Part shown: one piece after another, positions 1 to 64,000 of the stretch | Numbering within the stretch: position 1 is the first letter of the stretch | Layout of the letters: each line of letters begins with the position of its first letter | From: Rhizaria sp. SCN 62-66 | Lineage: Eukaryota | Length of the DNA: 64,000 nt | Assembly (NCBI GenBank): GCA_001724265.1 | Contig: MEDY01000284.1 | Location: 1-64,000 of the forward strand | Direction of reading: 5' to 3' | Translations under genes and position numbers: made by a program | Notes under the pieces: generated by a model | Databases searched by the model: none | Seen by the model: the letters and a program-made list of their open reading frames with translations, nothing else | Told to the model about the DNA's origin: nothing

Positions 1-3000
1 GAGGGCGAGACGCGCGCGCTGCGGGCCACGCAGGAGGCCGCGCTGGCCGCGGTGCGGGAGGCCGCCGCTGCCAAAGCCGAGGCCGCCGACGCCGCAGCCG
101 CCGCACGCGCCGCAGCCGCGGAGGACGCCGCGAGCGCCGCCGCGGCGCAGGCCGCGCGGTCGGCGCAGGCGGCGTGTGTGGCGCGGGAGGACGCTGAGCG
201 GCTGCGGCAGCAACTGGCCGCCGCCGAGGCCGCCGCGGCGCAGGCGGACGCGAAGGCCGCAGCGGCTGGCGAGGACGCCGCGCTCAGCGCCGCGCGCGCC
301 GCGGAGCTCGAGGCAGCGCTGGCGGCGCAGCGCCGCACGATGGAAGACGTCCACGGCGCGCTCGCTGAGCTGCAAGCCTCCGAAGCAGAGGAGCGCAGCG
401 TCGCGGCGCAGGAGCGCGCGGCGGCGGCGGCGCGGACTGAGGAGCACCGCCAGGTTGCCGCCACCGCACGCGCCGCCGAGGCCGCTGCCCGCGCTGCGGA
501 GACTGAGGCGCGCGCCGCGGAGGTCGAGGCGCGGCGTGCGGGCGAGGCTGCCGTGGCGCGGGCCCGCGAGGAGGCCGAGCACGAGCGCGCGCGCGCCGCA
601 GTTGCGGAAGCCGCGGCGGCGCGCGTCGCAGAAGACAAGGAACAGCTCGCGGCGCGTCTCCGTGCCGTCGTCGCGGCCGCCGCAGCCGAGGCCGAGGAGG
701 CGCGCGCGGCGGCGACGGCGCGGACCGACGCGATGGCGGCCGAGCTCGCGGCCACGGCGGCGCGGCTGGAGCAAAGCGAGCGCTGCGGCGAGGAGGCTCA
801 GCGCGCCGCGCACGCAGGGTTCCGCGAGGAGCTCGAGGCGCTGCGGCGCGAAGTGGCCGCCGACGCGAGCGCGGCCGAGGAGGCGCAGGCGGCCGTGGCG
901 CGCGCGCAGGCCGCCGCGGAGCGCGACAACGCTGAGCTACAAGAGCGGCTTTGTGCGCTGCAGGAGCAGCTTGACTTGCTGCAGACCGAGAACGCTGCGC
1001 TGCGTGAAGCCAAGAGTGCAGCAGAACGCAGTCTGGCCGAGAGTGAGGCAGTGCTGGCGGCCGTGCGTGCGACGCTAACCGAGGTGCAGACCGCGGCGGC
1101 GGAGGGCGAGGAGTCCGCCAGCCGCATCGCAGCGCGCGCTGCTGCGGAGGCTGTGAAGGCCGCCGCGGAGGCCGCGGCCGCCGAGGCCAAGGCGGCTGCT
1201 GCGGAGGCCAAGGCGTCTGCAGCGGAGGCTGACGCGGCACAGAGCCGTGCTGAGACCGCGCACGCCCGCGGTGAGCTCGAGCAGGCGCTGGCTGAGCTGG
1301 AGCGCGCGCGCGCCGACGCAGCGCACAGCCGCACCGAGGCCGAGCAGGCGCGCGAGGCGGCGACCGAGGTGCTGGCCACAGTGGACGCGGCGACAACCGC
1401 GGCCGAGGACGCTGTGGCATCCGCCGAGGCGCGCGCTGCCGCGGCCGAGACGGCCGTGGCCGAGGCCGCCGCGACTGCTGCCGCCGCGCAGGCCGAGGCC
1501 GCGGACGCGCGCGCTGCCGCCGCTGCGGGCGAGACTGCTGTGGCTGAGGCCGAGGCAGCCGCAGAGGCCGCGCGCGCTGAGGCCGCTGCCGCACGTGACG
1601 AGGCTGCTGCGGCCCGCGCTGCGTTGACCGCCACGAGCAGTGAGCGTGAGGCTGCCGTTGCCCAGGCCGCCGCCGCCGCCGCCGAGGCCGCTGCGGAGGC
1701 CGCGCGCGAGCGCCAGACTGCCGCTGTGGCCGCCGCCGTGGCCGAGGCCGTGGCCGCCGCCGAGGCCGCGACGCAGACGACCGTGGCGGCCGTGCTGCGC
1801 GACTCCGAGGCTGCGGCGACCGAAGCTGTCGACGCCGCTGTGGCCGCAGAGCGCGCGCAGGCGGCGCAGGCGCTGGCGGCCGCTGAGGCTGAGCGCAGCA
1901 GGCTCGCCGCTGACTGTGAGCTGCTGCAGCAGGACCGCGACGAGCTGCGAAGGAGCTGCGAACAGGCGCGCGGTGATATTGAGCAGCTGCGCGCGCAGGC
2001 CGGCGCCGCCGGTGTGCAGACGAGCTTCCTCGTCGCGCAAGTTGAGGCGCTGTCCGGCGCGAATGCGGCCGCTGGGGACGCCAAGGCTGCGGCTGAGGAA
2101 GCCAAGGCCGCGATGGAGGAAGCCCTGGTCGCTGCTGAGGCCCGCTGCGCGACCGCAGTGAGCGACAAGGCTGCTGCTGAGAGCGCGTGCGCGGCAGCAG
2201 GCGCTGCAATGGACGCCGCCGAGGCCGCGCGCGCCGACGCAGCTGCCGCGCAGACCGAGGCCGAGACCGCGCTGGCCGCCGCTGAGGCCGCGCTTGCGAC
2301 CGCCGAGTCCGCGCGTGCGGCTGCGGAGAGCGAGCGCGACTCGGCGAAACAGGCGCTGGCGGCCGCCGTGGCCGCCGCGGCCGCGGGCGAGGGCAACCAC
2401 GCCGCGCTAGCGGCCGCGCTGGCGGAGCGCGAGGCCGCGGCGGCCGCGGCGGTGCAGGCGCAGCTGGCCGCCGAGGAGGACAAGCGCGCCGCGATGGATG
2501 CTGCTGAGGCCGCTGTGTCGGCGGCTGAGCTAGCCAACTCCGCTGCGGAGGCCGCCACGGCCGCCAAGGACGAGGCGCTCGCCGAGAAGGCCGCTGCGGA
2601 GGCCGCGCTGGTCGAGGCGCAGGCCCTGCTTGTGGAGGCGGAGACCGCGCGTCAGCAGGCTGAGGCCAAGCTGCGCGCTGCCGAGTCCGCGAACGAGGCG
2701 CTTGCGCTCGACGCCGCCTCACTGTCCGCGAGCAACGCCGCGCTGCACGAGGAGGCCGGCACACTGCGCACCGCGCTGGCGGCACTGACGGCCGACGCCG
2801 CCGCGCTCTCGGCCAAGACCGAGGCGCTGGCCGCCGAGAACGCGCAGCTCACCGACGCCGCGAGCGGCGCCAACGCGGAGCGCGAGAGCCTCGCGGGCGA
2901 GCTCGAGCGCGCGGCTGCCGAGTCCGCGGCGCTACGCGCGCGCGCCACCCAGCTGGAGGCCGCCAACGCAGCGCTGGGGCTCGACGCTGCGGCGGGCGGC

Positions 3001-6000
3001 AGCGCACAGGAGGCGCTTGCCGCAGACAACGCGGCGCTGTCGGAGCAGCGCGCCGCACTTGAAACTGAGAAGACGCGCCTCGAGGCTCACGTTGATGAGC
3101 TTACTGCAGAGGTCGCGACACTGATGGCCGAGCTCAGTGCGGCCAATACCGATGCTGGCGCTGCGAAGGCTGAGGCTGAGAGGGCTAAGACAGAGGCCGA
3201 GACAGTCATGACTGCGGCTGAGATGGCCGTGACCGAGGCCGAGGCCGCTAAGGCCCAGTCTGCTTCCGCTCTTGCTGACGCCGACGCTGCCAAGGCCGAC
3301 GCACAGGCTGCCAAGGCCGAAGCCGCTGCTTTGGCGGAGGACAAGGCTGCCCTGCAGGAACAGACGGCTGCGCTGACTCAGCAGTCTGCGGCGCAGCAAG
3401 AGCGTCTCGCGGCGCTGGAACGCGACTTGGAGGCGCTCGCGGCCGACAAGGCCCGCACTGTGTCTGCGCTCGAGACCGCGCTGGCGGCCAACGCCGGCGC
3501 GCGCGACGAGGCCTTGAATGCGGCGCTGGCCGCGGCGCAGACCGCGCAGACCGAGGCTACGGACGCGGCCCGCGCGCGCGACGCCGCGGCGGCCGAGCTG
3601 GCGCATCTGCAGGAGCAGCTGTGCGCTCTCGACGAAGCCACGGCGCAGATCGCGGCGCCGTCGCACAGCAACAGCGCTGGCGGCGGCGACTCGGCCCCCG
3701 GGTCGCCGGTCACCGCGCGCGCGCAGTCGCGGTCGAGCGCCGCGGTCGGTACCAGCACCGATGACAACGGTGAGAGCGCGGGCGCGATGCTGCTGGCCTC
3801 GCCCGCCTCCGCGGACGCGCACGACACAAGCGCTGTCTCCGAGGCTGCCGACGCCGCTAACCCGAACAACACGAGCGCGGACGCTCTCGCGCGGCTGCGC
3901 GCGCGGCTGGTGCGCGCCGAGCGCCGGCTGCTGGCGTCGGCCAAGGCACTGCTGTCGCTCAACGACACAGTCGCGAAGCTGCAGCAGATTGCCGAGCTCA
4001 AGGACGCCGCGCGCGCCGACGCCGAGGCCGCGCTCAAGGAAGCCACGGACGAGTGTGACTTGCGCGCGCGCGACATGGCGCTGATGGAGGCCGAGCTGGT
4101 GGAGCTGCGCGAGGCCCGTCGCGAGGCCGCCGAGACGCTGCTGCAGGTCAACGAGCTGCACAGCGTCGAACTTGAGCGCCTGCAGGCGGACCTCAGCAAG
4201 GCGGACCAGCTTGCCGCCGCGGCGGACTCGGCCGCGGCCGCCGCGCGCGTGCGCGCCGAGAAGGTCGAGGCGGCGCAGGCGGACCTGGCGGCCGCGGCAC
4301 AAGGCGCGGCCGCCGTGGACGAGCGTCTGGCGCGCGCGCAGGAAGAGCTGGAGCGGCGCGCGGCCGCGCTTGACGAGGCGGAGAACAACGCTAAGGACTG
4401 GGAGCGGTCCGCGGCCGATGCCGACGCGCAGGCGCGCTTCTACGCGCTGCGGGCGTCGCAGCTGGAGGCCGCGGCGGAGGAAGCCTCGACCGCGCGCGAG
4501 GCACTGGTCGCGGACAAGGTGACGGCCACGCTCGAGGCGCAGCGGCTGCAGCAGGAGCTTACTGCGGCGCGCACCGAGCTGGGCCGCACGCGGGCCGATC
4601 TTGCGCAAGCCAAGGTCGCGCGCGGGCAAGCCGACTCGGCGGAGCTGGCCGAGGCGCGGCGCGACCGCGACGAGTTTGAGGGCCACATGGAGGCGCTTCT
4701 GGGCGAGAATGAGGCGCTTAAGGCCGCCGCGGACAGCGCGCGCGCCAGTGCCAGGACCGCGGTCGACGCCGCTCGGGCCGATGCCGAGCGCGCGCGCGCG
4801 GAGGCCGCGGCGGCCAAGGCTGAGGCTGCGGAGGCTAAGGCTGAGATCGATGCTGCCAAGGCTGCCGCGGCCGAGGCTGCTGCGGAGGCCAGCGACTCGT
4901 TGCGCACGACGACGCAGCGCCTCTTTGCTGCGCAGACCGCCGCCGAGGAGGCTCGCGCCGCTGCTGAGACCGCGGAGGCCGCGCATGCTGCGCTTGCAGA
5001 GCGTCTGGCCGAGGTCTCCGTGGGCGCGGGCGACGACGTGGTGACCGCGCAGGCCGCCGCTGCCGCCGCCGCGACTGCGGCCGCCGCGGCCTTCGCCGAG
5101 GCCGACGCCGCCAAAGAGACTGCGGCTGCGGCCGAGCTGCGCGCGCAGGAGGCTGAGGCCGCGCGTGACAGCGCTGTTGCTGCCGCGGATGATGCCACTG
5201 CCGCTGCGGCCGCTGCTGAGGCCGCTAAGTCCGCCGCTGAGGCCGCCAAGACCGCGGCTGATGAAGCGAAGACCGCTGCCGAGTCCGAGCTGGCTGCGGT
5301 GCAGGACGACCTGCACCGCGCTGAGGCCGCTGCTGCGGGCGCAGTCGCTGAGCGTGACGCCGCACTGGCCGCGCAGGCCGCAGCCGAGGCTGCGCTGGCG
5401 GAGGCTCTGGCTGCCAAGCAGGAGTCCGAAGACGCGGGCGCCGAGTCCGCTGCCGCCGCCGCCCGCGCCGCCGCCGCCGCTGCGGCTGAAGTGCGCGCAT
5501 TCGAAGCCGCCCAACGCTACGCGGCCGAGGCTGACGCAGCCGCTGCGACCTCCGCGGCCGCGCGTGCCGAGGCTGAGGCCGCCGAGGCCCGCGCTGCCGC
5601 CGCGGAGGAGCGTGCCGCGGACGCCGAGGAGCGCGCCGCCGAGGCCGTGCTGCGCGCCGAGGACGAGGACGCCGAGCGCGCGAAGCTTGCGCAGCAGCTG
5701 GCCGAGGCGCAGGCGGCCGCGGAGGCGCGTTTGGCGGCAGCCGAGAGCCGCGCCGCCGCCGCAGAGGCCAGGGCCGCCGAGGCCGAGGCGCGCGCTGACG
5801 CCGCCAAGGAGGCCGAACGCGCCGCGGCGACGAGCGTCGACGCCGCCGAGGCCGCCGCGCAGACCGCGACCGAGGCGAGCGCGCGCGCGGCCGCGCTCGA
5901 GGCTGCCGTGGCCGAGGCCGACACCGTGCGCGACGTGCTTCAGGCGCAGTTGGCGGCCGCGCACAGCCAGATTGCAGACGAGCAGACTGCGCGTGCGGCC

Positions 6001-9000
6001 ACCGAGGAGGCCGCCGCCGCCGCGGCCGCGCGCGCCGAGACTGCTGAGGCCGCCGCCGCCGCCGCGCTGGCGGAGGCTGTGGCCGCGGGCGAGACCGCTG
6101 CCGCCGCACGCGCGCAGGTTGCTGCGCTGCGCGAGGAGGCCGTGGCCGCTCAGAACGAGGCTGCGAGCGCGCTTGAGGATCTCGCGGCCGCGCAGGAGAC
6201 CAGCGCGGCGCTGCGCGAGCGCGCGGCCGCCGCCGAGGCCGCTGCTGCCGAAGCGCTCGCGCGCGCTGATACTGCCGCCGTGGCTCAGAGCGGCGTTGAG
6301 GCCGCAGCGGAGGAGGTCGCACGCGCGCGCGCCGCGCAGGCCGCTGCTGAGGCTGAGGCTGCATCCGCGCGCGCTGAGGCCGAGGCCGCTGCCGCCGCCG
6401 CCGCTGCTGCTACCGCGCAGTCCGGAGCCGCTTCGTCTGCCGCCGAGGACGCGCAGGCGCGCGCGGCGGCCGCCGAGGCCGAGGCTGCGGGGTCCGCCGC
6501 CGCCAAGGCCGCCGCCGATGCCGCAGCTGAGGAGGCGCTGGCCGCCGCTGCCGCTGAGACTGCGGCCGCGCACCGCGCCGCCGCTCTTGCGCGCGAGGAG
6601 GCGGCGGTGCTCAAGGACCAGCTGGCTGCGACCTCCGAGCTGGTCGCCGCCGCGGGCGAGGACGCGACCGCCGCGGCCGCCGCAGCGCATGCCGCCGCCG
6701 CGCAGGCCCGCGCTGACGCCGCTGCGGCGCGTGCCGCGGAGGAGGAGGCCAAGAGCGATGCCGCGCGCACGCTCGCGCGCGTGCTGGCGCTGGTGCGCGC
6801 CGAAACCGCCAAGGCCGCTGTCACTGCTAACATGAACGCTAGCGCTGGCGACCCAGAGTCCGCCGACGCGAGTGCGGACGCTGATCCTATCGCCGAGGCG
6901 TACGCCCTCTCTGGCGAGGCCGACGCCGACGCGGTGCTGAGTGCCGTGGCCGCTCTGGCCGCCGCCGCGCGCGAGCGCTCCGCGGCCCGGGCTGCGGAGG
7001 CTGCCGCGGCCGCCAAGGCAGCTGCGGACACCGCCGCTGCCGAGGCGCTTGCTGCTGCAACGGCCGCGGCCGCCGCGGAGGCCGCTGCGGCTGCCAAGGC
7101 CGAGGCCGAGGCCGCCGCGGGCGATTTGGTCCCCAAAACGCTGCTGGGCGCTGCCGAGGCGCGCGTCGCGGCGGCCGAGGAGGACGCCCGTCTGGCCGCC
7201 GCGGTGGCCGAGGCCCTGCGCGCTGAGAGCGACTCTGCCGCGGCGGGCGCTCGCGAGCTGCGGCTCAAGATCACGCTTCTGGAGACGGCACTCGAGGACG
7301 AGCAGCTGCTGCGCAACGCGCTGGCGCAGGAGCGCGACCAGACCGCGCGCGCGCTGGCCGAGGCGCAGGAGGCCGTGCGCGCGGGCGTGCACAGCGCGGG
7401 AACGCTCGAGGGCATCGAGGCGACGTGGCGCGAGAAGGAGGCCGCGTTTAAGGTCCAGCTCGACGCCGCCGTCGCCGCGGCCCGTGAGGAGGCCGCCAGC
7501 GCGCGCGCGGTGGCCGAGGCTGAGGCGCGCGACGCTGCTGCGCGCGAGGAGGCCCGCGTGGCTGCGCTCGCTGCTGCGGCGGAGGAGAACGCCGCTGCCG
7601 CAGAGGCGCGCGCGCAAGAGGCGGAGGCCCGCGCGGCCGAGGCCGAGGCGCGCGCCGCGACTGCGACAGCGTCCCTAGTGTCCGCCTCCGCCGCGGCGCT
7701 TGCTGCGCGCGATGCCGAGGACGACGACGGCGGCGTTGTGGCCGTTGACGACGCGTCTTTCGCGATGACTGGCCCCGCCAGCGCGCGCGCGCCCGCCGCC
7801 GCGGCGGCCCGGTCGCGCTCGCACTCGCGCGCGCGGTCGATGGCGTCGCGCGCGTCATCCTTGGGCGCGGCGGGGCTGCTGACTCCGCGCCGCGGGCTGC
7901 TGGCGCTGCTGGCGGAGCAGCCGCGGCTGGAGCGCCCCGCGGCCGCGCCCGAGGGCGTGGAGCGCGTGCTGCCGTTCGACGACATGCCCATTGGCGACGG
8001 GCTCTGGCTCGGCTCCGACGGCGCTGTGTATGACTTCGACGGCGAGTGTCTCGGCCGCATCCTCCCCGAGGATGAGGCCGCCGAAGCCGATGCCGACGCC
8101 GCCGCGGAGGAGGCCGCGCTCGAAGCTGAGGCCGAGGCCGCGCGCGCTGCGGCCGCGGACCGGGAGGCCGCGCAACTCAAGGAGGAGAACGCGCGTCTGC
8201 GCAGCATGCTGGCCGCGCTGCAGGCGCACGCGGACTCCATCTCGACGGATCTCTACGCCGCCGAGGCCAAGCTCGCCGGCAAGCCCGCCGCCCCTGAGGC
8301 GACCCCTGCAGCTATTGCTGTGGCCTCTAATGGTTCTGCTGCTGCTGGTGGCCGTCGCGGGCGCTCGCGCAACCGCCGCGCCGGTGCTGTCGCCGCCGGC
8401 GCGCGCACTGGCGCGGCCGCTGCGCTGGGCGGCGCGGGCTCGTCTGCGGACAGCGAGACGATGGCAGCTCTCGTTGTCGACGACGAGCACGCTGACGCGG
8501 CCGCCGCGGCCGGGCTCACAGGTGCAGCGCGCGGCGCGGACGACACGTTCGGGCTCGACGAGGGCGAGGAGTCCTTTGGCAGCGATGCCGACCTCAGCGA
8601 AGTCGTGCCCGGCGGCGCGCGCCTTGAGACTGCGCTCGGGCTTGACGACGGATGGGACGAGGACGGCGCCGCGCCGCGCGCGGTGCGCAAGGTCGCCTCT
8701 TCGCACGGCGGCCTCGGACCCAACGGCGCGCGCAGCAGTGCGCGCGGCGGCGCCGGGTTCGAGTATGGGCAGAGCCAGCTGGGCGATGACGGCGGCGACG
8801 ACGGCTACCTGCAGGATCTCGACGATGACGGTGAGGACGGGCGCAGCGACGGCGACTATCTGTCAGACGCGACGGTGCCCGCAGCGTTCCGCAAGATGTT
8901 CATCAAGTACCTCGCCAAGGAGGAGCCAGAGGCGCTGCTGCCCGTCATCTCGAGCATGCTGCAGCTTACGCCGCAGGAGCAGGCGCGGGTGCAGTCGGCG

Positions 9001-9048
9001 CACGCCACGAGCGCGAACCGTGGGTCGTTCTTCCAGGGCTGGCTCTAA
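1..9048 (+). CDS. GRIP-domain golgin-like long coiled-coil protein (5' partial)
   Basis: Frame 1 is open from base 1 to TAA at 9046-9048. It encodes ~2900 aa of Ala/Glu coiled coil. The C-terminus FRKMFIKYLAKEEPEALLPVISSMLQLTPQEQARV...FFQGWL matches the GRIP domain pattern with an aromatic tail. Confidence 0.75.
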   Translation, partial: EGETRALRATQEAALAAVREAAAAKAEAADAAAAARAAAAEDAASAAAAQAARSAQAACVAREDAERLRQQLAAAEAAAAQADAKAAAAGEDAALSAARAAELEAALAAQRRTMEDVHGALAELQASEAEERSVAAQERAAAAARTEEHRQVAATARAAEAAARAAETEARAAEVEARRAGEAAVARAREEAEHERARAAVAEAAAARVAEDKEQLAARLRAVVAAAAAEAEEARAAATARTDAMAAELAATAARLEQSERCGEEAQRAAHAGFREELEALRREVAADASAAEEAQAAVARAQAAAERDNAELQERLCALQEQLDLLQTENAALREAKSAAERSLAESEAVLAAVRATLTEVQTAAAEGEESASRIAARAAAEAVKAAAEAAAAEAKAAAAEAKASAAEADAAQSRAETAHARGELEQALAELERARADAAHSRTEAEQAREAATEVLATVDAATTAAEDAVASAEARAAAAETAVAEAAATAAAAQAEAADARAAAAAGETAVAEAEAAAEAARAEAAAARDEAAAARAALTATSSEREAAVAQAAAAAAEAAAEAARERQTAAVAAAVAEAVAAAEAATQTTVAAVLRDSEAAATEAVDAAVAAERAQAAQALAAAEAERSRLAADCELLQQDRDELRRSCEQARGDIEQLRAQAGAAGVQTSFLVAQVEALSGANAAAGDAKAAAEEAKAAMEEALVAAEARCATAVSDKAAAESACAAAGAAMDAAEAARADAAAAQTEAETALAAAEAALATAESARAAAESERDSAKQALAAAVAAAAAGEGNHAALAAALAEREAAAAAAVQAQLAAEEDKRAAMDAAEAAVSAAELANSAAEAATAAKDEALAEKAAAEAALVEAQALLVEAETARQQAEAKLRAAESANEALALDAASLSASNAALHEEAGTLRTALAALTADAAALSAKTEALAAENAQLTDAASGANAERESLAGELERAAAESAALRARATQLEAANAALGLDAAAGGSAQEALAADNAALSEQRAALETEKTRLEAHVDELTAEVATLMAELSAANTDAGAAKAEAERAKTEAETVMTAAEMAVTEAEAAKAQSASALADADAAKADAQAAKAEAAALAEDKAALQEQTAALTQQSAAQQERLAALERDLEALAADKARTVSALETALAANAGARDEALNAALAAAQTAQTEATDAARARDAAAAELAHLQEQLCALDEATAQIAAPSHSNSAGGGDSAPGSPVTARAQSRSSAAVGTSTDDNGESAGAMLLASPASADAHDTSAVSEAADAANPNNTSADALARLRARLVRAERRLLASAKALLSLNDTVAKLQQIAELKDAARADAEAALKEATDECDLRARDMALMEAELVELREARREAAETLLQVNELHSVELERLQADLSKADQLAAAADSAAAAARVRAEKVEAAQADLAAAAQGAAAVDERLARAQEELERRAAALDEAENNAKDWERSAADADAQARFYALRASQLEAAAEEASTAREALVADKVTATLEAQRLQQELTAARTELGRTRADLAQAKVARGQADSAELAEARRDRDEFEGHMEALLGENEALKAAADSARASARTAVDAARADAERARAEAAAAKAEAAEAKAEIDAAKAAAAEAAAEASDSLRTTTQRLFAAQTAAEEARAAAETAEAAHAALAERLAEVSVGAGDDVVTAQAAAAAAATAAAAAFAEADAAKETAAAAELRAQEAEAARDSAVAAADDATAAAAAAEAAKSAAEAAKTAADEAKTAAESELAAVQDDLHRAEAAAAGAVAERDAALAAQAAAEAALAEALAAKQESEDAGAESAAAAARAAAAAAAEVRAFEAAQRYAAEADAAAATSAAARAEAEAAEARAAAAEERAADAEERAAEAVLRAEDEDAERAKLAQQLAEAQAAAEARLAAAESRAAAAEARAAEAEARADAAKEAERAAATSVDAAEAAAQTATEASARAAALEAAVAEADTVRDVLQAQLAAAHSQIADEQTARAATEEAAAAAAARAETAEAAAAAALAEAVAAGETAAAARAQVAALREEAVAAQNEAASALEDLAAAQETSAALRERAAAAEAAAAEALARADTAAVAQSGVEAAAEEVARARAAQAAAEAEAASARAEAEAAAAAAAAATAQSGAASSAAEDAQARAAAAEAEAAGSAAAKAAADAAAEEALAAAAAETAAAHRAAALAREEAAVLKDQLAATSELVAAAGEDATAAAAAAHAAAAQARADAAAARAAEEEAKSDAARTLARVLALVRAETAKAAVTANMNASAGDPESADASADADPIAEAYALSGEADADAVLSAVAALAAAARERSAARAAEAAAAAKAAADTAAAEALAAATAAAAAEAAAAAKAEAEAAAGDLVPKTLLGAAEARVAAAEEDARLAAAVAEALRAESDSAAAGARELRLKITLLETALEDEQLLRNALAQERDQTARALAEAQEAVRAGVHSAGTLEGIEATWREKEAAFKVQLDAAVAAAREEAASARAVAEAEARDAAAREEARVAALAAAAEENAAAAEARAQEAEARAAEAEARAATATASLVSASAAALAARDAEDDDGGVVAVDDASFAMTGPASARAPAAAAARSRSHSRARSMASRASSLGAAGLLTPRRGLLALLAEQPRLERPAAAPEGVERVLPFDDMPIGDGLWLGSDGAVYDFDGECLGRILPEDEAAEADADAAAEEAALEAEAEAARAAAADREAAQLKEENARLRSMLAALQAHADSISTDLYAAEAKLAGKPAAPEATPAAIAVASNGSAAAGGRRGRSRNRRAGAVAAGARTGAAAALGGAGSSADSETMAALVVDDEHADAAAAAGLTGAARGADDTFGLDEGEESFGSDADLSEVVPGGARLETALGLDDGWDEDGAAPRAVRKVASSHGGLGPNGARSSARGGAGFEYGQSQLGDDGGDDGYLQDLDDDGEDGRSDGDYLSDATVPAAFRKMFIKYLAKEEPEALLPVISSMLQLTPQEQARVQSAHATSANRGSFFQGWL

Positions 9049-9459
9049 GCGCGTGTACATGCGATTGGCTCTGTCAGGGAAAAGTACCAGAACCTACAAA
9101 TTCATTTTCTAGCACTTAATTTGACAACTCAACATCACAGGTGTTCGTGACCGTTGATCTTTACATCAGTTATCCCAATTTATAACAGAATACAATGACT
9201 CAGGTTTTAATCAACGAATTCGACATGTTGCCACTTAATACGAATAAAAGTGTATGCTGTGGCGGTAACTGAGACATGAACATTGCTCAAGCAATCAGTT
9301 ACCTACCTCTTTGAAAAACGTATGGGAAAAATAAACATAAGAAGAAAATAAACGCATCACGTATGATCAAAATAAAAGTACCGGCGAGAGAGAAGAAAAA
9401 TAGATCTAGATATGGATACAGTTAGAAATTTGAAGCCTCGGAGCGCAAAGCCTCGCCAC

Positions 9460-12111
9460 TCAGTTGCCGCCGTAGTTGCTGCCAGGCGTGTCGGCAAACA
9501 GCAGCTTGCGCTCGGCCGCGGGCGTGCTGTCCATGCCGGAGCCGGCGTGCGCGCCGCTTACGCCCGCAGCGCCGGGCCCGGGCGTGGCGTCGACCATCGC
9601 CGCGCCCGCGCCCGCGCCTGCACCGGCACCGACGTGAGCACCAGCGCCAGCGGCTCCGGCGCCGTAGCGCGAGATAGTCACGCCGACAGGCGTCACGCCG
9701 GTGCCACCGGTGCGCGCCGCGAACGCCGCCCCGGCCTCGTCGCCGGGCGTGGGCGGCGTGGAGCGTGGCACGGCCGCAAACGCGCCCGCCTGCAGCGCCA
9801 CGCTCGTCGCCGCCGCGGGCAGCGGCAGCAGCCCGTTGCCGCCCGCGCGCGCCGTCAGCGCCACGACGTCGCCCGTGCGCGCACCCGCCGCGGTGGCCGC
9901 CGCGGCGGGGCCGGGCGAGTGCCCGACCGAGCCCGCGTCGCCGGCCGCGCCGTCGTCGTCGCGCATACGCTTGGCGCGCCGGATCAAGAAGCCGTCGTCG
10001 CTGGCAGCGGGCGTCGCAGACGCAGTTGACTTGTTAGGGCCCGCGAGCAGACGCACCTCGGCGGCCTTCTGCTCGACATAGATCACCTCGCTGCTCTGCT
10101 TGCGCGCGGCCTCCTCGGCGGCGCGCGCGGTGCGCATCTGCGCGCGGCGCGCCGCAGTCGCAGTCGCCAGGATCGGGCGCAGACGCGCGCGCGCCGCGGC
10201 GGCGGTGGCAGCCATGGCGGCCGCATCGCCCGCGCAGGCCTCGAGCGACGCCGCGGGCGCGGCGGCCGTCAGCGCCTTCTCCGGCGGCAGCTCCAGCGCG
10301 CCCTGCTTGACGAACACGGTCCCTGCGGCCGCCGCGGTCGCAGCAGCCTCAGCGTTGGCGGCGCTGGCGTGCGCGGTCCAGCCCGCAAATGAGGCCGGCG
10401 CGGCCGCAGGGGCCATCAGCGCGGTCATCTCCGCCATTCCCGTCCGCAGCTGCGCCGTCAGCAACGACACGCGCTGCGCCAGCAAAGCGGCCTGCGCAGG
10501 TGTCGCGCCCGCGGGCGTGGCGCCGCCGCGCGCGACAAACGCCGCCAGCGCTGCCGCAGTCGCTGCCAGCGTGGCGGGTGCGGCGGCCGTGACGGGCGGC
10601 GCGCACGCGGCCGAGGACAGCGCGGGCGACGGCAGCCACGATAGCACGCGCGCGGCGCCTGTCACAGCCGCGGCGGCCTCCGCAGCGGAGATGGTGACGG
10701 TGGGCGCGGCGTCTGCGGGGATGGGGGCGGGGGCAAAGCGCGGATAGCCCTCCGGCCCCAGCAGCAGCGCCGCGGCAGCGGTCATGGGCGGGCGCGCGAG
10801 CGCTGAAAAGGCGGTGTACGCGGCGTTAACGCGCGCGCAGTAAGCCTCCGCGGCGCCCGGCGCGGCGAGGTGCGCGGCGGCGGTGGCCACGGCGGCGAGC
10901 GCGACCTGCGACGGCGCGGCCGTGAACATGGCGTCGGTGAAGTAGGACGCGAGAATGTACTCGTCGGCCAAGCGCGAGATCCAGCAGAGATCCGCCGCGC
11001 TCACGGGGACGGACGCGCTCTCGCTCTGGCTCTGGCTCGGCGCTGCCGCGGCAATGCCGGGCTCGAGCTTTATGGCAGCCGCTACGGTGATGTTGCTGTT
11101 AGCATCGTTGTCGCTGAGGAAGAGTTCGAGCACGCCGCGCTTGGCCCTGAAAGGCGTGGTGATGCGCACTTGACACATGATTCCGTTCAGCAAGTCCGCC
11201 TCGCCCGCGACAATCACGGTCTCGTTGGCGCCCGCGGCCGCGGCCAGATCTTCGATGCGGAGGAAGTTCTCGTCCGTCTTGCCCGCGATGAGCAGCGCCG
11301 ACACGAGCAGCGCCTTGGGGTCCGCCTCCTGCGGCGAGTGCAGCAGGAAGAAGCGGCGCACGTACGCCAGCGCCATCGCAACGGTCGAGTCGGGGCACAT
11401 CTCCACGCCCGTCGCGCTGCGGAACGTGCTCGGCGACTGCAGCGGAACCGCGGACGCGGACGCAGACTCAGACGCAGAGTCGCTTCCTGGCGCATCAGCA
11501 TCGGCACTGCCGCTGCTGCTGGAGGCGCTGGGGAGGGGGATTGAGGCGGCGGCGCGGCGCGGCCGGTTGCGGGCGTTAAGCGCGCGCTGCATGTGCAGCA
11601 AACGCGAGAGATAAAACTGCACGAGAGTGTGCTCCTCCTCGCGCGACAGCGGCTCTCCCGCATTCACTCCAGCAGCACCCGCGGCGGCCGCTGAGGTGGC
11701 TGAGGGGTCCTCGACGTAGGCGACGCTTGTGTCGAGATCGTCGGCCTCGCCCGTGGCTGCGCTCGCAGCAGCGGCGTCAGCGGCCGCGGCGGCGAAGAAC
11801 GCCGGGTTCGGACGCAGAGGGTCATGTGCGGCCGAGTCCGCCGCGGCGGCAGTGGCGGCAGCGGACGAGGGCGCGAGCAGCGACTGCGGGAGAGCGGGGG
11901 CCAACGCCGCGGGCGAGGCGGCCGAGGGAAGCAGCGCAGCGCCGCGGCGACTGGGGCTCACAGCAAGCGCGGAGCGCGCGGCGGCAGCTGCGGAGGCCGT
12001 GATTGCGAGGATTGCGGCACGGGCGCGCTCGTGCGTGAGGGCGCGGAGCTCGCACAGGTGGTCATGCGAGAAGAGCCAGTACTTGCGATGCGAAGAGTCA
12101 GAGAAGTTCAT
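9460..12111 (-). CDS. CCNH: Cyclin H-like protein (CAK/TFIIH subunit), expanded by Ala-rich insertions
   Basis: N-terminus MNFSDSSHRKYWLFS..L.ELRA, then LSREEEHTLVQFY, a cyclin box (TVAMALAYVRRFFLLHSPQEADPKALLVSALLIAGKTDE), ITTPFRA and FTDAMFTAAPSQVALAA. ATG at 12111, stop TGA. Confidence 0.85.
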   Translation of the reverse strand: MNFSDSSHRKYWLFSHDHLCELRALTHERARAAILAITASAAAAARSALAVSPSRRGAALLPSAASPAALAPALPQSLLAPSSAAATAAAADSAAHDPLRPNPAFFAAAAADAAAASAATGEADDLDTSVAYVEDPSATSAAAAGAAGVNAGEPLSREEEHTLVQFYLSRLLHMQRALNARNRPRRAAASIPLPSASSSSGSADADAPGSDSASESASASAVPLQSPSTFRSATGVEMCPDSTVAMALAYVRRFFLLHSPQEADPKALLVSALLIAGKTDENFLRIEDLAAAAGANETVIVAGEADLLNGIMCQVRITTPFRAKRGVLELFLSDNDANSNITVAAAIKLEPGIAAAAPSQSQSESASVPVSAADLCWISRLADEYILASYFTDAMFTAAPSQVALAAVATAAAHLAAPGAAEAYCARVNAAYTAFSALARPPMTAAAALLLGPEGYPRFAPAPIPADAAPTVTISAAEAAAAVTGAARVLSWLPSPALSSAACAPPVTAAAPATLAATAAALAAFVARGGATPAGATPAQAALLAQRVSLLTAQLRTGMAEMTALMAPAAAPASFAGWTAHASAANAEAAATAAAAGTVFVKQGALELPPEKALTAAAPAASLEACAGDAAAMAATAAAARARLRPILATATAARRAQMRTARAAEEAARKQSSEVIYVEQKAAEVRLLAGPNKSTASATPAASDDGFLIRRAKRMRDDDGAAGDAGSVGHSPGPAAAATAAGARTGDVVALTARAGGNGLLPLPAAATSVALQAGAFAAVPRSTPPTPGDEAGAAFAARTGGTGVTPVGVTISRYGAGAAGAGAHVGAGAGAGAGAAMVDATPGPGAAGVSGAHAGSGMDSTPAAERKLLFADTPGSNYGGN

Positions 12112-12638
12112 TGTGGCTCGGACGCGTGCGCGCTGTGCAGAACTCAGGAAATCCAAGGCTGGAGCAAAGTGGCAGTGTGTGTGGAAGCTGGATATGAATG
12201 CAAGAGCTGAGAAAGACAGAGGCAAGGCGATCCTCAGTTGAGCCAGTTTGCGAACGGCCTCAAAAGACGGGGTTAACCTATGGTTATTGAAATACAATAA
12301 GATTATAATGCGTGTAAGCTAATAAAGTTAACTAATACGCCAGAGATATATCGTGCTGTTACGTTATATCTCTCTGCAAAGTCTTCCAAATAAGCATGAC
12401 CGTTGGCCTTGTCTGGCGAGGACCGTGAGTGAGCTCTCGGTGAAGAGTTGGATTGCTATCAAGAACTCGAATATCTCCTTAGAATATCCGTCTGTTGCGA
12501 TAAGTGTTGTTTTTTCAGGCTTTCTAACTCTTATAATTCAATATCCTTGAATTCTTCTTTCCTAGTCACTCGCTAAGACTTCCATCTTGCTGGATATTGC
12601 GCTGACCACAACCATCTTTGCTCGTCGTACTGAAAGCC

Positions 12639-13325
12639 ATGGACTCGTTGCTGAACCCGCCCCTCTCGTCTTCGCCCGGCGACCTCACCGACGGCGGCGA
12701 TGATTTCCGTTCCTCTGAGATCTCTCCCCTGCGTGCGCGCCGCGTGGCGTACGCGGCGCCCGAGCCCGGCGCGTCTAAGCTCAAGACCTACGAGTCGAAG
12801 CTGGCGCAGGGCGAGAAGCTGGACAACCACGAGCAGGAGGAGCTGCTTTCCGACCTTAAGACGCAGGCCGACTTCATGAACCGCGTGTGGCGCATTGTTA
12901 TTGTTGCCTTTGGCGCCATCTTCGGCACTATCACGCTTGCGTTGCTCGTCGTGCGGCTCTGGCGCGGCGGCGGTGTGGTGTACCTGCACCGCAATCTCGA
13001 GCCCGCGCTCGGCGCGTTTCTCCTTACCTTTCTCCAGCTCGCCGCCGTCCTCTCCTTCGCTCTCACGGCGCGCGCCGCGCTCGCGCTTCCGGCGCTGCCC
13101 AGCGAGGAGCAGATGCTCGCCTCGGGCTCCGCCGCCGCCGTGTCGGCCGCGCTGTTCATCTTCTGTCTCGCGCTGAAAGGTCTGCTGTCGCTGCCCAACG
13201 CGTGGCTGCCGCTGTGCGTCGCCGCGCAGTGGGGCAGTCTCTTCTACGCGCGCAACGCCGCGGTCGGGTTTGAGGGCGATATGCGCGACCTCGCGAAGGT
13301 CCGCTACCGCCACGAGTCACTCTAA
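12639..13325 (+). CDS. Multi-pass membrane protein of unknown function (228 aa)
   Basis: ATG at 12639, coding-like GC3 bias, about 4 hydrophobic segments, stop TAA. Motifs KLDNHEQEELLSDLKTQ and DLAKVRY. Confidence 0.75.
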   Translation: MDSLLNPPLSSSPGDLTDGGDDFRSSEISPLRARRVAYAAPEPGASKLKTYESKLAQGEKLDNHEQEELLSDLKTQADFMNRVWRIVIVAFGAIFGTITLALLVVRLWRGGGVVYLHRNLEPALGAFLLTFLQLAAVLSFALTARAALALPALPSEEQMLASGSAAAVSAALFIFCLALKGLLSLPNAWLPLCVAAQWGSLFYARNAAVGFEGDMRDLAKVRYRHESL

Positions 13326-13889
13326 TGTAGCCATATTCTGCGAACGCAAACTTGCAAACTTCGTGTGTGCGATCTCTCACGCAATAAATTGAATACATAG
13401 TTGAACACATTATATTATGATAAGCTTACCAATTCAGTGTCCAAGACAGTAGTGATAGCGTTCATGCTCTTGTTCTAAGCGCGGTTTGTTGAAACAACCT
13501 GTTTGCTGTGTTGAAGTGACATGGTGGCACATTGCCAGAACAATGAGCTCAAAATAATTCGGGAAAATATCGAACAAAAAGCACAAGATGTGTATTTGTC
13601 AAACATCACAAGGTTTAATAATTAAATAAAGGATTCACGTTTGTTTGCTTCACACAAGTATCATCGGCATTGTTGTTGCCGTCGTCGCAGCAAAATCAAC
13701 TGCGTATGTCATGCGCCATACTATACTATATAACCACGTGCATGATGCACTCACGTAATTGTTGCGTGCATAAATAAATTATCATAAAAGTTATCACCAG
13801 CCACTCGATGACTTCGCAAAGCAACGCACTCAGAGGCAGTTAGACGCATGTGGCCAACGTTTCTCGCCAGATACGTAAAACGAGTTTAA

Positions 13890-14009
13890 TTAATTGGTGT
13901 TATCTTTGCCCTTCGCGTTGCTGTTGCTCTTGCCATTGCCGCTGCCGTCGCCAAACCATTTGGCCTGGCCCTTGCTGCGCCACAGCGACTTCGCGTTCTT
14001 ATTGCCGCC

Positions 14010-14055
<46 letters not shown>

Positions 14056-17000
14056 TTGTTGTTGTTGTTGTAGTTGTTGGTCGCACCATCACCGCTGTCG
14101 TTGCCGCTCCCAGCACTGTCGCTGACGCTGCCGTTGCCGGTGCCGTTGCCGTTGCGGCCGCCACTGCGGCTGCCGCCGCGGCCGGCGCTGGCCGTCGCGT
14201 TGGGCGCCGGCGCGGTGGCGATCGCCCACAGCGCCGCGCCCTTAGCGCGCACGTTGGCGACGAAAGCCTGCAGTTGCGCGGCCTCGGCGGCGCGCACGGG
14301 CGTCATCGAGGGGAACTTGCGGGTAAATGTGGTCTGTTCCAGCCGCTCCAGCGCCGCGCTCGCCTGCGCGGCGTCGGCGAAGGGCTATTCCGACGCGGCC
14401 GTGGTCAGCGACGGGTAGGGAGACCGCGCCTGCGTCGGGCCGTCGGCGTCAGCGGCCGCCGCGGACCGCTGCTGCTGCTGCTGCTGCGGCTGCTGCTGCT
14501 GGTTGTTCTGGAACAGCTGCAGCTGCTGCATCTGCATGTGGTGCAGCTGCTGGTGCTCCAGCTCGCGCTGCTGGAGACCGTCCGCAAGCACGGTGGCCTC
14601 CTCCTCGGCGGCCACTACGTCTTCGAGCCAGTTGGCCAGCGCCTCAACCTCCACGGCCGTGGCCTGCGCCGCGCGCCGCGCGCCCGTGTCCGGCCCGGCA
14701 GCGGCAGCCGCAGCCGCGGCCGCGCCGTCGCCAGCGGAGGTCGCGGTGCCGCAGCCGCGTTGCAGCGAGGCGAGCGCGAGCTTGAGCGCGCGGTCCGCGG
14801 CCGTGAGCAGCGAGGCGATGTCGCCGGCCTCGAGACGCAGGCGCACGCGCACGGGCGTGGGCAGCGCCGACAGGGTCGCCAGCGCGCAAGCCGCCGCGGC
14901 CGTCGACGACGGCGGCGGCGCGTAGGGCCCCGTCGTGTCGCGCGGCGCGAAGCTGCGGGCGCGCGCGTAGACGTGGTGCCGCGCCGCGCGCTGGCTGCCG
15001 CGGCCGCTCAATGAGACAGAAGAGCCCGCGCCCGCGCTCTCAGCAGCAGTGAGAGCGACATAGTTGTAGACCGTGGCGGCGTTGGCAGAGTCGGCGTCGG
15101 CGTCGGCGTCGGCGTTGGCGTCGGGCGGCGGCAGACCGAGTGCCTGCGCCGAGAGCCTGTGGAAGGCGACCGAGCCGTTGAGCTGCACACGCGCAAAGCG
15201 TCCGAGCCCCGCACTCTTCCCCACATTCTCCCCCACGCCCACGCCCATGCCCATGCCTTCATTGTCGCTACCACTGAGGCTGCCGTTGCCGCTGCCGGTC
15301 GCAATGTTGATGCCGGCGAAGTCGGCGGCCGTCTGCATGAGCGACGCGGCCGTGAGCAGGCGCGAAAGCACGAGCGCCTCGCGGCATGCGCGCAGCTCGT
15401 ACGCGCCCGACGCAAGCGTGCGCCGCACCTCCACTGCATCGCTGCGCTTCAGCTTCCGCTGCCGCCGCAGCGACGCCACAGCGGACGCCGACATGTCGGC
15501 CTCCTCGACCGAGAGCGTGACGTACGTGTTGACCGTGGCGCGCGCGATGGCACGCGACCAGGACCAGGACGAGTAGGGCATCGACGTGCCCACCTGCCGC
15601 GCGGTCTGTGCCGCCAATAAAGCGGCGGCGGCGGCGTCGTGCGTGGCGTCGCCGCTCTGCGCACTGCCGCCGTTGTTGCTCGCATTGGCGCCTGCTGCGT
15701 CGCTCGCGCGCGCGCTCTCGTGACTCGCGCTGGCGGCGTAGCTACCGTTCGCGCTCCCAATGGTGTCCTTGCCGGAAGCGCCCGACGGCGTGGGGTAGCG
15801 CGTGGAGCAAAAGAACGAGAGCGTGTCCGCGAAGGCCTGGCCCCACGACGCCGGCGCACCGGCCGCAGAGAACGCAGCGTCGTCGCTCAAGCCCGCCGAG
15901 GCCGATACGGCGCCGGCGCTGGCGGCGGCCTCGGTCGCGGCGGCCGTCAGCGTCGCCTGCCACATGCGCATCGCGGGGCGCGTGTTGCCGCTGCGGAGCT
16001 CTGCGACGACGACACGCGCCACCGCAATGATCGGCACGGCGTCCAGCGACAGCGCGGCCATGCGCAGACTCAGCTCCGAGCTCGCGTTCGCGGCGTCAGC
16101 ATTCGCGGCGTCGGCATTTGCGGCGGCCGCGCTGCCGTCGTCCTCGCGCCCGCTCTCGCCCGCGGTGTCGAGCTCGGCGCTGGGCTCGGCCGTGGTCTCC
16201 GGGCTGGCACTCTTGTTGGTGAGCGCGGTGTCGCCCGTTGCGGCGGTGACGGTAGGCGGCAGCATGCGTGCGGCCATCGCGGCCGTGTCGGCGGCCACGT
16301 GCATCGGCGTCGTCTCGCTCACTGCAAGCCCGCTCGCACGCACACTCGCGCTTGCGCTCTCGCTCGTGTTGGTGCTGCTTGTGCTGGCGCTGCTGGCGTT
16401 GCGGGCAGCGAGCGCTGCGTGGTGCGCCTGCGCGGCGGCGAGCGCAGACGCGGCGCCGGGACCACCGATGACGAGCGCCCATCCGGGCCAGCTGCGCAGT
16501 GCCGAGAGCTCAGACACCATGTGCGCGCGCGCCAGCGCCGCCGCGCACGCGCCCAGCGCCGTGTGAGGGAGCACCGCGGCCGTGGGTGCAGAGGGCGCAG
16601 CGGCGCGGGCCTGCGCGGCCACGGCCACGGCCTTGGCGGCAGCGTGCGGCAACGGCGGCAGCAGACGCGCCAGGAACCAGAAGTAGGCGTTTTGGGCCCC
16701 GACCGAGGGCGGCGCGCTGGCGGGGCCGCCGAGGCGCGGCGACAGCAGCGCCGGCAGCGTGACGCCCGCGGCCGCGCACAGGTGCATCTGCAGGTGCAGC
16801 GACAGCGCCGCGCCCGGGGACACGCATGGCACGGCGGACGAGTCCGCGGCCGCCGCGGAGGCGACGGCACGCGCGGCGGCCTGGGGCCCCTTGCGGCCGT
16901 GCGCGGCGTAGAGCGCGCGCGCGCGGGCCAGGAAGCGCGCTGCGCCGCCGTCGGGGTGTCTGCAGCCGCCGCAGCAGTCGCGCGAGCACGTGGCGCCCGG

Positions 17001-20000
17001 CACTGCAACCGACACCGCCGCGCCGCTGCTACTGCTACTGCTACTCGTGTTGCTGTTGCTGTTGCTGTTGCTGTTGCAGCAGCCGGGTGCGGAGAAGACG
17101 AGCTCATCATCGAGCACGCCCAGCAGCGAGGCCGCCACGGTCGACGCTGGCACGGTGCTGGTGGCGAGCGCGGCGGGCGAGTCGCCCAGCGCTGGCGCCA
17201 GCGCCGCGGCCGCCGACGCGTTGGCGACTGCGCGCTGCGCCGACACCGCAAGCGCGGCGGGCACGACCGGCGCCGCCGCGGCCGTGGCTTCAAGCGCCGA
17301 GACAAGCGCGACGGAGAACAGCGGGGAGCGCGCGCGCGGCAGCGCCAGGGTCGTCACAAGCTGCGCAGTGGCAGAGACTGAACCTGCGTTCGCGCCCGCG
17401 TCAGCGTCTGCGTCTGAAGAGACGGTTGACGACGTCGTGGAGTCTGCAGGCGCAGACGCTGTCGCCGCGAGCATAAGCGCCTCCGAGAGCGCGCCGCACG
17501 CGCCGTCGACGCCGCGCGTGGCAAAGATCTCGCCCGTGTAATGGTTCCCTTTAGCGGCGTTGGCGGCGGCAGTGGAAGTGGCTCCGGCGGCGGCGACGGC
17601 CGAGGCCGAGCGCGCGGGCAACGCTGCGTACGCCGTGGCAGGGACGTCGATCGCGCTGATGGCGCACCGCATCAGCGCCAGCGCCGAGCGCGCGGTCAGC
17701 GGCACGCACACGTAGGGCGCCAGCGCGGGTGCCAGCGCAGTCGCGGCGCCGTCAGCGGCCGCGGCGCCCTCGCCAGCCGTCGCGGCGGTCGCGGCCGCGG
17801 TCAGGGCCGCGGAGGGGCGCAGGTGCGGCGGCAGGTATGGGCTGTTAGCGGGCAGCCAGATGGCGGGCGGCGCGGGCGCGACGGTTTTGTGCATCAGCGG
17901 CGAGAGCAGACGCAGCGCGGACCGCGGCTGCAGCGGCCGCAGTGGCGGCGGCACCGTCGCTGGGTAGCTCATCACCACGGGCGCCGCGCCGGAGTCAGCA
18001 GCGCTGGACTCCGCAGACACTGGCGCAGTGGACGCGGATGAGGAGCCGAGGGCCGAGGCGAGAGCGGGGTTCCCGGCGGGCGTGAGGCAGCGCTCCACGG
18101 GCCACGGCCACTGCTGCGCACCCTGTGACTGCGATTGCAATGTGTAGCTGCAGACGCCGTCGTCGTTGTTGTCAAGGTTTTCGGCGAAGAAGTCGATGCC
18201 GGAGCTGGGGTGCTCGACGATGGCCACGCCGCCAGGACCCACGCGCGCCAGCGACGGCACAGTCGGAATCACCGGCGGCCGCGTCGACGCCGCCGCCGCA
18301 GACTGCGCTTGCGACGCGACACCGGCAGCCTTCTCGCTGCTCGCGTCGCCGCTGGCGATGTTAGCGCCGCCGCTGCGGGCGCGGAGACGTGCGCGGGCGC
18401 GCGCGCGGGCGGCCGCGGCTGCGGTGTCGTCCGCGGCCGCGGCGTGTGCACCAAGGATCTTGAGCAGGAGCCCGCGGCCGGTGAGCCCCATCTGCTGTGC
18501 ACGCTGCTGCCAGTGCCAGCGCGCGCGCACGGAGCGGAACTGGCGCGACTGCCCAGCCTCGCCCAGCTGCACCAGCACGGGCTTCCCGCGCGCGTCACTG
18601 CTGCCGCTGTTGTTGTTGTTGTCAGCGGTGCTGTTGTTGTCGGTGACGAGGACGACGCGGAAGCACGCGGTGAGGAGCGCGGCGCGGTGCTGCTGCGAGA
18701 GCGCCAGCGCGGGCGACAGCAGCACGTCCAGCGCCATCTGCACCGGGTGCGCCGCGCTCACCGACACAGCGGACACGGACACTGGCGCTGCGGATACCTG
18801 CCCGGATGAACCGACGGCACCGGCACCGACACCGGTGCCAGAGACGGGGTCGGCAGTGGAGACACTGCGGCGCGAGCCAGTGCCAGCGGCGTCAGCGCCG
18901 CCGCGTGCAGCAGCCTCTGAAGCGGCGACGGCGAAGCTAGCGGCGGCGGGGTCTGCGCCGAGCGGGGCGGCGACGGCCAGCGTCTGCGGCTGCAGCGGCA
19001 CGATGGTGTGCTCGCCGCGCGTCAGACAGCCCTCGTCGGGCAGCGCGGCGGCCGCGGCGTAGGGTGGCGCGATGGCGCTCGCCTCGGCCGCGGACAGCGG
19101 ACGCAGGATCTCGACCGGCTCGCGTGCCCACTCGGCCACCAGTGCTTCGTACTCCGCGGTCGCCTCCGCCGCAGCCGCGGCTGCAGCCGCAGCTGCCGAG
19201 GACTCTGCAGCCGACTCCGCAGCAACAGTCTCCGCGGACGCGGTGGCGGCGGCAGCGGTGTCCGCGCTCGCGCCAGCGCCCGGTGGGCCAGCAGCAGCAC
19301 CAGCAGCAGTCTCAGTCTCCGGCGCCGGCGCTAGAGATGGCGCTGGCGCAGGCGTGAGCGCGGTGACTGCGACCCACTCGTTGCCGGAGCCCCCGACGGG
19401 GCGCGGCGGCCGACGCTCGCCCGCCGCGGCCGCGTGTGACGCCGCGGCGGCCGCGGCGGCGGCGACCGACGCCGGCGCAGCGACCGCAGCGGCCGCGGCG
19501 GCGGCAGCGGTGCGCGCGCCGAGCGTGGGGAGCTCGTAGGCAAGCAGCGCGCCGGGCACGAGTGCGGCGATGGCCTCGGCGGCGAGCGCGGCGGCCGCGC
19601 GCGGGCGCTCAAGGCGGTCAAAGGACGTGATGAGCGCGAGCTGGGAGCGCAGTGGCAGCGAGCGGAAGGCGGCAGGGAGCACCGTCGCGACGACGGTTGA
19701 CGCGGGAGCGCTTGAGACGGGGGGGCGGTTACGGTTACTGCGACTGCTGCCGCTGCTGCTGCTGTTGTTAGCGCTTGTGCGGGCGCGACTGTTACCGCAG
19801 TCGTTGCCGTCCTTGTTATTGGCATCGTTGCTGTTGTTGCCGTCGTCGTTGTTGTGGCCGTTGTCGGTGCTGCCGGCATCCGCGGAGCTGGGAGTCTGGC
19901 CCAGACTGTCGCTGCCGCCGTTGCTGGCGGCCGAGATGGGGACGAAAAGCCCGCTCGACTGCAGCGGCGACTCGAGCACCACGGCGCACAGCGGCGCAGA

Positions 20001-23000
20001 CGGCCGGTGCCACGCAGGGTTCCCAACCAGCACAGTCTTCTCGCTCTCCGCAATCTCAGTCACAGTCTCCATCTTAGCGTCAGCGTCAGCGTCAGCGTCA
20101 TCAGCTGAGGCTGCTGCACGGGCTGATGCGGCGCGGCGGGCCAGCAGCGGCGCGGGCGCCCAGGGCCGAGCGTAGAGCGGCCGCAGCACGGTCGCGGCGA
20201 CGTCGCTGGCGTGAGCGTGCAGCATCGGATGCGCGAGCGCGGCCGCGAGCGCGCTCTTGCTCAGGTGCGCGTTGAGCTCCGTGATCGCGCTCGCGAGGGC
20301 AGCCTCGCGCTCCGCGGCCGTCGTCGCGGCGTCCGACTGCAGGGACGGCAGGGGCGCGAGCGAGATGTGTGTGGCGATGATGGCGTCGGCGGTGGTGACG
20401 GGCACCGCGCACGCGCCGCCGCCGAGGCCCGCACCCTGCGACGCGCCCACAAACACCACGTTCGCGCTCTCAGTCGCAGCGCTACCGACGCCACGGCTGT
20501 CACCGTCAATGTCGTTGTTAGTGCTGGTGCTGGTGTTGCGGGGAATGGGGATGGACCAGCGCGAGCGCAGGCGGAGCTCATCCGCGTCCACCGCCGCCGC
20601 CGCGCGCGCCGCGCTGCCGCCGCCGTTGCCGACCGCCTCCGCGAGCGACATGACGCTGTCCACCACCGCAGCCTGCGCCGCCGCTGCCGCGGCCGCGGTG
20701 CGCGAGCGCGCCGCGCCCGCAGCCTTGCTCCCGCGGCCGCCGCGGCCAGTCAGCCCGTGGCCGTATTTGGAGCCGTGTTTGCGGCCGAGCTGCGCCATGG
20801 CATCCAGCACCTGGCCGCGCACCGCGCGCTCGCTCGCAGCGCCGCCGCCGCCAGCCGCCTCCGTCGCCCCGTCCGCCTCCGCCTCTGCCGTTGCAGCGGC
20901 CGCGGCCGCGGCTGCTGTGGCGTCGGCAAGGGCTTCGTCGCGGAACACGACCTCGAACTGCGCAGTGTTTGACCCTGCCGCACGCAGCGCGGCGACGGTC
21001 GCGGCCGCGTCGTCGGCCTCCCCGCACTGGCCGTAGGCGCTGGCGAGCGAGGTGAGCGTGACGTGCGAAGCCCGCACGCCCGCGGCGGCCATGTTGGCGG
21101 CCACGAGCGAGATCACGTCCGCGCCTGCGCCACAGCGCGCGAGCCCCGTGAGGAGCAGGTTGTACGTCACGGCGTCGGGCGCGGCGCCACTCTGCACCAT
21201 CGAGTCGGTAAACGCCACTGCGCGGTCCGCGCGACCGGCCTTAAGGTAGCCGTTAATGACAAGGTTCCACGTCTGCGTGTCCGGCAGCAACCCTGCGCGC
21301 GGGAAGAGCGCACAGTGCGCGTCGAGCGCGGCCCAGTCGCCCTGCGCCGAGGCGAGCGTGATGAGCGCGTTGACCATGAGCGTGTCTGGCACAAGCCCCG
21401 CGGAGAGGCTCACGGCCACGGGCGACAGCAGCCGCTGCAGTGCGTGGCCGCCGACGCGGAACGCCAGCGACGCCGCGGGTGCCGCGGCCGCCGCCACGGC
21501 GGCGGACTTCACGGCAGCGAGATTACTGCCGGCGGCGGCATGGGGGCTGTGGGGCGAGTTGTTCGTCAGAGCCTCGGCCTCGGCGGCCTCAACCTCGGCC
21601 ACGGCGGCCGCCACGGCGGCCACGGTCCACTTGCCCGCGCCCTTGCCGGCGATCACGCTCACGCTCTCCCCAGCGCTGGTGCCGGCCACAGCGACGCCAG
21701 CGGCCGCGACCGGAGAGGCTGCGGCGTCCGCGGCGGCCATCCCGCCCGCGATGGCGCCCGTGACAGTGTCCGCGAGCGCGCGCGCGTCAGAGTTGACGGC
21801 GTCCACAAGTGACTCGAGCGCACCGGCACGCGGACCCGCAGGCTGCGGCTGGCCCGCAGGCTGCGGCTGCGCGGGGGACTGCGCTTGACCGGGAGTCTGC
21901 TGCTGCTGCACGTGTTGCTGCTGCAGGTGGTGCAGCTGCGGTTGCTGCTGATGCTCGCTCTTGCTCTTGTGTTGTCCGAGCGTGCCCGAGGAGGCGAAAG
22001 TGCCGAAACTGAGTGCATCGAGGTCAAAGTCGTTGTTGCTCGAGTAGTCGGCCTCGTCAAGCCCGCGCGCGAGCAGCTCCAGCACAGACTCAGCCGTCAG
22101 CGCGCCCGTCTGCATGCCAGCGCCAGCGCCAGCGCGCGAGGGTTGATCAAGGCCGAAACCGAAGCCCGAGCCCGCGGCCCCAGGCAGCGCACGATCGGGG
22201 TCAGCGCGCGCCTTGGCCTGATCATAGGCCTGCGTGACGGCCACGGACGCCGCGCTGGCGGCCGCGGCGGCCTCGGCGTTGGACGCAGGCGCGGAGTCGA
22301 ACTCCCTGTTGAGCTGCGAGTGCAGCGCCTTAACCCCGGCCTCGGCCAGCTGCGGCAGCGCAGTGTGAGAGAAAGCAGAAGACGCGGAGGAGGATGAGGA
22401 GTCCTGGCGCAGCGCGTGGGCCGCGGCGGTCTGCACGTGGAGCTGCGCGTGCGCGTGTTCCTGCGCCGTGAGCACGAGCTTGCGCAGTTTGCGCGCGCGC
22501 GTGTTGTGCATCATCGCGCGTAAGTTGGGCCGCGCCGCGTTAAGCAGCGCGTCTGCGATGCGCGCGCCCGCGACCAGCGCCGGCCCGCCCGCGGCCGCGC
22601 ATCCAAAGATGAGGAGCGTGTAGAGCGCAGGCGAGGGCTGCCGCACGTGGCGCGTGTACATAGGAAGCAGCGCGATCGCGTCACCCAGCGCGCCCGAGTC
22701 GATGAGGCCGCGCCCCAGAGTCGTGAAAGTGTGCTCCGAGGGGCGCAACACTGGGCCGGAGCCAGACTTCCTCTCAGCTGGAAAGCGTTTGTCGCTGTCG
22801 TCGGGCACAGTGGCGAGCATGCGCTGGAACACCGCACGCGCACGCGTCATGTCCCCTTCGGCGACAAAGCTGGCCAGCAACACGTTCGTGGTCTGCGTTG
22901 TCGGCTGCACGCCCGCGGCCGTCATGCGCGCCAACGTCGCGCGGGCGCCCGCGGGATCCCCACGCGTCACGCACGCGTGCGCGAGGATGGCGTACGACGC

Positions 23001-23838
23001 GGCAGAGAGCGCGACGCCAGTGTCCGCGGCGACCCCCGTGGCCCCCGCCCCCGTAGTATGAAGCGCAACGGCGTCGCGGAAGGCGTCGAAGCGCTCCCAC
23101 TCGCGCTCAGCGGCGAGTCCCGAGAGGACGGTGTTGACGGTGACGGCGTCTGGCGCGGCGCCCTGCGCGGCCATCTGCTCCAGCGCGGCGGGCACGGCGT
23201 CGAAGAGGCGCCGCGAGACGAGCGCGCGCAGGTGCAGGTTGAACGCGAAGGGCGAGGGCCGGTAGCCGCGGAGGACGAGCTGGTGCAGCAGTGTGGCCGA
23301 GGTCGCGACGTCACCGCGCATGGCGGCCTCCTCGAGTTCGCGCAGGAACGCCGAGTCAACAGGCGCCGGCAGCGGCACGCCGGGCCCGCCGCCCGCCGCG
23401 GCGGCGGCGCCCGCGGCGTCGGAGCTGTCACCGCTGCCGCTGCCGCTGCCGCTGCCGCTGCTGTTGCCGTTAGTCAGGGGCCGCTTGCGCCGGTTCGTGG
23501 TCGCGCCCTGCTGCGACCTCGACTGAGACCGCTTCGCTGCATCAGCGTGGGGATCGGTGTCGGTGGCGCCGGCGCCGGCGCCGTCGGTGGCGGCGGCGGC
23601 GGCGGCAACGGCCGCAATGGCCGAGGTAGTCGCTGCGTCTGGCCGCAGCCGGCGCTGCATCTGCCGGCGCTCGTCGAAGCTCTGCTCGATGCGGCGGCGC
23701 GACATCGACGACGCGTGCAGGCGCGCTGTGTCCGAGGCAAACCCGCGCCGCGGCGCCGCCGTCAGCACGGCGCCCACGCTGCTGGCGCTAGGACGAGTGT
23801 GAGAGAGTGTGTGACTGCTGCTGGCGCTGCTGCTGCTG

Positions 23839-23869
<31 letters not shown>

Positions 23870-24152
23870 TGTATTGGTGATGTGTCGCGCGACTGCTGGT
23901 GCTGAGGGTGAGTGGAGGGTTCTGGGAGAGAGAAGAGCTGGCGGGCGCGGGGGCCGGCAACGCGAAGTCGACGGAAGAAAAAGCAGCAACAGCAGGCGCG
24001 GGCAGCGACGGGGCAGCAGCTGCAGATGTGGCGGAGACGGCCGCGGCGGTTGCAGAGCCTGAGACTGAAGCTGAGGCCGCTGCAGCAGAGTGCTGGGCCG
24101 CTGCGGACGCAGTCGATGCCGCGATGGCCGAAAGCCGGGCGCGGAACAACAT
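13890..24152 (-). CDS. Giant pentatricopeptide-repeat (PPR) protein, probably mitochondrial, ~3420 aa, containing one in-frame TAG (14387-14385)
   Basis: Two PPR clusters: PSPFAFNLHLRAL, PDAVTVNTVLSGL, PTTQTTNVLLASF, PSEHTFTTL, PSPALYTLLI; and PDTLMVNALIT, PDTQTWNLVINGYLKAG, PDAVTYNLLLTGL. MLFRARLSAIAAS resembles a transit peptide. The frame stays open past the TAG to TAA at 13892-13890. Confidence 0.8.
14011..14078. repeat. Compound (CTG)n(TTG)n microsatellite encoding poly-Asn then poly-Ser on the minus strand
   Basis: ctgctgctg...tgttgttgttg is directly visible. It lies in the PPR segment downstream of the in-frame TAG. Confidence 0.9.
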
Positions 24153-24657
24153 AGCGGGCGCTGAGGAAAACAAGAAAAAGTGTCGTGTGGTAGCGCGAGC
24201 GCGCTTTCGGGATAGCTTGAGAGGAAGAAGGAGAAAAGGCTGCAGGGAAGAGTTGGAAGTGGTTCCGTGAGGATCAGAACAGCGAGTCGAAAAATTGTCG
24301 AGTTGAAGGCCAAAATATCCGTTAATAGCAGTTTTAAAAGCAAATCAGAATGCACACTAACAAGAAAAAATCAATGCAGTGATAACTTTTTCACCAAGTC
24401 TCGGTAACCGCGCCGTAAGGCCCCAAACTGACCCGCGATGCGGACGTTCCGTACGGCGACTCTCGAGGTGCGCCTATGTGGCGAGATGCTGAGAAAGTAG
24501 CTAAATCGATCGACTTTGAGAAGGTCTACGTCATCCAGACTGCGTCAGATTCAAACATAGCACAGCTGGGCTTATTTAATTATGGCTTAATTTTACTTTA
24601 TTTAATTCTTATCTCTTCTATTTTTTTCTATCTTGTGCTATCATTCCTCATAGCCCC

Positions 24658-27600
24658 ATGCACCCTTCCAGCGGTGCCTCTGGCTCCGGCGGTCCGCCCG
24701 ACGGCCTCCCGCGGCGCTCGCGCTGGGGCGAGTCGCCCGCGCCGTCTTCCTCGTCCTCCGCCTTGGGCGCGCACGGCGACTCGGACTCGGAGTACGCCGT
24801 GAAGCGCTCGCGCACGGCCAACGCGGACGGCTACAGCGGCGGCGGCGGAGGCTACAACAGCAACCACGGACACGGACCGTCTTCGCATCACCACCACGAC
24901 TCCGCCGGCAGGCACGGGCCCAGCTACGCGCCTGGCGCAGCGTTCTCTGCTGGCGCTGGCGGCGGCGGCGGTGGCAGCGGCTACCACGCACAGCAGCACC
25001 AGCTGCCCACGCCCCCTAACCACAGTGGCAGCTACAGGCCCGGCTCCGCCCAGACGCAGACCCCGGCCCAGAGCTCCTCCTCTTCGAGCTCGAGCTTGAG
25101 TCAGACGCAGGGACAGGGACAGGGACCGCCGCGGTACGCGCCTCCCGCGCAGCACCCACGGTCACGCTCGCGCTCTCGGTCGCCCCCTCCTCGCCACGGC
25201 CACGGCCACGGCCACGGCCACGGCCACGGCGGCCCCCCGCACTGGCAGCAGGGGCAGGGGCGCCGGCCGGACGCGAGCCCGCGGTCGCGCTCTCCGCAGC
25301 CCCGGCCGCGCTCGCGCTCGCGCTCGCCTCTGCTGCCGCCGCGCCCGCGCTCGCCCTCCGCGGCAGCCTCAGCGGCAGCGCCCGCGGCAATGCCGGCCTC
25401 TGCAGTGAAGGCGTCGCGGTCGCCGCGGCGCTCGCCCCAGCGGCTGCGCTCACGGTCACGCTCGCGCTCGCCGCAGCCGCGCTCGCCGCTGCGTCCTGCC
25501 CACGGTCACAGTCATAGTCACCACGGGCAGCAGCAGCAGCAGCAGCAGCAGACGCGGCCAAGTGAGAGCCCTGACCGGCACACGCTCACAGCTCCTCCAG
25601 TCGCGACACAGTCACATTTACAGCTACGTGACCGTGAGCGCGGCAATGATCCACGGCTCCCGCCTCGCGATGGCGGCTATGACCGTGACCGTGAGCGGAG
25701 TGACCGTGAGCGCTACGAGCGCGAGCGTTACTCTGGCCCTGCAGACCGCGACCGCGACCGTGAGCGTGAGCGTGAGCGCGACCGTGACCGTGACCGTGAG
25801 GCTTCATACCGCGGTGGCTGGGGAGACCGAGACCGCGACCGAGACCGTGGACGTGACCGTGGACGTGACCACAACGACAACGACCGCGAGCGCGAGCGCG
25901 ACCGGGACCCTCGTGGCTACGGCCGCGACACCCGCGACACCCGCGACATTCGTGACGGTCGTGATACGCGTGACGGCCGTGATCCTCGTGACATGCGCGA
26001 TATGCGTGATGTGCGTGACGTGCGTGATGCGCGCGACACGCGTGACCCCCGCGACCGCGACTACCGTGACACTCGCGGCGGCTACAACGACCGTGAGCGC
26101 GACCGTGACCGTGACCGTGAGGGGCCGCGTCCGCCGGGGTCATCCCCCGCACACGCACAGGCCCAGTCTGGCGTGCGTGCGCCCGGCTCCGCCGCCCATG
26201 GAGCTCACGGTCCCTCGCACGGCCCCCACGCGTTCCAGACGCCCGCGCACGGCTCCACGCTGCTCCGCACCGGTCCCGCCGCCTCCGCCTCTGCAGCCTC
26301 TGCTTCGAGCGCCGTCGCCTCTGCGACGCCTGCGACCGGCTCCGCCGCGCTGCCCCTGCGGCCGCCCGCGCGCGGCCCCGCGCCGTCCCCGGGCGCCCCC
26401 ACACACGGCGCCAGCGCCGGCGCCGGTCAAACTTCGACTGGCACCGGCGCTGGTTTGGTGACGCCGGCGCCCCGCCCGCGCGCGGCTGCCGTCGCCACTG
26501 GTGCTTCCGCCACCGCCGTTGGCTCTGGCTCTGGCTCTGGCGCGAGTGTTGCGGGGTCGGGCGCTGCGGCGGCCACGGCCATTGCCGCCGCCGGTTCCGG
26601 CTCTGGCACTGGCGTTGACTCCGGGTCTAGCAGTGATGCTGCGGTGAGCGAAGTGGCTGTAGCCGAGCTGAGTCAGCTGTTGGCGCAAAGTCAAGCCGCA
26701 TGGGCGCCGCTGCCGGAGCTTAGCACACCGCTCGCGGCCGCAGACGCTGCTGCCGCAGTTGCAGTCAAAGCCTCTGCCTCCGCGACGGCGACTGCGGCTG
26801 ATAGGTGTCGCAGCAGTAACCGCAGTGCAACTGTGATGACTCACGACGGCACAGATGCAAACGCTGACAAGGCCAAAGATGCCACCAGTGTTGTCTCTGA
26901 CAAGAACAATGACTCTAATAAGGGGAGGACAGACCGGGACGTGCTGGCCGCGCTGGGCGTGCTTCGCTCCAGCCTCAGCCTCTCCGACTCTGCCTTCGAC
27001 TCCGACTCCGCCTCTGTCGGCTCTTCTGTCGTAGCCGCGTCCGCGGTAAGCACGAGCGCTGCGTTTGACATCGCGCGCAACGAGAGCCTCGCGGCCTCCG
27101 TGCTTGTCGCACTCAACGCCAGCACCAACAGCACCATCAGCTCGAGCAGCGTGAGCGCTCCTGCGAGCTCTGTCTCGGTCGGGCCGTATGCGGGCATGAT
27201 GGCGTCGCCCATCGCTCACTCGCACTCGATCTCGCACTCGCATGCGCACGCGCACTCTTTGATGCAGCAGCAACAGCAGCAGCAGCAACAACAGCAGCAG
27301 CAGCAGGCCGCTCTGGCCGCCGCCGCGAATGCCGGCGCGACCGAAGCTGGCGCCCAGTCGAGTCTGATGCTCGCAGCCGCGCTCGGTCTCCCATCCGCCT
27401 CCGCCGCTGCCTCCGCCTCCGCCTCTGCCTCCGCCTCCGCTGCCTCTGCTGCTGGTGTCGGTGGAGTATTGTCGTCGCCTGCGCTGGGCGTTGCCCCGTC
27501 GCTCGCGCCCATGCCTCCGACGCCGATGCCTTCTCTTGCCTTCACCAACAGCGCCCACACGACTGCGAATGCTGCGACCGTGGCCGCGGGTGCGGGCGCG

Positions 27601-28272
27601 CTGCCGACGCCGGTGCTGGGCTACGGCTACAGTCTGAGTGGCATCGCCGGCGCCTCCGTGGGTGTGACCCCGACGCCGCTGACTCCCGCGCCGTTCGCGC
27701 CCGCATCTTCCCTCGTCAACGTCGGCGGCGGCGTTGGCAGTGTGGGTTTGACTGCCGGAGCGCTGAGTGCGATGACGAACGCGGTTGCGGCTACGCCGGT
27801 GATGCCGCTGTCGCTATCGCGCCTGCCCACCGCCTCGCCCCCCGCCGCGGGCTCGGTCGGAGCAGTTGCAGCCGCTGCCCACGGCCACGGTCACGGTCAC
27901 GGTCAGCAGCAGCAAGCGCAGACTCAGGCTCAGGCTCAAGCTCAGGCTCAGGCTCAGGCCCAGACTGCGCTGCCGGTGCCGCTTGTGAGCCCCGGGGCGC
28001 TGCTCGCCATCTACCAGCAGCATCTTAACTCCAACTCAGCTACCGTGGCCGCAAGTAACGAAGATTCCGTCGAAGTGACTGTGAGCGGCGCACTGACGGG
28101 GCTGACTGCGGCGCGCGCGTCGTGGGCCGCGGCCGTCGCGCACGCCGCGGCCGCGGGCACGGCGGCCGACGTCATCGAGCGCTCAGTCGCGGCGTATGCG
28201 GCGGCGGCGGCGCGGGCGCGGGAGAATATGCCCACGCTCGAAGACCTCGGCATCGTTATCGAAGGGCTTTAA
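24658..28272 (+). CDS. Low-complexity SR/RD-rich protein (possible RNA-processing factor)
   Basis: 1204-aa ORF, ATG to TAA. Contains RSRWGE, RSRSRSP repeats, a long RD/RE dipeptide tract with RDxRDx repeats, and polyQ. No globular domain recognised. Confidence 0.7.
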   Translation: MHPSSGASGSGGPPDGLPRRSRWGESPAPSSSSSALGAHGDSDSEYAVKRSRTANADGYSGGGGGYNSNHGHGPSSHHHHDSAGRHGPSYAPGAAFSAGAGGGGGGSGYHAQQHQLPTPPNHSGSYRPGSAQTQTPAQSSSSSSSSLSQTQGQGQGPPRYAPPAQHPRSRSRSRSPPPRHGHGHGHGHGHGGPPHWQQGQGRRPDASPRSRSPQPRPRSRSRSPLLPPRPRSPSAAASAAAPAAMPASAVKASRSPRRSPQRLRSRSRSRSPQPRSPLRPAHGHSHSHHGQQQQQQQQTRPSESPDRHTLTAPPVATQSHLQLRDRERGNDPRLPPRDGGYDRDRERSDRERYERERYSGPADRDRDRERERERDRDRDREASYRGGWGDRDRDRDRGRDRGRDHNDNDRERERDRDPRGYGRDTRDTRDIRDGRDTRDGRDPRDMRDMRDVRDVRDARDTRDPRDRDYRDTRGGYNDRERDRDRDREGPRPPGSSPAHAQAQSGVRAPGSAAHGAHGPSHGPHAFQTPAHGSTLLRTGPAASASAASASSAVASATPATGSAALPLRPPARGPAPSPGAPTHGASAGAGQTSTGTGAGLVTPAPRPRAAAVATGASATAVGSGSGSGASVAGSGAAAATAIAAAGSGSGTGVDSGSSSDAAVSEVAVAELSQLLAQSQAAWAPLPELSTPLAAADAAAAVAVKASASATATAADRCRSSNRSATVMTHDGTDANADKAKDATSVVSDKNNDSNKGRTDRDVLAALGVLRSSLSLSDSAFDSDSASVGSSVVAASAVSTSAAFDIARNESLAASVLVALNASTNSTISSSSVSAPASSVSVGPYAGMMASPIAHSHSISHSHAHAHSLMQQQQQQQQQQQQQQAALAAAANAGATEAGAQSSLMLAAALGLPSASAAASASASASASAASAAGVGGVLSSPALGVAPSLAPMPPTPMPSLAFTNSAHTTANAATVAAGAGALPTPVLGYGYSLSGIAGASVGVTPTPLTPAPFAPASSLVNVGGGVGSVGLTAGALSAMTNAVAATPVMPLSLSRLPTASPPAAGSVGAVAAAAHGHGHGHGQQQQAQTQAQAQAQAQAQAQTALPVPLVSPGALLAIYQQHLNSNSATVAASNEDSVEVTVSGALTGLTAARASWAAAVAHAAAAGTAADVIERSVAAYAAAAARARENMPTLEDLGIVIEGL

Positions 28273-28653
28273 GCGTACGAGTAGCCCACAACTCTGAGTC
28301 TTGCCCGATCACTTTCGGTGCAGAAATTATATATTAGTCTAATTTGATAAACTTACTGTTTAAGTTGGTAATACACCAGTCATGTACTGTTTTCTCATCA
28401 TTTTCCTTTGCAAGCGTGAGAACAAAGGCGTTTGTGGTCGCCAGCACTTGCGAACAAAGCAACTTGAAAACTTTGCGAAACCTTCGAGTTTAGATCTCTG
28501 TATCACAGTTGTGGTTAATCAATCTAATGTATGGTTTAAGTATCTCGAAATTGTAACAACATGCGCAAATATAAAATGCCTCTTGAGACACTTGAATACT
28601 TCCCCCATTCACTTGTTTTCCTCGTTTCGCTTAGATCCCTCTCCATCCTGCGG

Positions 28654-28989
28654 ATGCCCTCCCTAGTGTTCTTGCTCCTCGTATTCGCGGTGCTTGCATC
28701 CCTGGTGGCGGCTACTTCGCGCTTTCCCTCGCGATCCGCCGTGCGCAACGCGTGGGGCAGCGGCGAGATCCACCTGGACATCGCCAACCACCCGAGTTAC
28801 TTTTACGACCCGTTCCCGGGCAGTGCGCGCAGTCGGCTCGACGCCGTGCGCGCGCCCACCACCGCGGGACCCGTCGCCGGCATGGACACCTACCCGTATA
28901 ACATGCCCAACTACAGCGAAAACAACCCCAACTACCGCATGGGCTCCTCTGATGTGCTCTGGATCGGTCCCGGACGCACCACGTACTAA
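28654..28989 (+). CDS. Small secreted protein (111 aa), unknown function
   Basis: Signal peptide MPSLVFLLLVFAVLASLVAA, strong C/G third-position bias, Tyr/Pro/Asn-rich mature part, stop TAA. Confidence 0.75.
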   Translation: MPSLVFLLLVFAVLASLVAATSRFPSRSAVRNAWGSGEIHLDIANHPSYFYDPFPGSARSRLDAVRAPTTAGPVAGMDTYPYNMPNYSENNPNYRMGSSDVLWIGPGRTTY

Positions 28990-29247
28990 GCGTATGCTAG
29001 CAGTGGGCGTAAGCAAAGCAAAACGAGACAACAACGTTCTTGTGGAGCTGAATATAAGAAATTATAATACAGAGCGTAGATAATGAGTTTTTACTTTGTA
29101 TTTTCAGATATTAATGCTTTGACACTGTGCATCAACGCAACGATGGCCTGGCCAGAATAACACCTGGCCTTATAACAGCATCAGCCTGTTTAGCTCTCAG
29201 TCTTATGTAAGTCTAAGTGCTGTACTTGCGTGTTAACGACGAAGTGC

Positions 29248-30483
29248 TCACTCGTCAAGGTCCTCGCCCAAGTCGTCGCCGTCATCGCCACCCTTGACTT
29301 CCTCCTTAACTTCCTCCTCCTCAGCCTCAGCCTCAACCTCCTCCTCCTCGGCATCGGCCTCGGCAACAGGGCTCGCCTCGGGCTCAGCCTCCTGCGAGGC
29401 CTCCTCCTCTTCCTCCTCCTCCTCGGCGGCCGCCATCGCGCTCTTGCCGGTCAGTGGCGCGGCCGCAGCGGCTGCGGGCAGCGGAGACGCGACATCCGCC
29501 AGCGGCGACGCCACATCATCGATGCCGCCTTCGCCGTCACCGGCCTCGTCGTCCTCCTCGAGCTCGCGGCGGCGGCGCTCCATCTCCTCCGCGCGCTCGC
29601 GCTGCGCCTCGGCGTAGTGCGCGTCGAGGTCGATATCGTTCTCGCGCAGCGCGGCCTCGACCCGCGCCTGCTGCTCCTTGCGCTCAGCTTGGTTCGCAGC
29701 GGCCTCCTCGGCGGCCTCGGCGCGCGCGGCGGCGACGCGCGCGGAGCGGGCGTCCTTCTCCTGCGCCAGCGTGCGCTGGATCATCTTGATCGTCGCGCCG
29801 CGGTCAGCGTGCATGTCAACCTGGTGGTCGCCGTCGTCGTCGTCGTCGCCATCATCCTCGCCGTCGCCGCGCTTGGGGCGCGAGCTCTCGCTGAGGTAGA
29901 CCTGCGCGCGCGCCATGTCTTCGTCGGAGCACAGCCGCGCCGGGAGCAGCTTCGCGCGCTGGTCGGCCATCTTCTGGAGGTATTTCTCCACCTTGCCGGC
30001 CTCGAGCGCGCGGAAGTAGCGCTGCGCGAACTTGATCAGCTCCGAGGGCGAGTAGCGGATCGCCTCGCGCACGAAATCGACGCAGATCTTGTCGAACTGC
30101 GGCGTGGGCAGCTCGCGGTGTGAGGTGTCGGCGTTGGCAGCGCCGTTCTCGCCGTCGGCGCCGTCGTAGTCGTCGTCGGCGCGATTGTTGAGGATCTGGT
30201 TGCGGTCGACGACGTGGTCTTCGTCCCACTCCTTCTCGAACTGCTGCAGCACCATGAGCAGCTGCTCCTGCGAGATGTTCTTCTCGCGGATGTTCGACTC
30301 CTCAAGACGCTGCAGCAGCTGCTGCAGCCACGCTTGGACTTCGCTGTGGAAGTTGAGCGGCTTGTAGAAGAGGACGAACTTGCAGAAGAACTTCATGAAG
30401 ACGCCCAGCGTGGGGGGCGCCGTCACCTTGTCCTTAGAGTAAATGCGGTTCAGCGACCGGTGCGAGTGGATTTGCGTGCTCAT
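29248..30483 (-). CDS. Protein with two RIIa-like docking domains and an acidic tail (ropporin/radial-spoke-like)
   Basis: IYSKDKVTAPPTLGVFMKFFCKFVLFYKP and PQFDKICVDFVREAIRYSPSELIKFAQRYFRAL both resemble the RIIa D/D motif. Glu-rich C-terminus. ATG at 30483, stop TGA. Confidence 0.65.
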   Translation of the reverse strand: MSTQIHSHRSLNRIYSKDKVTAPPTLGVFMKFFCKFVLFYKPLNFHSEVQAWLQQLLQRLEESNIREKNISQEQLLMVLQQFEKEWDEDHVVDRNQILNNRADDDYDGADGENGAANADTSHRELPTPQFDKICVDFVREAIRYSPSELIKFAQRYFRALEAGKVEKYLQKMADQRAKLLPARLCSDEDMARAQVYLSESSRPKRGDGEDDGDDDDDGDHQVDMHADRGATIKMIQRTLAQEKDARSARVAAARAEAAEEAAANQAERKEQQARVEAALRENDIDLDAHYAEAQRERAEEMERRRRELEEDDEAGDGEGGIDDVASPLADVASPLPAAAAAAPLTGKSAMAAAEEEEEEEEASQEAEPEASPVAEADAEEEEVEAEAEEEEVKEEVKGGDDGDDLGEDLDE

Positions 30484-31393
30484 CAAGCAGTCCACTGAGC
30501 GTCAAACAACGACCAAGAGGCACAAGACAGGGCAAAGACAACGAAGTGAGCGATTGAAGGGGAGTCAACTCGTGCAAGGGAAAGTCGCGGCTCTAACGCA
30601 TTACAGTGACCGTAAACAGAAAAATGGAAAGAAGTCCAAAATGCACCATCGTCATTTCATCTCAAAAGTATTCGTAAAAATCTCACATAACCTTGCTGAG
30701 GCTCTCAAAACGCTGTCAATGTTCGAATCGTTACTCCAAACTCAGTCGGCGCTTGGCTGGCTGGTTGTGACCGTTTGCGGTTCGCGAAAATGGCTGAGCC
30801 GCTTTGAAAACTGACATATTTATCCCTCATGTGACTTGTAATAAAGATATATGCTGGAGATTTTGTGGTGTCAAATATAATAAGTGACTTTATTTCTTAA
30901 AATGCATTTTTAACTCTTATTACATGCAGTTGATGCCCTCATACTGCGTGGTACGAGACATTAGTCACTTGATTCTTGCATCTTTCAAGCAGCATACATT
31001 ACAGCTTGCCCCCCAATACAGACATACTTACTTTAGCGAAGCTGTTAATCATTATTTTAGTTAAATCATGAAAATGATTTGTCCTAAGTTTCTCTAAGAA
31101 GATGCAAAGAAGGATTGCAAAAATGTTTCGTTTAAGTTGAGATATTACTTTATCACATTAAATATCTAAAATTTCGACCGTGTGAAATTTTAAACTTGAC
31201 TTTCCTTACTTTTTCGCAATATAACACGTGAGATAAAAGTTGAAAATGAAGTATAGTCTACAAAAATTTAGAGTACATATGTATTAACTAGTATTATTCG
31301 CAGAAAGTGTTGTTACAAAGAGTATACGTTCATTCTGATGTTTTTCACTGTTCACGTGACTGACAAATTCACAGTTTCTACTCGCGCGACGCC

Positions 31394-34300
31394 TTACCAG
31401 AAGCTGCTACTGTTCTTCTGCTGCTCAGCGAGCTTGCGCGCGTTCTCGGCAAAAGTCATTGACGACTTGGCGAGTCGGTCTGACTGCTCCGCCATCTCAT
31501 TCAGGCGCTCGCCACGCTCCAGTGCGAGGCGCTTGTTCTCATTCATGACGTCCTTGGTGGCCTCGACCTTGGCGCGCGTGTTGCCACCATCCTTCTGCAG
31601 CTTCGCGATGTCCGCCTTGAGCGCCGCGGCCTCGGCATCGTGCCGGCGGCTGCGCTCGGCGCCCGTGAGCGCGCGATCATGCCGCCAGTCACCGCCGTCT
31701 TCACCCGCAGCATTCGCCTCGGGAGACGCTGTGGCCGTGGCGGCGCGCGCCTTCTGCTGCGCCTGCGCCTGCTGCGCCTGGCGGTGCGCGGCGGCAGCCT
31801 TGGCGCGGAGCGTGTTGTAGCACGCGTCGCACGCGCGGTACGCCGCCTTCTCGGCGCCGGTGTTGCGGACCGCGGTTTTGCTGCTGCACTCGCCGCAGCA
31901 GAGCACGCCGCAGCGCCGGCAGTGGTGTCGACGGCGCAGGAAGCCGAACTCGGCCCCGCAGCGCCAGCACTCGGGCTCGGTGTCGTGCTGCGCCCAGTCC
32001 CCGCCCTCCCGCACCGCGAACGCCTCTTTCCCGTCCGCCGGCACCGGTCCGGCCGCGGCCCACGCGGCGGCGGCCTTGCTGGCGACCGCGGCGACGGCGC
32101 CCGCGGCCGTGGCGCGCGCCGCGGGCTCCACGCGGTCCGCGTTGGGCAGCCCCGTGAGGCGCGCGCCGTGGTCGACGAGTGCGGCCACGGTGCGCGGGTC
32201 TCCGGCGCACACGTGTAGCGGCGTGTTGCGCGCCAGGTCCCGCACGTTGGGCGCCGCGCCGAACTGCAGCAGCACGCGCGCGGCGCCCGCGGCGGCCTGC
32301 TGTGACGCGTAGTGCAGCGCCGTCAGCCCCAGCGACGACGACGCGGCCACGGCGGCCTCGGCGCCCAGCCCGGCGGCCGCGTTGGCGCCCGCAGCGTGCG
32401 CGGCGGCAGCGGCGGCTGAGAGCAGCGCCTGTACCACAGCGGCGCGGTCGCTGGCCGCGGCGTCCATGAGCAGCGTGAAGCGCGAGTGGTGGCCCGCAGC
32501 CGTGCCCAGCACGACGCGGCAGGCGGCGTCAGCGTACGCGGGCGGCGTCGGCACGAACCGGTCGCCGCGCGCGCCCGCGGAGAGCAGCGCGGAGACGCAT
32601 TCGGCGGCGGCCGCGGGCGCGGCGGGCGAGCGCGCCGCGAGCATCAGCGGCGTGAAGCCCTCGTTCTCGCAGTCGCCGTCAATCGCGGGCTTCTTCGCGG
32701 AAACCGCAGCTGCTTTGTCGCTGTTGGGAGGAAACGTGCGCGTGTCAGGGCGCGCGGAGTGGAAGAGCAGCAGGTGCACCATCGACACGCGGCCCGCGGC
32801 GGCGGCGAGGTGCAGCGGCGTGACGCCGCGTAGCACGCGCGCGCCGCGGGGCAGGCGGCGCGGGGCGAGTGACCGTGCCAGCAGCGCGGCCGCGCCGCTG
32901 CCGGGGGCCCCGTCGACGCCGCTGGTCGCGGGGGACAGGGTGGTCGTCTTCTCTGTGTTGGCGGTGGTATTCGCGGTGTTGTTGGCTGCGCTGAGGTACG
33001 CGGCCAGGACGTCAGCCGTATCTGCGTCGCCGCCGGCGCCACAGGCGTTGGGGCTCGCCGCGCCGCTCGCGGAGGGAGATAACGCAAGCTCGGAGTCGGA
33101 GCCGTCGTCGTTGTCGGTCTCGGTGTCCGGGGCCGCGGTACCCTCGGCCACGACCACGCTCCCCGCTGGCACTCCACTCGCGCTGCCGCTGCCACTGGGG
33201 CTGAGCGCGAGGGCGCCGCCTGCCGTGCCGGAAGCAGGGGTGACGGGGCTGGCGGGCGTGCTGCCGCCGCCGCTGTTCTTGTTGGCCGCGGCAGAGGCGA
33301 GCTCGAGAGTGGTGGTTTCGTGAGTGACGCCGCAGCAGAGCGCGAGAAGCTCGGCCGCGGCGGCTAAACTTCCGTGCGCCGAGCCCTCCAGGTCGAGCGC
33401 ACTGTGCCCGCCCCGCTGCTGCTGCTTACGTTCGCTGTCATCCGTCTGATCGTGCTCGTGGTCGTACTCGCCGTCAGCACCGTCGTCGTCGTCGCCGCAG
33501 TCGTCGTCGTGCGCCGCGAGTGCCCCCGCGGGGACGAAGGCAACAGTGAGCGGCGCGTTGGCGTCGGCGCCGGCGTCGAGCAGCAGCGCGGCGCAGGCGT
33601 CGTCGCCGCGCAGCACCGCCGCGGCCAGCGCGGGGCAGCCCGCCGCGTCCGCCGCCGCCGCCGCAGCCACTGCACCGATCCCGCCACCATGAGAGTTGGC
33701 GTTTGTGTTGTTCGCGGGGCTGATGGATGATGCGGCGAGGAGGCGAGAGACGGCCTCGACGTCGCCTGCGGCCACGGCGGCGTGGAGCGTCCCGCGGAGC
33801 ACGTCATGCACGCTGCTGTCGACGAAGCGGCGCGCAGCAGACTCGCCGCCAGTGTGTTGTGCAGTAGGAGCAGTGCTGTTATGTGTCGTGTGGTGGAGAT
33901 GTGCGAGTTGGCGGTCGCAGACGCGCTTGGCAGCGAGGGCCAGCACGCGCAGCCACTGCTCCTTGGCCGCAGCCGAGGGTGCAGAGAGCACGAGAGTGCG
34001 GCCAGACACCAGCGCCGCATTAGTTGCTGAGGCAGAGTCAGAGTCAGAGAGAGCTGAGGTACGGGGAGCGGCGAGGGCGCTGACGACGAACGCGTGAGGC
34101 AGTTTGGTGTCTTCCGCGCGCGCGCTGGCGTCAACGACGAGCGTGTCGAGCGGGAAGATCTGTTTCGCGTCGATGCTGCTCATGCTGCCGGTGACGGCCG
34201 CGGCGGCCGCTGCGGGGAGCGAGGCCGCCGCGCTGTTCGTAGCGGCGGGCTGGTTGACCGGGAACGGGTCCGCGACAACAAGGCAGTCCGAGAAGAGCAG

Positions 34301-34513
34301 GAGCTCGCGCTCGACGGTGGAAAACCGCGCCTGCCGCGCCACGCGGCCGCGGTGCAGCAGCCGGCGCGTTGGCAGGTAGGCGGGCACGACGGGAAGCCGG
34401 TCCTCCTTGAACTTGAAGCGCGCGCAGAGGGCGATGGCCGCGGTGACGGACGCGGGCAGCGCGCCGCTGCTGCGGTGGGACGGGCGCGGGGGTGGCTTCG
34501 GGGCAGCAGGAGT

Positions 34514-34566
<53 letters not shown>

Positions 34567-34900
34567 TCGCTGCAGCAGGAGCAGCAGCGGCGGTAGAAGT
34601 CGTGTTGTCAGATGCAGCGGTGTCGTCACCGGGACCGTCGTTGAGGAAGTCGTCGATGCTGGCCGTGACCTCGCCACCGGGAGACGCCACGGCGGCGGTT
34701 GCGGCAGCAGACTTGGAGGGCACGGTGGAGGCGGCCGAGATGGCTAGCGAGGCCGCCGCGTCGTCTTCAGGCGCGGAGAGACGCGCGATCATGTCCAATT
34801 CGTGCGGCAGCGGCGACGGAAGGCTCAGCCCGGAGGCGTCGCGGTCAGACAGCGGCGAAGACGCGCCGCTGGGGGAGCCCTGGGGCTGCGAGGAGCTCAT
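31394..34900 (-). CDS. PH + ankyrin + FYVE + C-terminal R-SNARE (tomosyn/amisyn-like, no TM anchor) protein
   Basis: PH: LLHRGRV..ERELLLFSDCLVV...KEQWLRVL. Ankyrin: GVTPLHLAAAAGR, GFTPLMLAA, LTALHYA, NTPLHVC. FYVE: WAQHD..CWRC..RRRHHCRRCG..CS..RACDAC. SNARE: KDVMNENKRLALERGERLNEMAEQSDRLAKSSMTF. Stop TAA. Confidence 0.85.
34514..34563. repeat. (GCA)n microsatellite encoding poly-Ala in the FYVE/SNARE gene
   Basis: A long perfect gca run is directly visible. Confidence 0.85.
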
Positions 34901-35630
34901 GGGTGAGTCCGCGCGCGCTGTGACGAGCGCAGGACGGGGAAGACGTGAGGCGAAGGGCAGCAAGGTGAGCTGGGGGACGAGGGAGAAGATGCGGTTTTGT
35001 ACAGCCAAATAACGGAGCTCAGAGATGCAGCTGATTTAAAAGGTATCAACAAGGACTTTACATATAATACAACAAGGTTGCCCTCATGACATTTCGGAAA
35101 TCCGTTGAAGACGCAGGAATAGCAGATGATTGCAGATTGGGCTTCGTGGAGTCAATGATGTGACTCACGAAACCCTGATATTATGTGCTTTAAATGTTTA
35201 GTGTTCGAGTGCCGCTTTCAAAGATAGCAAGAAACACCAGCATTCTTCCAGGAAAACTGACACAATGCGCGTTTGACGGCCAACATAGTGCCATAGACGA
35301 ACTACGAAGTCGCTTGCATTGACGAATCGCCAGCGACCCGTTGGCCGAAGATTGCGAGCAGCACGCGTGTGGTTGCCTCGAGTTCACGATTGATTTCGTC
35401 TGGATTTCGTCCTTTGAAGAGTCTTATTCTACGCTTTTCGAAATTTCAATGAGAGTCTGTCTATTATATTAAAACCGTGTATCAATAACTCATCACCTCA
35501 CTGAGATACACATGTTTCTGTTTATCGCTCCCTGCCCAGCACCAGATCCCTCAAACAACCGCTCCTGCGTGCCGCTCTCGCCTCGTTCCCGCCTGCTAAG
35601 TCGACTACCTACTTTTCCCCGCTGCTGAGC

Positions 35631-36650
35631 ATGGACAAAGTCCGTGCCGCCGCTTCCTCCGCGGCCCAGGCGTCCCGCCGCAGCTCCGACTGGCTGTTCA
35701 CCAACGCCACGAACCTGGCCAACCACATCCGCCGCCGCTCCGGCGCGCTGCCACCGCCACTGTCCCAGGACGACGACGCCGCCAGCGCCGCCAACGCGGC
35801 CACCGGCGGCGCCTCTGCTTGCACGCCCGGCGGCAGCGGGATCGGCTTCGGACCCAGCGCTGGCGTCGGCGTTGGCGGTGACGATGTTGGTGCCTGTGCT
35901 GTTGCGACTCCTGTGGCGGGCTCCGTCGAGGCGCACGAGCAGGAGCGTATCGAGTCGCTGCAGCAACTGAACGAGTTCCTGCTCTCTTTCCCGGTCGTCG
36001 CTGCGCCGGCGTCGCTGTTCGCGCCGTACCTGTCCCCGCTGGCAGTGGTGTGCGCGTGGCTCCTGTTGTGCGCCAGCGTCTACGTCTACATCTTCTCGCT
36101 TGCCTCGCTGCTCAAGGTGCTGGGCTTTTTCGGCCCCGCGTACGCGACGTTCGTGACGGTGGAGACGGATGACGAGCACCAGCACGTGCAGTGGCTCAAG
36201 TACTGGGCCGTTTTTGGTCTCTCTGTCGTCGCCCTCGAGCCCGTCACTGACGCCGTGTACTCCGCGCGCCGCTGGTACCCCGTCGCGAAGGTCGTGTTTT
36301 ACCTCTTCCTCGTGTCCCCGTGGACCGATGGCGCGGTGTTCCTGTACGACCTGGCGCTGGAGCCGCTGTATCTGCGCTACGGCAGCACCGTGCACGGCTG
36401 GGTGCGGTCAGCGCGGTCTGGCGCACTGCAGGCCACGACCGAGATCCGCCAGGTGTCGACGATGCTCATCAAAAACGCCGCTGCGTCGTTCGCCGTCGCC
36501 GCGCTGCAGGGCGTCTCACAGTCGTCGCAGTCGTCCAAGTCGCAGCAATCGCAGGGCCAACAGGGCCAACAGGGCCAGCAACAACCGTTGCCATCGTCGC
36601 GGCACGGCACGCAGAGGCTCGCAGGCGTCACTGAGTGTGACGAGTATTGA
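35631..36650 (+). CDS. TB2/DP1/HVA22 (REEP/Yop1) family ER-shaping membrane protein
   Basis: LGFFGPAYATFVTVETDDEHQHVQWLKYWAVFG...WYPVAKVVFYLFLVSP..DGAVFLYD..LEP. ATG to TGA. Confidence 0.88.
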   Translation: MDKVRAAASSAAQASRRSSDWLFTNATNLANHIRRRSGALPPPLSQDDDAASAANAATGGASACTPGGSGIGFGPSAGVGVGGDDVGACAVATPVAGSVEAHEQERIESLQQLNEFLLSFPVVAAPASLFAPYLSPLAVVCAWLLLCASVYVYIFSLASLLKVLGFFGPAYATFVTVETDDEHQHVQWLKYWAVFGLSVVALEPVTDAVYSARRWYPVAKVVFYLFLVSPWTDGAVFLYDLALEPLYLRYGSTVHGWVRSARSGALQATTEIRQVSTMLIKNAAASFAVAALQGVSQSSQSSKSQQSQGQQGQQGQQQPLPSSRHGTQRLAGVTECDEY

Positions 36651-36966
36651 GCACTCTGCATCTATCGTGGGGTACACGTCCGTGTATCAAGCACCATCTT
36701 GCTCTAGAGAGCGCTACTGCCACTGTAATTGATTTGCCCGTGTTTTTCTTTCGGATCAGTGGCTGTTTGAGGGCCATGAGTGGTACTATTTCGGTCACTG
36801 TTGTGACCAATCAGTGAGCTTATTATGTTAGGCTTATTACTATGGTTATATTAGACGTTCAATACAAAGTAATTTTGATCGTTATGTATTTCTGTCTCTG
36901 ATTGTGATGTCAAACGTTTCTCATTGCGCTTTCTTAACTGATACGAGATGAGTGGTATAGGAGCTC

Positions 36967-39900
36967 TTACATCCAGCTAAGCGCCGTTGCCAGCAATGAC
37001 ACGACAGTCTCTCGCTCCCGCACCCGACGGTTCCGCCTCCGCGCTCCGTCACAAATCGCCTCAACATCAGCGACGTCAGTTGCTGCTGCAGCAGGAGTGA
37101 CATTTTCAGTAGCTGAAGCGGCAGCGAGACAGACCTGAGCCACGCACAGCGATCGCTTGAGCTCTTCCCGTGTCCGCACCAGCAGCAGCGTCCACGCCTT
37201 GTCATCAGTCTCTGCGTGCGTCACTGCAGCCGGCGCGCGTAGCTGCTGTCGCGGCTTCTGCAGCAGCGCGTGGCGGAGCGCACATACGAGTAGCGCGACC
37301 GCGGTGGAACTGCCGTGCGCTGCTGCGAGCCATAGCGCACTGCCCGCCAGCGGGGGCGGGCGCCGCAGCAGCAGCGCTTCTGCGTGCCGCGCCACAAACG
37401 CAGAGTCAACAATAGAGGCCGCAGCGCTGCCGCGCGCAGGAGTGAGTGTGAGCACTGTGGTGGCCGTTGCGCCCGGAACAACAGAGCACGGGCGCAGTAG
37501 TAGCTGCACGGTTTCCGTTGCAGTTGCGGCAGCGGCTAACGATGCTGCAGCAGTTGCGTCAGGGCTGCTGCTGTGGGCGCTGCGATCAACGCACGCAACC
37601 ACTTTATCGACCCAACGCGTCACTGCAGCAACAGAGTCAGCAGTAGCGATTGCCTCAGCGCTCGCTCTGGCGACTGCGGTGGCAAGCGCACCCGAGAGCC
37701 CTGTAAGTACAGCAAGCGTCGCAAGCGCCCGCCGAGCCGCATGATCACGGCGCGAACGCCGAGACTGGGACTTCGAATGAGGCTGTGACCGTGCAGCAAG
37801 CGTGTGCTCGCGCACGGTGAGATAAGATAGCTTCGCGAATAATGCCTCAGTAAGTGTGGCACGCAGCGGCGCGGCCCAGGGTAAAGTCTCCGCGGCAGGG
37901 ACAGCGGCAGACAGCGCGGCCTCTTCCAAGAGCTCACTGTCATCCAAGTCACTGTCGCTGCCGTTGTCATTCGCGGCTGCTGGACGTTCATCGCTGTCGC
38001 TGTCACTACAGGTGCCACAGGGATGACCGCAGCTGTCGTCCCGATCACAGTCGCTGTGGCAGGCGTACCAGTTGTCGTTGTCCTCATCATCAGCCTGCTG
38101 CTCATGATCCACGTCGCCGTCCCCGTCCCACAGTCCTGCGCCGCCCAACGGGCTCTGGTGTTGCTGCTTGTGGAAGTCGTTGTCAGCGTCGTGCGCAGCA
38201 GTGTAGTCGTGCCACAGAGTCACACCACGCGCCCCCCTTAAACTCGCACTCGCAGTCGTTTGATGCGGAGTCGAAGTGTTTAAATGACCCCAATCGTTCT
38301 CCTGCGCAGCCCCGAGACGTTCTGCGCGGCCAGTCACCGCGGCCTCGTACGCGCTCACTGGCACCAAGTCCCCGCGCAGCGCAAGCCCAAACAAATCGCC
38401 AGCAAGCGCGTGCACGGCCGCCGTGCGCGCCTCGTCCGCCGCGGCCGCGGCCGCCACAGCACCCGCGGGCACGGACACCACTCGGCTGCTGTGACCGCGG
38501 ACGGCGCTGTCTACAGCTGCGACTGCGGGGACGAGCAGGGGCCAGACAAGCGACGCGGCGGCGCGCGCGGCGGCCGCGGCGGCAAGCGCGGCGGCAGCCT
38601 CGATTAGCGCCAAGAGTGCAGGTTTAAGCGGGGACGCAGACAGTGCGCGCGGCGCCAGCAGAGCCAGCGGCGTCAACGGCGGCGCAGGGACTGATGACTG
38701 CGCGATAGACGAGGCCAAGATAGATGCTGAGGCAAGAGCGCTGTGCATCGCAACACGGTGGATAAACGATTGCGATTGCGGCTGTAAGTGTGATTTTGTA
38801 GGCGCGAAACTGTGCACATTGACACGCGCAGTGTTTGTGGGCAGAAGAAAACTCACAGACGCGTCGACAACGCCTGCTAACACCGCAGCCACGGGGTCTG
38901 TCGCAGCTACCGACTGCCCACGGTCACTGCGGCAACGTTGCTCACAGTCACTGAGCGCTGCGACAAGCGGTGCAAGCGCGAGTAGCAGCGGCGTGCGCTG
39001 CGGCGGCAGCGGCACACTCACAGTTTCTTCAAGACCTACACTGGAGCTGGTTTTAGCGCTATCACTGCGAGTAAACGCGGTTCCCGCTGCGGTTGCGGGG
39101 GCCGGGGTGAGGAAGGCGCTGGCCCGCGCCACAGCCTTGGCCGGCAGCAGCGCCGCCGCGGTAGCCTCGGCCACTGACGACGGCACGCGCGCACCCTCAG
39201 CGGTGAAGGGAGAAAGAGGCAACAAGTGCGTGGCAAGCAGCGCAGCGCCAAGTCCCACCGCAGCCTCTTCAGCCTCGTCATCAAAGCTGTCACTCTCGCC
39301 GTCGCCGTCACGGCCGCTGCAGACGGCAGCAAGCGCGGCGGTCGTTGTGAGCGCCACGCGCGCGCCAGTGAGCAAAAGCGCGCACTGCGCGCGGTTGCAG
39401 AGCACGCGGCCGAGCAGCGCACACAGCGAGGCCGCTTCAGCAACGTCACCCGCCAGGCCAACACACGCAGATGATGCAGCATCGCTCAGATCGCTCTTTG
39501 GAGCAGCGCCGTTCTACGTCGCGTCTTCAGGACTCAACCAAGAGCGCATAGAGCGGCGAGTGACAGAGCGCAGGCGCGCTGCAACACGTGCGGCGGCTGC
39601 GGCATACGCGGCGCCCGCGCGCGCGTACTGGCGCTGCGCAAAGAGCTCGCCAGCACTGCCGACGCCAGTCAAACGCGCCTCTGTCGTTTTCACGAACGCT
39701 GTGGGCGGCTCACTCTCGTCGTCGTTGTCACCGTGCTCAGGCGTAGGAGTCGCGGGAGCAACTGCAAGTGCAACAGCAAGCGCGAGAGCGGACAAAACAT
39801 GCGGCGAAGTGTGCACTGTGGCCGCTGAAGCAACGCCCCAGCGAGCAAGTTCGCTTTCAAGAGTTGCCAGCACCGCGGTTTCTGCCGCTGATAAGGTTGC

Positions 39901-42387
39901 TGTTGTTGTAGAAGCGCACAGGAGCAGAGAAACACAGAGTGCCGCATTGCAGGCACTGATTAGCGAGGACAGGAGCGCAGTGTAGGTCAAGTGACTGGAA
40001 ACCGCCGCAACATTGACGGAGGCAGGACCAGTCGCAGCTGCTGTGGCAACTGCTGCAGCGCGGAGCGAAGCAAGAGCGTCAGCCGCAACACGCGCGTTGG
40101 CCACAGCGACGGCCACAGCGGCGCTCAGTGCGGCTGTAGTTTCATCGCGGGGGCGCAGTGCTGGCGCAAGCAGCGTTGCAAGTGTTAACGAGTTGCTCTT
40201 TGCGGCCGCCAGCAGCGCCAGCGCGCGCCACTCACCCTCAGCGGCTGCACCGGCCGCGGTAGTGGTGGCACTCGCTGTCGCTGTGGCTGTATTGACTGTA
40301 TAAGCAACAGGCGGGCCCGCCACGGAGACCACCGCGGCGGCTGCAATTGTGGCGGCGAGCGAAGGGCTGTACGCACTCAGTGGAGCGCTGCCACTCGCCG
40401 CAGCCGACGGGCCCGCAGTGAGCGCAGCCGTGGGGAAGAGCGGCACGGCGCGCAGTAACCGAGCGAAAGACGCGCCTGCGCGCACAGTCCCGCCCACGGC
40501 CTCTGCGGGGGCGAGAGTGGTGCCGCGCACGGTCACCCCAACAGTCGCTTCAAGCGCGGACGCAGCTGCCGCAGTTGCAGACGCAGCAGCGTTGGCGCCA
40601 GTGAGCTTGTTGTCCGCGTTGCCATTGGAGTTTGCGGCGGCGACTGCAGCTGCAATCAGCAGTGCTGTCTCAAAGCTGCCTGTGCCCGCGGGCGCCAATG
40701 CTGTCGCGCAGTGCGTGGCGTAATGTGTCACAGGAGTGGAGTGCGTGATTGAGTGCGTGGGCGCGGATTGCAGACAGAGAGCGAGCGGAGTCGCCACAGG
40801 TGCAGCAAACAGGCGCCGCAGATGTCCTGCAGTGCAGCGTATACAGGGGCAGCGGCAAGCGCCATCGCGCGCGCATGCCTTGCTCTTGCCCTTGTCCTTG
40901 CCTTCGCGAACAGTTGTGCTCGCGCCCAAGCACTCGCTTGTACAGTCACTTTCATACTCGCACTCTTCACACTTCTTCTTGTGTTCGAGGCCACCGTGCG
41001 TATCACTGGCTTCATCACGCCGCACGGTCACGCAAGCACTCGCATTGTCAGTGACCGTGGCCATGGCCCGTGCCCAGCGTCGCAGCGCTGTACGGTGCGC
41101 GCCGCTCGGCGGCCGCGGGTCAGCACGCGCCCGTGCTGGGTCAAGCGAAGTCACCGCAAGCGCGAGCCGCGCCGCGGTGCCCGCGCCGCCGGGCCCGCCC
41201 GCGCCAGCCCACGCCGCGGCCGCGGCCAGCGCGGCCGCCGCCGCGGCCGCCAAGGCCGGGCCCGCAGCCGCGCGCTGGCTCGCGGCGGNNNNNNNNNNNN
41301 NNNNNNNNNNNNGGCTCGCGGCGGCCGCCGTGGTGGACGCAGCGGAGGAGGATGAGGAGGACTGCAGCAGCAGCGCGAGCAGCAGCGGCGGCAGCAGCGG
41401 GGTCGACCGCGCAAGAGCCGACGCAGCCAGCGCCGCCTCGGGCGCGGGACCCTGCTGCCCGTCCACCGCGGCCATCGCAGCGCTCCCGGCTCCGGCTCTG
41501 GCTGCTGCTGCGGTTGCAGCAGGAAGGTACGGCGCGAGCGCGTGTGGGGCCGCGGCAGCGAGCAGCAGCGCGGCGGCGGGCCGCGGAGACGGGTGCGCCG
41601 TCAGCGCCGCGGCCAAAAGCGGGACCAACAACGCGTCGCGCGGCGCACCAGAAGGCAGTAACACCTCCACAAGCGTCTGCGGCGACACCGCAACAGGAGC
41701 AGTTGCATTCGCAGTAGCAGCAACAGTTGATGAGGGGGCGTAAACTGAAGGTGCGGGCGGTGGTGGTGCGGCGGCAGCAAACTCGGCCTGCGCGCGGACG
41801 CGGGCGCGTGTGTATGCGGCAAGAGCACGTGCGAGCACCGGTACTGACACTGGCACTGGCACTGACGCTGACGCAGGCGCTGGCACTGACGCTGGCGCTG
41901 GTGTTGGCGCTGACGCAGGCGTCGGCGCTGAGACTGGCGCTGAGTCCGCGCTTACAAGACCAGCAGCAGTACTGTTCGCAGTTCCACTAACAGTGGCGCT
42001 CGCAGTAGCGCTGGGGCAAAAAAGCGCAGCGAGCGATCGTAGGGTAGACTCAGTGAAGCGTGAGAGTCGGCAGTCGCCACCGCCGAACCCATAGCCCTCA
42101 CAGTCTGAAGAGCCGGCGTTGTTGTTCTGCGCGGCAACAAACGCAGCAAGCGCGGCGCTGTCGCCACGACCCGACATCGAGCCTGTATTGGCATAAGAGA
42201 CGGCATTGCCCGTGGTGGCGTCAAGGTCCGCTTCAGTCGCAGGCTCAAGGCTGGAATTTGACGAGAGTGGGGGCAGCGGCGGCATTGTGTCGGGCACGGC
42301 AGCCTCGATGCGGCGGCGCAGCTCCGCGGGGTCACCCCAGCGGCCAGCGTCGGCCAGCGACTTGAACACTTCGAACGGGGTCGACAT
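36967..42387 (-). CDS. Large Ala-rich hypothetical protein (~1800 aa) containing one in-frame TAG (39516-39514) and an assembly gap
   Basis: The ORFs 39514..42414 and 36967..39405 are in the same frame, separated only by a TAG and 36 open codons. ATG at 42387 (MSTPFEVF), stop TAA. No family recognised. Confidence 0.65.
41289..41312. other. Assembly gap (24 N), probably a 12-bp overlap
   Basis: ggctcgcggcgg occurs immediately on both sides of the Ns. Confidence 0.85.
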
Positions 42388-43322
42388 GGAGCGCGCGGCA
42401 ACCTTGGCGGACAACGCAGAGTTCGCTCCGGAGTCTGGGTTTGGCAGAGGTTAACGTGATTGGATTGTGAAAAGGAAGTTCGTCAGTATGAGAAATATAA
42501 AACAAATCATAAATACAAAACAAAACCCCGCATCATAATAAGCGTGAACAGACTCTGACGATCAATTCGCCTCAGGATAGCAATATTCGATTTGGTACAT
42601 GTACTTGATGGCACACTCCCCTCCACCTTACGGTCACAATGCCATAGCAATAAGCAGGATTGTAACAGAAAAGAGAGTTAAACATGGAGAATCGAATGGA
42701 AGTGTATTCAAATCAAGTTTTGTTGCAAAACAGTTGTCTTAAACGTGGAGACAGGATCTTCGTAGAGTGAGCCGAGCTGCTTGTTGTCTTTAGGGAGGAA
42801 AAGAAAAAGCAATTGGAACTTGTTGTTAGTACGAGGTACAGGTAAGATGCAGTGAGGGGGAGGTGGTGGAACCCGACGCGTTGCGTCACCACAGCAGACA
42901 TAGCAATGCGAATCAGATTCAACAGACCAGATCTACCAGCAGATAACGCGCGACAATGTGGACGTGCTCCATTAATCACTCGGTCTCTCACACCGTCATC
43001 AACCAGCCACACGTGAACAGACAGCGCACACACCTCCACATACACCCAGGAGGGCGGAGCAGAGCGGCGAGAAAACGCCTGCAATTGCTACTCTGTTCTA
43101 AAAAACAACGAATGAACTAACGCGTTGAGAGTGTTGATGTTCATGGTTGAAGTCTCAGTCGTGATTGCGTGTTTTTGCGTGCAAGTGCGTATGAACGAGT
43201 GTGATGTCAGCTTTCGTTTGTGGTTCGTTTGCTTGATATATTATAATTATGATAGTGAGGGACGAGGGGATCAATAACACCATTATCCATCACTTGTTGT
43301 GAGTGCAAGGTGCGTGCATGAG

Positions 43323-44390
43323 TTAGGTGGAAAAACGCTCACGCTCACCGATTTTGAACGCTTTGGTCGCGGAGGCGGTCTTGGAACCGGCAGTCTTGGC
43401 ACCGGCGGTCTTGGAACCGGCAGTCTTGGCACCGGCAGTCTTGGCACGGGCAGTCTTGGTGGCAGACTTGGACGACGCGACCTTGGTGATGGGATTGCCG
43501 GACATCGAGGAGTCGATGACGGCCGTCTTAGGGATGGTGGCCTTGGCGACGAACTTGACCTTGGGCTCGGGAGTCGCGGCGTTGATCTCAGAGATGGCGC
43601 CGTCGGGGCCGTTGCACTGGCAGCGGCGCTTCTGGGCCTCGAGGAACGGCTTGCTACCGCCGAGGTTGACGGCCTGGTACATGGCAGTGGGAACAGCGCG
43701 GTAGATGATGGCCTCATTGGCGACGGCCGCCTCGAGGCACGTCTTGAACGTCGTGTCGATGTTGTGCTTGGACGCACCGCACGTGTCGTAGCCGATGTCG
43801 TGCGCGTTGCAGCAGCTGGTGATGCTCTTGGGGAGGTGCGTCAGCAGATGGTGGATCGTCTTGCCGGTGACCTCGGAGCCGCAGCCGTCGAAGAACGCCT
43901 GGGTGCCGGGCACGGTACCCATGGTGTAGCCAGCGGGGCACGTAGAAAGGTCGGGAATGCTCTCGACGTCGGCCTCAGCATCAGCGTCGGCATCAGCGTC
44001 AACATCGGCGTCAGCCTCAGTCTCAGCGTCAACATCAGCGTCAGCGTCAGCGTCAACATCAGCGTCAGCGTCAGCGTCAACATCAGCGTCAAGCTCAGCC
44101 TCGTTCTCAGCCTCAGCGTCAGCCTCAGCGTCAGCTTCGGCCTCGAGCTCAGCCTCGAGCTCAGCCTCGGCGTCAGCGTCAGCATCAACCCCGGCGTCAG
44201 CCTCAGCCTCAGCATCCACCTCGACCTCAGCATCGACCTCAGCCTCAGCGTCCATCTCGAGGAAGGCAGCGTCGTCGACCGAGAGCTGAGAGAACTCAGC
44301 AGTGGCCAGGTCGACCGCAGTAGCGGGGGAGACCATGACAACAGCCATCGAAAGGGCAAACGCGGCCGCCAGAAAATAGGCAAAACGCAT
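43323..44390 (-). CDS. Secreted group XII-like phospholipase A2 with an acidic N-terminal repeat region and a basic repeat tail
   Basis: Signal peptide [25 protein letters not shown], then a (DA/EA)n tract. The domain reads DGCGS...[23 protein letters not shown]...[20 protein letters not shown], like PLA2G12. KTAG(A/S) tail, stop TAA. Confidence 0.8.
43376..43460. repeat. 15-bp tandem repeats encoding KTAG(A/S)
   Basis: gtcttgg(a/c)accggc(a/g) units are repeated about 5 times. Confidence 0.8.
43975..44255. repeat. 6-bp-unit (tcagcg/tcagcc) coding repeats encoding DA/EA dipeptides
   Basis: Directly visible within the PLA2 gene. Confidence 0.8.
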
Positions 44391-45157
44391 TGTCCACACT
44401 CTGTTGGGGTGTAGCAGCAAAAACAAAAAAGAGAGAACACACAAGGGTGAGTGAGTGTGACGACAAAGACAGACAGGGAATTGGAGTCAGAATACCCATC
44501 AATCAAGTGATACGCGTTTAAAACCAAGATAGTAAATCTAAATGTTAGTCATGACACATGATTGCAGGCAATATGCACGCGTATGAGCTTTAGTTCTGGA
44601 TATGGACTGCTGTTGTAACGTAAAGAGGCCAGCAGAGTCAGAGCCTGGCCAAGCGACACAAAGACACCAGTTCCAGTCCACATCTTCCCTGACCGGCCCA
44701 ATAAAACAAAGATATAAGCGCAACACATTTACTAATCCAAATTCACGAACTTCGCACGCAGTCTCCGCTGCTCTCTGCGCCGCTGCAGGTAATGCAAGTT
44801 CCTCCTTCAGTTTGGCTCGGTCGGTTGTGGGTGGCGACGAGGGCTCTCGTGGTGAGCGACCGTGAGTCGCAGGGCATTCGACCGGTCAGTCCGCTCGAAA
44901 GTAAGCCGCTTTGGGTGGGCGACTAAAACAAAGCTCGTTCTCGACTTGGCGTGCGTCAATTGAATTGCTGTTGATGTATTAGTTTTATTCAAAGCATGCT
45001 ATGTTGTGTGTTTTTCTTTTGACTGGCAACTCGCCGCTTTGTGCCGCTGTGGATGCCTGGTCAGGACCTCCCTCACTCTCCTTTTCGACCTCTCACTGTG
45101 CCCCCCCCCGCCCGTCTTTTCTCCCTTTCTTTGCCGTCGTCTGCAGTGTGTGACAAC

Positions 45158-46124
45158 ATGAGGATGATGCTCATGGTGTTGATGGCCCTCATTGCCATCG
45201 CTTGTACGTCCACACTTTCTCTATCTTGCTCTATGCCGCTCGAAAGTTCAACGAGCTCCACTCGACTTGCTTCCCCCCTTTTTTCCCCTACACCTGTGCT
45301 GTCCCTATTCCTCTTTCCCCTTGCTCTTGACTCACATTACCTGATACTTAACATTTCACCCTTCCCTCTTCACATCTCTGCGTGTAGTTGCGGCTGCTGC
45401 TGAGCCCGCGGCGAACCTCCAGAAGGTTCCTGTCGTGCCTGCTCCTGCGCCCATCGTCAAAGACGGCGTTAAGCTGTTCCACGCGACCGTGGTTGACCCC
45501 AACTTCCCTTCCCCCATCGTCAACGCCGATGGCTCCATCTCAGGTGTCCCCGTCGTGCCTGCACGGGCGATCCGCTCTGACGGCTACATGCACCTTCCCC
45601 CCGTGCCCGTGGTCGCACCCAAGTACCACCGCCGCGCTCTCCGCCGCGTCGCCAAGTCCCTCGACCTGCTCGACAACGCCTACGACGCCCTCACCACTCA
45701 CCTGCGCGACCTCACTGTGATGCGCGCCAAGGTCCAGCGCAAGCTCGCGATGCTGCAGGCCGAGCACGTCCGCCACGGCGCCATCGTGCTCCCCGCGCTG
45801 CCCGTTAACACATCGCTCGCAACTCCCGTGGTGCCCCTCGGCGTCAAGCGCATGCTCCGCAGCTACCTCATGTCCGCTGTCGAGACCGGCGCCGCCGCCG
45901 AGGGCCAGGCTGAGGCTGAGGCTCAGCACGCCTCGCTTATCGAGACCGAGGTCGATGCTGAGGCCGAGGTTGACGCTGAGGCTGAGGTTGATGCCGAGGC
46001 TGAGGTCAATGCTGAGACTGAGGTTGATGCTGAGGCTGAGGTCGATGTTGAGGCTGAGGCTGAGGTTGATGCCGAGGCTGAGTACGAGGCTGAGTACGAG
46101 GCTGAGGCTGAGGAGGAGATGTAA
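45158..46124 (+). CDS. Secreted protein with a coiled coil and a C-terminal (DAEAEV)n acidic repeat; exons 45158-45203 and 45388-46124
   Basis: The signal peptide MRMMLMVLMALIAIA|FAAAA is split by a GTACGT...TAG intron (45204-45387) in matching phase. Stop TAA. Confidence 0.75.
45204..45387 (+). other. Spliceosomal intron (GTACGT...TAG)
   Basis: Pyrimidine-rich; removal restores the signal peptide and the frame. Confidence 0.8.
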
Positions 46125-47309
46125 AGAACTCACGTGTTATGCTCTTTATATGAGTGATAAAGGTTTTCTATAAATGGAAGATCTTTTGTGACTGCTGTTG
46201 CTGTTGTGTACAAGAACAAAGAAGAGAATCAAGAAACCGTTCTTTTTTCAATCAAATATCGATGACATATTGGCTGACAGACGACACTTCTGTGTTGTCC
46301 AAAATATGTGGACTCATTTTCATGCACCCTCATATAGCCCAATACATTCCGATCATTTCAAGTACACATCATTTTTTTTGGCGATAGAACAGAAGCTGAC
46401 AACGGCTGCTGATCTTAGGGGGCATGCTTCGTGAAAGCGGTGCACGATTGCTGTACAATTGCATATGTCACCACTTAATAGACACAACACCGTATGCCCC
46501 TCATAAAATCACAAACTAACCTTAACTTGAAAGCCATTGTGCCAGTGCCTCAAGACTAAGTAAGACATTTCCTGTTCCTTTGGTCTAGCTGTACACTAGC
46601 TTTTAATAAATGGGCTACAGTGAGACCAAATAAGGTGTTGTGTACAAAAATGAAGCTGCAGATAGGTGATAACGTGACATACATCGACTGAGGTGTGACC
46701 ATTTTTGTTACGACTACGACTGACTTCGTCTCTGGACCTAAAAAAGCAAGGCTGTTCTTCAACGGCTTAACTTTAAACTCTAGCCGCGGACAAGGGGGAG
46801 TGACCACTAACCGACCCTGCGTTTTCTTGGCAAATGGTTTGTGAGCTGCCAAGAAGCGTGAAGGCGGTGTGAGTAAGCCAAACTGATAATTAACGCTTGT
46901 GTGATTCTATCCAACAATTCATCGAAAGCTGACAGCGTCAGTCTGTGGACGAACAGACGCTGCTCGAGTTGGCTCGCGACCCTACGCGACTTCGCTCGAG
47001 GTTTCCGCTCTTTTGAGCTAACAAACAGCATGTAGGCGATCAACAGACGATGCAAATCCATTTAGTTGTTTCTAGGAGCTTCACAATACCTCTCTAACCA
47101 ATTTGCACTTCGACTCGCTCAGTTTTGAGCGCATTATGTCCTTTAACCGCTGCATTCCAAGCTCCGTTTGAACGACACTCCGGACAACTCCCTCTTGCTC
47201 CTTCTTCCCTTTCACTTTTCCCTCTCTCTCTTGATGATGTTGTCTCACCTTTATGTTCTTATCTTTCATCTGTTTCTTTTCTTGTCCATATTTCCTATTT
47301 CAGCGTACG

Positions 47310-50300
47310 ATGAAGGTTTCTCCGACCTGGTCATTGATTGCGCTGCTCTGCGTTCTCTTTGCCAGCTTTACTGCTGCAAAGGTTGATTTTACGGGCGTTT
47401 CGCTTGTTTCTGACGGTAGTGGCACCATGACTGTCTCTTGGACCAACTGCACCTACGACTCCGGTGACGTTCTCGAGAACCTTCTTTTTGTTGCTACGAG
47501 CGACGCCCCCATTTTTGATGGCCCCGAGACTTCCGCCCCTCTCCACATCTCTGAAGGTGTCTCGAGCACCGTTAAATTTGTCGACGACATTTTCACTATC
47601 TCCTTTGCGGTTGAGGGCGAGGCTACTATTCCCCAGGATGGCTTGTTCACTTTTGATGTGAGTGCTACCGCGAACTGCGCCCTAAACGCGACTTACTACC
47701 TTGAGGCGAACCCCGCGGCTGAAGCTAGCGTCGCCGCGCTCGAGGACGGCAGCCTTTCCACGTACTATGACAACGGTCCCTGCCCCAGCAACACGGCAGT
47801 CTTTGAGGGTTTCACTCTCACTGTTGATACCCCCTCTGACGACAGCGCGCCCATTGCTGACAGTTCTTTCACTCTCACCTGGACTTCGCTCTCTATCTCT
47901 GGCACCGTTTCTCTCCTGAACGTGTTTATGATCTCGACGACGGAGTCCACCTTCTTCACTAATGCCACTACCGACACCGTGGGCGCTTCTGTCCGTTACG
48001 AGAACAACATCATCTACGTCTCCCTGAACGACGATTTCAGCGGTAAGAACGTGACCATCAAGCCTGTTCTCGAGGCTGGCTGCGGTCACTCGGCCCAGTA
48101 CTCTGTTACCTGGGACAACGAAAATGACAATCTTGTTGTGCACACTAGCGGTTCGCTTTCGGCCGATTTCCACTCTGCTCCCTGCCCCGCCACTATTTAC
48201 GGTGTCGAGTTGGATTTCCAGCTGGACGTGGTCACCGTTTCGTGGACGTCTTACATCAACGATGACAATGTTGTTGCTGCTCCCATCATCATCTCTAAGA
48301 AGACTGGCGAGACCTCTGTCATCGTCAACGTTAGTCAGACTCCCGTGTCTATTGTTGAGGGTGTGACCGCGATTCCCACTTTTAACGACGACACCATCAC
48401 CATCACCTTCAACGTCTCCACCGCTGCTGTTTTCCCCGCGGCTGCGTCCTTTTCCTTCAACGTTGCCCGCTCCACTTCGGTCGATTGCGATGCCCAAGCC
48501 GTGTACGCGCTCACCAGCGGTAACGGCTACCTCGTCATCACACCAAACGTGATTACTTCGGCTGTCACCTCCCCTGCCTGCGCGAGCATCTCTGGCGTCA
48601 AGGTTACAACCATTGATGGTGTTGATAACTTCGCCGCCTCTAGCGGCCTCGTTATCACGTGGACCGCCCTCGACAACCCTGAGGGGCGCCAACTTGTCGA
48701 TGCTTTGATCATCTCTTCCGCCGACAAGTATGTTTTCGGCTCTGTCGGCTCTGTCGATGGCCCCGCCACCGCTCTAATCACCAACGGTGCGATCTATGTC
48801 AGTCTTCTAAGCAGCGCCGGCTCTTCTGGCTCTATCACCCTCTACTTGGGCCCCGGTTCTGCTGAATGCGGCTCTGACTCCGAGTACACTCTTGGCAGCA
48901 ACATGCAGGCTCTCACCGTGTACCCGCTCGATGATTCTGACTCTCTCAAGACCCCCACCGTCGCCGCGGCCTGCCCTGTTACCTTCTCTGGTGCTGAACT
49001 CAAGGTCGATGGCGAGGAGGACATGGCCTCCTCCGGCTTCACTTTCTCCTGGACTGGCTTTGCCAACGATGCCGACCGCGACCTGGCTAACCTCTTCACC
49101 ATCTCCGCCAACCCCGCCCTCTTCGACGGTGTCTCTGGCTCCTCGTTCGTCCCCGTCTCCGACACGGACGACCTGAGTGCCCAGATTAAGTACATTTATG
49201 GTGGCTTCGTTGTCTCGTTCAACGGCACTGGTGCTATCCCCGCTTCTGGTTCCTTCTCCTTCGGTGCCACTGTCTCTGACGCTATCCTTTGCGGCAAGAA
49301 CTTCACTTACACTGCCACTCCCATCGACCCTGCTGCCGCCTCCTTCGGTGCAGTTACCCCTAGCGCCACGGCCGTTTCATCCTCCTGCACCTACACCTAC
49401 GGCTGGGTCTGCTCTGCTGAAGGCCACGTCTGCGATGCCGAGAACGAGTCCCAGTTCGGCGAGTGCAACAATGAGTGCGGTGAGGGCGAGAAACACAACA
49501 CCCCCCAGTGCGCCCGCTTCGCTGACGGTTTGTTCGATGTTATCTCTGAGGACGAGACCGGCTGCTCCGGCAGTGTCCCCTCCTACTCCAAGGACTGCGA
49601 GGACTACTCTTGCCCCCTTGCCACCTGGATGTGCTTCTCCGCTGGCTCTAACATCACCGAGGCCGAGCCCTGCGCCAGCGACGACGACCACTTCGGCTTC
49701 CCCGCCTGCGCTGAGGCTGGCTGTGCTGCCGGCAAGGAGGTCGAGCGCACTGCTATCTGTGTTGCCTTCCCCGGCTCCTCCGATAACCTCGCCGAGCACT
49801 GCCCCAGTTCTCTGCCTCAACCCGCCACAGAATTCCAGTGCCCTACGGTCCTAGCCAACTGCAACTCCCTCTTTGATATCAACTCTCAGTGCTACGACGC
49901 CCAGGGGACTATGGTCACTTGCATGGACGCCCCCGGCCCTATCCGCAACGGCCAGTGCATTGACACTAATGACAGCGACGTTGTTGTCGATAGCTCTCTT
50001 TGCGCTGCTGCCAATGTCACCCTCGTCGCGAGCTGCACCAACCTTCCCCCCTGCACCAACCCCCCCGTGCTGAAGTGGTTCTCCGACGAGTCTGTTGCCT
50101 GCCGCACCGGTGGCAACTACTGCAAGTCGTTCCGCGAGGTCACCACCACCTGCGGTTACCTCAATGAGTCTGGCTCCGAGGTTGTTGTTGCTTCCAGCCT
50201 CTGCAATGCCGCAACTCGCCCTCCCGCCTACACCAACTGCGACGTCCCCGAGCTCTCGAGCTGCAACCACGGCACGTGCAACAACTTCCAGACCGTTACC

Positions 50301-51788
50301 ATCGGTGGCAGCTCTGTTTCCAACATCCTCGCCACCTGCACGTGCAACAGTGGCTACACTGGCGCCTCTTGCAATCTCACTGCCACTCTTGACACCGTTA
50401 AGGTCGTTGCTTCTGGCAACAGTTACATCATCACTTGGGTTGCTGCCAACGCCGACGGCGCGAGCGCCGACATCATCCTGAATGGCGGTGTCGTCCCCGT
50501 CACTGTTGGTCGCGGTGTCGCGCTTAGTGCCCAGACCTACACCTTCGATGCTGAAGCTGCCCAGACTCTCCCCGGCCCCTACACCTTCACCGTGTTCGTG
50601 TCCACCAAGCTCTCTGCCAAGTCTGCCGCCGTCACCATTGCTCCTCTGTGCGCTGCCGCCAACTACTGCGATGCTACTGGCTCTTCAGGCTGCAACTCCA
50701 AGACTGGCTTGTGCACGTGCAAGGGCGACTACTCCGGCCGCAAGTGCCAGTACTCTCCTTGCGACAACAACAAGTGCTCCATCACTAACACTAAGCCCAA
50801 TGATGTCTGCTCTGTTGTGAACAACAAGGCGAAGTGCAACTGCGTCGGCACCACCACCTTCAAGGACGACCTCTGCATCCAGCCCGCTGGCTGCTCTCAG
50901 AAGTGCGACAACGGTGGCATCCCCACTGGCGCTATGGTCGACGGCCAGCTCAAGTGCAGCGGCTGCTCGTGCCCAGCTCTATTCACCGGCTCCACCTGCC
51001 AGACCTGCGCCGTCACCTGCGACACCAAGGGTACTGCTAGCGTTCCCTCCTGCGGCACGTGCACGTGCAAGCCCGGCTACACTGGCCCTACCTGCGCTTG
51101 CCGTACCGCCGGCATTTCCCTTCTCTTCCCCGAGAAGGGCGTCTCGTGGTACTTCAACGACAACCGCGACACTGCCCTTCCCGTCTTCTCTTCTAACCTC
51201 GTCGGCGATGTCAAGAATGTGATGCGTAACCCCCCTCTCGTCTCCGTCGAGATGGGCACTGTCCGTTCGATCACTGCCGCTACCGACCGCGCTCTTTTCC
51301 TCAACATGGTTATCAACGTCGGCCCTAAATGCGTCTCCTCTGCTTCTGTCTCGTTCACCAGCTTCCTCGCTCAGACCTTTGCTACTCTTGCTGATGAGGA
51401 CGATATGGCTTCTACCTACGCTGCTCTTGCCACCTTCTCCGAGGTCCTCAAGAACGACCCCAACGGTCTCGGCTCCACCCTTAGTTCTGCCGACACTGCC
51501 AACGTCGGCATTGCTGACTCTGCCTGTACTACCGACTGCGATGCGATCCCCGCTGGCACTGGTACCGGCACCATCGAGGAGTACAAGCCTCCCACTGATG
51601 ATGACAGCAGTAGCGGCAGCTCTGGCCTCAGCAAGGACGAGAAGATCGCCGTCGGTGTCGTCGTCGGTGTCGGTGGTTTCCTCATCATCCTCGCCGTCGT
51701 CCTCGCCTGGAAGTTCGGCTGCTGCTGCTTCAACAAGACCCCCGAGTCCAAGTCTGAGGGTGTCGAGATGGGCACCTATGACGTCTAA
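47310..51788 (+). CDS. Type I cell-surface glycoprotein: repeated beta-sandwich-like domains, Cys-rich TSP1-like/EGF-like modules, TM segment, short tail
   Basis: Signal peptide MKVSPTWSLIALLCVLFASFTAA. About 5 repeats with T.SWT/TWT motifs. EGF-like CTCNSGYTGASC, CTCKGDYSGRKC and CTCKPGYTGPTC. TM segment IAVGVVVGVGGFLIILAVVLAW followed by CCC. Ends YDV, stop TAA. Confidence 0.88.
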   Translation: MKVSPTWSLIALLCVLFASFTAAKVDFTGVSLVSDGSGTMTVSWTNCTYDSGDVLENLLFVATSDAPIFDGPETSAPLHISEGVSSTVKFVDDIFTISFAVEGEATIPQDGLFTFDVSATANCALNATYYLEANPAAEASVAALEDGSLSTYYDNGPCPSNTAVFEGFTLTVDTPSDDSAPIADSSFTLTWTSLSISGTVSLLNVFMISTTESTFFTNATTDTVGASVRYENNIIYVSLNDDFSGKNVTIKPVLEAGCGHSAQYSVTWDNENDNLVVHTSGSLSADFHSAPCPATIYGVELDFQLDVVTVSWTSYINDDNVVAAPIIISKKTGETSVIVNVSQTPVSIVEGVTAIPTFNDDTITITFNVSTAAVFPAAASFSFNVARSTSVDCDAQAVYALTSGNGYLVITPNVITSAVTSPACASISGVKVTTIDGVDNFAASSGLVITWTALDNPEGRQLVDALIISSADKYVFGSVGSVDGPATALITNGAIYVSLLSSAGSSGSITLYLGPGSAECGSDSEYTLGSNMQALTVYPLDDSDSLKTPTVAAACPVTFSGAELKVDGEEDMASSGFTFSWTGFANDADRDLANLFTISANPALFDGVSGSSFVPVSDTDDLSAQIKYIYGGFVVSFNGTGAIPASGSFSFGATVSDAILCGKNFTYTATPIDPAAASFGAVTPSATAVSSSCTYTYGWVCSAEGHVCDAENESQFGECNNECGEGEKHNTPQCARFADGLFDVISEDETGCSGSVPSYSKDCEDYSCPLATWMCFSAGSNITEAEPCASDDDHFGFPACAEAGCAAGKEVERTAICVAFPGSSDNLAEHCPSSLPQPATEFQCPTVLANCNSLFDINSQCYDAQGTMVTCMDAPGPIRNGQCIDTNDSDVVVDSSLCAAANVTLVASCTNLPPCTNPPVLKWFSDESVACRTGGNYCKSFREVTTTCGYLNESGSEVVVASSLCNAATRPPAYTNCDVPELSSCNHGTCNNFQTVTIGGSSVSNILATCTCNSGYTGASCNLTATLDTVKVVASGNSYIITWVAANADGASADIILNGGVVPVTVGRGVALSAQTYTFDAEAAQTLPGPYTFTVFVSTKLSAKSAAVTIAPLCAAANYCDATGSSGCNSKTGLCTCKGDYSGRKCQYSPCDNNKCSITNTKPNDVCSVVNNKAKCNCVGTTTFKDDLCIQPAGCSQKCDNGGIPTGAMVDGQLKCSGCSCPALFTGSTCQTCAVTCDTKGTASVPSCGTCTCKPGYTGPTCACRTAGISLLFPEKGVSWYFNDNRDTALPVFSSNLVGDVKNVMRNPPLVSVEMGTVRSITAATDRALFLNMVINVGPKCVSSASVSFTSFLAQTFATLADEDDMASTYAALATFSEVLKNDPNGLGSTLSSADTANVGIADSACTTDCDAIPAGTGTGTIEEYKPPTDDDSSSGSSGLSKDEKIAVGVVVGVGGFLIILAVVLAWKFGCCCFNKTPESKSEGVEMGTYDV

Positions 51789-53271
51789 GTCTTGTCGCAG
51801 TAGGCTGTTTCCCTGTGATATCTCCTTCTACTAAGACTTGTTTGATGTTACGTCAATTTTCACACAACTCTCACACCTGTTTTACTTTTAGTATGGAGTC
51901 GAAACGCTTTTTTAACCGAGCCCTAAGTCAATCCTGTGCATTCATCGCACAAAGGAAATAAGAAGCCGGATTTTAAAAACGGTAACACGAGCATTTTGCC
52001 ACTTTGTGTCCTTAGCTGTGTATGTGTGCGCCCGTCTGTAAAAGAGATGGGCCTCCCCCAGTCAGCACAAACGTGTGCGGTGCTAGATGTCTTTCTTTGC
52101 AATTTGTTTTTTCACTCGTTCTGCTTTAAACCTGCATAGTGATGCTTTAGTAGTAGAGCTTCATGCGCGTGTTTGAGAATGTTCTTTTCTTTTCCTGATT
52201 GTTGTACTTGTTCGTGATTTTCGTTGCCCACACGACACACCTCGACTCATCTCGCTCAAGTAGACTTTTTTTTGGTCGCGATTTTTTTTTGCACCCCCGG
52301 ATTAAGTCGCTTGTTTGTAGAAACTTGTTTGTGCTGATTTGCTGGCGATGGAACTGTACGGATATGTTTGAATCACATTTTTCTTTTATAGTTGTTCTTA
52401 TTTTAAAACAAATGGATAACTCTGAAGCGTATTGCGACGACGATGATGACGGAGCTAAGCTTTGTCTTGTCTCTGTCGTCTTGGTTGTTGTGAAGCTTTT
52501 GTTTTGGAACGCTTTGCTGCATAATTTCATCTTGTGTATTGCAATATATGTTGGCATTGCTTTAAGTCAAGTTTCTAGTTCGCCCATTTGTCGGTTCTAG
52601 CATCTTGTAAGTGTGCTTGCATAGCGCGTACATTATCACCATCAACACCCAGTTCTTTCGTGACCTGAGTCGCATTGGCTGGTCCATGTTGTGGTGTTAC
52701 TAGTCATTTGCGATATATTTCACCACCAACCAAACCTTGTTATGGACCCGTAGCCTGTGTAAAAACAGTCTGCCGAACCATCATTGTCGGAGCGAGTGAC
52801 TCCTTCAATTTCATGTAATCTCGAAACAATAAACACGAGTTAGTTGTTTCTTATCCCACTTATTTTATCAAATGAAATGCCTGGCTTACTTCTAAGCTCG
52901 TCAACTTAACGTGACACTGCCTGCTGGTCGTAAGCAAGAACACCTGCGCGCGTATTAAAACGCTTTCTTTATTGAAGCTTCAATTGCTCCTAATAATTGC
53001 TCCTAATAATTCAATGTCCATGTCCATGTCCTATCATTCAGTGTGGAAAATACTTGTAGCCAGTCAAAAAGTCAATTACGGCCCCACCATCCCAGGGCCA
53101 CTTCGGGCTAGTGCACGGCGATACACAGGGGCGCATGACACAGCTAGATGCCCAGCAGCATCGGAAGACAATCTTAGTTCCACATGATCACACAGTCTGA
53201 CTCATAAGGCATAAACACACATCAGGTGAACGCGCGCTGCTGAGTTCAAAGACGCTGTTCTCAGTCTAGCT

Positions 53272-54656
53272 TCAACCCATGCGCTGCTGCTGCTGTTGCT
53301 GTTGCTGTTGCTGGTATCCATTCTGAAACCCTTGCTGATACGTGTACTGCTGTCCTAGTCCCTGTCCCTGTGCCGGTGCGAGTTGCTGCTGTTGTTGCTG
53401 CTGTTGCTGCTGCTGCTGTTGCTGCTGCTGCTGTTGCTGCTGCTGATGTTGTAAGTGCTGGTCATGGCCGCCCCCGCTGCCCGCACAGTAGTGGTTGCGC
53501 GCATCGTCGATATCAAAACTGCGCAGCGTGGCCAGCCTGCGGCGGCGCTGCACGTTCTCGTGCCGCGCCAACGCCAGCTCGGCGCGCTTGCGGTCGGCGT
53601 CGCCCGCGTTGAGCCACACATCGCGCTCCACCATCCACTTGGCGTCGGCCGCGTTGGGGCCCGTCCACGCGGGCCGGCCGCGGCGCCGCACCTCGGCCTC
53701 GAGCCGCCAGCGGCGTTGCACCATGGCTTCGGCGTCGTAGGGGCACGTGTGCGACAGCGGCTGGTTGTGGGAGCCCGCGGAGAGGCGCGACTTGGCTTCG
53801 GACGGGTTTGAGTACCGCCACAGCGCGCGCTCGCTCTGTTGCTGCTGCTGCTGCTGCTGCTGTTGATTGTTCGCGTGCGGGTGGAGCCCGGCGAGAAAGG
53901 TGTCCGTGTCGGCGCGGCGGCGCGTCATGCGTCGGCGGTAGTCGTCGAGCGGCGACTGGCCCTGGAAGTCGACCTCGGTCGGCCGGCGCTCTAACTCGTG
54001 CCCGCGCGCCGTCAGCGACGCCGCGGACGACACGGGCACCAGGCGCGCGCTCGACGACGACGCGGAGGGCGCGCCGTGCACAGTGTACACGGGCCCGTCC
54101 GCGCTGCTGCTGCTGTTGTTGTTGCCAGCAATGCGCGCGTACGAGGCGGGTGGCGGCCCGTATCGGCTGGGCACGGCGTCGGCGCCGTACGTCGCGGCCG
54201 CGGGCGTGGACATGCCGCGCTGCGTGCGCGCGGGGTTGCAATGCGCGGGCGGGAGACGCTCCATCTCGAGCGTGCCGGCGAGTTGGCGGCGCGCAAGCTC
54301 AGGAAAGAGCTTGACGGAGCGAAACTCATCGATGCGACGCAGCTTCGCAGCCCACTGCTGTTGCTGCGCGTCCGCGCGGCACGCCTCATCCGCAACAAAA
54401 GCGGCGCGGCGGGCGTCCTGGTTCTCCTTCAGGATGCGACGCTGCTCGCGCTGAGCAGGAACATAGCAAGAGCAAGAGCAGAGGAAGTAAAAGCGAGTGG
54501 AGGGTGAGTTACGCGGAACTTTGGAACAGAAGAGAGGACTTTGAGAGATTAACGGGACAAGGAACGTACCATTTGGTCACGATGCTCCTCAAGCAGCATT
54601 AGGTATGCCTGATACTCGTGGTCTTGCGGCCCTCGCGCGATCTGATGAGAGGCCAT
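53272..54656 (-). CDS. Hypothetical coiled-coil/polyQ protein; exons 54656-54570 and 54450-53272
   Basis: MASHQIARG...HRDQM|REQRRILKENQ is joined by a GTACGT...CAG intron (54569-54451), in frame with ORF 53272..54264. Stop TGA. Confidence 0.7.
53380..53446. repeat. (CAG/CAA)n polyQ-encoding repeat
   Basis: A tgctgc/tgttgc run is directly visible. Confidence 0.8.
54451..54569 (-). other. Spliceosomal intron (GTACGT...CAG)
   Basis: Removal gives a phase-0 join of two coding segments. Confidence 0.75.
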
Positions 54657-55072
54657 GCTGCGATGTAACAAAGTAAAGTGCAGTGTCAGCGAAGTGACCA
54701 GTGAGCGTCGCAGCGAGGGGCATTGAATACACAATTTACAAAGCATATACAAAAAAAAAACATCTCACCAAAAAACGCCGTTCATAGCGTATATACGAAT
54801 CAAGGCGAAGATACATTTTGTCAAAGTCGGCATGCTGAAAACACGGTCGAGCAGGGCCAGCGGCGAAACGGCTGGTGCACTGAGAGACGCGGGTTTTTGT
54901 TTTTGCGGCGCTGCGTGAATTTGATCGTCAAAGTCGCACACCCGTGTAAATTTGGATAAACAACGAACACTACTAGCTGTCCATAATTCAACATTTGTAA
55001 GAGCCACCAATATAAGGGACTTGTACTGCTTGAAACGTGCCACTCTGTCTGCCGGCTTTGAGCGCTTCACCG

Positions 55073-56566
55073 ATGTCGACGTATGGCCCCCGAGACGTAC
55101 AGGCGGCCGTGATGGAGCTGCGCGCACACCCCAAACCGCGTCCACAGACCTTCACCAATACTTATGAGGAGACTGTCACCGCACACCCCACGCTCGCCGC
55201 GACGCTTTTCTCTGCCGACGAGGCCCGTTCCCTGCTTGCAACGCAAAAGTCAGCGTACGTTCCCCCGAGCTCTCTGTTAGTACTTGCTTTCTCGCTCTTC
55301 ACTGCCATTGACGCAAGAAAACTCACAATTCGCGACTTAATTGCCTTCATTTTCTTCTGCCACAACAGTACTCTGCGGTCAAAACCGCTTCAGTTTTCCG
55401 GCTCGGCATCGCTGACTGGCACTGCCGGCTCGCTGCCACCGATGTCTCACACGGGCGCCGACCTCAGCGACCTCGCCGACTTGTCGCGCGCGTCGCCACA
55501 CTCTGCGGATGCGCGTCGGCGGCACGCGGCGTACCGCGAGGCGTCGCAGCAGCGCGTGCACGACATCCAGGTGCAGATCAAGGCCGCCGAGGCCGCGGCG
55601 ACGCAGCGCGAGGACGCCGCTCTCTCTCGCGCGCTTGACGCACTGCACGGCTAGCGCGCCTTTGTCTCGGGCGTCGGCGTGTACCTCGCGCAGCACGACG
55701 AAGCGCTGGCGCGGCGCCGCGAGACGCTGCACAAGGACTGGTCGCGCACCGTGTTCGACGAATTGCAGCAGCAGGTGCAGCGCGGGCTCGACGCGCGCAG
55801 CACGGCCGCCATCGAGCGCCGCCGCCGTGACGCGCTGCAGCACTACCTGGACGCGAGCAACCGCAAGGCGCACGTTGGCGGCGTCGTGCTGGACGACGAG
55901 GAGCGGCTCGGCGTCGACGCCCCCGCCGCGCGCGCGCACGCGGCCGCCATCAAGGTCGACGTGTCGCGGCTGCAAGACCCCACGCAGCGCGGGCTCGACG
56001 CCATCCGCCGCGAGGAGCGCCTGCTGCGCTCATTCAACTCCGCTGCGACCGGTGGCGGTGAGCTGAGCGACGCCGCAGCGGCGGGCGCAGCCGTGGGCGG
56101 GATCGACGCGTTAGCACCGCGGTCGATGCTGCCGGTGACGGCGTGGGCGCAGGTGCGGCAGACTCAGGGCCGCTACGCAGAGCAGGCCGACGCGGCCGAG
56201 CTCGCGCGCCAGGACCCGCGGTGGGGCGCCGGCGCGGGCCCGCGGCCGCTGCGGCTGCGCGCGACGGGGCAGGCGCACCCGGCGACGTTCGCGTCCTCGG
56301 TGGCGATGGATCACTTTACGCCCGCGGCCGAGCTCGCGGTCTCGGACCCCCAGGTGCAGCGCGCCACGCGCGCGCGCGAGCTGGCGCTGGCACGGAGGGC
56401 CGCGCGCAAGGCCGCGCTGGGCCCTGGCGCCGCGGGCGCGGAGGACGAGGGCGACACGGCTGCCGTCGTCGACCACTCGGCCGCCTACGCCAACAACGAA
56501 GGCCGCGGACGCGGCGGCCGCGTCGGCGCGGGCACTGGCGGCGTGTCTTCGATCACCACCCTGTGA
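55073..56566 (+). CDS. FAM228-like protein; exons 55073-55254 and 55369-56566; contains one in-frame TAG (55652-55654)
   Basis: ATG at 55073 and a GTACGT...CAG intron at 55255-55368. The frame continues LHG*RAFVSGVGVYLAQHDEALARRRETLHKDWSRTVFDELQQQV, which resembles the FAM228 conserved region from memory. Stop TGA. Confidence 0.6.
55255..55368 (+). other. Spliceosomal intron (GTACGT...CAG), 114 nt, no in-frame stop
   Basis: AT/pyrimidine-rich island with the consensus donor and acceptor. Confidence 0.7.
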
Positions 56567-56885
56567 GACTGCTGTTGCGCTCTTGTTATGTCGATGTGGT
56601 TCCCGACGTTGCAGTCTTTTGTCCAGCCGAATCGGTCAGTTCAAGCTTCACTTGTGTTGGGGATACGATTGCATTTTTCCTTTTTCCGTTCGTAGTTTCA
56701 TTCTGTATTAGTGTTGTTGTTTTGTTCACAACACAACTTTCAATATTCGTCTAGATAGCATTTTTCGTCTTAACCATTGTTTGGGCCAGTCTCATCCCAA
56801 GATTATTCGTGTTACACGATGCTCATACATAAAATACATTCATCATAACCACAACATTGATGAATTTCCGTTGCTTGGAGCAATT

Positions 56886-58174
56886 TCACCACCAGGAAGA
56901 AAACCAGCCCTTGTCGGACGCTGTTGCATTCTGTGCTTGCTGCTGCAGCTGCTGCAGCGCGGAGGCCTCACGCTGCGTCCTGAGCGCGCGCGCGCGGCGG
57001 GCGAGCTCACGCAGCTCCTCAGCGGGCACCACGGTGCCACCGGGCCCGCGCAGCCGGCCGTTGACGTCGTAGGCGTAGCCCGGCGGCAGCAGCGCCAGTG
57101 GGAGGCACTTGCGCACAGCACCGACAGGAGCGCTTGTACTCGCACTCGCAGCGGGGGCGGCAGCGGACTTGACGGGACCTGCGTTGGCAGCGTTGGAGAC
57201 AACATTGACATTTGCGTTGATGTTGGCAGTGGTGCGGACGGGTTGCAGCGGCGTCATTGCGGGGCCGCGCGGGGCCTTGCTGCGGCTAGTTCCCGCGCCA
57301 CGCGGTGTCGCAGGCGCCACCGCAGCAGCAACATGAGCAACAACAGCAGCGGCAACATGGGCACTGCGAGGCGGTGTGCTGAGCTGCTGCTGCTGCTGTT
57401 GCTGGTGCTGCTGCAGGCGACCATGGGTGTTGGCCGTGCCAGTCGCAGTTGCAGTGGCCGCTGAGGGCAGATGAGTGGCCCCACGGCGCAGCGCGGGCGT
57501 GCCAAGCGTGCGCGGCGTGCGCGCAGGCGTCTTTTTGCTGCCGCTATTGCACGCGCCAATAGCAGCACCACTGAGGCCCTTCATCGGCGTCTTGTGCGGC
57601 GTGCGCAGCGGGGTTGATGCACCCACACTCACAGAGCCACTGTTAGAGTGCGCGTTCGCAGAAGCGTTAGGAGCGGAGTCAGCGGCCTTGGGCACGAGCA
57701 GCAGGCCGCACGGCGAGCGCTGCAGTGCGCGGCCGTCCTAAGTCGTGACATAAGCGGCGCGCGGCGGCGTCGCCAGGCACTCGCGCTTGCCGGGGGTCTG
57801 CTGGCCGTTTCTCTCGTTGCAGCCGCTCTCGCTGCCGCTGTTATGGGTCTTGCTCACTTTCCTGGCGCCACCAGGCGTGGCCATAGCGCCGTTGTTGTTG
57901 TTGGGGCGGCCACCGGCGGCAGCGATGGCCTTGAGTGCGGCGGCGTGCGCGTCGCGACGGCGCGCGGCGTCTTCGCGCTCCTTGCGGAAGGCCAGAAATC
58001 GCTCTGCGGCCGCAAATTGCGCCACGAACTCGGCGAACACGGCGAAGAACTGCGGCCACGACAGCACCGCGGGCGCGCCCAGCGACGCGGCGGCCGAGGC
58101 GGAGAGGCAGCCTGCGCGCGCAGGCAGCACGGGCACAGCCGCCCACGCGGCCGCCAGTCCGCTCCCAGCGCCCG

Positions 58175-58205
<31 letters not shown>

Positions 58206-61200
58206 GTGGAAGCGCGCAACGGCGTCCGCGGCGGTGGCGGCGTCGGGGACAACCGATGCAGCGACGCCGAAGAAGGCCATCGCGTCGGCGGCGACGGCGA
58301 CGGCGGCGTGGAGCTGCGCGGCCGTCTCGTGGTACAGCGCCGCAGTGACCGCGGCGCGCGCGTGCAGCTGCAGCAGCGCGCGCTCGCCCGCGGCGTCGGC
58401 GGGCGCGCGGCGGAGCACCGTGGCCGCGGTGCGCAACACGGCCTCGATCTGCGCGAGTTCGGAGAAAATGGGCTCGCAGTCGGCCTTGGCGGCGTCGGCG
58501 AGCGCGGCCGTGTCGTGGATGAAGGCCACGCACTCTGGCCGGTTCTGGTGCAGAAACGTGACCAGGTAGTGCAGCAGGGTCGTGCCGCCGCCGGAGATGC
58601 CGCCAGCGGAGCGGGTGTCGCCTGTACGGACACGCGTGATACATGAGTAAGAAAGCAAGATGAGCAATAAAAAACAAAAGTTTTCGAAAAATATTAGAAT
58701 TTCATCGCAACAAAGTTAAAATGCGTCATATGAGTTCAATCTGCGCTGAGTATAGGAGATTTGTCGTACCGAGCTTCGTGAGGGTGGAGATGTGGAACGC
58801 CACGGCGGCGGGCTGGTCAGCGTTCATAAAATTGCCAAAGCGCAGAATGACGTGCAGAATGGTCCGCAGGTGCTGCGACGTCACCAGCGCCTCGCACGCG
58901 CGCACCGCGGCCGCCACGCGCGCCTGCATGCCGCGCAGCGCCGTCTCGGCGGCCTCGGCGTGCAGCGCGGTGGCGAGCTGCAGCCGCGTCTTGAGCAGCG
59001 GCGCGGCGCCCACCAGCGCGAAGACTTCCTCGGCAAAACCCAGCACGTGCGAGCGCGTGGCTGCCACCGCCTCGCGCCGCGCGGCCAGTCCGGCAGCCTC
59101 GCCTGCGGCCGCTGCATCGTCATCGCTAGGCAGCAGCCGCAGCAAGCGCTCGCGCATGCGCGCGCAGTCGGCCTCGGTGCGCCTGGCTAGCGTCGCAATG
59201 GCCTCGATCTCGTCCTGCGAGGGCGCGTGGCGGGCCAGACACTCCAGCGCGGCGTAGGGCAGCGCCGCGGCATCGGCGGCGGCGACCGCGGCGGCGAGCG
59301 CGGGCAGCGGCAGGCGCGCGGCGCGGAGCACGATCTCGAGCTGTCGAGCGCGGTCCGCGGCCAGCGCGGTCGCGGTCACGCGGGCAGACGGCGCGCGCGC
59401 GGCGGCCAGCGCGGCGTCGAACGCAGCGAACACGGCCGGGCCTTGACTGGCCGCGCCGTCACTGTTGTTGTTGCCGCTGCTAGAGCTCTTGTTGTGAGAG
59501 GATTTGATGGGCATGGCGGAAAATGTGCGCGCAAACTCGGCCTCATCAAACGGCAGCGCGGCGGCCTCCGAGCCGGACCAAATGGAGCGCCCCGCGCCAC
59601 GTGCGCGCGCCGTGGCCGTCACAGGTGACTGGGAGCGCGAGCGCGAGCGCGCGTTGAGCGCTGCGTGCTCGGCGTCGAGCCGCTGCCAGTGCAAGCGCTT
59701 CACACGGGGGCCTGTGCGCGCGGCGGCGGCGACGAGCACGGGCTTGGCTGCCGCCTTGCCACAGTCGCCGTCGTTGCCATCTTCGTCGTCGAAGAGACCG
59801 GGCGGCGCGGGCGGCGGCGCGGCCGTATTGCCCGACAGGAAATCGCCGAAAAGGTCTTCCGGCGGGGGCGGGGGCGCGCTGCCACAGCCGCTATCGCGCT
59901 CTCCCCTGCTAGGAGCGAGGTCGTCAAGCAGGCCAGCTGGCGCGGGCGGCGGCGGCGGCGGAGCGGTCGCAGCCAGCTCAGGGGCGGCGTTGCTCGCCAC
60001 AGCGACTGCGCTGTTTACGGCTGAGACAGTGGCAAGCTGGCTCTTGGCGGCCGCAAGCATCGCTGCGACGGCGTCAGATGCTGCGCTGTCGACAGGGCTC
60101 ACGCTTGAAGTCACACTGGCATTCGCGTTAACAGCGTCATCGTTGCTGGCGGCCGCAGCGTCAAAGAGCAGACTGAGCGGGTCCGTGACGTCCGACGCGG
60201 CGGCTTGACTTTGATCCCCCCGCGTCGGGCCCTTGCTGAGCACTGCGTCGGTCAGAACGGCATCAGTGAGCGCGGCGTCGTTGAGCGCAGCGGCGACGGC
60301 GCGCGCGACGGAACTGGCCACGCGTGCGGCGGCGCCCGGCGCAGCCACGGCCCCGGGGGCAACGCCGCGCACGCGCACAACAAATGTGCCCGCGTCGGCC
60401 CCAGTCTCGGCCAGCACGGCCGCCGCAGCGGCCTCAGCCTCGGCGTCAGCCTCGTCGGTGCCAGTCAAGTTGAAGCCGCGCACTGCAGTGGCCGCAGCGG
60501 GGAGCGAGACGTCAACCACTGCACCGGCTCTAGCCACGGGACCAGTACCGCTGACTGCCACGTGCTTGCGGCTGTGATCGCGGTCGCGGGGGCGATACGG
60601 TGTGGCGGGGCGGCCACGACCGCGCCTGTTCCCTGCCACAGCCCCGGACGCGGTGGAGGGCTCGGTGACGGTGTTGCGGCCGCGGGGCGGTGTGGCGGCG
60701 CCCTCGCAGTCGGCGGCGTCGGAGCCGGGCGAGCAGTTGTGTTGTGCTGCGCGCGCGCTGTGGTGGTGGCTGTTACCACGAGCGAACCCTTGGCCATTGT
60801 GAGCCTGACCGTGAGCGTGAGCGTGACCGTTAGTGTTGATGTGGTTGTGGCCGTTGCTGTCGTTCTGAGTGAGAGTGCGCGCAGCGGCCCCGCGCGGAGG
60901 CGGCGTGCGCATGTGATTCGCGCCCGCGGAGGCCGCCGCCATTACCGCAGAGGCCGCGCTCGCAGCGCTTGTCAGTGTAGAGTGTGACGAGTGTGCAGCG
61001 CCAGCGACGGGGCCAGCGACGGGGCCCGCTGCTGTGGCGCCGCGGCAAGAGCGCGGGGCAGTGCGGGGCTGCTGTGGTGCGGGGGAGCCAAGCGCAGTGG
61101 GGGGCACGTGCGCGGGGCGGCGAGCGGCACCGTTGCGGCCAGCTGTAGCGCTGTTGGGGTTGTTGCGACGCGCGTGGGCATCGGCTCGGTACTGCGCCTC

Positions 61201-61582
61201 GAGGAACGCGAGCTCTTCTTGCGCAGACGGGGCTAGGCATGCAAAAAAACACAACGCAATACACACATGTTAGAGGTACTTTGTCATCGCAACATGCTAG
61301 CTTTGTTCTCTGGCTGATGATATAAGGACAAGCAGGGCGGAAGATAGTTCAGGACGTACCTTCGAAGAGAGGCTCGAAGAAGGAGAAGATCTTGGGGAGC
61401 AGTGAGGTCTGCAGCGGATCAGCGCGTGGCTCGCGAAACCGTGCGTTCACATCGGCGGGGTTGCGCACAGGCATCGGGGAATAGGTCGCGCGCGGGGCAA
61501 CATACTGCTGTGGGCGCAGCAGAGCAGCATGCTCCACGCGGGGTCCACCTTCGTACGCCTCTGTCGACGGATACGCACCCAT
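56886..61582 (-). CDS. Formin (FH1-FH2); exons 61582-61360, 61232-58770 and 58621-56886; in-frame TAG at 57740-57738
   Basis: Short poly-Pro FH1 tracts. FH2 motifs KRLHWQRL, SIW, RARQLEIVL, ILRFGNFMN, and FHISTLTKL|GDTRS...TTLLHYL restored by splicing. Exon lengths sum to 4422 nt (3n). Stop TGA. Confidence 0.85.
58622..58769 (-). other. Spliceosomal intron (GTACGA...CAG) in the formin FH2 domain
   Basis: Removal restores the KLGDTRS motif. Confidence 0.9.
61233..61359 (-). other. Spliceosomal intron (GTACGT...TAG), formin intron 1
   Basis: Phase-1 join; AT-rich. Confidence 0.7.
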
Positions 61583-62023
61583 AGCCAATTATAAAGAAAG
61601 TAGGCTGTGTTTCTTAATACGTTAAAACGTGTGCACTTGTTCACAAACGTATGATCGGGATATTGACGAAGCAATTGACTGATCACGAAAGGCGTTGGCA
61701 TCACGGTTTCCAACGGCTACTACTTGCTTGTCGTCGCTTCGGATAAGCTGGACCGAAAAAAGAGCATGGCTGACTGCTGTGGTGAGACGGGAGAAGGACG
61801 AGAAAAACATCGCACTTCGCCTGGTTCTATCTATTCTGGCCGTCAAACGTGTTGATGTTGAGTTGAGAGTGCTATTGCACCGATTTTCTATCATTTTTCT
61901 TTTTAATAGTCGTTCTTTGTCGCTCACTCGACCCTCTGCACCGTGCCCTCTTTTCTCGGTCCGACCCTCGCCCTGCGTGCCCGCCCCCCCGTCCACGCCC
62001 CCCACCCGCAGCTTGCTGTCCCC

Positions 62024-62963
62024 ATGTCCAACATGATCGACGACGAGGACTACGCCGGCTCTTACGAGCACGGCCAGGACCTGAACGCGGCCTACGCCGA
62101 GGGCGGCGAGTCGCTCGCGTCGCAGGAGTACGGCGGCATGCACGACAACGACGCCACGGCCTCGGATGTCACTTTTGCGCCCCTGGGCGCGGCCGAGATG
62201 GACAAGGGCGTGGTTCACAACCTGCGCGTGCCGGTTCCGCTGCACCGCTTGACGCCGCTGCGCGACGCGTGGATGGACATCTACACGCCCATCGCGCAGC
62301 ACATGAAGCTGCAGATCCGCTTCGACACTGCAAAACGCTTCATCGAGCTGCAGACGTGCGAGGAGACCGAGTCGCCTCACGCCATCACCAAGGCCGCCGA
62401 CTTCTGCCGCGCCTTCGTGCTGGGCTTTGAGCTGCGTGACGCCATCGCGCTGCTGCGTCTGGACGACCTCTACATCGACACGTTCCACATCAAGGAAGTG
62501 CGCCAGGTGTCGACCGACGAGGAAGTGTCGCGCTCCATCGGCCGTATCGCCGGCCACAACGGCAAGACCAAATTCACCATCGAGAACGCCACCAAGACGC
62601 GTATCGTGCTTAATGAGGGCCAGATCAACATCCTCGGGTACGTTAATATCCCATCTTACAGTCTCTTATTATAGTCTCAGTGCAAACAACAACGAGCTTC
62701 ATCAGTACAAAGCAAATCTAAGTCACTTGATCACACAGCCTCCTATATCTCGCATTCTCATGCATCTTAGCTCACATTCAATCGCTCTGTTCCATTCTGT
62801 CTCGATCGTGTTTTGTATTCTTTTGACCATCATACTTCACAGTTCGTACAAGAACATCCGGTACGCCAAGGACGCCGTGGTGGCCCTTATCATTGGCTCG
62901 CCCCCCGGCAAGATCTTCACCCGCATGCGCAACGTCTCCACATACACCAAGCAGCGCTTCTAA
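62024..62963 (+). CDS. PNO1: Pre-rRNA processing KH-domain protein PNO1/Dim2; exons 62024-62637 and 62843-62963
   Basis: VPVPLHRLTPLRDAWMDIYTPI, KAADFCRAFVLGF..DAIALLRLDDLY, SRSIGRIAGHNGKTKFTIENATKTRIVL...ILG|SYKNI...GSPPGK. Intron GTACGT...CAG, stop TAA. Confidence 0.95.
62638..62842 (+). other. Spliceosomal intron (GTACGT...CAG) in PNO1
   Basis: Removal restores the conserved ILG-S(Y/F).NI C-terminus. Confidence 0.92.
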
Positions 62964-63665
62964 GCTCAAAGCTTAATAGTCTAATACTATTCGCCAACGC
63001 TTCAATCAAGTCAAGCGAAGCTAAGCGACAAGTCCATTTAGTATCTGCTATGCACTGCCGTGGGTTTCTTGTTGCAGCGCACAGAGGCTTGCTGCGAACA
63101 ACACACTAGCACACGCACCGCGCAGCGCACTGACTGCGGCACCGTGCGCAGTCTGGCTCTGGTGGCCCGACTGACTGCGATCCGCTGTGGCTGGGGCTGA
63201 GGTGACAAGCGAGCAGTACACCATTACATAGTTTATATGCACTCGAGCGAAAACAGTTATTTCGATATGCAATACACACACTTTTGAATAAATTGAAACT
63301 GCCATTATTTATTTCACCCGAGTCGATTTGGGCACTGCTGGAGGGGGGATATGTCCGTTGCGAGCCTGATTTGGTGACCGTGGGCAGCCGACTGACAGCA
63401 CTAGGTGGCGACAGAAGCAGGGTCATCGCCCAACCTCAACGGGAATGGTCCCCCCACGTCGCCTTGTTTTGCTTGCTGGCGCTTGCTGTAGTCGATAAAG
63501 CCGTTTGATAACACGATGGTGCGACATATACACACGTTAAGATATCATTTCTAACACTTTTTTGTGCTTCCCCGTCCGTTTTGCAGGTGTATTTCGTGCA
63601 GTTATTTTCCACTACCTGTTCCCCCTAGTTGAGCTCGTTCTGTATTATATCCGCTGCCGGCGTGC

Positions 63666-64000
63666 ATGCTATCGTCCTCTTCACCGGGCCACAGCGCGCT
63701 AAATGGTCAGGAGGCCCAAAACCACATTAGTTACTCTTCAGAAACGTACGTCACTGTGATTCTTTTAGAGCGAAACACGTCTTTTTAGTTTGATTGACCA
63801 GGGCCCTTCGGCTCATATCCACTTGTGTGGCCCTTGCATCTTACCCCCGATCTCAGCTCCATCCATGCTATTTCCACTCAACCAAACGCTTTTCATTTCT
63901 TTCCTCCCCGTTTACACCTTCCGCAGCGACACCCATGACATTATAATCCCGCATCTGTTCGCAAAGCTGACGCTCAACGTTCGCGAAGGCTTCGACCTGC
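63666..64000 (+). CDS. 5' end of an unknown gene (3' partial); exons 63666-63745 and 63927->64000
   Basis: MLSSSSPGHSALNGQEAQNHISYSSET|DTHDIIIPHLFAKLTLNVREGFDL is joined across a GTACGT...CGCAG intron (63746-63926) with a pyrimidine tract. Confidence 0.5.

Follow-up and report, generated by a model that had tools for sequence, protein, structure and literature searches.

What are the pyrimidine tracts and YAG trinucleotides that stand just ahead of so many start codons in this DNA? For the window analysed here, the whole 64,000-nt stretch of contig MEDY01000284.1 from Rhizaria sp. SCN 62-66, an earlier note had listed twelve such AGs as a splice-acceptor signature and suggested spliced-leader (SL) trans-splicing. 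All 12 were found on the strand given, each position being that of the G of the AG; the gap between AG and ATG is 1-21 nt at eleven of them, and the AG at 63586 lies, as claimed, further upstream, 79 nt ahead of the ATG at 63666. The trinucleotide is CAG at 10 of the 12 sites and TAG at 2. We then applied an objective rule: a YAG must lie no more than 21 nt ahead of the ATG, the 30 nt that precede must be at least 70% pyrimidine, and the 40 nt that precede must be free of AG. Of 18 gene starts, nine satisfy it (G4, G5, G6, G7, G8, G12, G13, G14 and G19) and the other nine fail. When the upstream 120 nt are shuffled with composition preserved, 1.5-2.5 starts pass, and 0 of 2000 trials reached nine; the control dinucleotides GA, AA and GG pass at 2, 1 and 1 of the 18 starts, respectively. 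Across the window, the count of pyrimidine tracts followed by YAG (23) is not above that of block shuffles (18.6 ± 3.8); it is the placement and the AG specificity, not the total number, that go beyond chance. The signature before start codons is real and stronger than first described. We dropped AG exclusion as a stand-alone test because every purine-purine dinucleotide is depleted in the tracts, AG not specially so, and the GA-, AA- and GG-free runs match the AG-free ones in length.

Coding introns are described in the earlier note as all beginning GTACG, and the six that we found indeed all start with GTACGT. The intron of G13 (45204..45387, +) has CTCAC 57 nt before its TAG and is bridged by an RNA contig joint, 45203->45388 (GT..AG), in run X1, and that of the PNO1 gene (62638..62842, +) has CTCAC 72 nt before its CAG and a spliced reading, ...ILGSYKNIRYAKDA, that matches the relative P0002. 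In G15 (54451..54569, −) CTCAC lies 58 nt before CAG and the frame is continuous with the open reading frame at 53272..54576. The introns of G16 (55255..55368, +; CTCAC 47 nt before CAG) and of the formin gene G18 (61233..61359, −; CTAAC 41 nt before TAG) are inferred from the open frame. In none of these five is there an AG between the motif and the acceptor. The sixth, in G20 (63746..63926, +), ends in CAG, and its frame, read on into the overlapping contig L001, is open only if spliced. Its terminal AG at 63926 had been considered as a cis-paired 5'-UTR acceptor lying 8 nt before an ATG; that ATG meets a stop after three codons and the real start is 63666, so the AG is a coding intron end. 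A literature search on splice sites listed nothing identifying a lineage with a GTACGT donor.

The same branch-point-like motifs, CTCAC or CTAAC, typically precede the 5' AGs by ~50-60 nt, again with no AG between. CTCAC occurs at seven of these sites, at distances of 56 nt in G7 (30495..30550, −; ATG 30483), 52 nt in G8, which encodes an Ank-FYVE-synaptobrevin protein (34918..34969, −; a further CTCAC at 34949; ATG 34900), 51 and 55 nt in the PLA2G12-like gene G12 (44401..44455, −; CTCAC at 44451 and 44455; ATG 44390), 55 nt in G13 (45092..45146, +; ATG 45158), 60 nt in G14 (47244..47303, +; ATG 47310), 48 nt in G15 (54658..54705, −; CTGAC at 54689; ATG 54656) and 89 nt in PNO1 (61923..62011, +; ATG 62024). 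Each of these ends in CAG; the tract is 85% pyrimidine in G14, where splicing would take out an in-frame upstream ATG at 47253. At an eighth site, in G20 (63551..63586, +), CTAAC lies 36 nt ahead of the CAG, with a tract between them. A blind scan of both strands of the 64 kb for CTCAC, then 40-95 nt that are AG-free and at least 70% pyrimidine, then AG, returned 11 matches at nine AGs, three of them intron ends and six of them gene 5' ends, with none elsewhere; block shuffles contain 1.87 ± 1.43 such composites. It is well supported by this shared anatomy of branch motif, tract and YAG that the 5' sites carry 3' splice site signals like those of the coding introns, and the fixed spacing from CTCAC to AG offers a usable annotation rule for introns and gene starts of Rhizaria sp. 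SCN 62-66. A related locus, L002, whose PNO1 is 64% identical, also carries CTCAC and a T-rich tract, and its PNO1 ATG is preceded by AGs at 14 and 2 nt.

The remaining sites are less complete. The acceptor-like CAG of G4, a PPR protein gene (24161..24162, −), lies 8 nt before the ATG, its sole CTCAC is 111 nt upstream and AGs lie between. In G5 (24652..24653, +) a TAG stands 4 nt before the ATG behind a T-rich tract without CTCAC, with TATTTAA boxes 55 and 81 nt upstream, and in G6, a small secreted-type gene (28633..28634, +), a TAG stands 20 nt before the ATG at 28655 with TATAAA 65 nt upstream. The cyclin gene G2 (CAG at 12133..12134, −, 21 nt before the ATG) has a weaker tract, 68% pyrimidine, and no branch motif, and we count it with G9 (GAG), G10, G16 and G18 as being without a clear signature. 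Two candidates were absent from the earlier list: G3 (12524..12565, +; CTAAC at 12524, a tract and a TAG ending 73 nt before the ATG at 12639) and G11 (42435..42486, −; CTGAC at 42486, a tract and a CAG ending 47 nt before the ATG at 42387).

The single informative contig at an acceptor is record 3 of the X1 contigs (681 letters, from a run labelled 'RNA? (probably DNA)'), the contig that bridges the G13 intron. Its 5' piece of 59 letters ends at 45145, the A of the G13 AG (45145-46), and subtraction (681 − 617 − 59) leaves five letters, themselves unseen, that lie on neither piece of this one contig from one study. The contig suggests a leader ending in AG, and transcription starting at the A of the CAG fits equally. 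From depth arithmetic there is a hint, and only that, that the contigs of G12 and G14 also start near their own AGs. DNA-type X8 contigs pass straight through the AGs at 44401, 47303, 54658 and 62011. In X4, a poly(A) RNA library, one contig, of RNA or DNA origin, includes position 54751, which lies 93 nt ahead of the 54658 AG, and it may cross that AG. Among 15 of the 40 joints, none leads to any of the five AGs in the stretch examined. Mean X1 depth is 0.02 over 44402-45068 and depth in all three RNA-type runs is 0 over 46403-47069, both covered by the DNA-like X8, and such lack of cover is no evidence in either direction. Searches with the G13 exon-2 protein, aimed at reaching a leader through proteins of RNA contigs, returned a single relative, P0123, at 43% identity, and none of 80 metagenome PNO1 loci is an RNA contig of Rhizaria sp. 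SCN 62-66.

Could the 5' sites have nothing to do with splicing? The CT-rich tract and CTCAC might be a core-promoter element. The CAG's A, in an initiator-like YA, would then be the transcription start, leaving 5' UTRs of 1-21 nt. CT-rich tracts directly upstream of start sites are known from filamentous fungi, and very short UTRs with initiators from some protists; in having a pyrimidine-rich sense strand directly upstream of the mRNA 5' end, the sites described here resemble such promoters. The genomic match of the G13 contig does stop at the A of the CAG, and G5 and G6 have TATA-like boxes 55-81 nt ahead of their AGs. Promoters of this kind, however, have no need of an AG and no intron-3'-end architecture, both of which are seen here. 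The composite of CTCAC, ~55 nt without AG and YAG also marks coding-intron 3' ends, and the 128 kb of two-strand sequence hold it at no other place. A promoter element would need to match the spacing of a branch site by coincidence. AG is specifically required, with the other purine dinucleotides passing at only the few starts given above, CAG and TAG are used as at splice sites, and the five extra letters of the G13 contig would be unaccounted for. Moreover, since the site at 63586 is 79 nt from its ATG, the feature is not bound to a distance from the ATG, which also counts against a promoter. We regard this explanation as improbable.

If the sites are acceptors, they could instead end ordinary cis-spliced 5'-UTR introns in most genes, with short non-coding first exons and donors weaker than the GTACGT of coding introns, an arrangement that we consider unlikely, though somewhat less so than a promoter. 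Acceptor anatomy is that of cis-introns, and the assembler, which works with 31-letter words, would produce no separate contig for a first exon below that length. The exact donor, found at 6 of 6 coding introns, is present on the sense strand in 0 of the 13 intergenic regions, 8361 nt in all, that precede 5' acceptors. The earlier statement that no well-placed GTACG donor precedes most acceptors stands for the full hexamer but not for the 5-mer, as GTACG occurs upstream of 6 of the 12 sites (12133, 24161, 24653, 28634, 54658 and 62011). Of the 13 regions, 10 contain one or more GT hexamers that differ from GTACGT at no more than one position. Several sites have upstream GTACG 5-mers or candidates of the GTAAGT or GTGCGT type, including the palindrome CCGTACGG between G4 and G5, GTACGG (203 nt before 24653 and 294 nt before 24161), GTAAGT (537 nt before 30495) and GTGCGT (196 nt before 45146). 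Yet these near-donors are not enriched, since the same 13 stretches hold 13 one-mismatch variants on the sense strand and 15 on the antisense strand, both below the 26 ± 5 of shuffles, and the AGs at 47303 and 35629 have no upstream donor candidate at all. We rejected GTACGTC at 55100(−), upstream of 54658, as a donor and take it as chance because it lies within a G16 coding exon on the opposite strand. The G13 contig also speaks against a cis-spliced first exon: it extends only five letters past the piece ending at the AG, so an attached first exon was not assembled any further, and its alignment through the AG probably mismatches the exon ends of GTGCGT (44951) and GTAATG (~44790). That the 5' acceptors would close outrons, with no cis donor nearby, is well supported by the sequence, with room left for degenerate donors.

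Because the 5' sites share the anatomy of introns and local donors are absent, SL trans-splicing offers the most economical reading of them, and we put its probability at roughly one half. In this mechanism every gene would be transcribed from its own promoter, and the pyrimidine tract and YAG before the start codon would be the true 3' splice site of an outron. The spliceosome would remove everything in the primary transcript as far as the AG and attach a short capped leader instead. A small SL RNA, whose gene would lie elsewhere and which is predicted to bear the invariant GTACGT donor, would supply this leader in trans. Of the original SL proposal, the acceptor anatomy and the lack of a local GTACGT have held up, while no common leader and no SL RNA gene have been seen; that a common leader exists and is joined in trans is what we infer. 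The proposed search for an SL RNA gene with a donor and an Sm site came up empty within the 64-kb window, where Rfam gave no match at the gathering threshold and no GTACGT or GTAAGT is followed by an Sm-like site within 130 nt. The TATA-like boxes of G5 and G6 would imply very short outrons in those genes and count against the SL reading, as do the GTACG 5-mers and similar donor candidates upstream of several sites and the nine gene starts that fail the objective rule.

Should trans-splicing take place at the AGs, they would show where mRNAs truly begin and which start codons are the real ones in the genome, and gene calls of the prokaryote style that continue through the tract would be in error. 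The database calls are of this style and were made on DNA; the PNO1 call P0001, for example, starts 27 residues upstream of the start methionine and continues into the intron. The nearest PNO1 relatives are 61-67% identical, and PNO1 leaves the lineage unplaced because matches at 50-60% come from all supergroups. A search of metagenome contigs with PNO1 gave 80 loci, and all besides L001 and L002 are at most 60% identical and belong to other organisms. L001, a 2.5-kb JGI contig, is DNA identical to the same locus with the intron retained and extends 506 nt past the window; it starts, by chance, 5 nt before the ATG. A search of genome contigs with P0003 gave 64 pattern matches, none of which was confirmed, and a literature search on SL trans-splicing and activated sludge found nothing about a wastewater protist. 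We tentatively suggest, as a possibility with the odds somewhat against it, that in an undescribed, uncultured protist of wastewater and activated sludge most of the monocistronic mRNAs, which are encoded on both strands, receive a leader by trans-splicing. Its splice code would be unusual and rigid, with GUACGU as donor and CUCAC as branch site at ~55 nt from the acceptor, and SL trans-splicing would then have arisen once more, probably independently. Whether SL trans-splicing has arisen repeatedly is an open question for which each new lineage is a data point, above all a lineage whose genes stand singly on both strands without operons.

Among known systems, nematode SL1 outrons provide a close parallel. 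There, the ATG is preceded, at a distance of a few nt to some tens of nt, by an unpaired 3' splice site that carries the signals of cis-intron acceptors, as do the sites described here, and the leader is supplied by an Sm-class SL RNA. Nematode acceptors, however, are AT-rich (UUUUCAG) and lack a distal branch motif, whereas here CTCAC is conserved ~55 nt upstream; nematodes also have operons, whereas here the genes lie on both strands, ~0.5-1.2 kb apart, without operon-like spacing. Budding yeast (GTATGT, TACTAAC) shares the scarcity of introns, the near-invariant 6-nt donor and the strong branch motif. It differs in that here the donor is GTACGT, (A)CTCAC or CTAAC sits at a rather fixed 41-72 nt from the AG, and the same 3' module also precedes many start codons.

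The distribution of SL trans-splicing is patchy, as outlined in the report on Paulinella micropora (PMC6053224), and includes animals, Euglenozoa, dinoflagellates, Perkinsea and Rhizaria. In P. micropora, a rhizarian amoeba, the leader, the SL RNA genes (62 candidates) and the outron transcript were demonstrated experimentally, and the calmodulin gene has its transcription starts 136-151 nt ahead of the ATG (Matsuo et al. 2018, PMC6053224). The present arrangement is like that of Paulinella in that genes would have their own promoters and an outron would end in a pyrimidine-rich region and an AG shortly before the ATG. The Paulinella leader is absent from the local genomic DNA, as a leader here would be. 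Unlike the Paulinella leader, which ends in ...CTG, the leader suggested by the G13 contig would end in AG.

A pyrimidine tract closed by YAG shortly before the start codon was confirmed in the window. The AGs listed in an earlier note (12133, 24161, 30495, 34918, 44401 and 54658 on the minus strand; 24653, 28634, 45146, 47303, 62011 and 63586 on the plus strand) all have their coordinate on the G, lie on the strand named and follow a pyrimidine-rich stretch, and the spacing of 1-21 nt from AG to ATG was borne out, with the 63586 site further upstream of its ATG. Among 18 gene starts chosen independently of the AG criterion, nine passed a fixed criterion, which asked for a YAG no more than 21 nt upstream of the ATG, with its preceding 30 nt at least 70% pyrimidine and its preceding 40 nt free of AG. 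When the 120 upstream nt were shuffled in 120-, 40- or 20-nt blocks, the number of passing starts fell to 1.5, 1.5 and 2.5, and none of 2000 shuffles reached nine; with GA, AA or GG in place of AG, 2, 1 and 1 of the 18 passed. Purine-purine dinucleotides are all rare in these tracts, not AG alone, so the exclusion of AG is by itself no proof, and such tract-plus-YAG sites number 23 over the whole window, not above the 18.6 ± 3.8 of block shuffles. What goes beyond chance is that AG, rather than another purine pair, closes the tract right before the ATG. No convincing acceptor module was seen at the starts of genes G2, G9, G10, G16 and G18.

Six coding introns were found in the window, and all six start with GTACGT followed by C or T, in keeping with the claim that coding introns begin GTACG; the hexamer occurs at 15 sites on the two strands of the window. 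The intron of gene G13 (45204-45387, +) is seen as a GT..AG joint in an RNA contig of run X1, and the spliced reading of that in PNO1 (62638-62842, +) matches the database relative P0002. Those at 54569-54451 (-), 55255-55368 (+), 61359-61233 (-) and 63746-63926 (+, in G20, which was read past the window's end with the metagenome contig L001) are predicted from an open frame only. The unspliced database PNO1 call P0001, a public prokaryote-style call at 61951-62665, starts at a GTG within the pyrimidine tract and extends into the intron, where it ends; calls of this kind will mis-annotate this organism's genes.

In a metagenome scan, L001 proved to be 2.5 kb of identical DNA with the PNO1 intron retained, and a 64% relative, L002, has an intron at the same position with the donor GTAAGT; upstream of its PNO1 ATG it also carries CTCAC, a tract rich in T, and AGs at distances of 14 and 2 nt. 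The protein P0003 continues into this intron with 'GYV', as expected from GTACGT. The intron position (after ...ILG) is common to the window (62638), L002 (3256) and, apparently, P0003; the PNO1 intron is old, and its donor word has changed between relatives.

The introns and the gene 5' ends have a further motif in common. CTCAC lies 57, 72, 58 and 47 nt before the AG in four of the six coding introns and CTAAC 41 nt before it in a fifth, with no intervening AG, and this element is probably the branch site. At the gene 5' ends, CTCAC precedes the acceptor AG by 56 nt at 30495 (-), 52 nt (and 32) at 34918 (-), 55/51 nt at 44401 (-), 55 nt (and 75) at 45146 (+), 60 nt at 47303 (+), 48 nt at 54658 (-) and 89 nt at 62011 (+), and CTAAC stands 36 nt before 63586 (+). 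Modules of CTAAC ... TAG and CTGAC ... CAG lie 73 nt from the ATG of G3 and 47 nt from that of G11, respectively. A blind scan of both strands for CTCAC, 40-95 nt free of AG and at least 70% pyrimidine, and then AG gave 11 matches at nine AGs. Three of these AGs end introns and six stand at gene 5' ends; no match fell elsewhere in the window, and block shuffles gave 1.87 ± 1.43 matches (maximum 8). The 5'-proximal sites therefore appear to share the signal found where introns end, which makes a pure promoter or initiator element an improbable reading of them.

A second alternative, in which these acceptors end cis-spliced 5'-UTR introns with degenerate donors, needs donors upstream. The intergenic DNA before 5' acceptors was examined as far as the next gene in 13 stretches (8361 nt in total). 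GTACGT occurs there on neither strand, against 1.9 in shuffles, and hexamers with one mismatch to it (GT kept) number 13 in sense and 15 in antisense, against 26 ± 5 in shuffles. With no exact donor and a sense count no higher than antisense or shuffles, there is no enrichment where cis-splicing needs donors: the donor of all six coding introns is absent upstream, and donor-like words are not enriched there. The earlier claim that most acceptors have no well-placed GTACG donor upstream thus holds for GTACGT in all 13 stretches, with some near-donor words present. The words that cis-splicing could draw on include GTACGG at 203 nt before 24653 (+) and at 294 nt before 24161 (-), both in the shared palindrome CCGTACGG, a GTAAGT lying 537 nt before 30495 (-) and a GTGCGT lying 196 nt before 45146 (+); upstream of 47303 and 35629 there is no such candidate. 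The perfect 8-bp palindrome CCGTACGG (24449-24456) lies mid-way in the 506-bp divergent spacer of G4(-) and G5(+); it may serve both genes as a donor, belong to a bidirectional promoter, or have arisen by chance.

Contigs of four sequencing runs (X1, X3, X4 and X8) were aligned to 42401-62400. Those of X8 continue through the AGs at 44401, 47303, 54658 and 62011, and X8 behaves as DNA. Position 54751, upstream of the 54658 AG, is covered by a contig of X4, a poly(A) library. In X1, whose run type is given as 'RNA? (probably DNA)', a 681-letter contig without the intron 45204-45387 aligns in two parts: 617 letters on 45388-46004 and, on the far side of the joint, 59 letters that extend as far as 45145, where the A of the AG lies. 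The other 5 letters, a figure obtained by subtraction, belong to neither part. By this alignment the mRNA contig is neither colinear far beyond the AG nor joined to a long local exon. It agrees with an AG-ending leader that was assembled only in part, as thin coverage of the outermost 5' letters or variation among leaders might cause, and less well with a transcription start at the A of CAG. As one contig from one study, it is taken as a hint.

The same runs yielded several other observations. An extra T after 52265 in all four points to an error in the window sequence or to a minor variant, and in X4 the T-run at 54751 is 2 letters shorter and 3 letters are missing at 51596. Jumps of X4 and X8 contigs between distant genes were rejected as splicing, being false joints caused by CTG/CAG-type repeats; low-complexity coding repeats of this type lie at 54028-54125, 57383-57414, 44130-44180 and 59263-60429. 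Of the per-contig depths seen in X1, that of the G13 RNA contig is the highest. G13 (45158-46124) encodes a signal-peptide protein with acidic repeats, (D/V)AEAEV and EAEYEAE, at its end, and its sole database relative, P0123, is 43% identical and lies on a 1.3-kb Logan contig.

The window is compact eukaryotic DNA, with long exons of 70-79% G+C against spacers of ~50%. Genes lie on both strands, spaced 0.5-1.2 kb apart, and are thus not in a one-strand array like that of kinetoplastids. Pfam names a golgin-like coiled-coil, a cyclin, HVA22/TB2, a PLA2G12-like protein, a formin, PNO1, a 3255-aa PPR protein and an Ank-FYVE-synaptobrevin protein. The last (31394-34900, -; 1168 aa) has ankyrin repeats, a FYVE zinc finger and a C-terminal synaptobrevin (R-SNARE), an unusual combination in one protein. 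Between two convergent genes lies a small gene, 28655-28989 (111 aa, signal-peptide-like N-terminus), with a canonical TATAAA placed 65 nt upstream of the TAG that resembles an acceptor. The G+C content of the genes is strongly bimodal, 42000-54000 differing from the rest of the window: the secreted or surface-type G12, G13 and G14 and their surroundings have 48-58%, against 70-79% in neighbour genes. A run of 24 N (41289-41312) lies inside the G11 ORF. The 43-52 kb stretch is represented in large part in RNA-type libraries whose recorded sources are wastewater, biofilm and activated sludge. A PNO1 protein search returned one identical protein, then P0002 (67%) and P0003 (61%); matches at 50-60% come from all eukaryotic supergroups, and the lineage is therefore unplaced.

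In all likelihood the 5'-proximal sites are genuine 3' splice sites, and by the sequence they are unpaired. Among single explanations, spliced-leader (SL) trans-splicing, which is defined by a shared leader and a gene for an SL RNA, is favoured, at a probability of about 0.5; of the earlier proposal, the acceptors without a local donor stand on sequence, and the trans-joined leader stays a reading. Cis-spliced 5'-UTR introns with degenerate donors are unlikely, a promoter or initiator element slightly more so, and mixtures, with some sites cis and some trans, take the remainder. If SL trans-splicing is correct, a process known elsewhere would extend to a lineage that is unplaced and whose splice code is unusual and rigid. 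Outron acceptors end a transcript 5' part that has no local donor. In acceptor-side sequence, the sites in the window come closest to those of Paulinella (PMC6053224) or of nematode SL1 genes.

Follow-up and report, generated by a model that had tools for sequence, protein, structure and literature searches.

We propose that TAG is probably read as a rare sense codon in the DNA described here, with TAA and TGA serving as stops. The window, i.e. the whole 64-kb stretch that was analysed, comes from the nuclear genome of an uncultured eukaryote with high GC and few introns, found in bioreactor/wastewater metagenomes; its genes are 60-80% GC and up to 10 kb long, and the contig measures at least 64 kb. 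A long GC-rich contig with large genes and AT-rich spliceosomal introns is unlike ciliate macronuclear DNA. Four genes of the window carry one in-frame TAG each (n = 4; Table 1). A preliminary description had already put UAG forward as a sense codon, and three observations stand behind the proposal: the in-frame placement of the TAGs, the single profile column left for one of them within a conserved domain, and the absence of TAG from all 17 gene ends. Position, frame, domain context and stop tally were observed directly; from them we infer that TAG is translated.

UAG would then specify an amino acid, though seldom used, with TAA and TGA ending all genes. By analogy with the known UAG-only codes, such decoding would involve a CUA-anticodon tRNA able to read UAG and not UAA, together with an eRF1 that recognizes UAG poorly. 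No tRNA genes of any kind were found in the 64-kb window by ARAGORN or Rfam.

Table 1. Coordinates of the TAG-bearing genes, their in-frame TAGs, introns and the PNO1 gene in the window.
Feature	Position	Strand	Details
Large PPR-repeat protein gene	13890-24344	-	3485-codon ORF from stop to stop when TAG counts as sense; TAA at 13890-13892
TAG no. 1 (PPR-repeat gene)	14385-14387	-	Context GAA-TAG-CCC; 164 open codons, then TAA
Ala-rich hypothetical protein gene	36967-42450	-	1828 codons if TAG is read through; TAA at 36967-36969
TAG no. 2 (Ala-rich hypothetical gene)	39514-39516	-	Context ACG-TAG-AAC; 848 open codons, then TAA
FAM228-family gene	55073-56566	+	ATG at 55073; intron 55255-55368; terminal TGA at 56564-56566
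FAM228-like intron	55255-55368	+	GTACGT...ACAG; 114 nt; GC 0.46; multiple of 3, no in-frame stop
TAG no. 3 (FAM228-like gene)	55652-55654	+	Context GGC-TAG-CGC; 303 open codons, then TGA
Formin (FH2) gene	56886-61269	-	Two large exons; intron 58622-58769; terminal TGA at 56886-56888
TAG no. 4 (formin gene)	57738-57740	-	Context ACT-TAG-GAC; 283 open codons, then TGA
Formin intron	58622-58769	-	GTACGA...TACAG; 148 nt; GC 0.36
PNO1 gene	62024-62963	+	Two exons; intron 62638-62842; terminal TAA; Pfam KH_PNO1_2nd

Position and coding context of the TAGs

All four TAGs were found again as first reported, one per gene, with the same flanking codons and the same numbers of open codons behind them. 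Three accompanying claims held as well: that each TAG-bearing ORF stops where AT-rich DNA starts (low-GC segments 13325-13930, 36658-36981 and 56597-56912); that the TAGs lie in no intron-like setting (40-nt windows up to 200 nt away from each TAG have a GC of 0.57-0.85, the real introns one of 0.36-0.46); and that no readthrough motif is common to the four contexts (the bases 3' of the TAGs are C, A, C and G).

A codon-usage model, trained on ORFs of the same window (the first formin exon and the PPR gene up to its TAG among them), gave the same coding frame and strand upstream and downstream of the TAG at four of four sites, and its coding-frame track runs unbroken through them. The in-frame reading outscored the other five frames in all 16 of the 60-codon windows (-120 to -61, -60 to -1, +1 to +60 and +61 to +120), with codon bias equally strong 3' and 5' of the TAGs. 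In the PPR gene, which has Pfam PPR_2, PPR_1, PPR and PPR_3 matches upstream of its TAG, one coding frame (minus strand, frame 2) is continuous from 13891 to 24105; the 164 codons after the TAG, with a GC3 of 0.88, score 0.59 bits per codon when read in frame, while the two alternative forward frames score -0.91 and -0.66 and no reverse frame exceeds 0.07. The Ala-rich hypothetical gene, for which no Pfam family was found, keeps to one frame throughout (minus strand, frame 0) with a weaker codon signal, the in-frame score ranking first of six in the windows of 60 codons that flank its TAG. A stretch of 24 N also falls within this gene, at 41289-41312. In the formin gene, FH2 profile positions 6-236 fall in the exon 5' of the intron and positions 241-351 in the 3' exon, in a different frame; the TAG sits in the tail past the FH2 domain, and the in-frame score is highest on either side of it. 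The position of the TAGs in frame inside coding sequence, and not in introns, intergenic DNA or at gene ends, is supported.

It is very improbable that the TAGs are true gene ends, with the GC-rich stretches downstream being separate genes or exons that happen to share a frame. Such a reading draws on the ease with which long ORFs arise at 70-80% GC (153 ORFs of at least 150 aa in the window) and on the fact that internal TAGs occur in four of 17 genes (24%), near the typical share of TAG among stop codons, so that a call of real stops would be possible if the evidence from codon frame and homology were discounted. That evidence, however, gives the same best frame and strand on both sides at all four sites, and the conserved FAM228 domain continues across its TAG. 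No AT-rich spacer was found at the TAG sites, though one is present between every other gene pair. The downstream parts are also without a nearby ATG for an independent start: the first Met stands at codon +27 (PPR), +256 (hypothetical), +158 (FAM228-like, beyond the start of the conserved domain) or +52 (formin).

Splicing fares no better, and we consider it just as improbable that the TAGs lie inside short GC-rich introns, either as the YAG acceptor or further within. The genome does splice, and TAG ends in AG. The window holds three AT-rich introns, one each in the formin, FAM228-like and PNO1 genes, all beginning with GTACG(T/A) after a G at the splice boundary and ending in ACAG, and the example in the FAM228-like gene shows that stop-free introns of a multiple of three exist. 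At the formin site, a GTGAG 117 nt upstream of the TAG would give a 120-nt in-frame candidate. Yet the GC of that candidate is 67% and its in-frame score is that of coding sequence, whereas the three real introns are all of the GTACG type with GC of 0.36-0.46. The remaining sites offer less: the PPR TAG has no GT[AG][ACT]G within 400 nt upstream; the only such motif at the FAM228 site is that of the real intron, at -397; and the candidate in the hypothetical gene, from a GTACG 112 nt upstream, is 115 nt long, 70% GC and not a multiple of 3. The combined intron signature of donor, acceptor and AT-richness is absent from four of four TAG neighbourhoods. In the FAM228-like gene, moreover, the residues flanking the TAG match the family profile column for column, so nothing there could be removed.

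The TAG in the FAM228-like gene

One of the four TAGs, that of the FAM228-like gene, lies in alignable sequence. For the regions around the other three (PPR, hypothetical, formin), which are low-complexity or lineage-specific, no homologues were detected, and these TAGs are placed in frame by the codon model only. In the protein collection the FAM228-like gene appears as two pieces split at the TAG, P0004 and P0002. Assignment to the family comes from a precomputed PF28229 (FAM228) match on the downstream piece, from an Atlas feature search in which FAM228 clusters made up 20 of 30 matches (best score 0.92, 182 shared features), and from 162 HMMER matches to the protein at E<=1e-3.

The TAG sits within the conserved FAM228 domain. 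The two pieces were aligned separately, by hhalign, to a profile built from 29 homologues: the upstream piece matched columns 65-111 (E 2e-6), the downstream piece columns 115-312 (E 6.7e-35). With the unaligned Gly before the TAG taking column 112 and the Arg after it column 114, one column remains for the TAG itself, which excludes splicing, frameshifting and a gene boundary at that site. Among the matches listed, the best stretch crosses the TAG position in 135 of 148 non-self cases.

Among the 148 homologues listed, the residues in the TAG column are Glu (56), Gly (25), Asn (16), Gln (9), Arg (7) and Asp (6), with a gap in 9 and other residues in the rest; Leu, Trp and Tyr occur in none. 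Glu is found in all five of the closest. The suggestion that UAG stands for Gln, thought plausible at first, is not favoured by the column: at this one informative site the preference is for Glu or some other (small) polar residue, and not for Gln specifically.

Stop-codon usage, and nonsense alleles or RNA-level repair as possible alternatives

Our own tally agrees with the earlier count of 17 gene ends, 11 of them TAA, six TGA and none TAG, and no TAG lies shortly 5' of any terminal TAA or TGA in the window. If 20% of stops were TAG, the chance of finding none would be 0.8^17, or about 0.02 by our own arithmetic, for what is a small sample of 17 ends within one window. Internally, the 17,321 codons of delimited coding frames contain four TAG, no TAA and no TGA, i.e. 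about 0.2 TAG per 1000 codons (four in about 17,300) or 0.24 per gene. The preliminary description had made an argument of this lack of internal TAA and TGA. The count itself stands; as an argument for reassignment it is weak, because with the codon usage of the window 69-71% of random single-base nonsense changes yield TAG anyway, and four of four would do so with a probability of about 0.22-0.26.

This bears on the possibility that the code is standard and the TAGs are either genuine premature stops, in fixed nonsense alleles or young pseudogenes, or errors of the metagenome consensus, behind which the coding signal has not yet decayed. We judge this unlikely. It accommodates the four-of-four TAG pattern, which those frequencies make unremarkable; the Glu column of the five closest FAM228 homologues listed, since GAG is one step from TAG and would give the same look; and the fact that low-complexity tails or linkers, which may tolerate truncation, hold three of the four TAGs. 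What it has to explain is why four of 17 genes should be affected when the same 17,321 codons, including ORFs of 3015 and 3485 codons, hold no frameshift and no other stop, a record unlike that of decaying genes or of an error-prone assembly. Codon bias downstream of the TAGs matches that upstream, truncation would cost the FAM228-like protein almost its whole conserved domain, and none of the 17 true ends is a TAG. The formin TAG, furthermore, recurs in a second metagenome contig (L001) that is identical over 2108 of 2108 nt (100%, 0 differences).

Somewhat less likely again is a standard code with rescue at the level of the RNA or the ribosome, through editing of UAG (A-to-I, giving UGG and Trp, or U-to-C, giving CAG) or site-specific programmed readthrough. 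Editing would likewise account for the TAG-only pattern, and a model for it exists in filamentous ascomycetes, where A-to-I editing favours U at -1, often acts at UAG and restores genes with premature stops (PMC10776026, PMC11156358, PMC5496914). As described there, premature UAG is converted to UGG in a stage-specific manner in well under 1% of genes (PMC10776026, PMC11156358), with 71 genes restored in Fusarium graminearum (PMC10776026, PMC11156358, PMC5496914). The window shares with these fungi genomic in-frame UAGs in otherwise intact genes and a restriction to UAG-type stops. It differs in that four of 17 genes are affected, far above the 71 genes reported for a whole fungal genome, and in that the column aligned with the FAM228 TAG has Trp in none and Gln in nine of the 148 homologues listed. 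The system is known only from filamentous ascomycetes, and the best named matches of the PNO1 protein are not ascomycetes. Readthrough would have to act without any motif common to the four contexts, and both forms of rescue leave the absence of TAG at 17 of 17 gene ends unexplained.

Significance and comparison with known codes

Nuclear codes in which UAG and UAA differ in meaning are very rare, the accounts available covering a few ciliates besides two lineages outside that group (PMC5304391, PMC11687900). Such codes bear on how stop codons get captured. Reading TAG as sense here would, if true, add a further independent case in a different type of genome (GC-rich, with large genes and few introns). 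The very low frequency of the codon would then perhaps mark the early stage debated by the codon-capture and ambiguous-intermediate models. There is also a practical side: gene callers truncate such genes at TAG, as with P0004 and P0002 for the FAM228-like gene, so that public metagenome catalogues carry wrong annotations for this organism's proteins.

As to the organism, the named sequences that match PNO1 best (50-60% identity) come from a wide spread of groups, namely choanoflagellates, Capsaspora, early-diverging fungi, Amoebozoa, Rigifila, a rhizarian and a jakobid, and the PNO1 homologue search did not reveal a relationship to Rhizaria. We offer only tentatively the fuller picture of a hitherto unsampled non-ciliate lineage, common enough in wastewater bioreactors for contigs of more than 60 kb to assemble, in which UAG has become uncoupled from UAA as a rare sense codon, possibly for Glu, at an early stage and at mostly tolerant sites of a GC-rich genome, with UAA and UGA both retained as stops. 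No precedent for UAG as Glu with both UAA and UGA as stops was found in the literature searched.

Of the described systems, the rhizarian exLh (Sainouroidea) is reported to read UAG as Leu and to stop at UAA and UGA; 71 of its genes carry 384 in-frame UAGs between them, most at positions conserved as Leu (PMC5304391). Like exLh as so described, the present organism is a protist outside the ciliates of which nothing but sequence data is known, has UAG alone in frame, and ends its genes with UAA or UGA, UAA being preferred (56/15 in exLh, 11/6 here) (PMC5304391). Unlike it, the window has four UAGs in 17 genes, a per-gene density more than 20 times lower, and Leu is found in none of the 148 listed homologues at the alignable FAM228 site; the exLh account rests on transcripts, the present case on genomic DNA alone.

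Iotanema spirale (Fornicata) is described as using UAG for Gln and UAA as stop, with a tRNA(CUA) proposed to have arisen by one anticodon change (PMC5304391). It is likewise a non-ciliate with a UAG-only stop-to-sense change; in contrast to it, Gln is not favoured here (nine of 148 listed homologues), the genome is GC-rich, and the two are unrelated as far as can be told.

Among ciliates, phyllopharyngeans are reported to read UAG as Leu or Gln while keeping UAA as the preferred stop, with suppressor tRNA(CUA) genes in two of their genomes (PMC11687900), and an uncultured ciliate is reported to assign separate amino acids to UAA and UAG (PMC10553269). The window differs from these in its genes of 60-80% GC reaching 10 kb, its contig of at least 64 kb and its AT-rich spliceosomal introns. 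It resembles them in that the meaning of UAG is uncoupled from that of UAA, and in that the cases were mined from metagenome or environmental assemblies (PMC11687900, PMC10553269).

In-frame TAG codons and the ends of genes

The window consists of stretches of 60-80% GC, in which the genes lie, interleaved with AT-rich stretches of 34-50% GC. The preliminary description had reported one in-frame TAG in each of four genes, those for a PPR protein, an Ala-rich hypothetical protein, a FAM228-like protein and a formin, and all four were confirmed at the same positions, in the same contexts and with the same numbers of open codons behind them (see table); each of these open stretches closes at the edge of AT-rich DNA. 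The 17,321 in-frame codons delimited in the window's genes hold 4 TAG, 0 TAA and 0 TGA codons, while an independent tally of gene ends (n = 17) again gave 11 TAA, 6 TGA and no TAG. That tally includes a small gene with a signal-peptide-like N-terminus, the presence of which marks the TAA at 28270 as a true terminus rather than the first bases of an intron. No TAG was found shortly upstream of the terminal stop at any gene end in the window, and thus no TAG end was overlooked. The absence of TAG from 17 ends has a probability of about 0.02 (0.8^17) if TAG makes up 20% of stops, and of about 0.17 (0.9^17) if it makes up 10%. The occurrence of in-frame TAGs is real and more than chance. As the best available reading, and probably the correct one, we suggest that TAG is here a sense codon of rare use, TAA and TGA remaining the stops; the earlier proposal of a sense UAG would stand in this form.

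Features of the window discussed in the text, in order of position
Feature	Positions	Strand	Details
Large ORF with GRIP-domain match	1-9048	+	open at the window's 5' end
TAG in PPR gene	14385-14387	-	164 open codons, then TAA
Gene-terminal TAA	28270		
Small gene with signal-peptide-like N-terminus	28654-28989	+	TAA end
Ankyrin-FYVE-synaptobrevin ORF	31394-35035	-	1213 codons
Ala-rich hypothetical protein gene	36967-42450	-	
TAG in hypothetical protein gene	39514-39516	-	848 open codons, then TAA
N run in hypothetical protein gene	41289-41312		24 N (8 codons, in frame)
Phospholipase A2 homologue	43323-44486	-	
FAM228-like gene	55073-56566	+	
FAM228-like intron	55255-55368	+	114 nt, GTACGT start, ACAG end
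TAG in FAM228-like gene	55652-55654	+	303 open codons, then TGA
TAG in formin gene	57738-57740	-	283 open codons, then TGA
Formin intron	58622-58769	-	148 nt, AT-rich, GTACGA...TACAG
PNO1 gene	62024-62963		
PNO1 intron	62638-62842	+	205 nt, GTACGT start, ACAG end

The coding frame was followed across the TAGs with a codon-usage model, for which six long ORF stretches from the same window served as training set; the windows upstream of the PPR TAG overlap this training set, and the downstream segments do not. Downstream of the TAGs the in-phase frame scored best at all four sites (PPR 0.59, hypothetical 0.12, FAM228-like 0.34 and formin 0.19 bits per codon), with the other forward frames negative and the reverse frames at or below 0.07. 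In the 60-codon windows directly flanking the TAGs it was the best of six frames in 16 of 16 cases, and a sliding scan followed a single unbroken frame through each site.

Under the standard code, the four TAGs would be fixed nonsense alleles or assembly errors, which we regard as unlikely. Codon usage in the window (CAG 531, GAG 847, TCG 345, AAG 285, with few A-ending codons) is such that 69-71% of random single-base nonsense changes would yield TAG, and four TAGs without a TAA or TGA would arise with a probability of 0.22-0.26. The argument made earlier from the exclusivity of TAG among internal stops therefore carries little weight, and four of 17 is also close to the proportion of TAG ends to be expected among genes. 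Against this, the standard code would require 4 of 17 genes to carry fixed premature stops, yet no frameshift or other stop was found in the delimited codons, among which are ORFs of 3015 and 3485 codons. Codon bias is undiminished downstream of the TAGs, the FAM228-like protein would lose nearly its whole conserved domain, and TAG would be the true terminator of none of the 17 genes. A consensus error is further opposed at the formin site by a second public metagenome contig (L001), in which 2108 bases, the TAG among them, match the window without a difference, although the two assemblies are not necessarily independent.

Introns, gene boundaries and the encoded residue

Spliceosomal introns are present in the window but few. 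The formin intron divides the FH2 domain, with profile positions 6-236 in one frame and 241-351 in another, and the three identifiable introns, in the formin, FAM228-like and PNO1 genes, share the signature GGTACG(T/A)...ACAG (spliced after the first G), lengths of 114-205 nt and a GC content of 0.36-0.46, within exons of 65-80% GC. Their 5' site is unusually strict, and the GTACG/ACAG signature could help to bin contigs of this organism.

That the TAGs themselves lie within introns is very improbable. As first described, they sit in no intron-like sequence, the surrounding GC being 0.57-0.85 as against the values of the real introns. The motif GT[AG][ACT]G is absent within 400 nt upstream of the PPR site, and its sole occurrence before the FAM228-like site, at -397, belongs to the real intron. 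Candidate donors do occur at the other two sites: a GTACG lies 112 nt upstream of the TAG in the hypothetical gene, but the resulting intron of 115 nt is not a multiple of 3 and has 70% GC, and a GTGAG in the formin gene gives an in-frame intron of 120 nt, but with 67% GC and a score typical of coding sequence.

The FAM228-like gene is the one TAG site of four that could be aligned, homologue and domain searches having come back empty at the other three. Pfam gave no match for the tails of the PPR protein and the formin or for the hypothetical protein, and no homologues were found for the TAG region of the last, phmmer against PDB giving a chance match alone (E 1.8). By eye this region has a TPR-repeat-like look across the TAG, to which we give no weight. 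The label of the FAM228-like gene held up (precomputed PF28229; Atlas clusters named FAM228, score 0.92). In the public protein collection the gene appears as two proteins cut at the TAG, of residues 1-193 (P0004) and, starting at a GTG, residues 203-497 (P0002), which shows mis-annotation of the organism by a table-11 gene caller.

A word-indexed search with the FAM228-like protein returned the window's own piece alone. An exhaustive HMMER search, with the TAG written as Q solely to run through the site, gave 162 proteins at E<=1e-3; the best 150 of the 162 include the two pieces of the gene itself, and in 135 of the 148 other homologues among the matches listed the best stretch crosses residue 194, the TAG. 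Independently of the inserted Q, 29 homologues were aligned without the query and each half was compared with their profile on its own. Upstream of the TAG, which lies between ...LDALHG and RAFVSGV..., 94 residues matched profile columns 65-111 (probability 89.5%, E 2e-6), and downstream of it 303 residues matched columns 115-312 (E 6.7e-35); the unaligned Gly before and Arg after the TAG take columns 112 and 114, and the TAG itself is left with a single column. The site thus has no missing or extra residues, which rules out splicing, a change of frame or a gene boundary at this point. A frameshift reading was accordingly rejected, and separate genes downstream of the TAGs, a reading opposed by the match of both halves to one profile, are as improbable as intronic TAGs.

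Of the 29 homologues in the 30-sequence alignment, 15 carry Glu in the TAG column, among them all five closest (29-47% identity). Across the 148 homologues among the matches listed the column holds E 56, G 25, N 16, Q 9, gap 9, R 7 and D 6, the few remaining being other residues, none of them L, W or Y. This one variable polar column leans towards Glu and speaks weakly against Leu, Trp and Tyr, and it fixes no residue; Gln, which the preliminary description had considered plausible, is compatible with it. A plain GAG-to-TAG nonsense mutation would give the same picture. The uninterrupted gene of a relative (P0009, 32% identity) has Glu at this position.

RNA-level repair or site-specific readthrough, by which UAG would remain a stop overcome in the transcript or at the ribosome, seems slightly less likely still than the standard-code explanation. 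A precedent by another mechanism is restorative A-to-I editing, which the accessible text of two reports (PMC10776026, PMC11156358) describes for in-frame genomic UAGs of filamentous ascomycetes. For the window, its host range and its frequency are unfavourable, as are the absence of Trp from the aligned column and the lack of terminal TAGs. Pyrrolysine-type recoding, which eukaryotes are not known to use, was rejected. No tRNA genes were found in the window.

Gene content and source of the window

Pfam matches in the GC-rich genes include the eukaryotic PPR repeats and formin FH2, and further domains are cyclin, TB2/DP1/HVA22, GRIP and PNO1. A single ORF has ankyrin repeats and a FYVE zinc finger together with a synaptobrevin (R-SNARE) domain at its C-terminus, a combination that strikes us as unusual. 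The ORF of more than 3015 codons at the start of the window runs for 9 kb without introns or stops and has weak coiled-coil and GRIP-domain matches at its C-terminus; its product is probably a giant golgin. The small gene that entered the tally of ends encodes 111 residues, lies between two larger genes and was judged signal-peptide-like by eye. The N run in the hypothetical gene represents a gap in the scaffold or else masked sequence. One gene matches Pfam PLA2G12 (E 5.9e-15) as a homologue of group XII secretory phospholipase A2 and, together with FAM228, JIP_LZII and teneurin-type EGF matches, lends the gene set a holozoan flavour.

The best matches of PNO1 are metagenome proteins (67% and 61% identity), and the named matches at 50-60% (choanoflagellates, Capsaspora, early-diverging fungi, Amoebozoa, Rigifila, a rhizarian and a jakobid) are scattered over the eukaryotes, so that PNO1 does not settle the lineage. 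A PNO1 homologue of 58% identity (P0162) and P0009 are each listed with 313,956 bp as the longest contig; FAM228 and PNO1 probably lie on one contig in a related organism, as they do in the window. Sequence words of 52000-61900 were matched in 12 sequencing runs, from bioreactor, wastewater and activated-sludge metagenomes; these include a polyA metatranscriptome (0.32 of sampled words), a word match alone that is not evidence of expression or of the TAGs. In a metagenome scan for more DNA of the organism L001 alone was returned, and a scan of genome contigs gave a sole, irrelevant match of 34% to a bacterial MAG.

Comparison with known UAG codes

A literature search turned up no paper on a UAG code in a protist from wastewater or metagenomes, subscription journals and supplements lying outside its reach. 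The accessible text of published accounts describes UAG as Leu in the rhizarian exLh, with 384 in-frame UAGs in 71 genes that end in 56 UAA and 15 UGA, and a UAG-only reassignment to Gln in Iotanema spirale, and it discusses, for exLh, the eRF1 position equivalent to human Leu69 (all PMC5304391). It likewise describes phyllopharyngean ciliates that use UAG for Leu or Gln and in which suppressor tRNAs were identified (PMC11687900), and one ciliate in which UAA and UAG reportedly encode different amino acids (PMC10553269). If confirmed, the code of the window would join the known, very small class of UAG-only nuclear codes, and it would be a new type of UAG-only code if the residue proves to be Glu. 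As far as the accessible text of these accounts goes, the window shares with the published UAG-only lineages the excess of TAA over TGA and the lack of TAG among gene ends, here at a GC3 of about 0.8; it carries this signature in a GC-rich, non-ciliate genome and at a density of in-frame TAGs more than 20 times lower than in exLh.

Follow-up and report, generated by a model that had tools for sequence, protein, structure and literature searches.

A single in-frame TAG in a FAM228-like gene is probably a sense codon, most likely for glutamate, in an uncultured eukaryote

Results

In the 64,000-nucleotide stretch of DNA analysed here (referred to as the window), a FAM228-like gene contains a genuine in-frame TAG codon through which coding continues. 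The same holds for one TAG in each of three other genes, and no gene of the window ends in TAG. We consider it likely that the organism's nuclear code uses TAG as a sense codon, most probably for glutamate, and retains TAA and TGA as stops. From this pattern we infer the identity of the residue (for which one site is informative), a decoding tRNA, a change in eRF1 and a rule that applies genome-wide.

The window and its FAM228-like gene

The window is eukaryotic nuclear DNA, with a GC content of 65-78% in coding regions and 38-53% in spacers. Genes recognised in it comprise cyclin, formin (FH2), Ank/FYVE/synaptobrevin, TB2/DP1, PLA2G12-like, PNO1 and PPR genes. Positions 1-9048 (+ strand) belong to a gene whose 5' end lies beyond the window and whose coiled-coil product exceeds 3000 residues, with an extremely high content of Ala and Glu; a weak C-terminal match to the GRIP domain, below the Pfam cut-off, suggests that this protein may be golgin-like. 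Long repeats of the acidic D/E-A-E-V type are found in the PLA2G12-like protein (43323-44390, - strand) and in a small gene at 45588-46124 (+ strand). The FAM228-like gene is organised as follows.

Positions 55073-55254, + strand: exon 1, with the start ATG and the motif YGPRD..AA..E..HPKPRP, which aligns with the N-termini of proteins P0005, P0006 and P0007.
Positions 55255-55368, + strand: intron of 114 nt (GTACGT...ACAG, GC 0.46), predicted from alignment gaps and splice motifs.
Positions 55369-56566, + strand: exon 2, with the FAM228 domain (PF28229 on P0002 and on P0003, the latter at 46% identity) and the terminal TGA at 56564-56566.
Positions 55652-55654, + strand: in-frame TAG, at column 33 of the family profile, where 63 of 121 homologues have Glu.

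When translated, 55255-55368 faces nothing but gaps in all homologues (alignment with the six closest relatives), and as its length is divisible by three the raw frame stays open across it. The first 60 codons from the ATG at 55073 carry an N-terminal motif common to P0005-P0007, 130-190 codons upstream of the TAG. A word-index search found two proteins. One of them, P0002, is the database call on the same contig (295 residues) and has a GTG start just past TAG 55652. The other, P0003 (338 residues), is 46% identical to the window protein over 339 residues, and the two align without gaps through the TAG, from 28 residues upstream of it to the C-terminus. Both have precomputed matches to PF28229.1, a family which the ESM Atlas names FAM228, and FAM228 clusters are the top three Atlas matches for P0003 (scores 0.92-0.93). 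A local Pfam scan, run with a copy that lacks the PF28229 model, returned no family; membership is taken from the precomputed matches and the Atlas, which justify the FAM228-like label of the original prediction.

A profile search, built from the window protein and P0003 and run against 1.84 billion representatives, retrieved 202 proteins at E<=1e-3, 24 of which reached E<=1e-10. The core block ETLHKDW / VFDxxQ is aligned in 121 homologues (from the best 150 of the 202), and conservation of the C-terminal part is limited to close relatives (alignment of six relatives). On our best reading, the spliced transcript would be translated into a single full-length FAM228-like axonemal protein of about 459 residues. 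In mouse, FAM228B is associated with C2 microtubules in the axonemal central apparatus of the sperm flagellum, and Chlamydomonas has a FAM228B homologue (PMC12297659, in part). The window gene with the TAG resembles FAM228B in its FAM228 domain (PF28229) and in the 202 homologues recovered by the profile search. It differs in that the C2 location is known for the mouse protein, whereas a role in this organism would follow from family membership only. As a carrier of a FAM228 family gene, the organism presumably builds a 9+2 flagellum.

The TAG codon is genuine and lies in continuous coding sequence

The in-frame TAG occupies 55652-55654 on the + strand, and we reproduced from the sequence both its position and the surrounding peptide as originally reported (LDALHG, the TAG, then RAFVSGVGVYLAQHDEALARRRETLHKDW). 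The ATG at 55073, the TAG and the terminal TGA at 56564-56566 are all in one frame. From the TAG to the start of the ETLHKDW motif at 55721, no frame contains an ATG, so that the predicted lack of a restart codon ahead of the core holds, and the next in-frame ATG (56126) is located 158 codons downstream. Beyond the TAG the frame is open for 303 codons, with GC3 values of 0.89-0.95. The GC content around the TAG is exon-like (0.71-0.74, versus 0.46 for the intron at 55255-55368), and inspection of the local sequence revealed no GTACG donor nearby.

Stopping at the TAG would lose the domain, as was initially argued: the FAM228 core lies downstream, and homologues align through the codon. The original prediction went astray in placing the conserved region downstream only, as about 30 residues immediately upstream of the TAG and the N-terminal motif of exon 1 are conserved as well. 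This overlooked upstream conservation makes the case for translation of the TAG stronger. Two objections had been foreseen. With conserved sequence on both sides of the TAG, independent translation of the downstream part is very unlikely. A sequencing error is contradicted by the presence of the same TAG in an independent contig (X3 record 2, 55303-55887), which comes from a study other than that of the possible source sample of the window and matches the window with no differences and no gaps across the codon. The base at 55652 is thus not an assembly error.

The TAG column is mainly occupied by glutamate

The best 150 of the 202 hits were realigned to the profile. Homologues were included at the TAG column if they had at least five residues in the eight columns on each side, and hits falling short of the column were excluded, which left 121. 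Among these 121 homologues (from the best 150 of 202), the residue is E in 63, G in 15, N in 14, D in 6, R in 4, K, S and Q in 3 each, A and T in 2 each, and V, I, H, L and P in 1 each, with one gap. The best 24 hits show E in 16 cases, Q in none and L in none, and all six closest relatives have E. In a weighted profile from which the window's own proteins were left out, emission values at this column are 0.34 for E, 0.061 for K, 0.056 for S, 0.042 for Q and 0.020 for L. Aligned with FAM228 homologues, the readthrough translation thus meets a column that is mainly Glu (63 of 121), and the suggestion, made in the original prediction, that a Glu-like residue stands here and speaks against Leu proved correct (L in 1 of 121, and E in the six closest relatives).

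The column therefore favours Glu over Gln by about 8-fold to 20-fold at TAG 55652, and it argues against Leu. Given that TAG is a sense codon, and allowing for Gln as the usual outcome, the chance that it would stand for Glu is about two in three. Caution is warranted here, as the identity of the residue is read from one moderately conserved column, the other three TAG sites being located in non-conserved low-complexity sequence. Indeed, no homologues were found for the 450 residues around the TAG at 39516, and a search with the formin tail recovered only the window's own protein.

Three other genes carry one in-frame TAG each

Besides the FAM228-like gene, in-frame TAG codons (referred to by their first base) were identified in the following genes, all of them on the - strand.

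Positions 14385-14387, - strand: in-frame TAG in the PPR-repeat protein gene (3420 residues, 13890-24152), followed by 165 more codons with GC3 values of 0.86-0.88 and then by TAA.
Positions 39514-39516, - strand: in-frame TAG in an ORF of 1806 codons whose family was not recognised (36967-42387), with 849 open codons beyond.
Positions 57738-57740, - strand: in-frame TAG in the C-terminal tail of the formin, with 284 open codons beyond; crossed by RNA and DNA contigs.
Positions 56886-60942, - strand: formin (FH2) gene, with exons 60942-58770 and 58621-56886 and the intron 58622-58769; ends in TGA.

The FH2 domain lies in exon 1 of the formin gene, and ORF 56886-58280 is the 3' part of the same gene: a database protein which carries FH2, P0154, runs into this ORF. 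P0154 passes through the 3' part of the formin intron and ends at TAG 57740. A GC-rich island at 58281-58681, missing from the first ORF list, corresponds to formin exon 2, and another one at 60943-61143 may belong to the formin gene too, as an additional 5' exon or an N-terminal extension. The database gene calls of the contig are wrong, and look like the output of a prokaryote-type caller. As standard gene callers split TAG-containing genes (P0002 and P0154 being examples), metagenomic annotation of this lineage is expected to be systematically wrong. The ORF at 36967-42387 contains a run of 24 N (41289-41312), which is an assembly gap.

With two small genes added to the list (12639-13325 and 45588-46124), the window has 16 genes, of which 10 end in TAA, six in TGA and none in TAG. 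Exactly one in-frame TAG is present in each of four of these 16 genes (at 14387, 39516, 55652 and 57740), whereas neither TAA nor TGA occurs in frame within the 16,236 codons counted in the window genes. TAA is the most common terminal stop (10 of 16, with TGA accounting for the other six) despite the 65-78% GC content of the coding DNA. The lack of TAG among the 16 terminal stops proves little: if the standard code applied, four of the 16 genes would simply end at these TAGs, so that this is not independent evidence, and the sample is this window only.

What decides is the continuing coding signal after the TAGs, as opposed to the drop in GC content after TAA and TGA. In the 150 nt past each of the four TAGs, the GC content is 0.65-0.72 and 50 codons contain no in-frame stop. 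Past the 16 TAA and TGA stops, the next 150 nt have a GC content of 0.34-0.50, and one to five in-frame stops per 50 codons are found (14 of the 16 measured). The frame remains open for 165, 849, 303 and 284 codons beyond the TAGs at 14387, 39516, 55652 and 57740, respectively, and codon-position GC after the TAGs is coding-like in most segments, most clearly at 14387 and 55652.

The TAG sites are also unlike the three recognisable introns, which are AT-richer and have GTACG donors. In addition to the one in the FAM228-like gene, these are the PNO1 intron (62638-62842, + strand; 205 nt, AT-richer, GTACGT...CACAG) and the formin intron (58622-58769, - strand; 148 nt, GTACGA...TACAG). A TAG at 62672, considered as a fifth sense site, was rejected as it lies inside the PNO1 intron; similarly, a TGA at 58728 was rejected as a terminal stop, as it is located inside the formin intron.

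RNA and independent assemblies

One polyA-RNA contig (X5 record 24, 57533-57811) runs through the TAG at 57740 with no differences and no gap, the X5 evidence consisting of contigs of low depth and not of raw reads. Three further contigs show this TAG unchanged: X3 record 3, X4 record 16 and L001, a JGI contig of the same organism that agrees with the window at 100% identity over 55926-58033 and does not extend to 55652. In exon 2 of the FAM228-like gene, polyA-RNA contigs cover 55674-55942 and 56204-56421; among the X5 contigs listed none lies over TAG 55652 (gap at 55602-55673, the nearest contig starting at 55674). A contig from another run, X9 record 25 (55524-55684), spans this TAG but was not counted, as it has 30 letters past the codon (the rule being 31) and the run is probably DNA. 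The spacer at 56538-56771 shows no depth in X5, in contrast to the flanking genic parts, which fits RNA rather than contaminating DNA.

The window is present in part in 13 listed runs from seven studies, from bioreactor, wastewater and activated-sludge metagenomes, and four of these 13 runs hold at least half of its sampled words. The same sequence occurs in assemblies from several studies dated 2015-2025. Contigs of many other organisms pile up on a CAG/CTG (poly-Gln) repeat at 57383-57414 in all four runs (depth 227-2276 at this place), and this repeat creates spurious joints in contig mapping.

A first metagenome scan (profile A1) gave 168 pattern matches and no relatives. A second one (A2) gave at least 599 pattern matches, and two loci were found among the matches listed: the JGI contig mentioned above and L002, which occupies positions 1-21320 of a 313,956-base contig. 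L002 is a distant relative (29% identity, GC 0.52) with the FAM228 homologue P0007. Its eight ORFs have TAA (seven) or TGA (one) as last stops; the TGA-ending ORF has a TAG seven codons earlier, and one of the TAA-ending ORFs has two TAGs near its 5' end. Repeats similar to the acidic D/E-A-E-V type of the window are found at 14885-17977 of L002, near the FAM228 homologue.

Discussion

Proposed decoding of TAG

Under the preferred reading, the ribosome would read TAG 55652 as an amino acid and thereby produce a single full-length FAM228-like protein. The decoder would be a cytoplasmic tRNA with the anticodon CUA, most simply derived from tRNA-Glu(CUC) by one anticodon change, and recognition of UAG by eRF1 would have become inefficient. 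As UAG is the only codon with which a CUA anticodon pairs, TAA would remain a stop; the same argument, that UAG is read and UAA is not, has been made for other UAG-only codes (PMC5304391 and PMC11687900, each in part). No tRNA genes were found in the 64-kb window, and eRF1 is absent among the genes identified in it.

TAG is used four times in 16,236 codons, i.e. about 0.25 per 1000, and if it stands for Glu it makes up about 0.4% of the Glu codons (GAG 788, GAA 109). It is thus far rarer than in described reassigned codes, which is the main caution against our reading. Such rarity would also be compatible with a recently captured or weakly decoded codon, and suggests that TAG is a young or weakly used sense codon here. 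With only 16 genes in the window, TAG could conceivably serve as both stop and sense codon.

Alternative explanations

A sense TAG need not be Glu, and a genome-wide reading as Gln, or as some other residue, is an unlikely alternative. Reassigned UAG usually stands for Gln in eukaryotes (PMC11687900 and PMC5304391, each in part), CAG is abundant in the window (503 codons) and is converted to TAG by a single transition, and the column is not invariant, as 58 of the 121 homologues (from the best 150 of 202) have something other than E. Yet Gln is rare at this column: it occurs in 3 of 121, in none of the best 24 and in none of the six closest, and its profile emission is 0.042, versus 0.34 for E. 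We judge it improbable that TAG is a normal stop which four genes overcome by programmed readthrough that is efficient and gene-specific, extended isoforms being made with near-cognate tRNAs. Readthrough extensions are known in eukaryotes, and such a mechanism would sit well with one TAG per gene and with the great rarity of the codon (4 in 16,236). However, the TAG of the FAM228-like gene is in the middle of the domain and not ahead of an optional extension, so that a protein terminated there would lack the family domain. The codons following the four TAGs (CCC, AAC, CGC and GAC) offer no common context, and folding of the 120 nt from each TAG (z scores of +1.39, -1.76, +1.01 and -0.35) reveals no shared structure, both of which fit site-specific programmed readthrough poorly. 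Moreover, none of the 16 genes ends in TAG, and dependence of four genes out of 16 on readthrough would be extraordinary.

The TAGs might instead be nonsense mutations, the genes being pseudogenes or truncated, or their downstream parts being translated separately. Judging from the codon counts, such decay would favour TAG over TAA, since G/C-ending codons dominate and single-base changes to a stop should give TAG more often than TAA. Nevertheless, four of the 16 genes would have to be broken, each by one TAG and with neither a frameshift nor any other stop, whereas codon-position GC bias persists for hundreds of codons past each TAG, no in-frame ATG occurs for 158 codons past 55652, polyA-RNA contigs lie downstream of two of the TAGs, and the same sequence recurs in assemblies of several studies over 2015-2025; we regard this scenario as very improbable. 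Still less credence can be given to removal or alteration of the TAG in RNA, through a small intron or RNA editing, or to a sequencing error. The FAM228-like gene does have an intron, at 55255-55368, with a length divisible by three, and a TAG trinucleotide could in principle act as a splice acceptor, but homologues show exactly one residue at the TAG column with no gap nearby, the local GC content is 0.71-0.74 as against 0.46 for the intron, and there is no GTACG donor near. Furthermore, the polyA-RNA contig over TAG 57740 has neither a gap nor an altered letter, and independent DNA contigs agree with the window.

Comparison with known reassigned codes

Several codes are known in which UAG alone is reassigned and UAA is kept. 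UAG is read as Leu in the rhizarian exLh and as Gln in Iotanema spirale (PMC5304391, in part), and as Leu or Gln in phyllopharyngean ciliates, in which UAA is the preferred stop (PMC11687900, in part). The window resembles these codes in that only UAG is found within genes, UAA predominates among the stops (10 of 16 here), and the expected decoder is a tRNA with a CUA anticodon, which would not read UAA. It differs from them in its residue, which is probably Glu rather than Leu or Gln, in the 65-78% GC content of its coding DNA and in the frequent use of UGA as a stop (6 of 16). In our judgement, it is also not ciliate-like by composition and gene layout, in contrast to the ciliate members of this group. 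Finally, TAG is used at about 0.25 per 1000 codons here, whereas 384 in-frame UAG were counted in 71 genes of exLh (PMC5304391, in part).

Other codes share the probable residue. In the ciliate Oligohymenophorea sp. PL0344, UAG stands for Glu and UAA for Lys, with suppressor tRNAs complementary to the reassigned codons (PMC10553269, in part). As far as that source goes, the likeness lies in UAG being Glu and having a meaning distinct from that of UAA; the difference is that UAA is reassigned there and only UGA terminates, while TAA is the most common stop in the window. Peritrich ciliates read UAR as Glu (PMC11687900, in part), as does Blastocrithidia nonstop, in which UGA is Trp (PMC12153298, in part). 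These share with the window the capture of an amber-type stop by Glu, but, in the parts of these sources available, UAA and UAG change jointly, whereas only UAG is found within genes here.

Few codes give UAG a meaning different from that of UAA (PMC11687900, in part). In the literature covered, which leaves out most subscription journals, UAG-only reassignment was found as Leu or Gln only, and UAG as Glu only alongside a reassigned UAA; no instance was found of UAG as Glu in a code that retains UAA and UGA, nor of any from a non-ciliate rich in GC. We give roughly even chances to the proposal that the window represents an undescribed code, with UAG as Glu and both UAA and UGA kept, in a GC-rich, apparently non-ciliate, uncultured flagellate of wastewater and bioreactors, at an early stage of reassignment. 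Codes that split UAG from UAA are informative about the way in which a stop codon is taken over while its wobble partner is not. A GC-rich, TAA-preferring genome with few UAG codons would be an added case, and one that allows testing whether reassignment begins with a codon that is hardly used.
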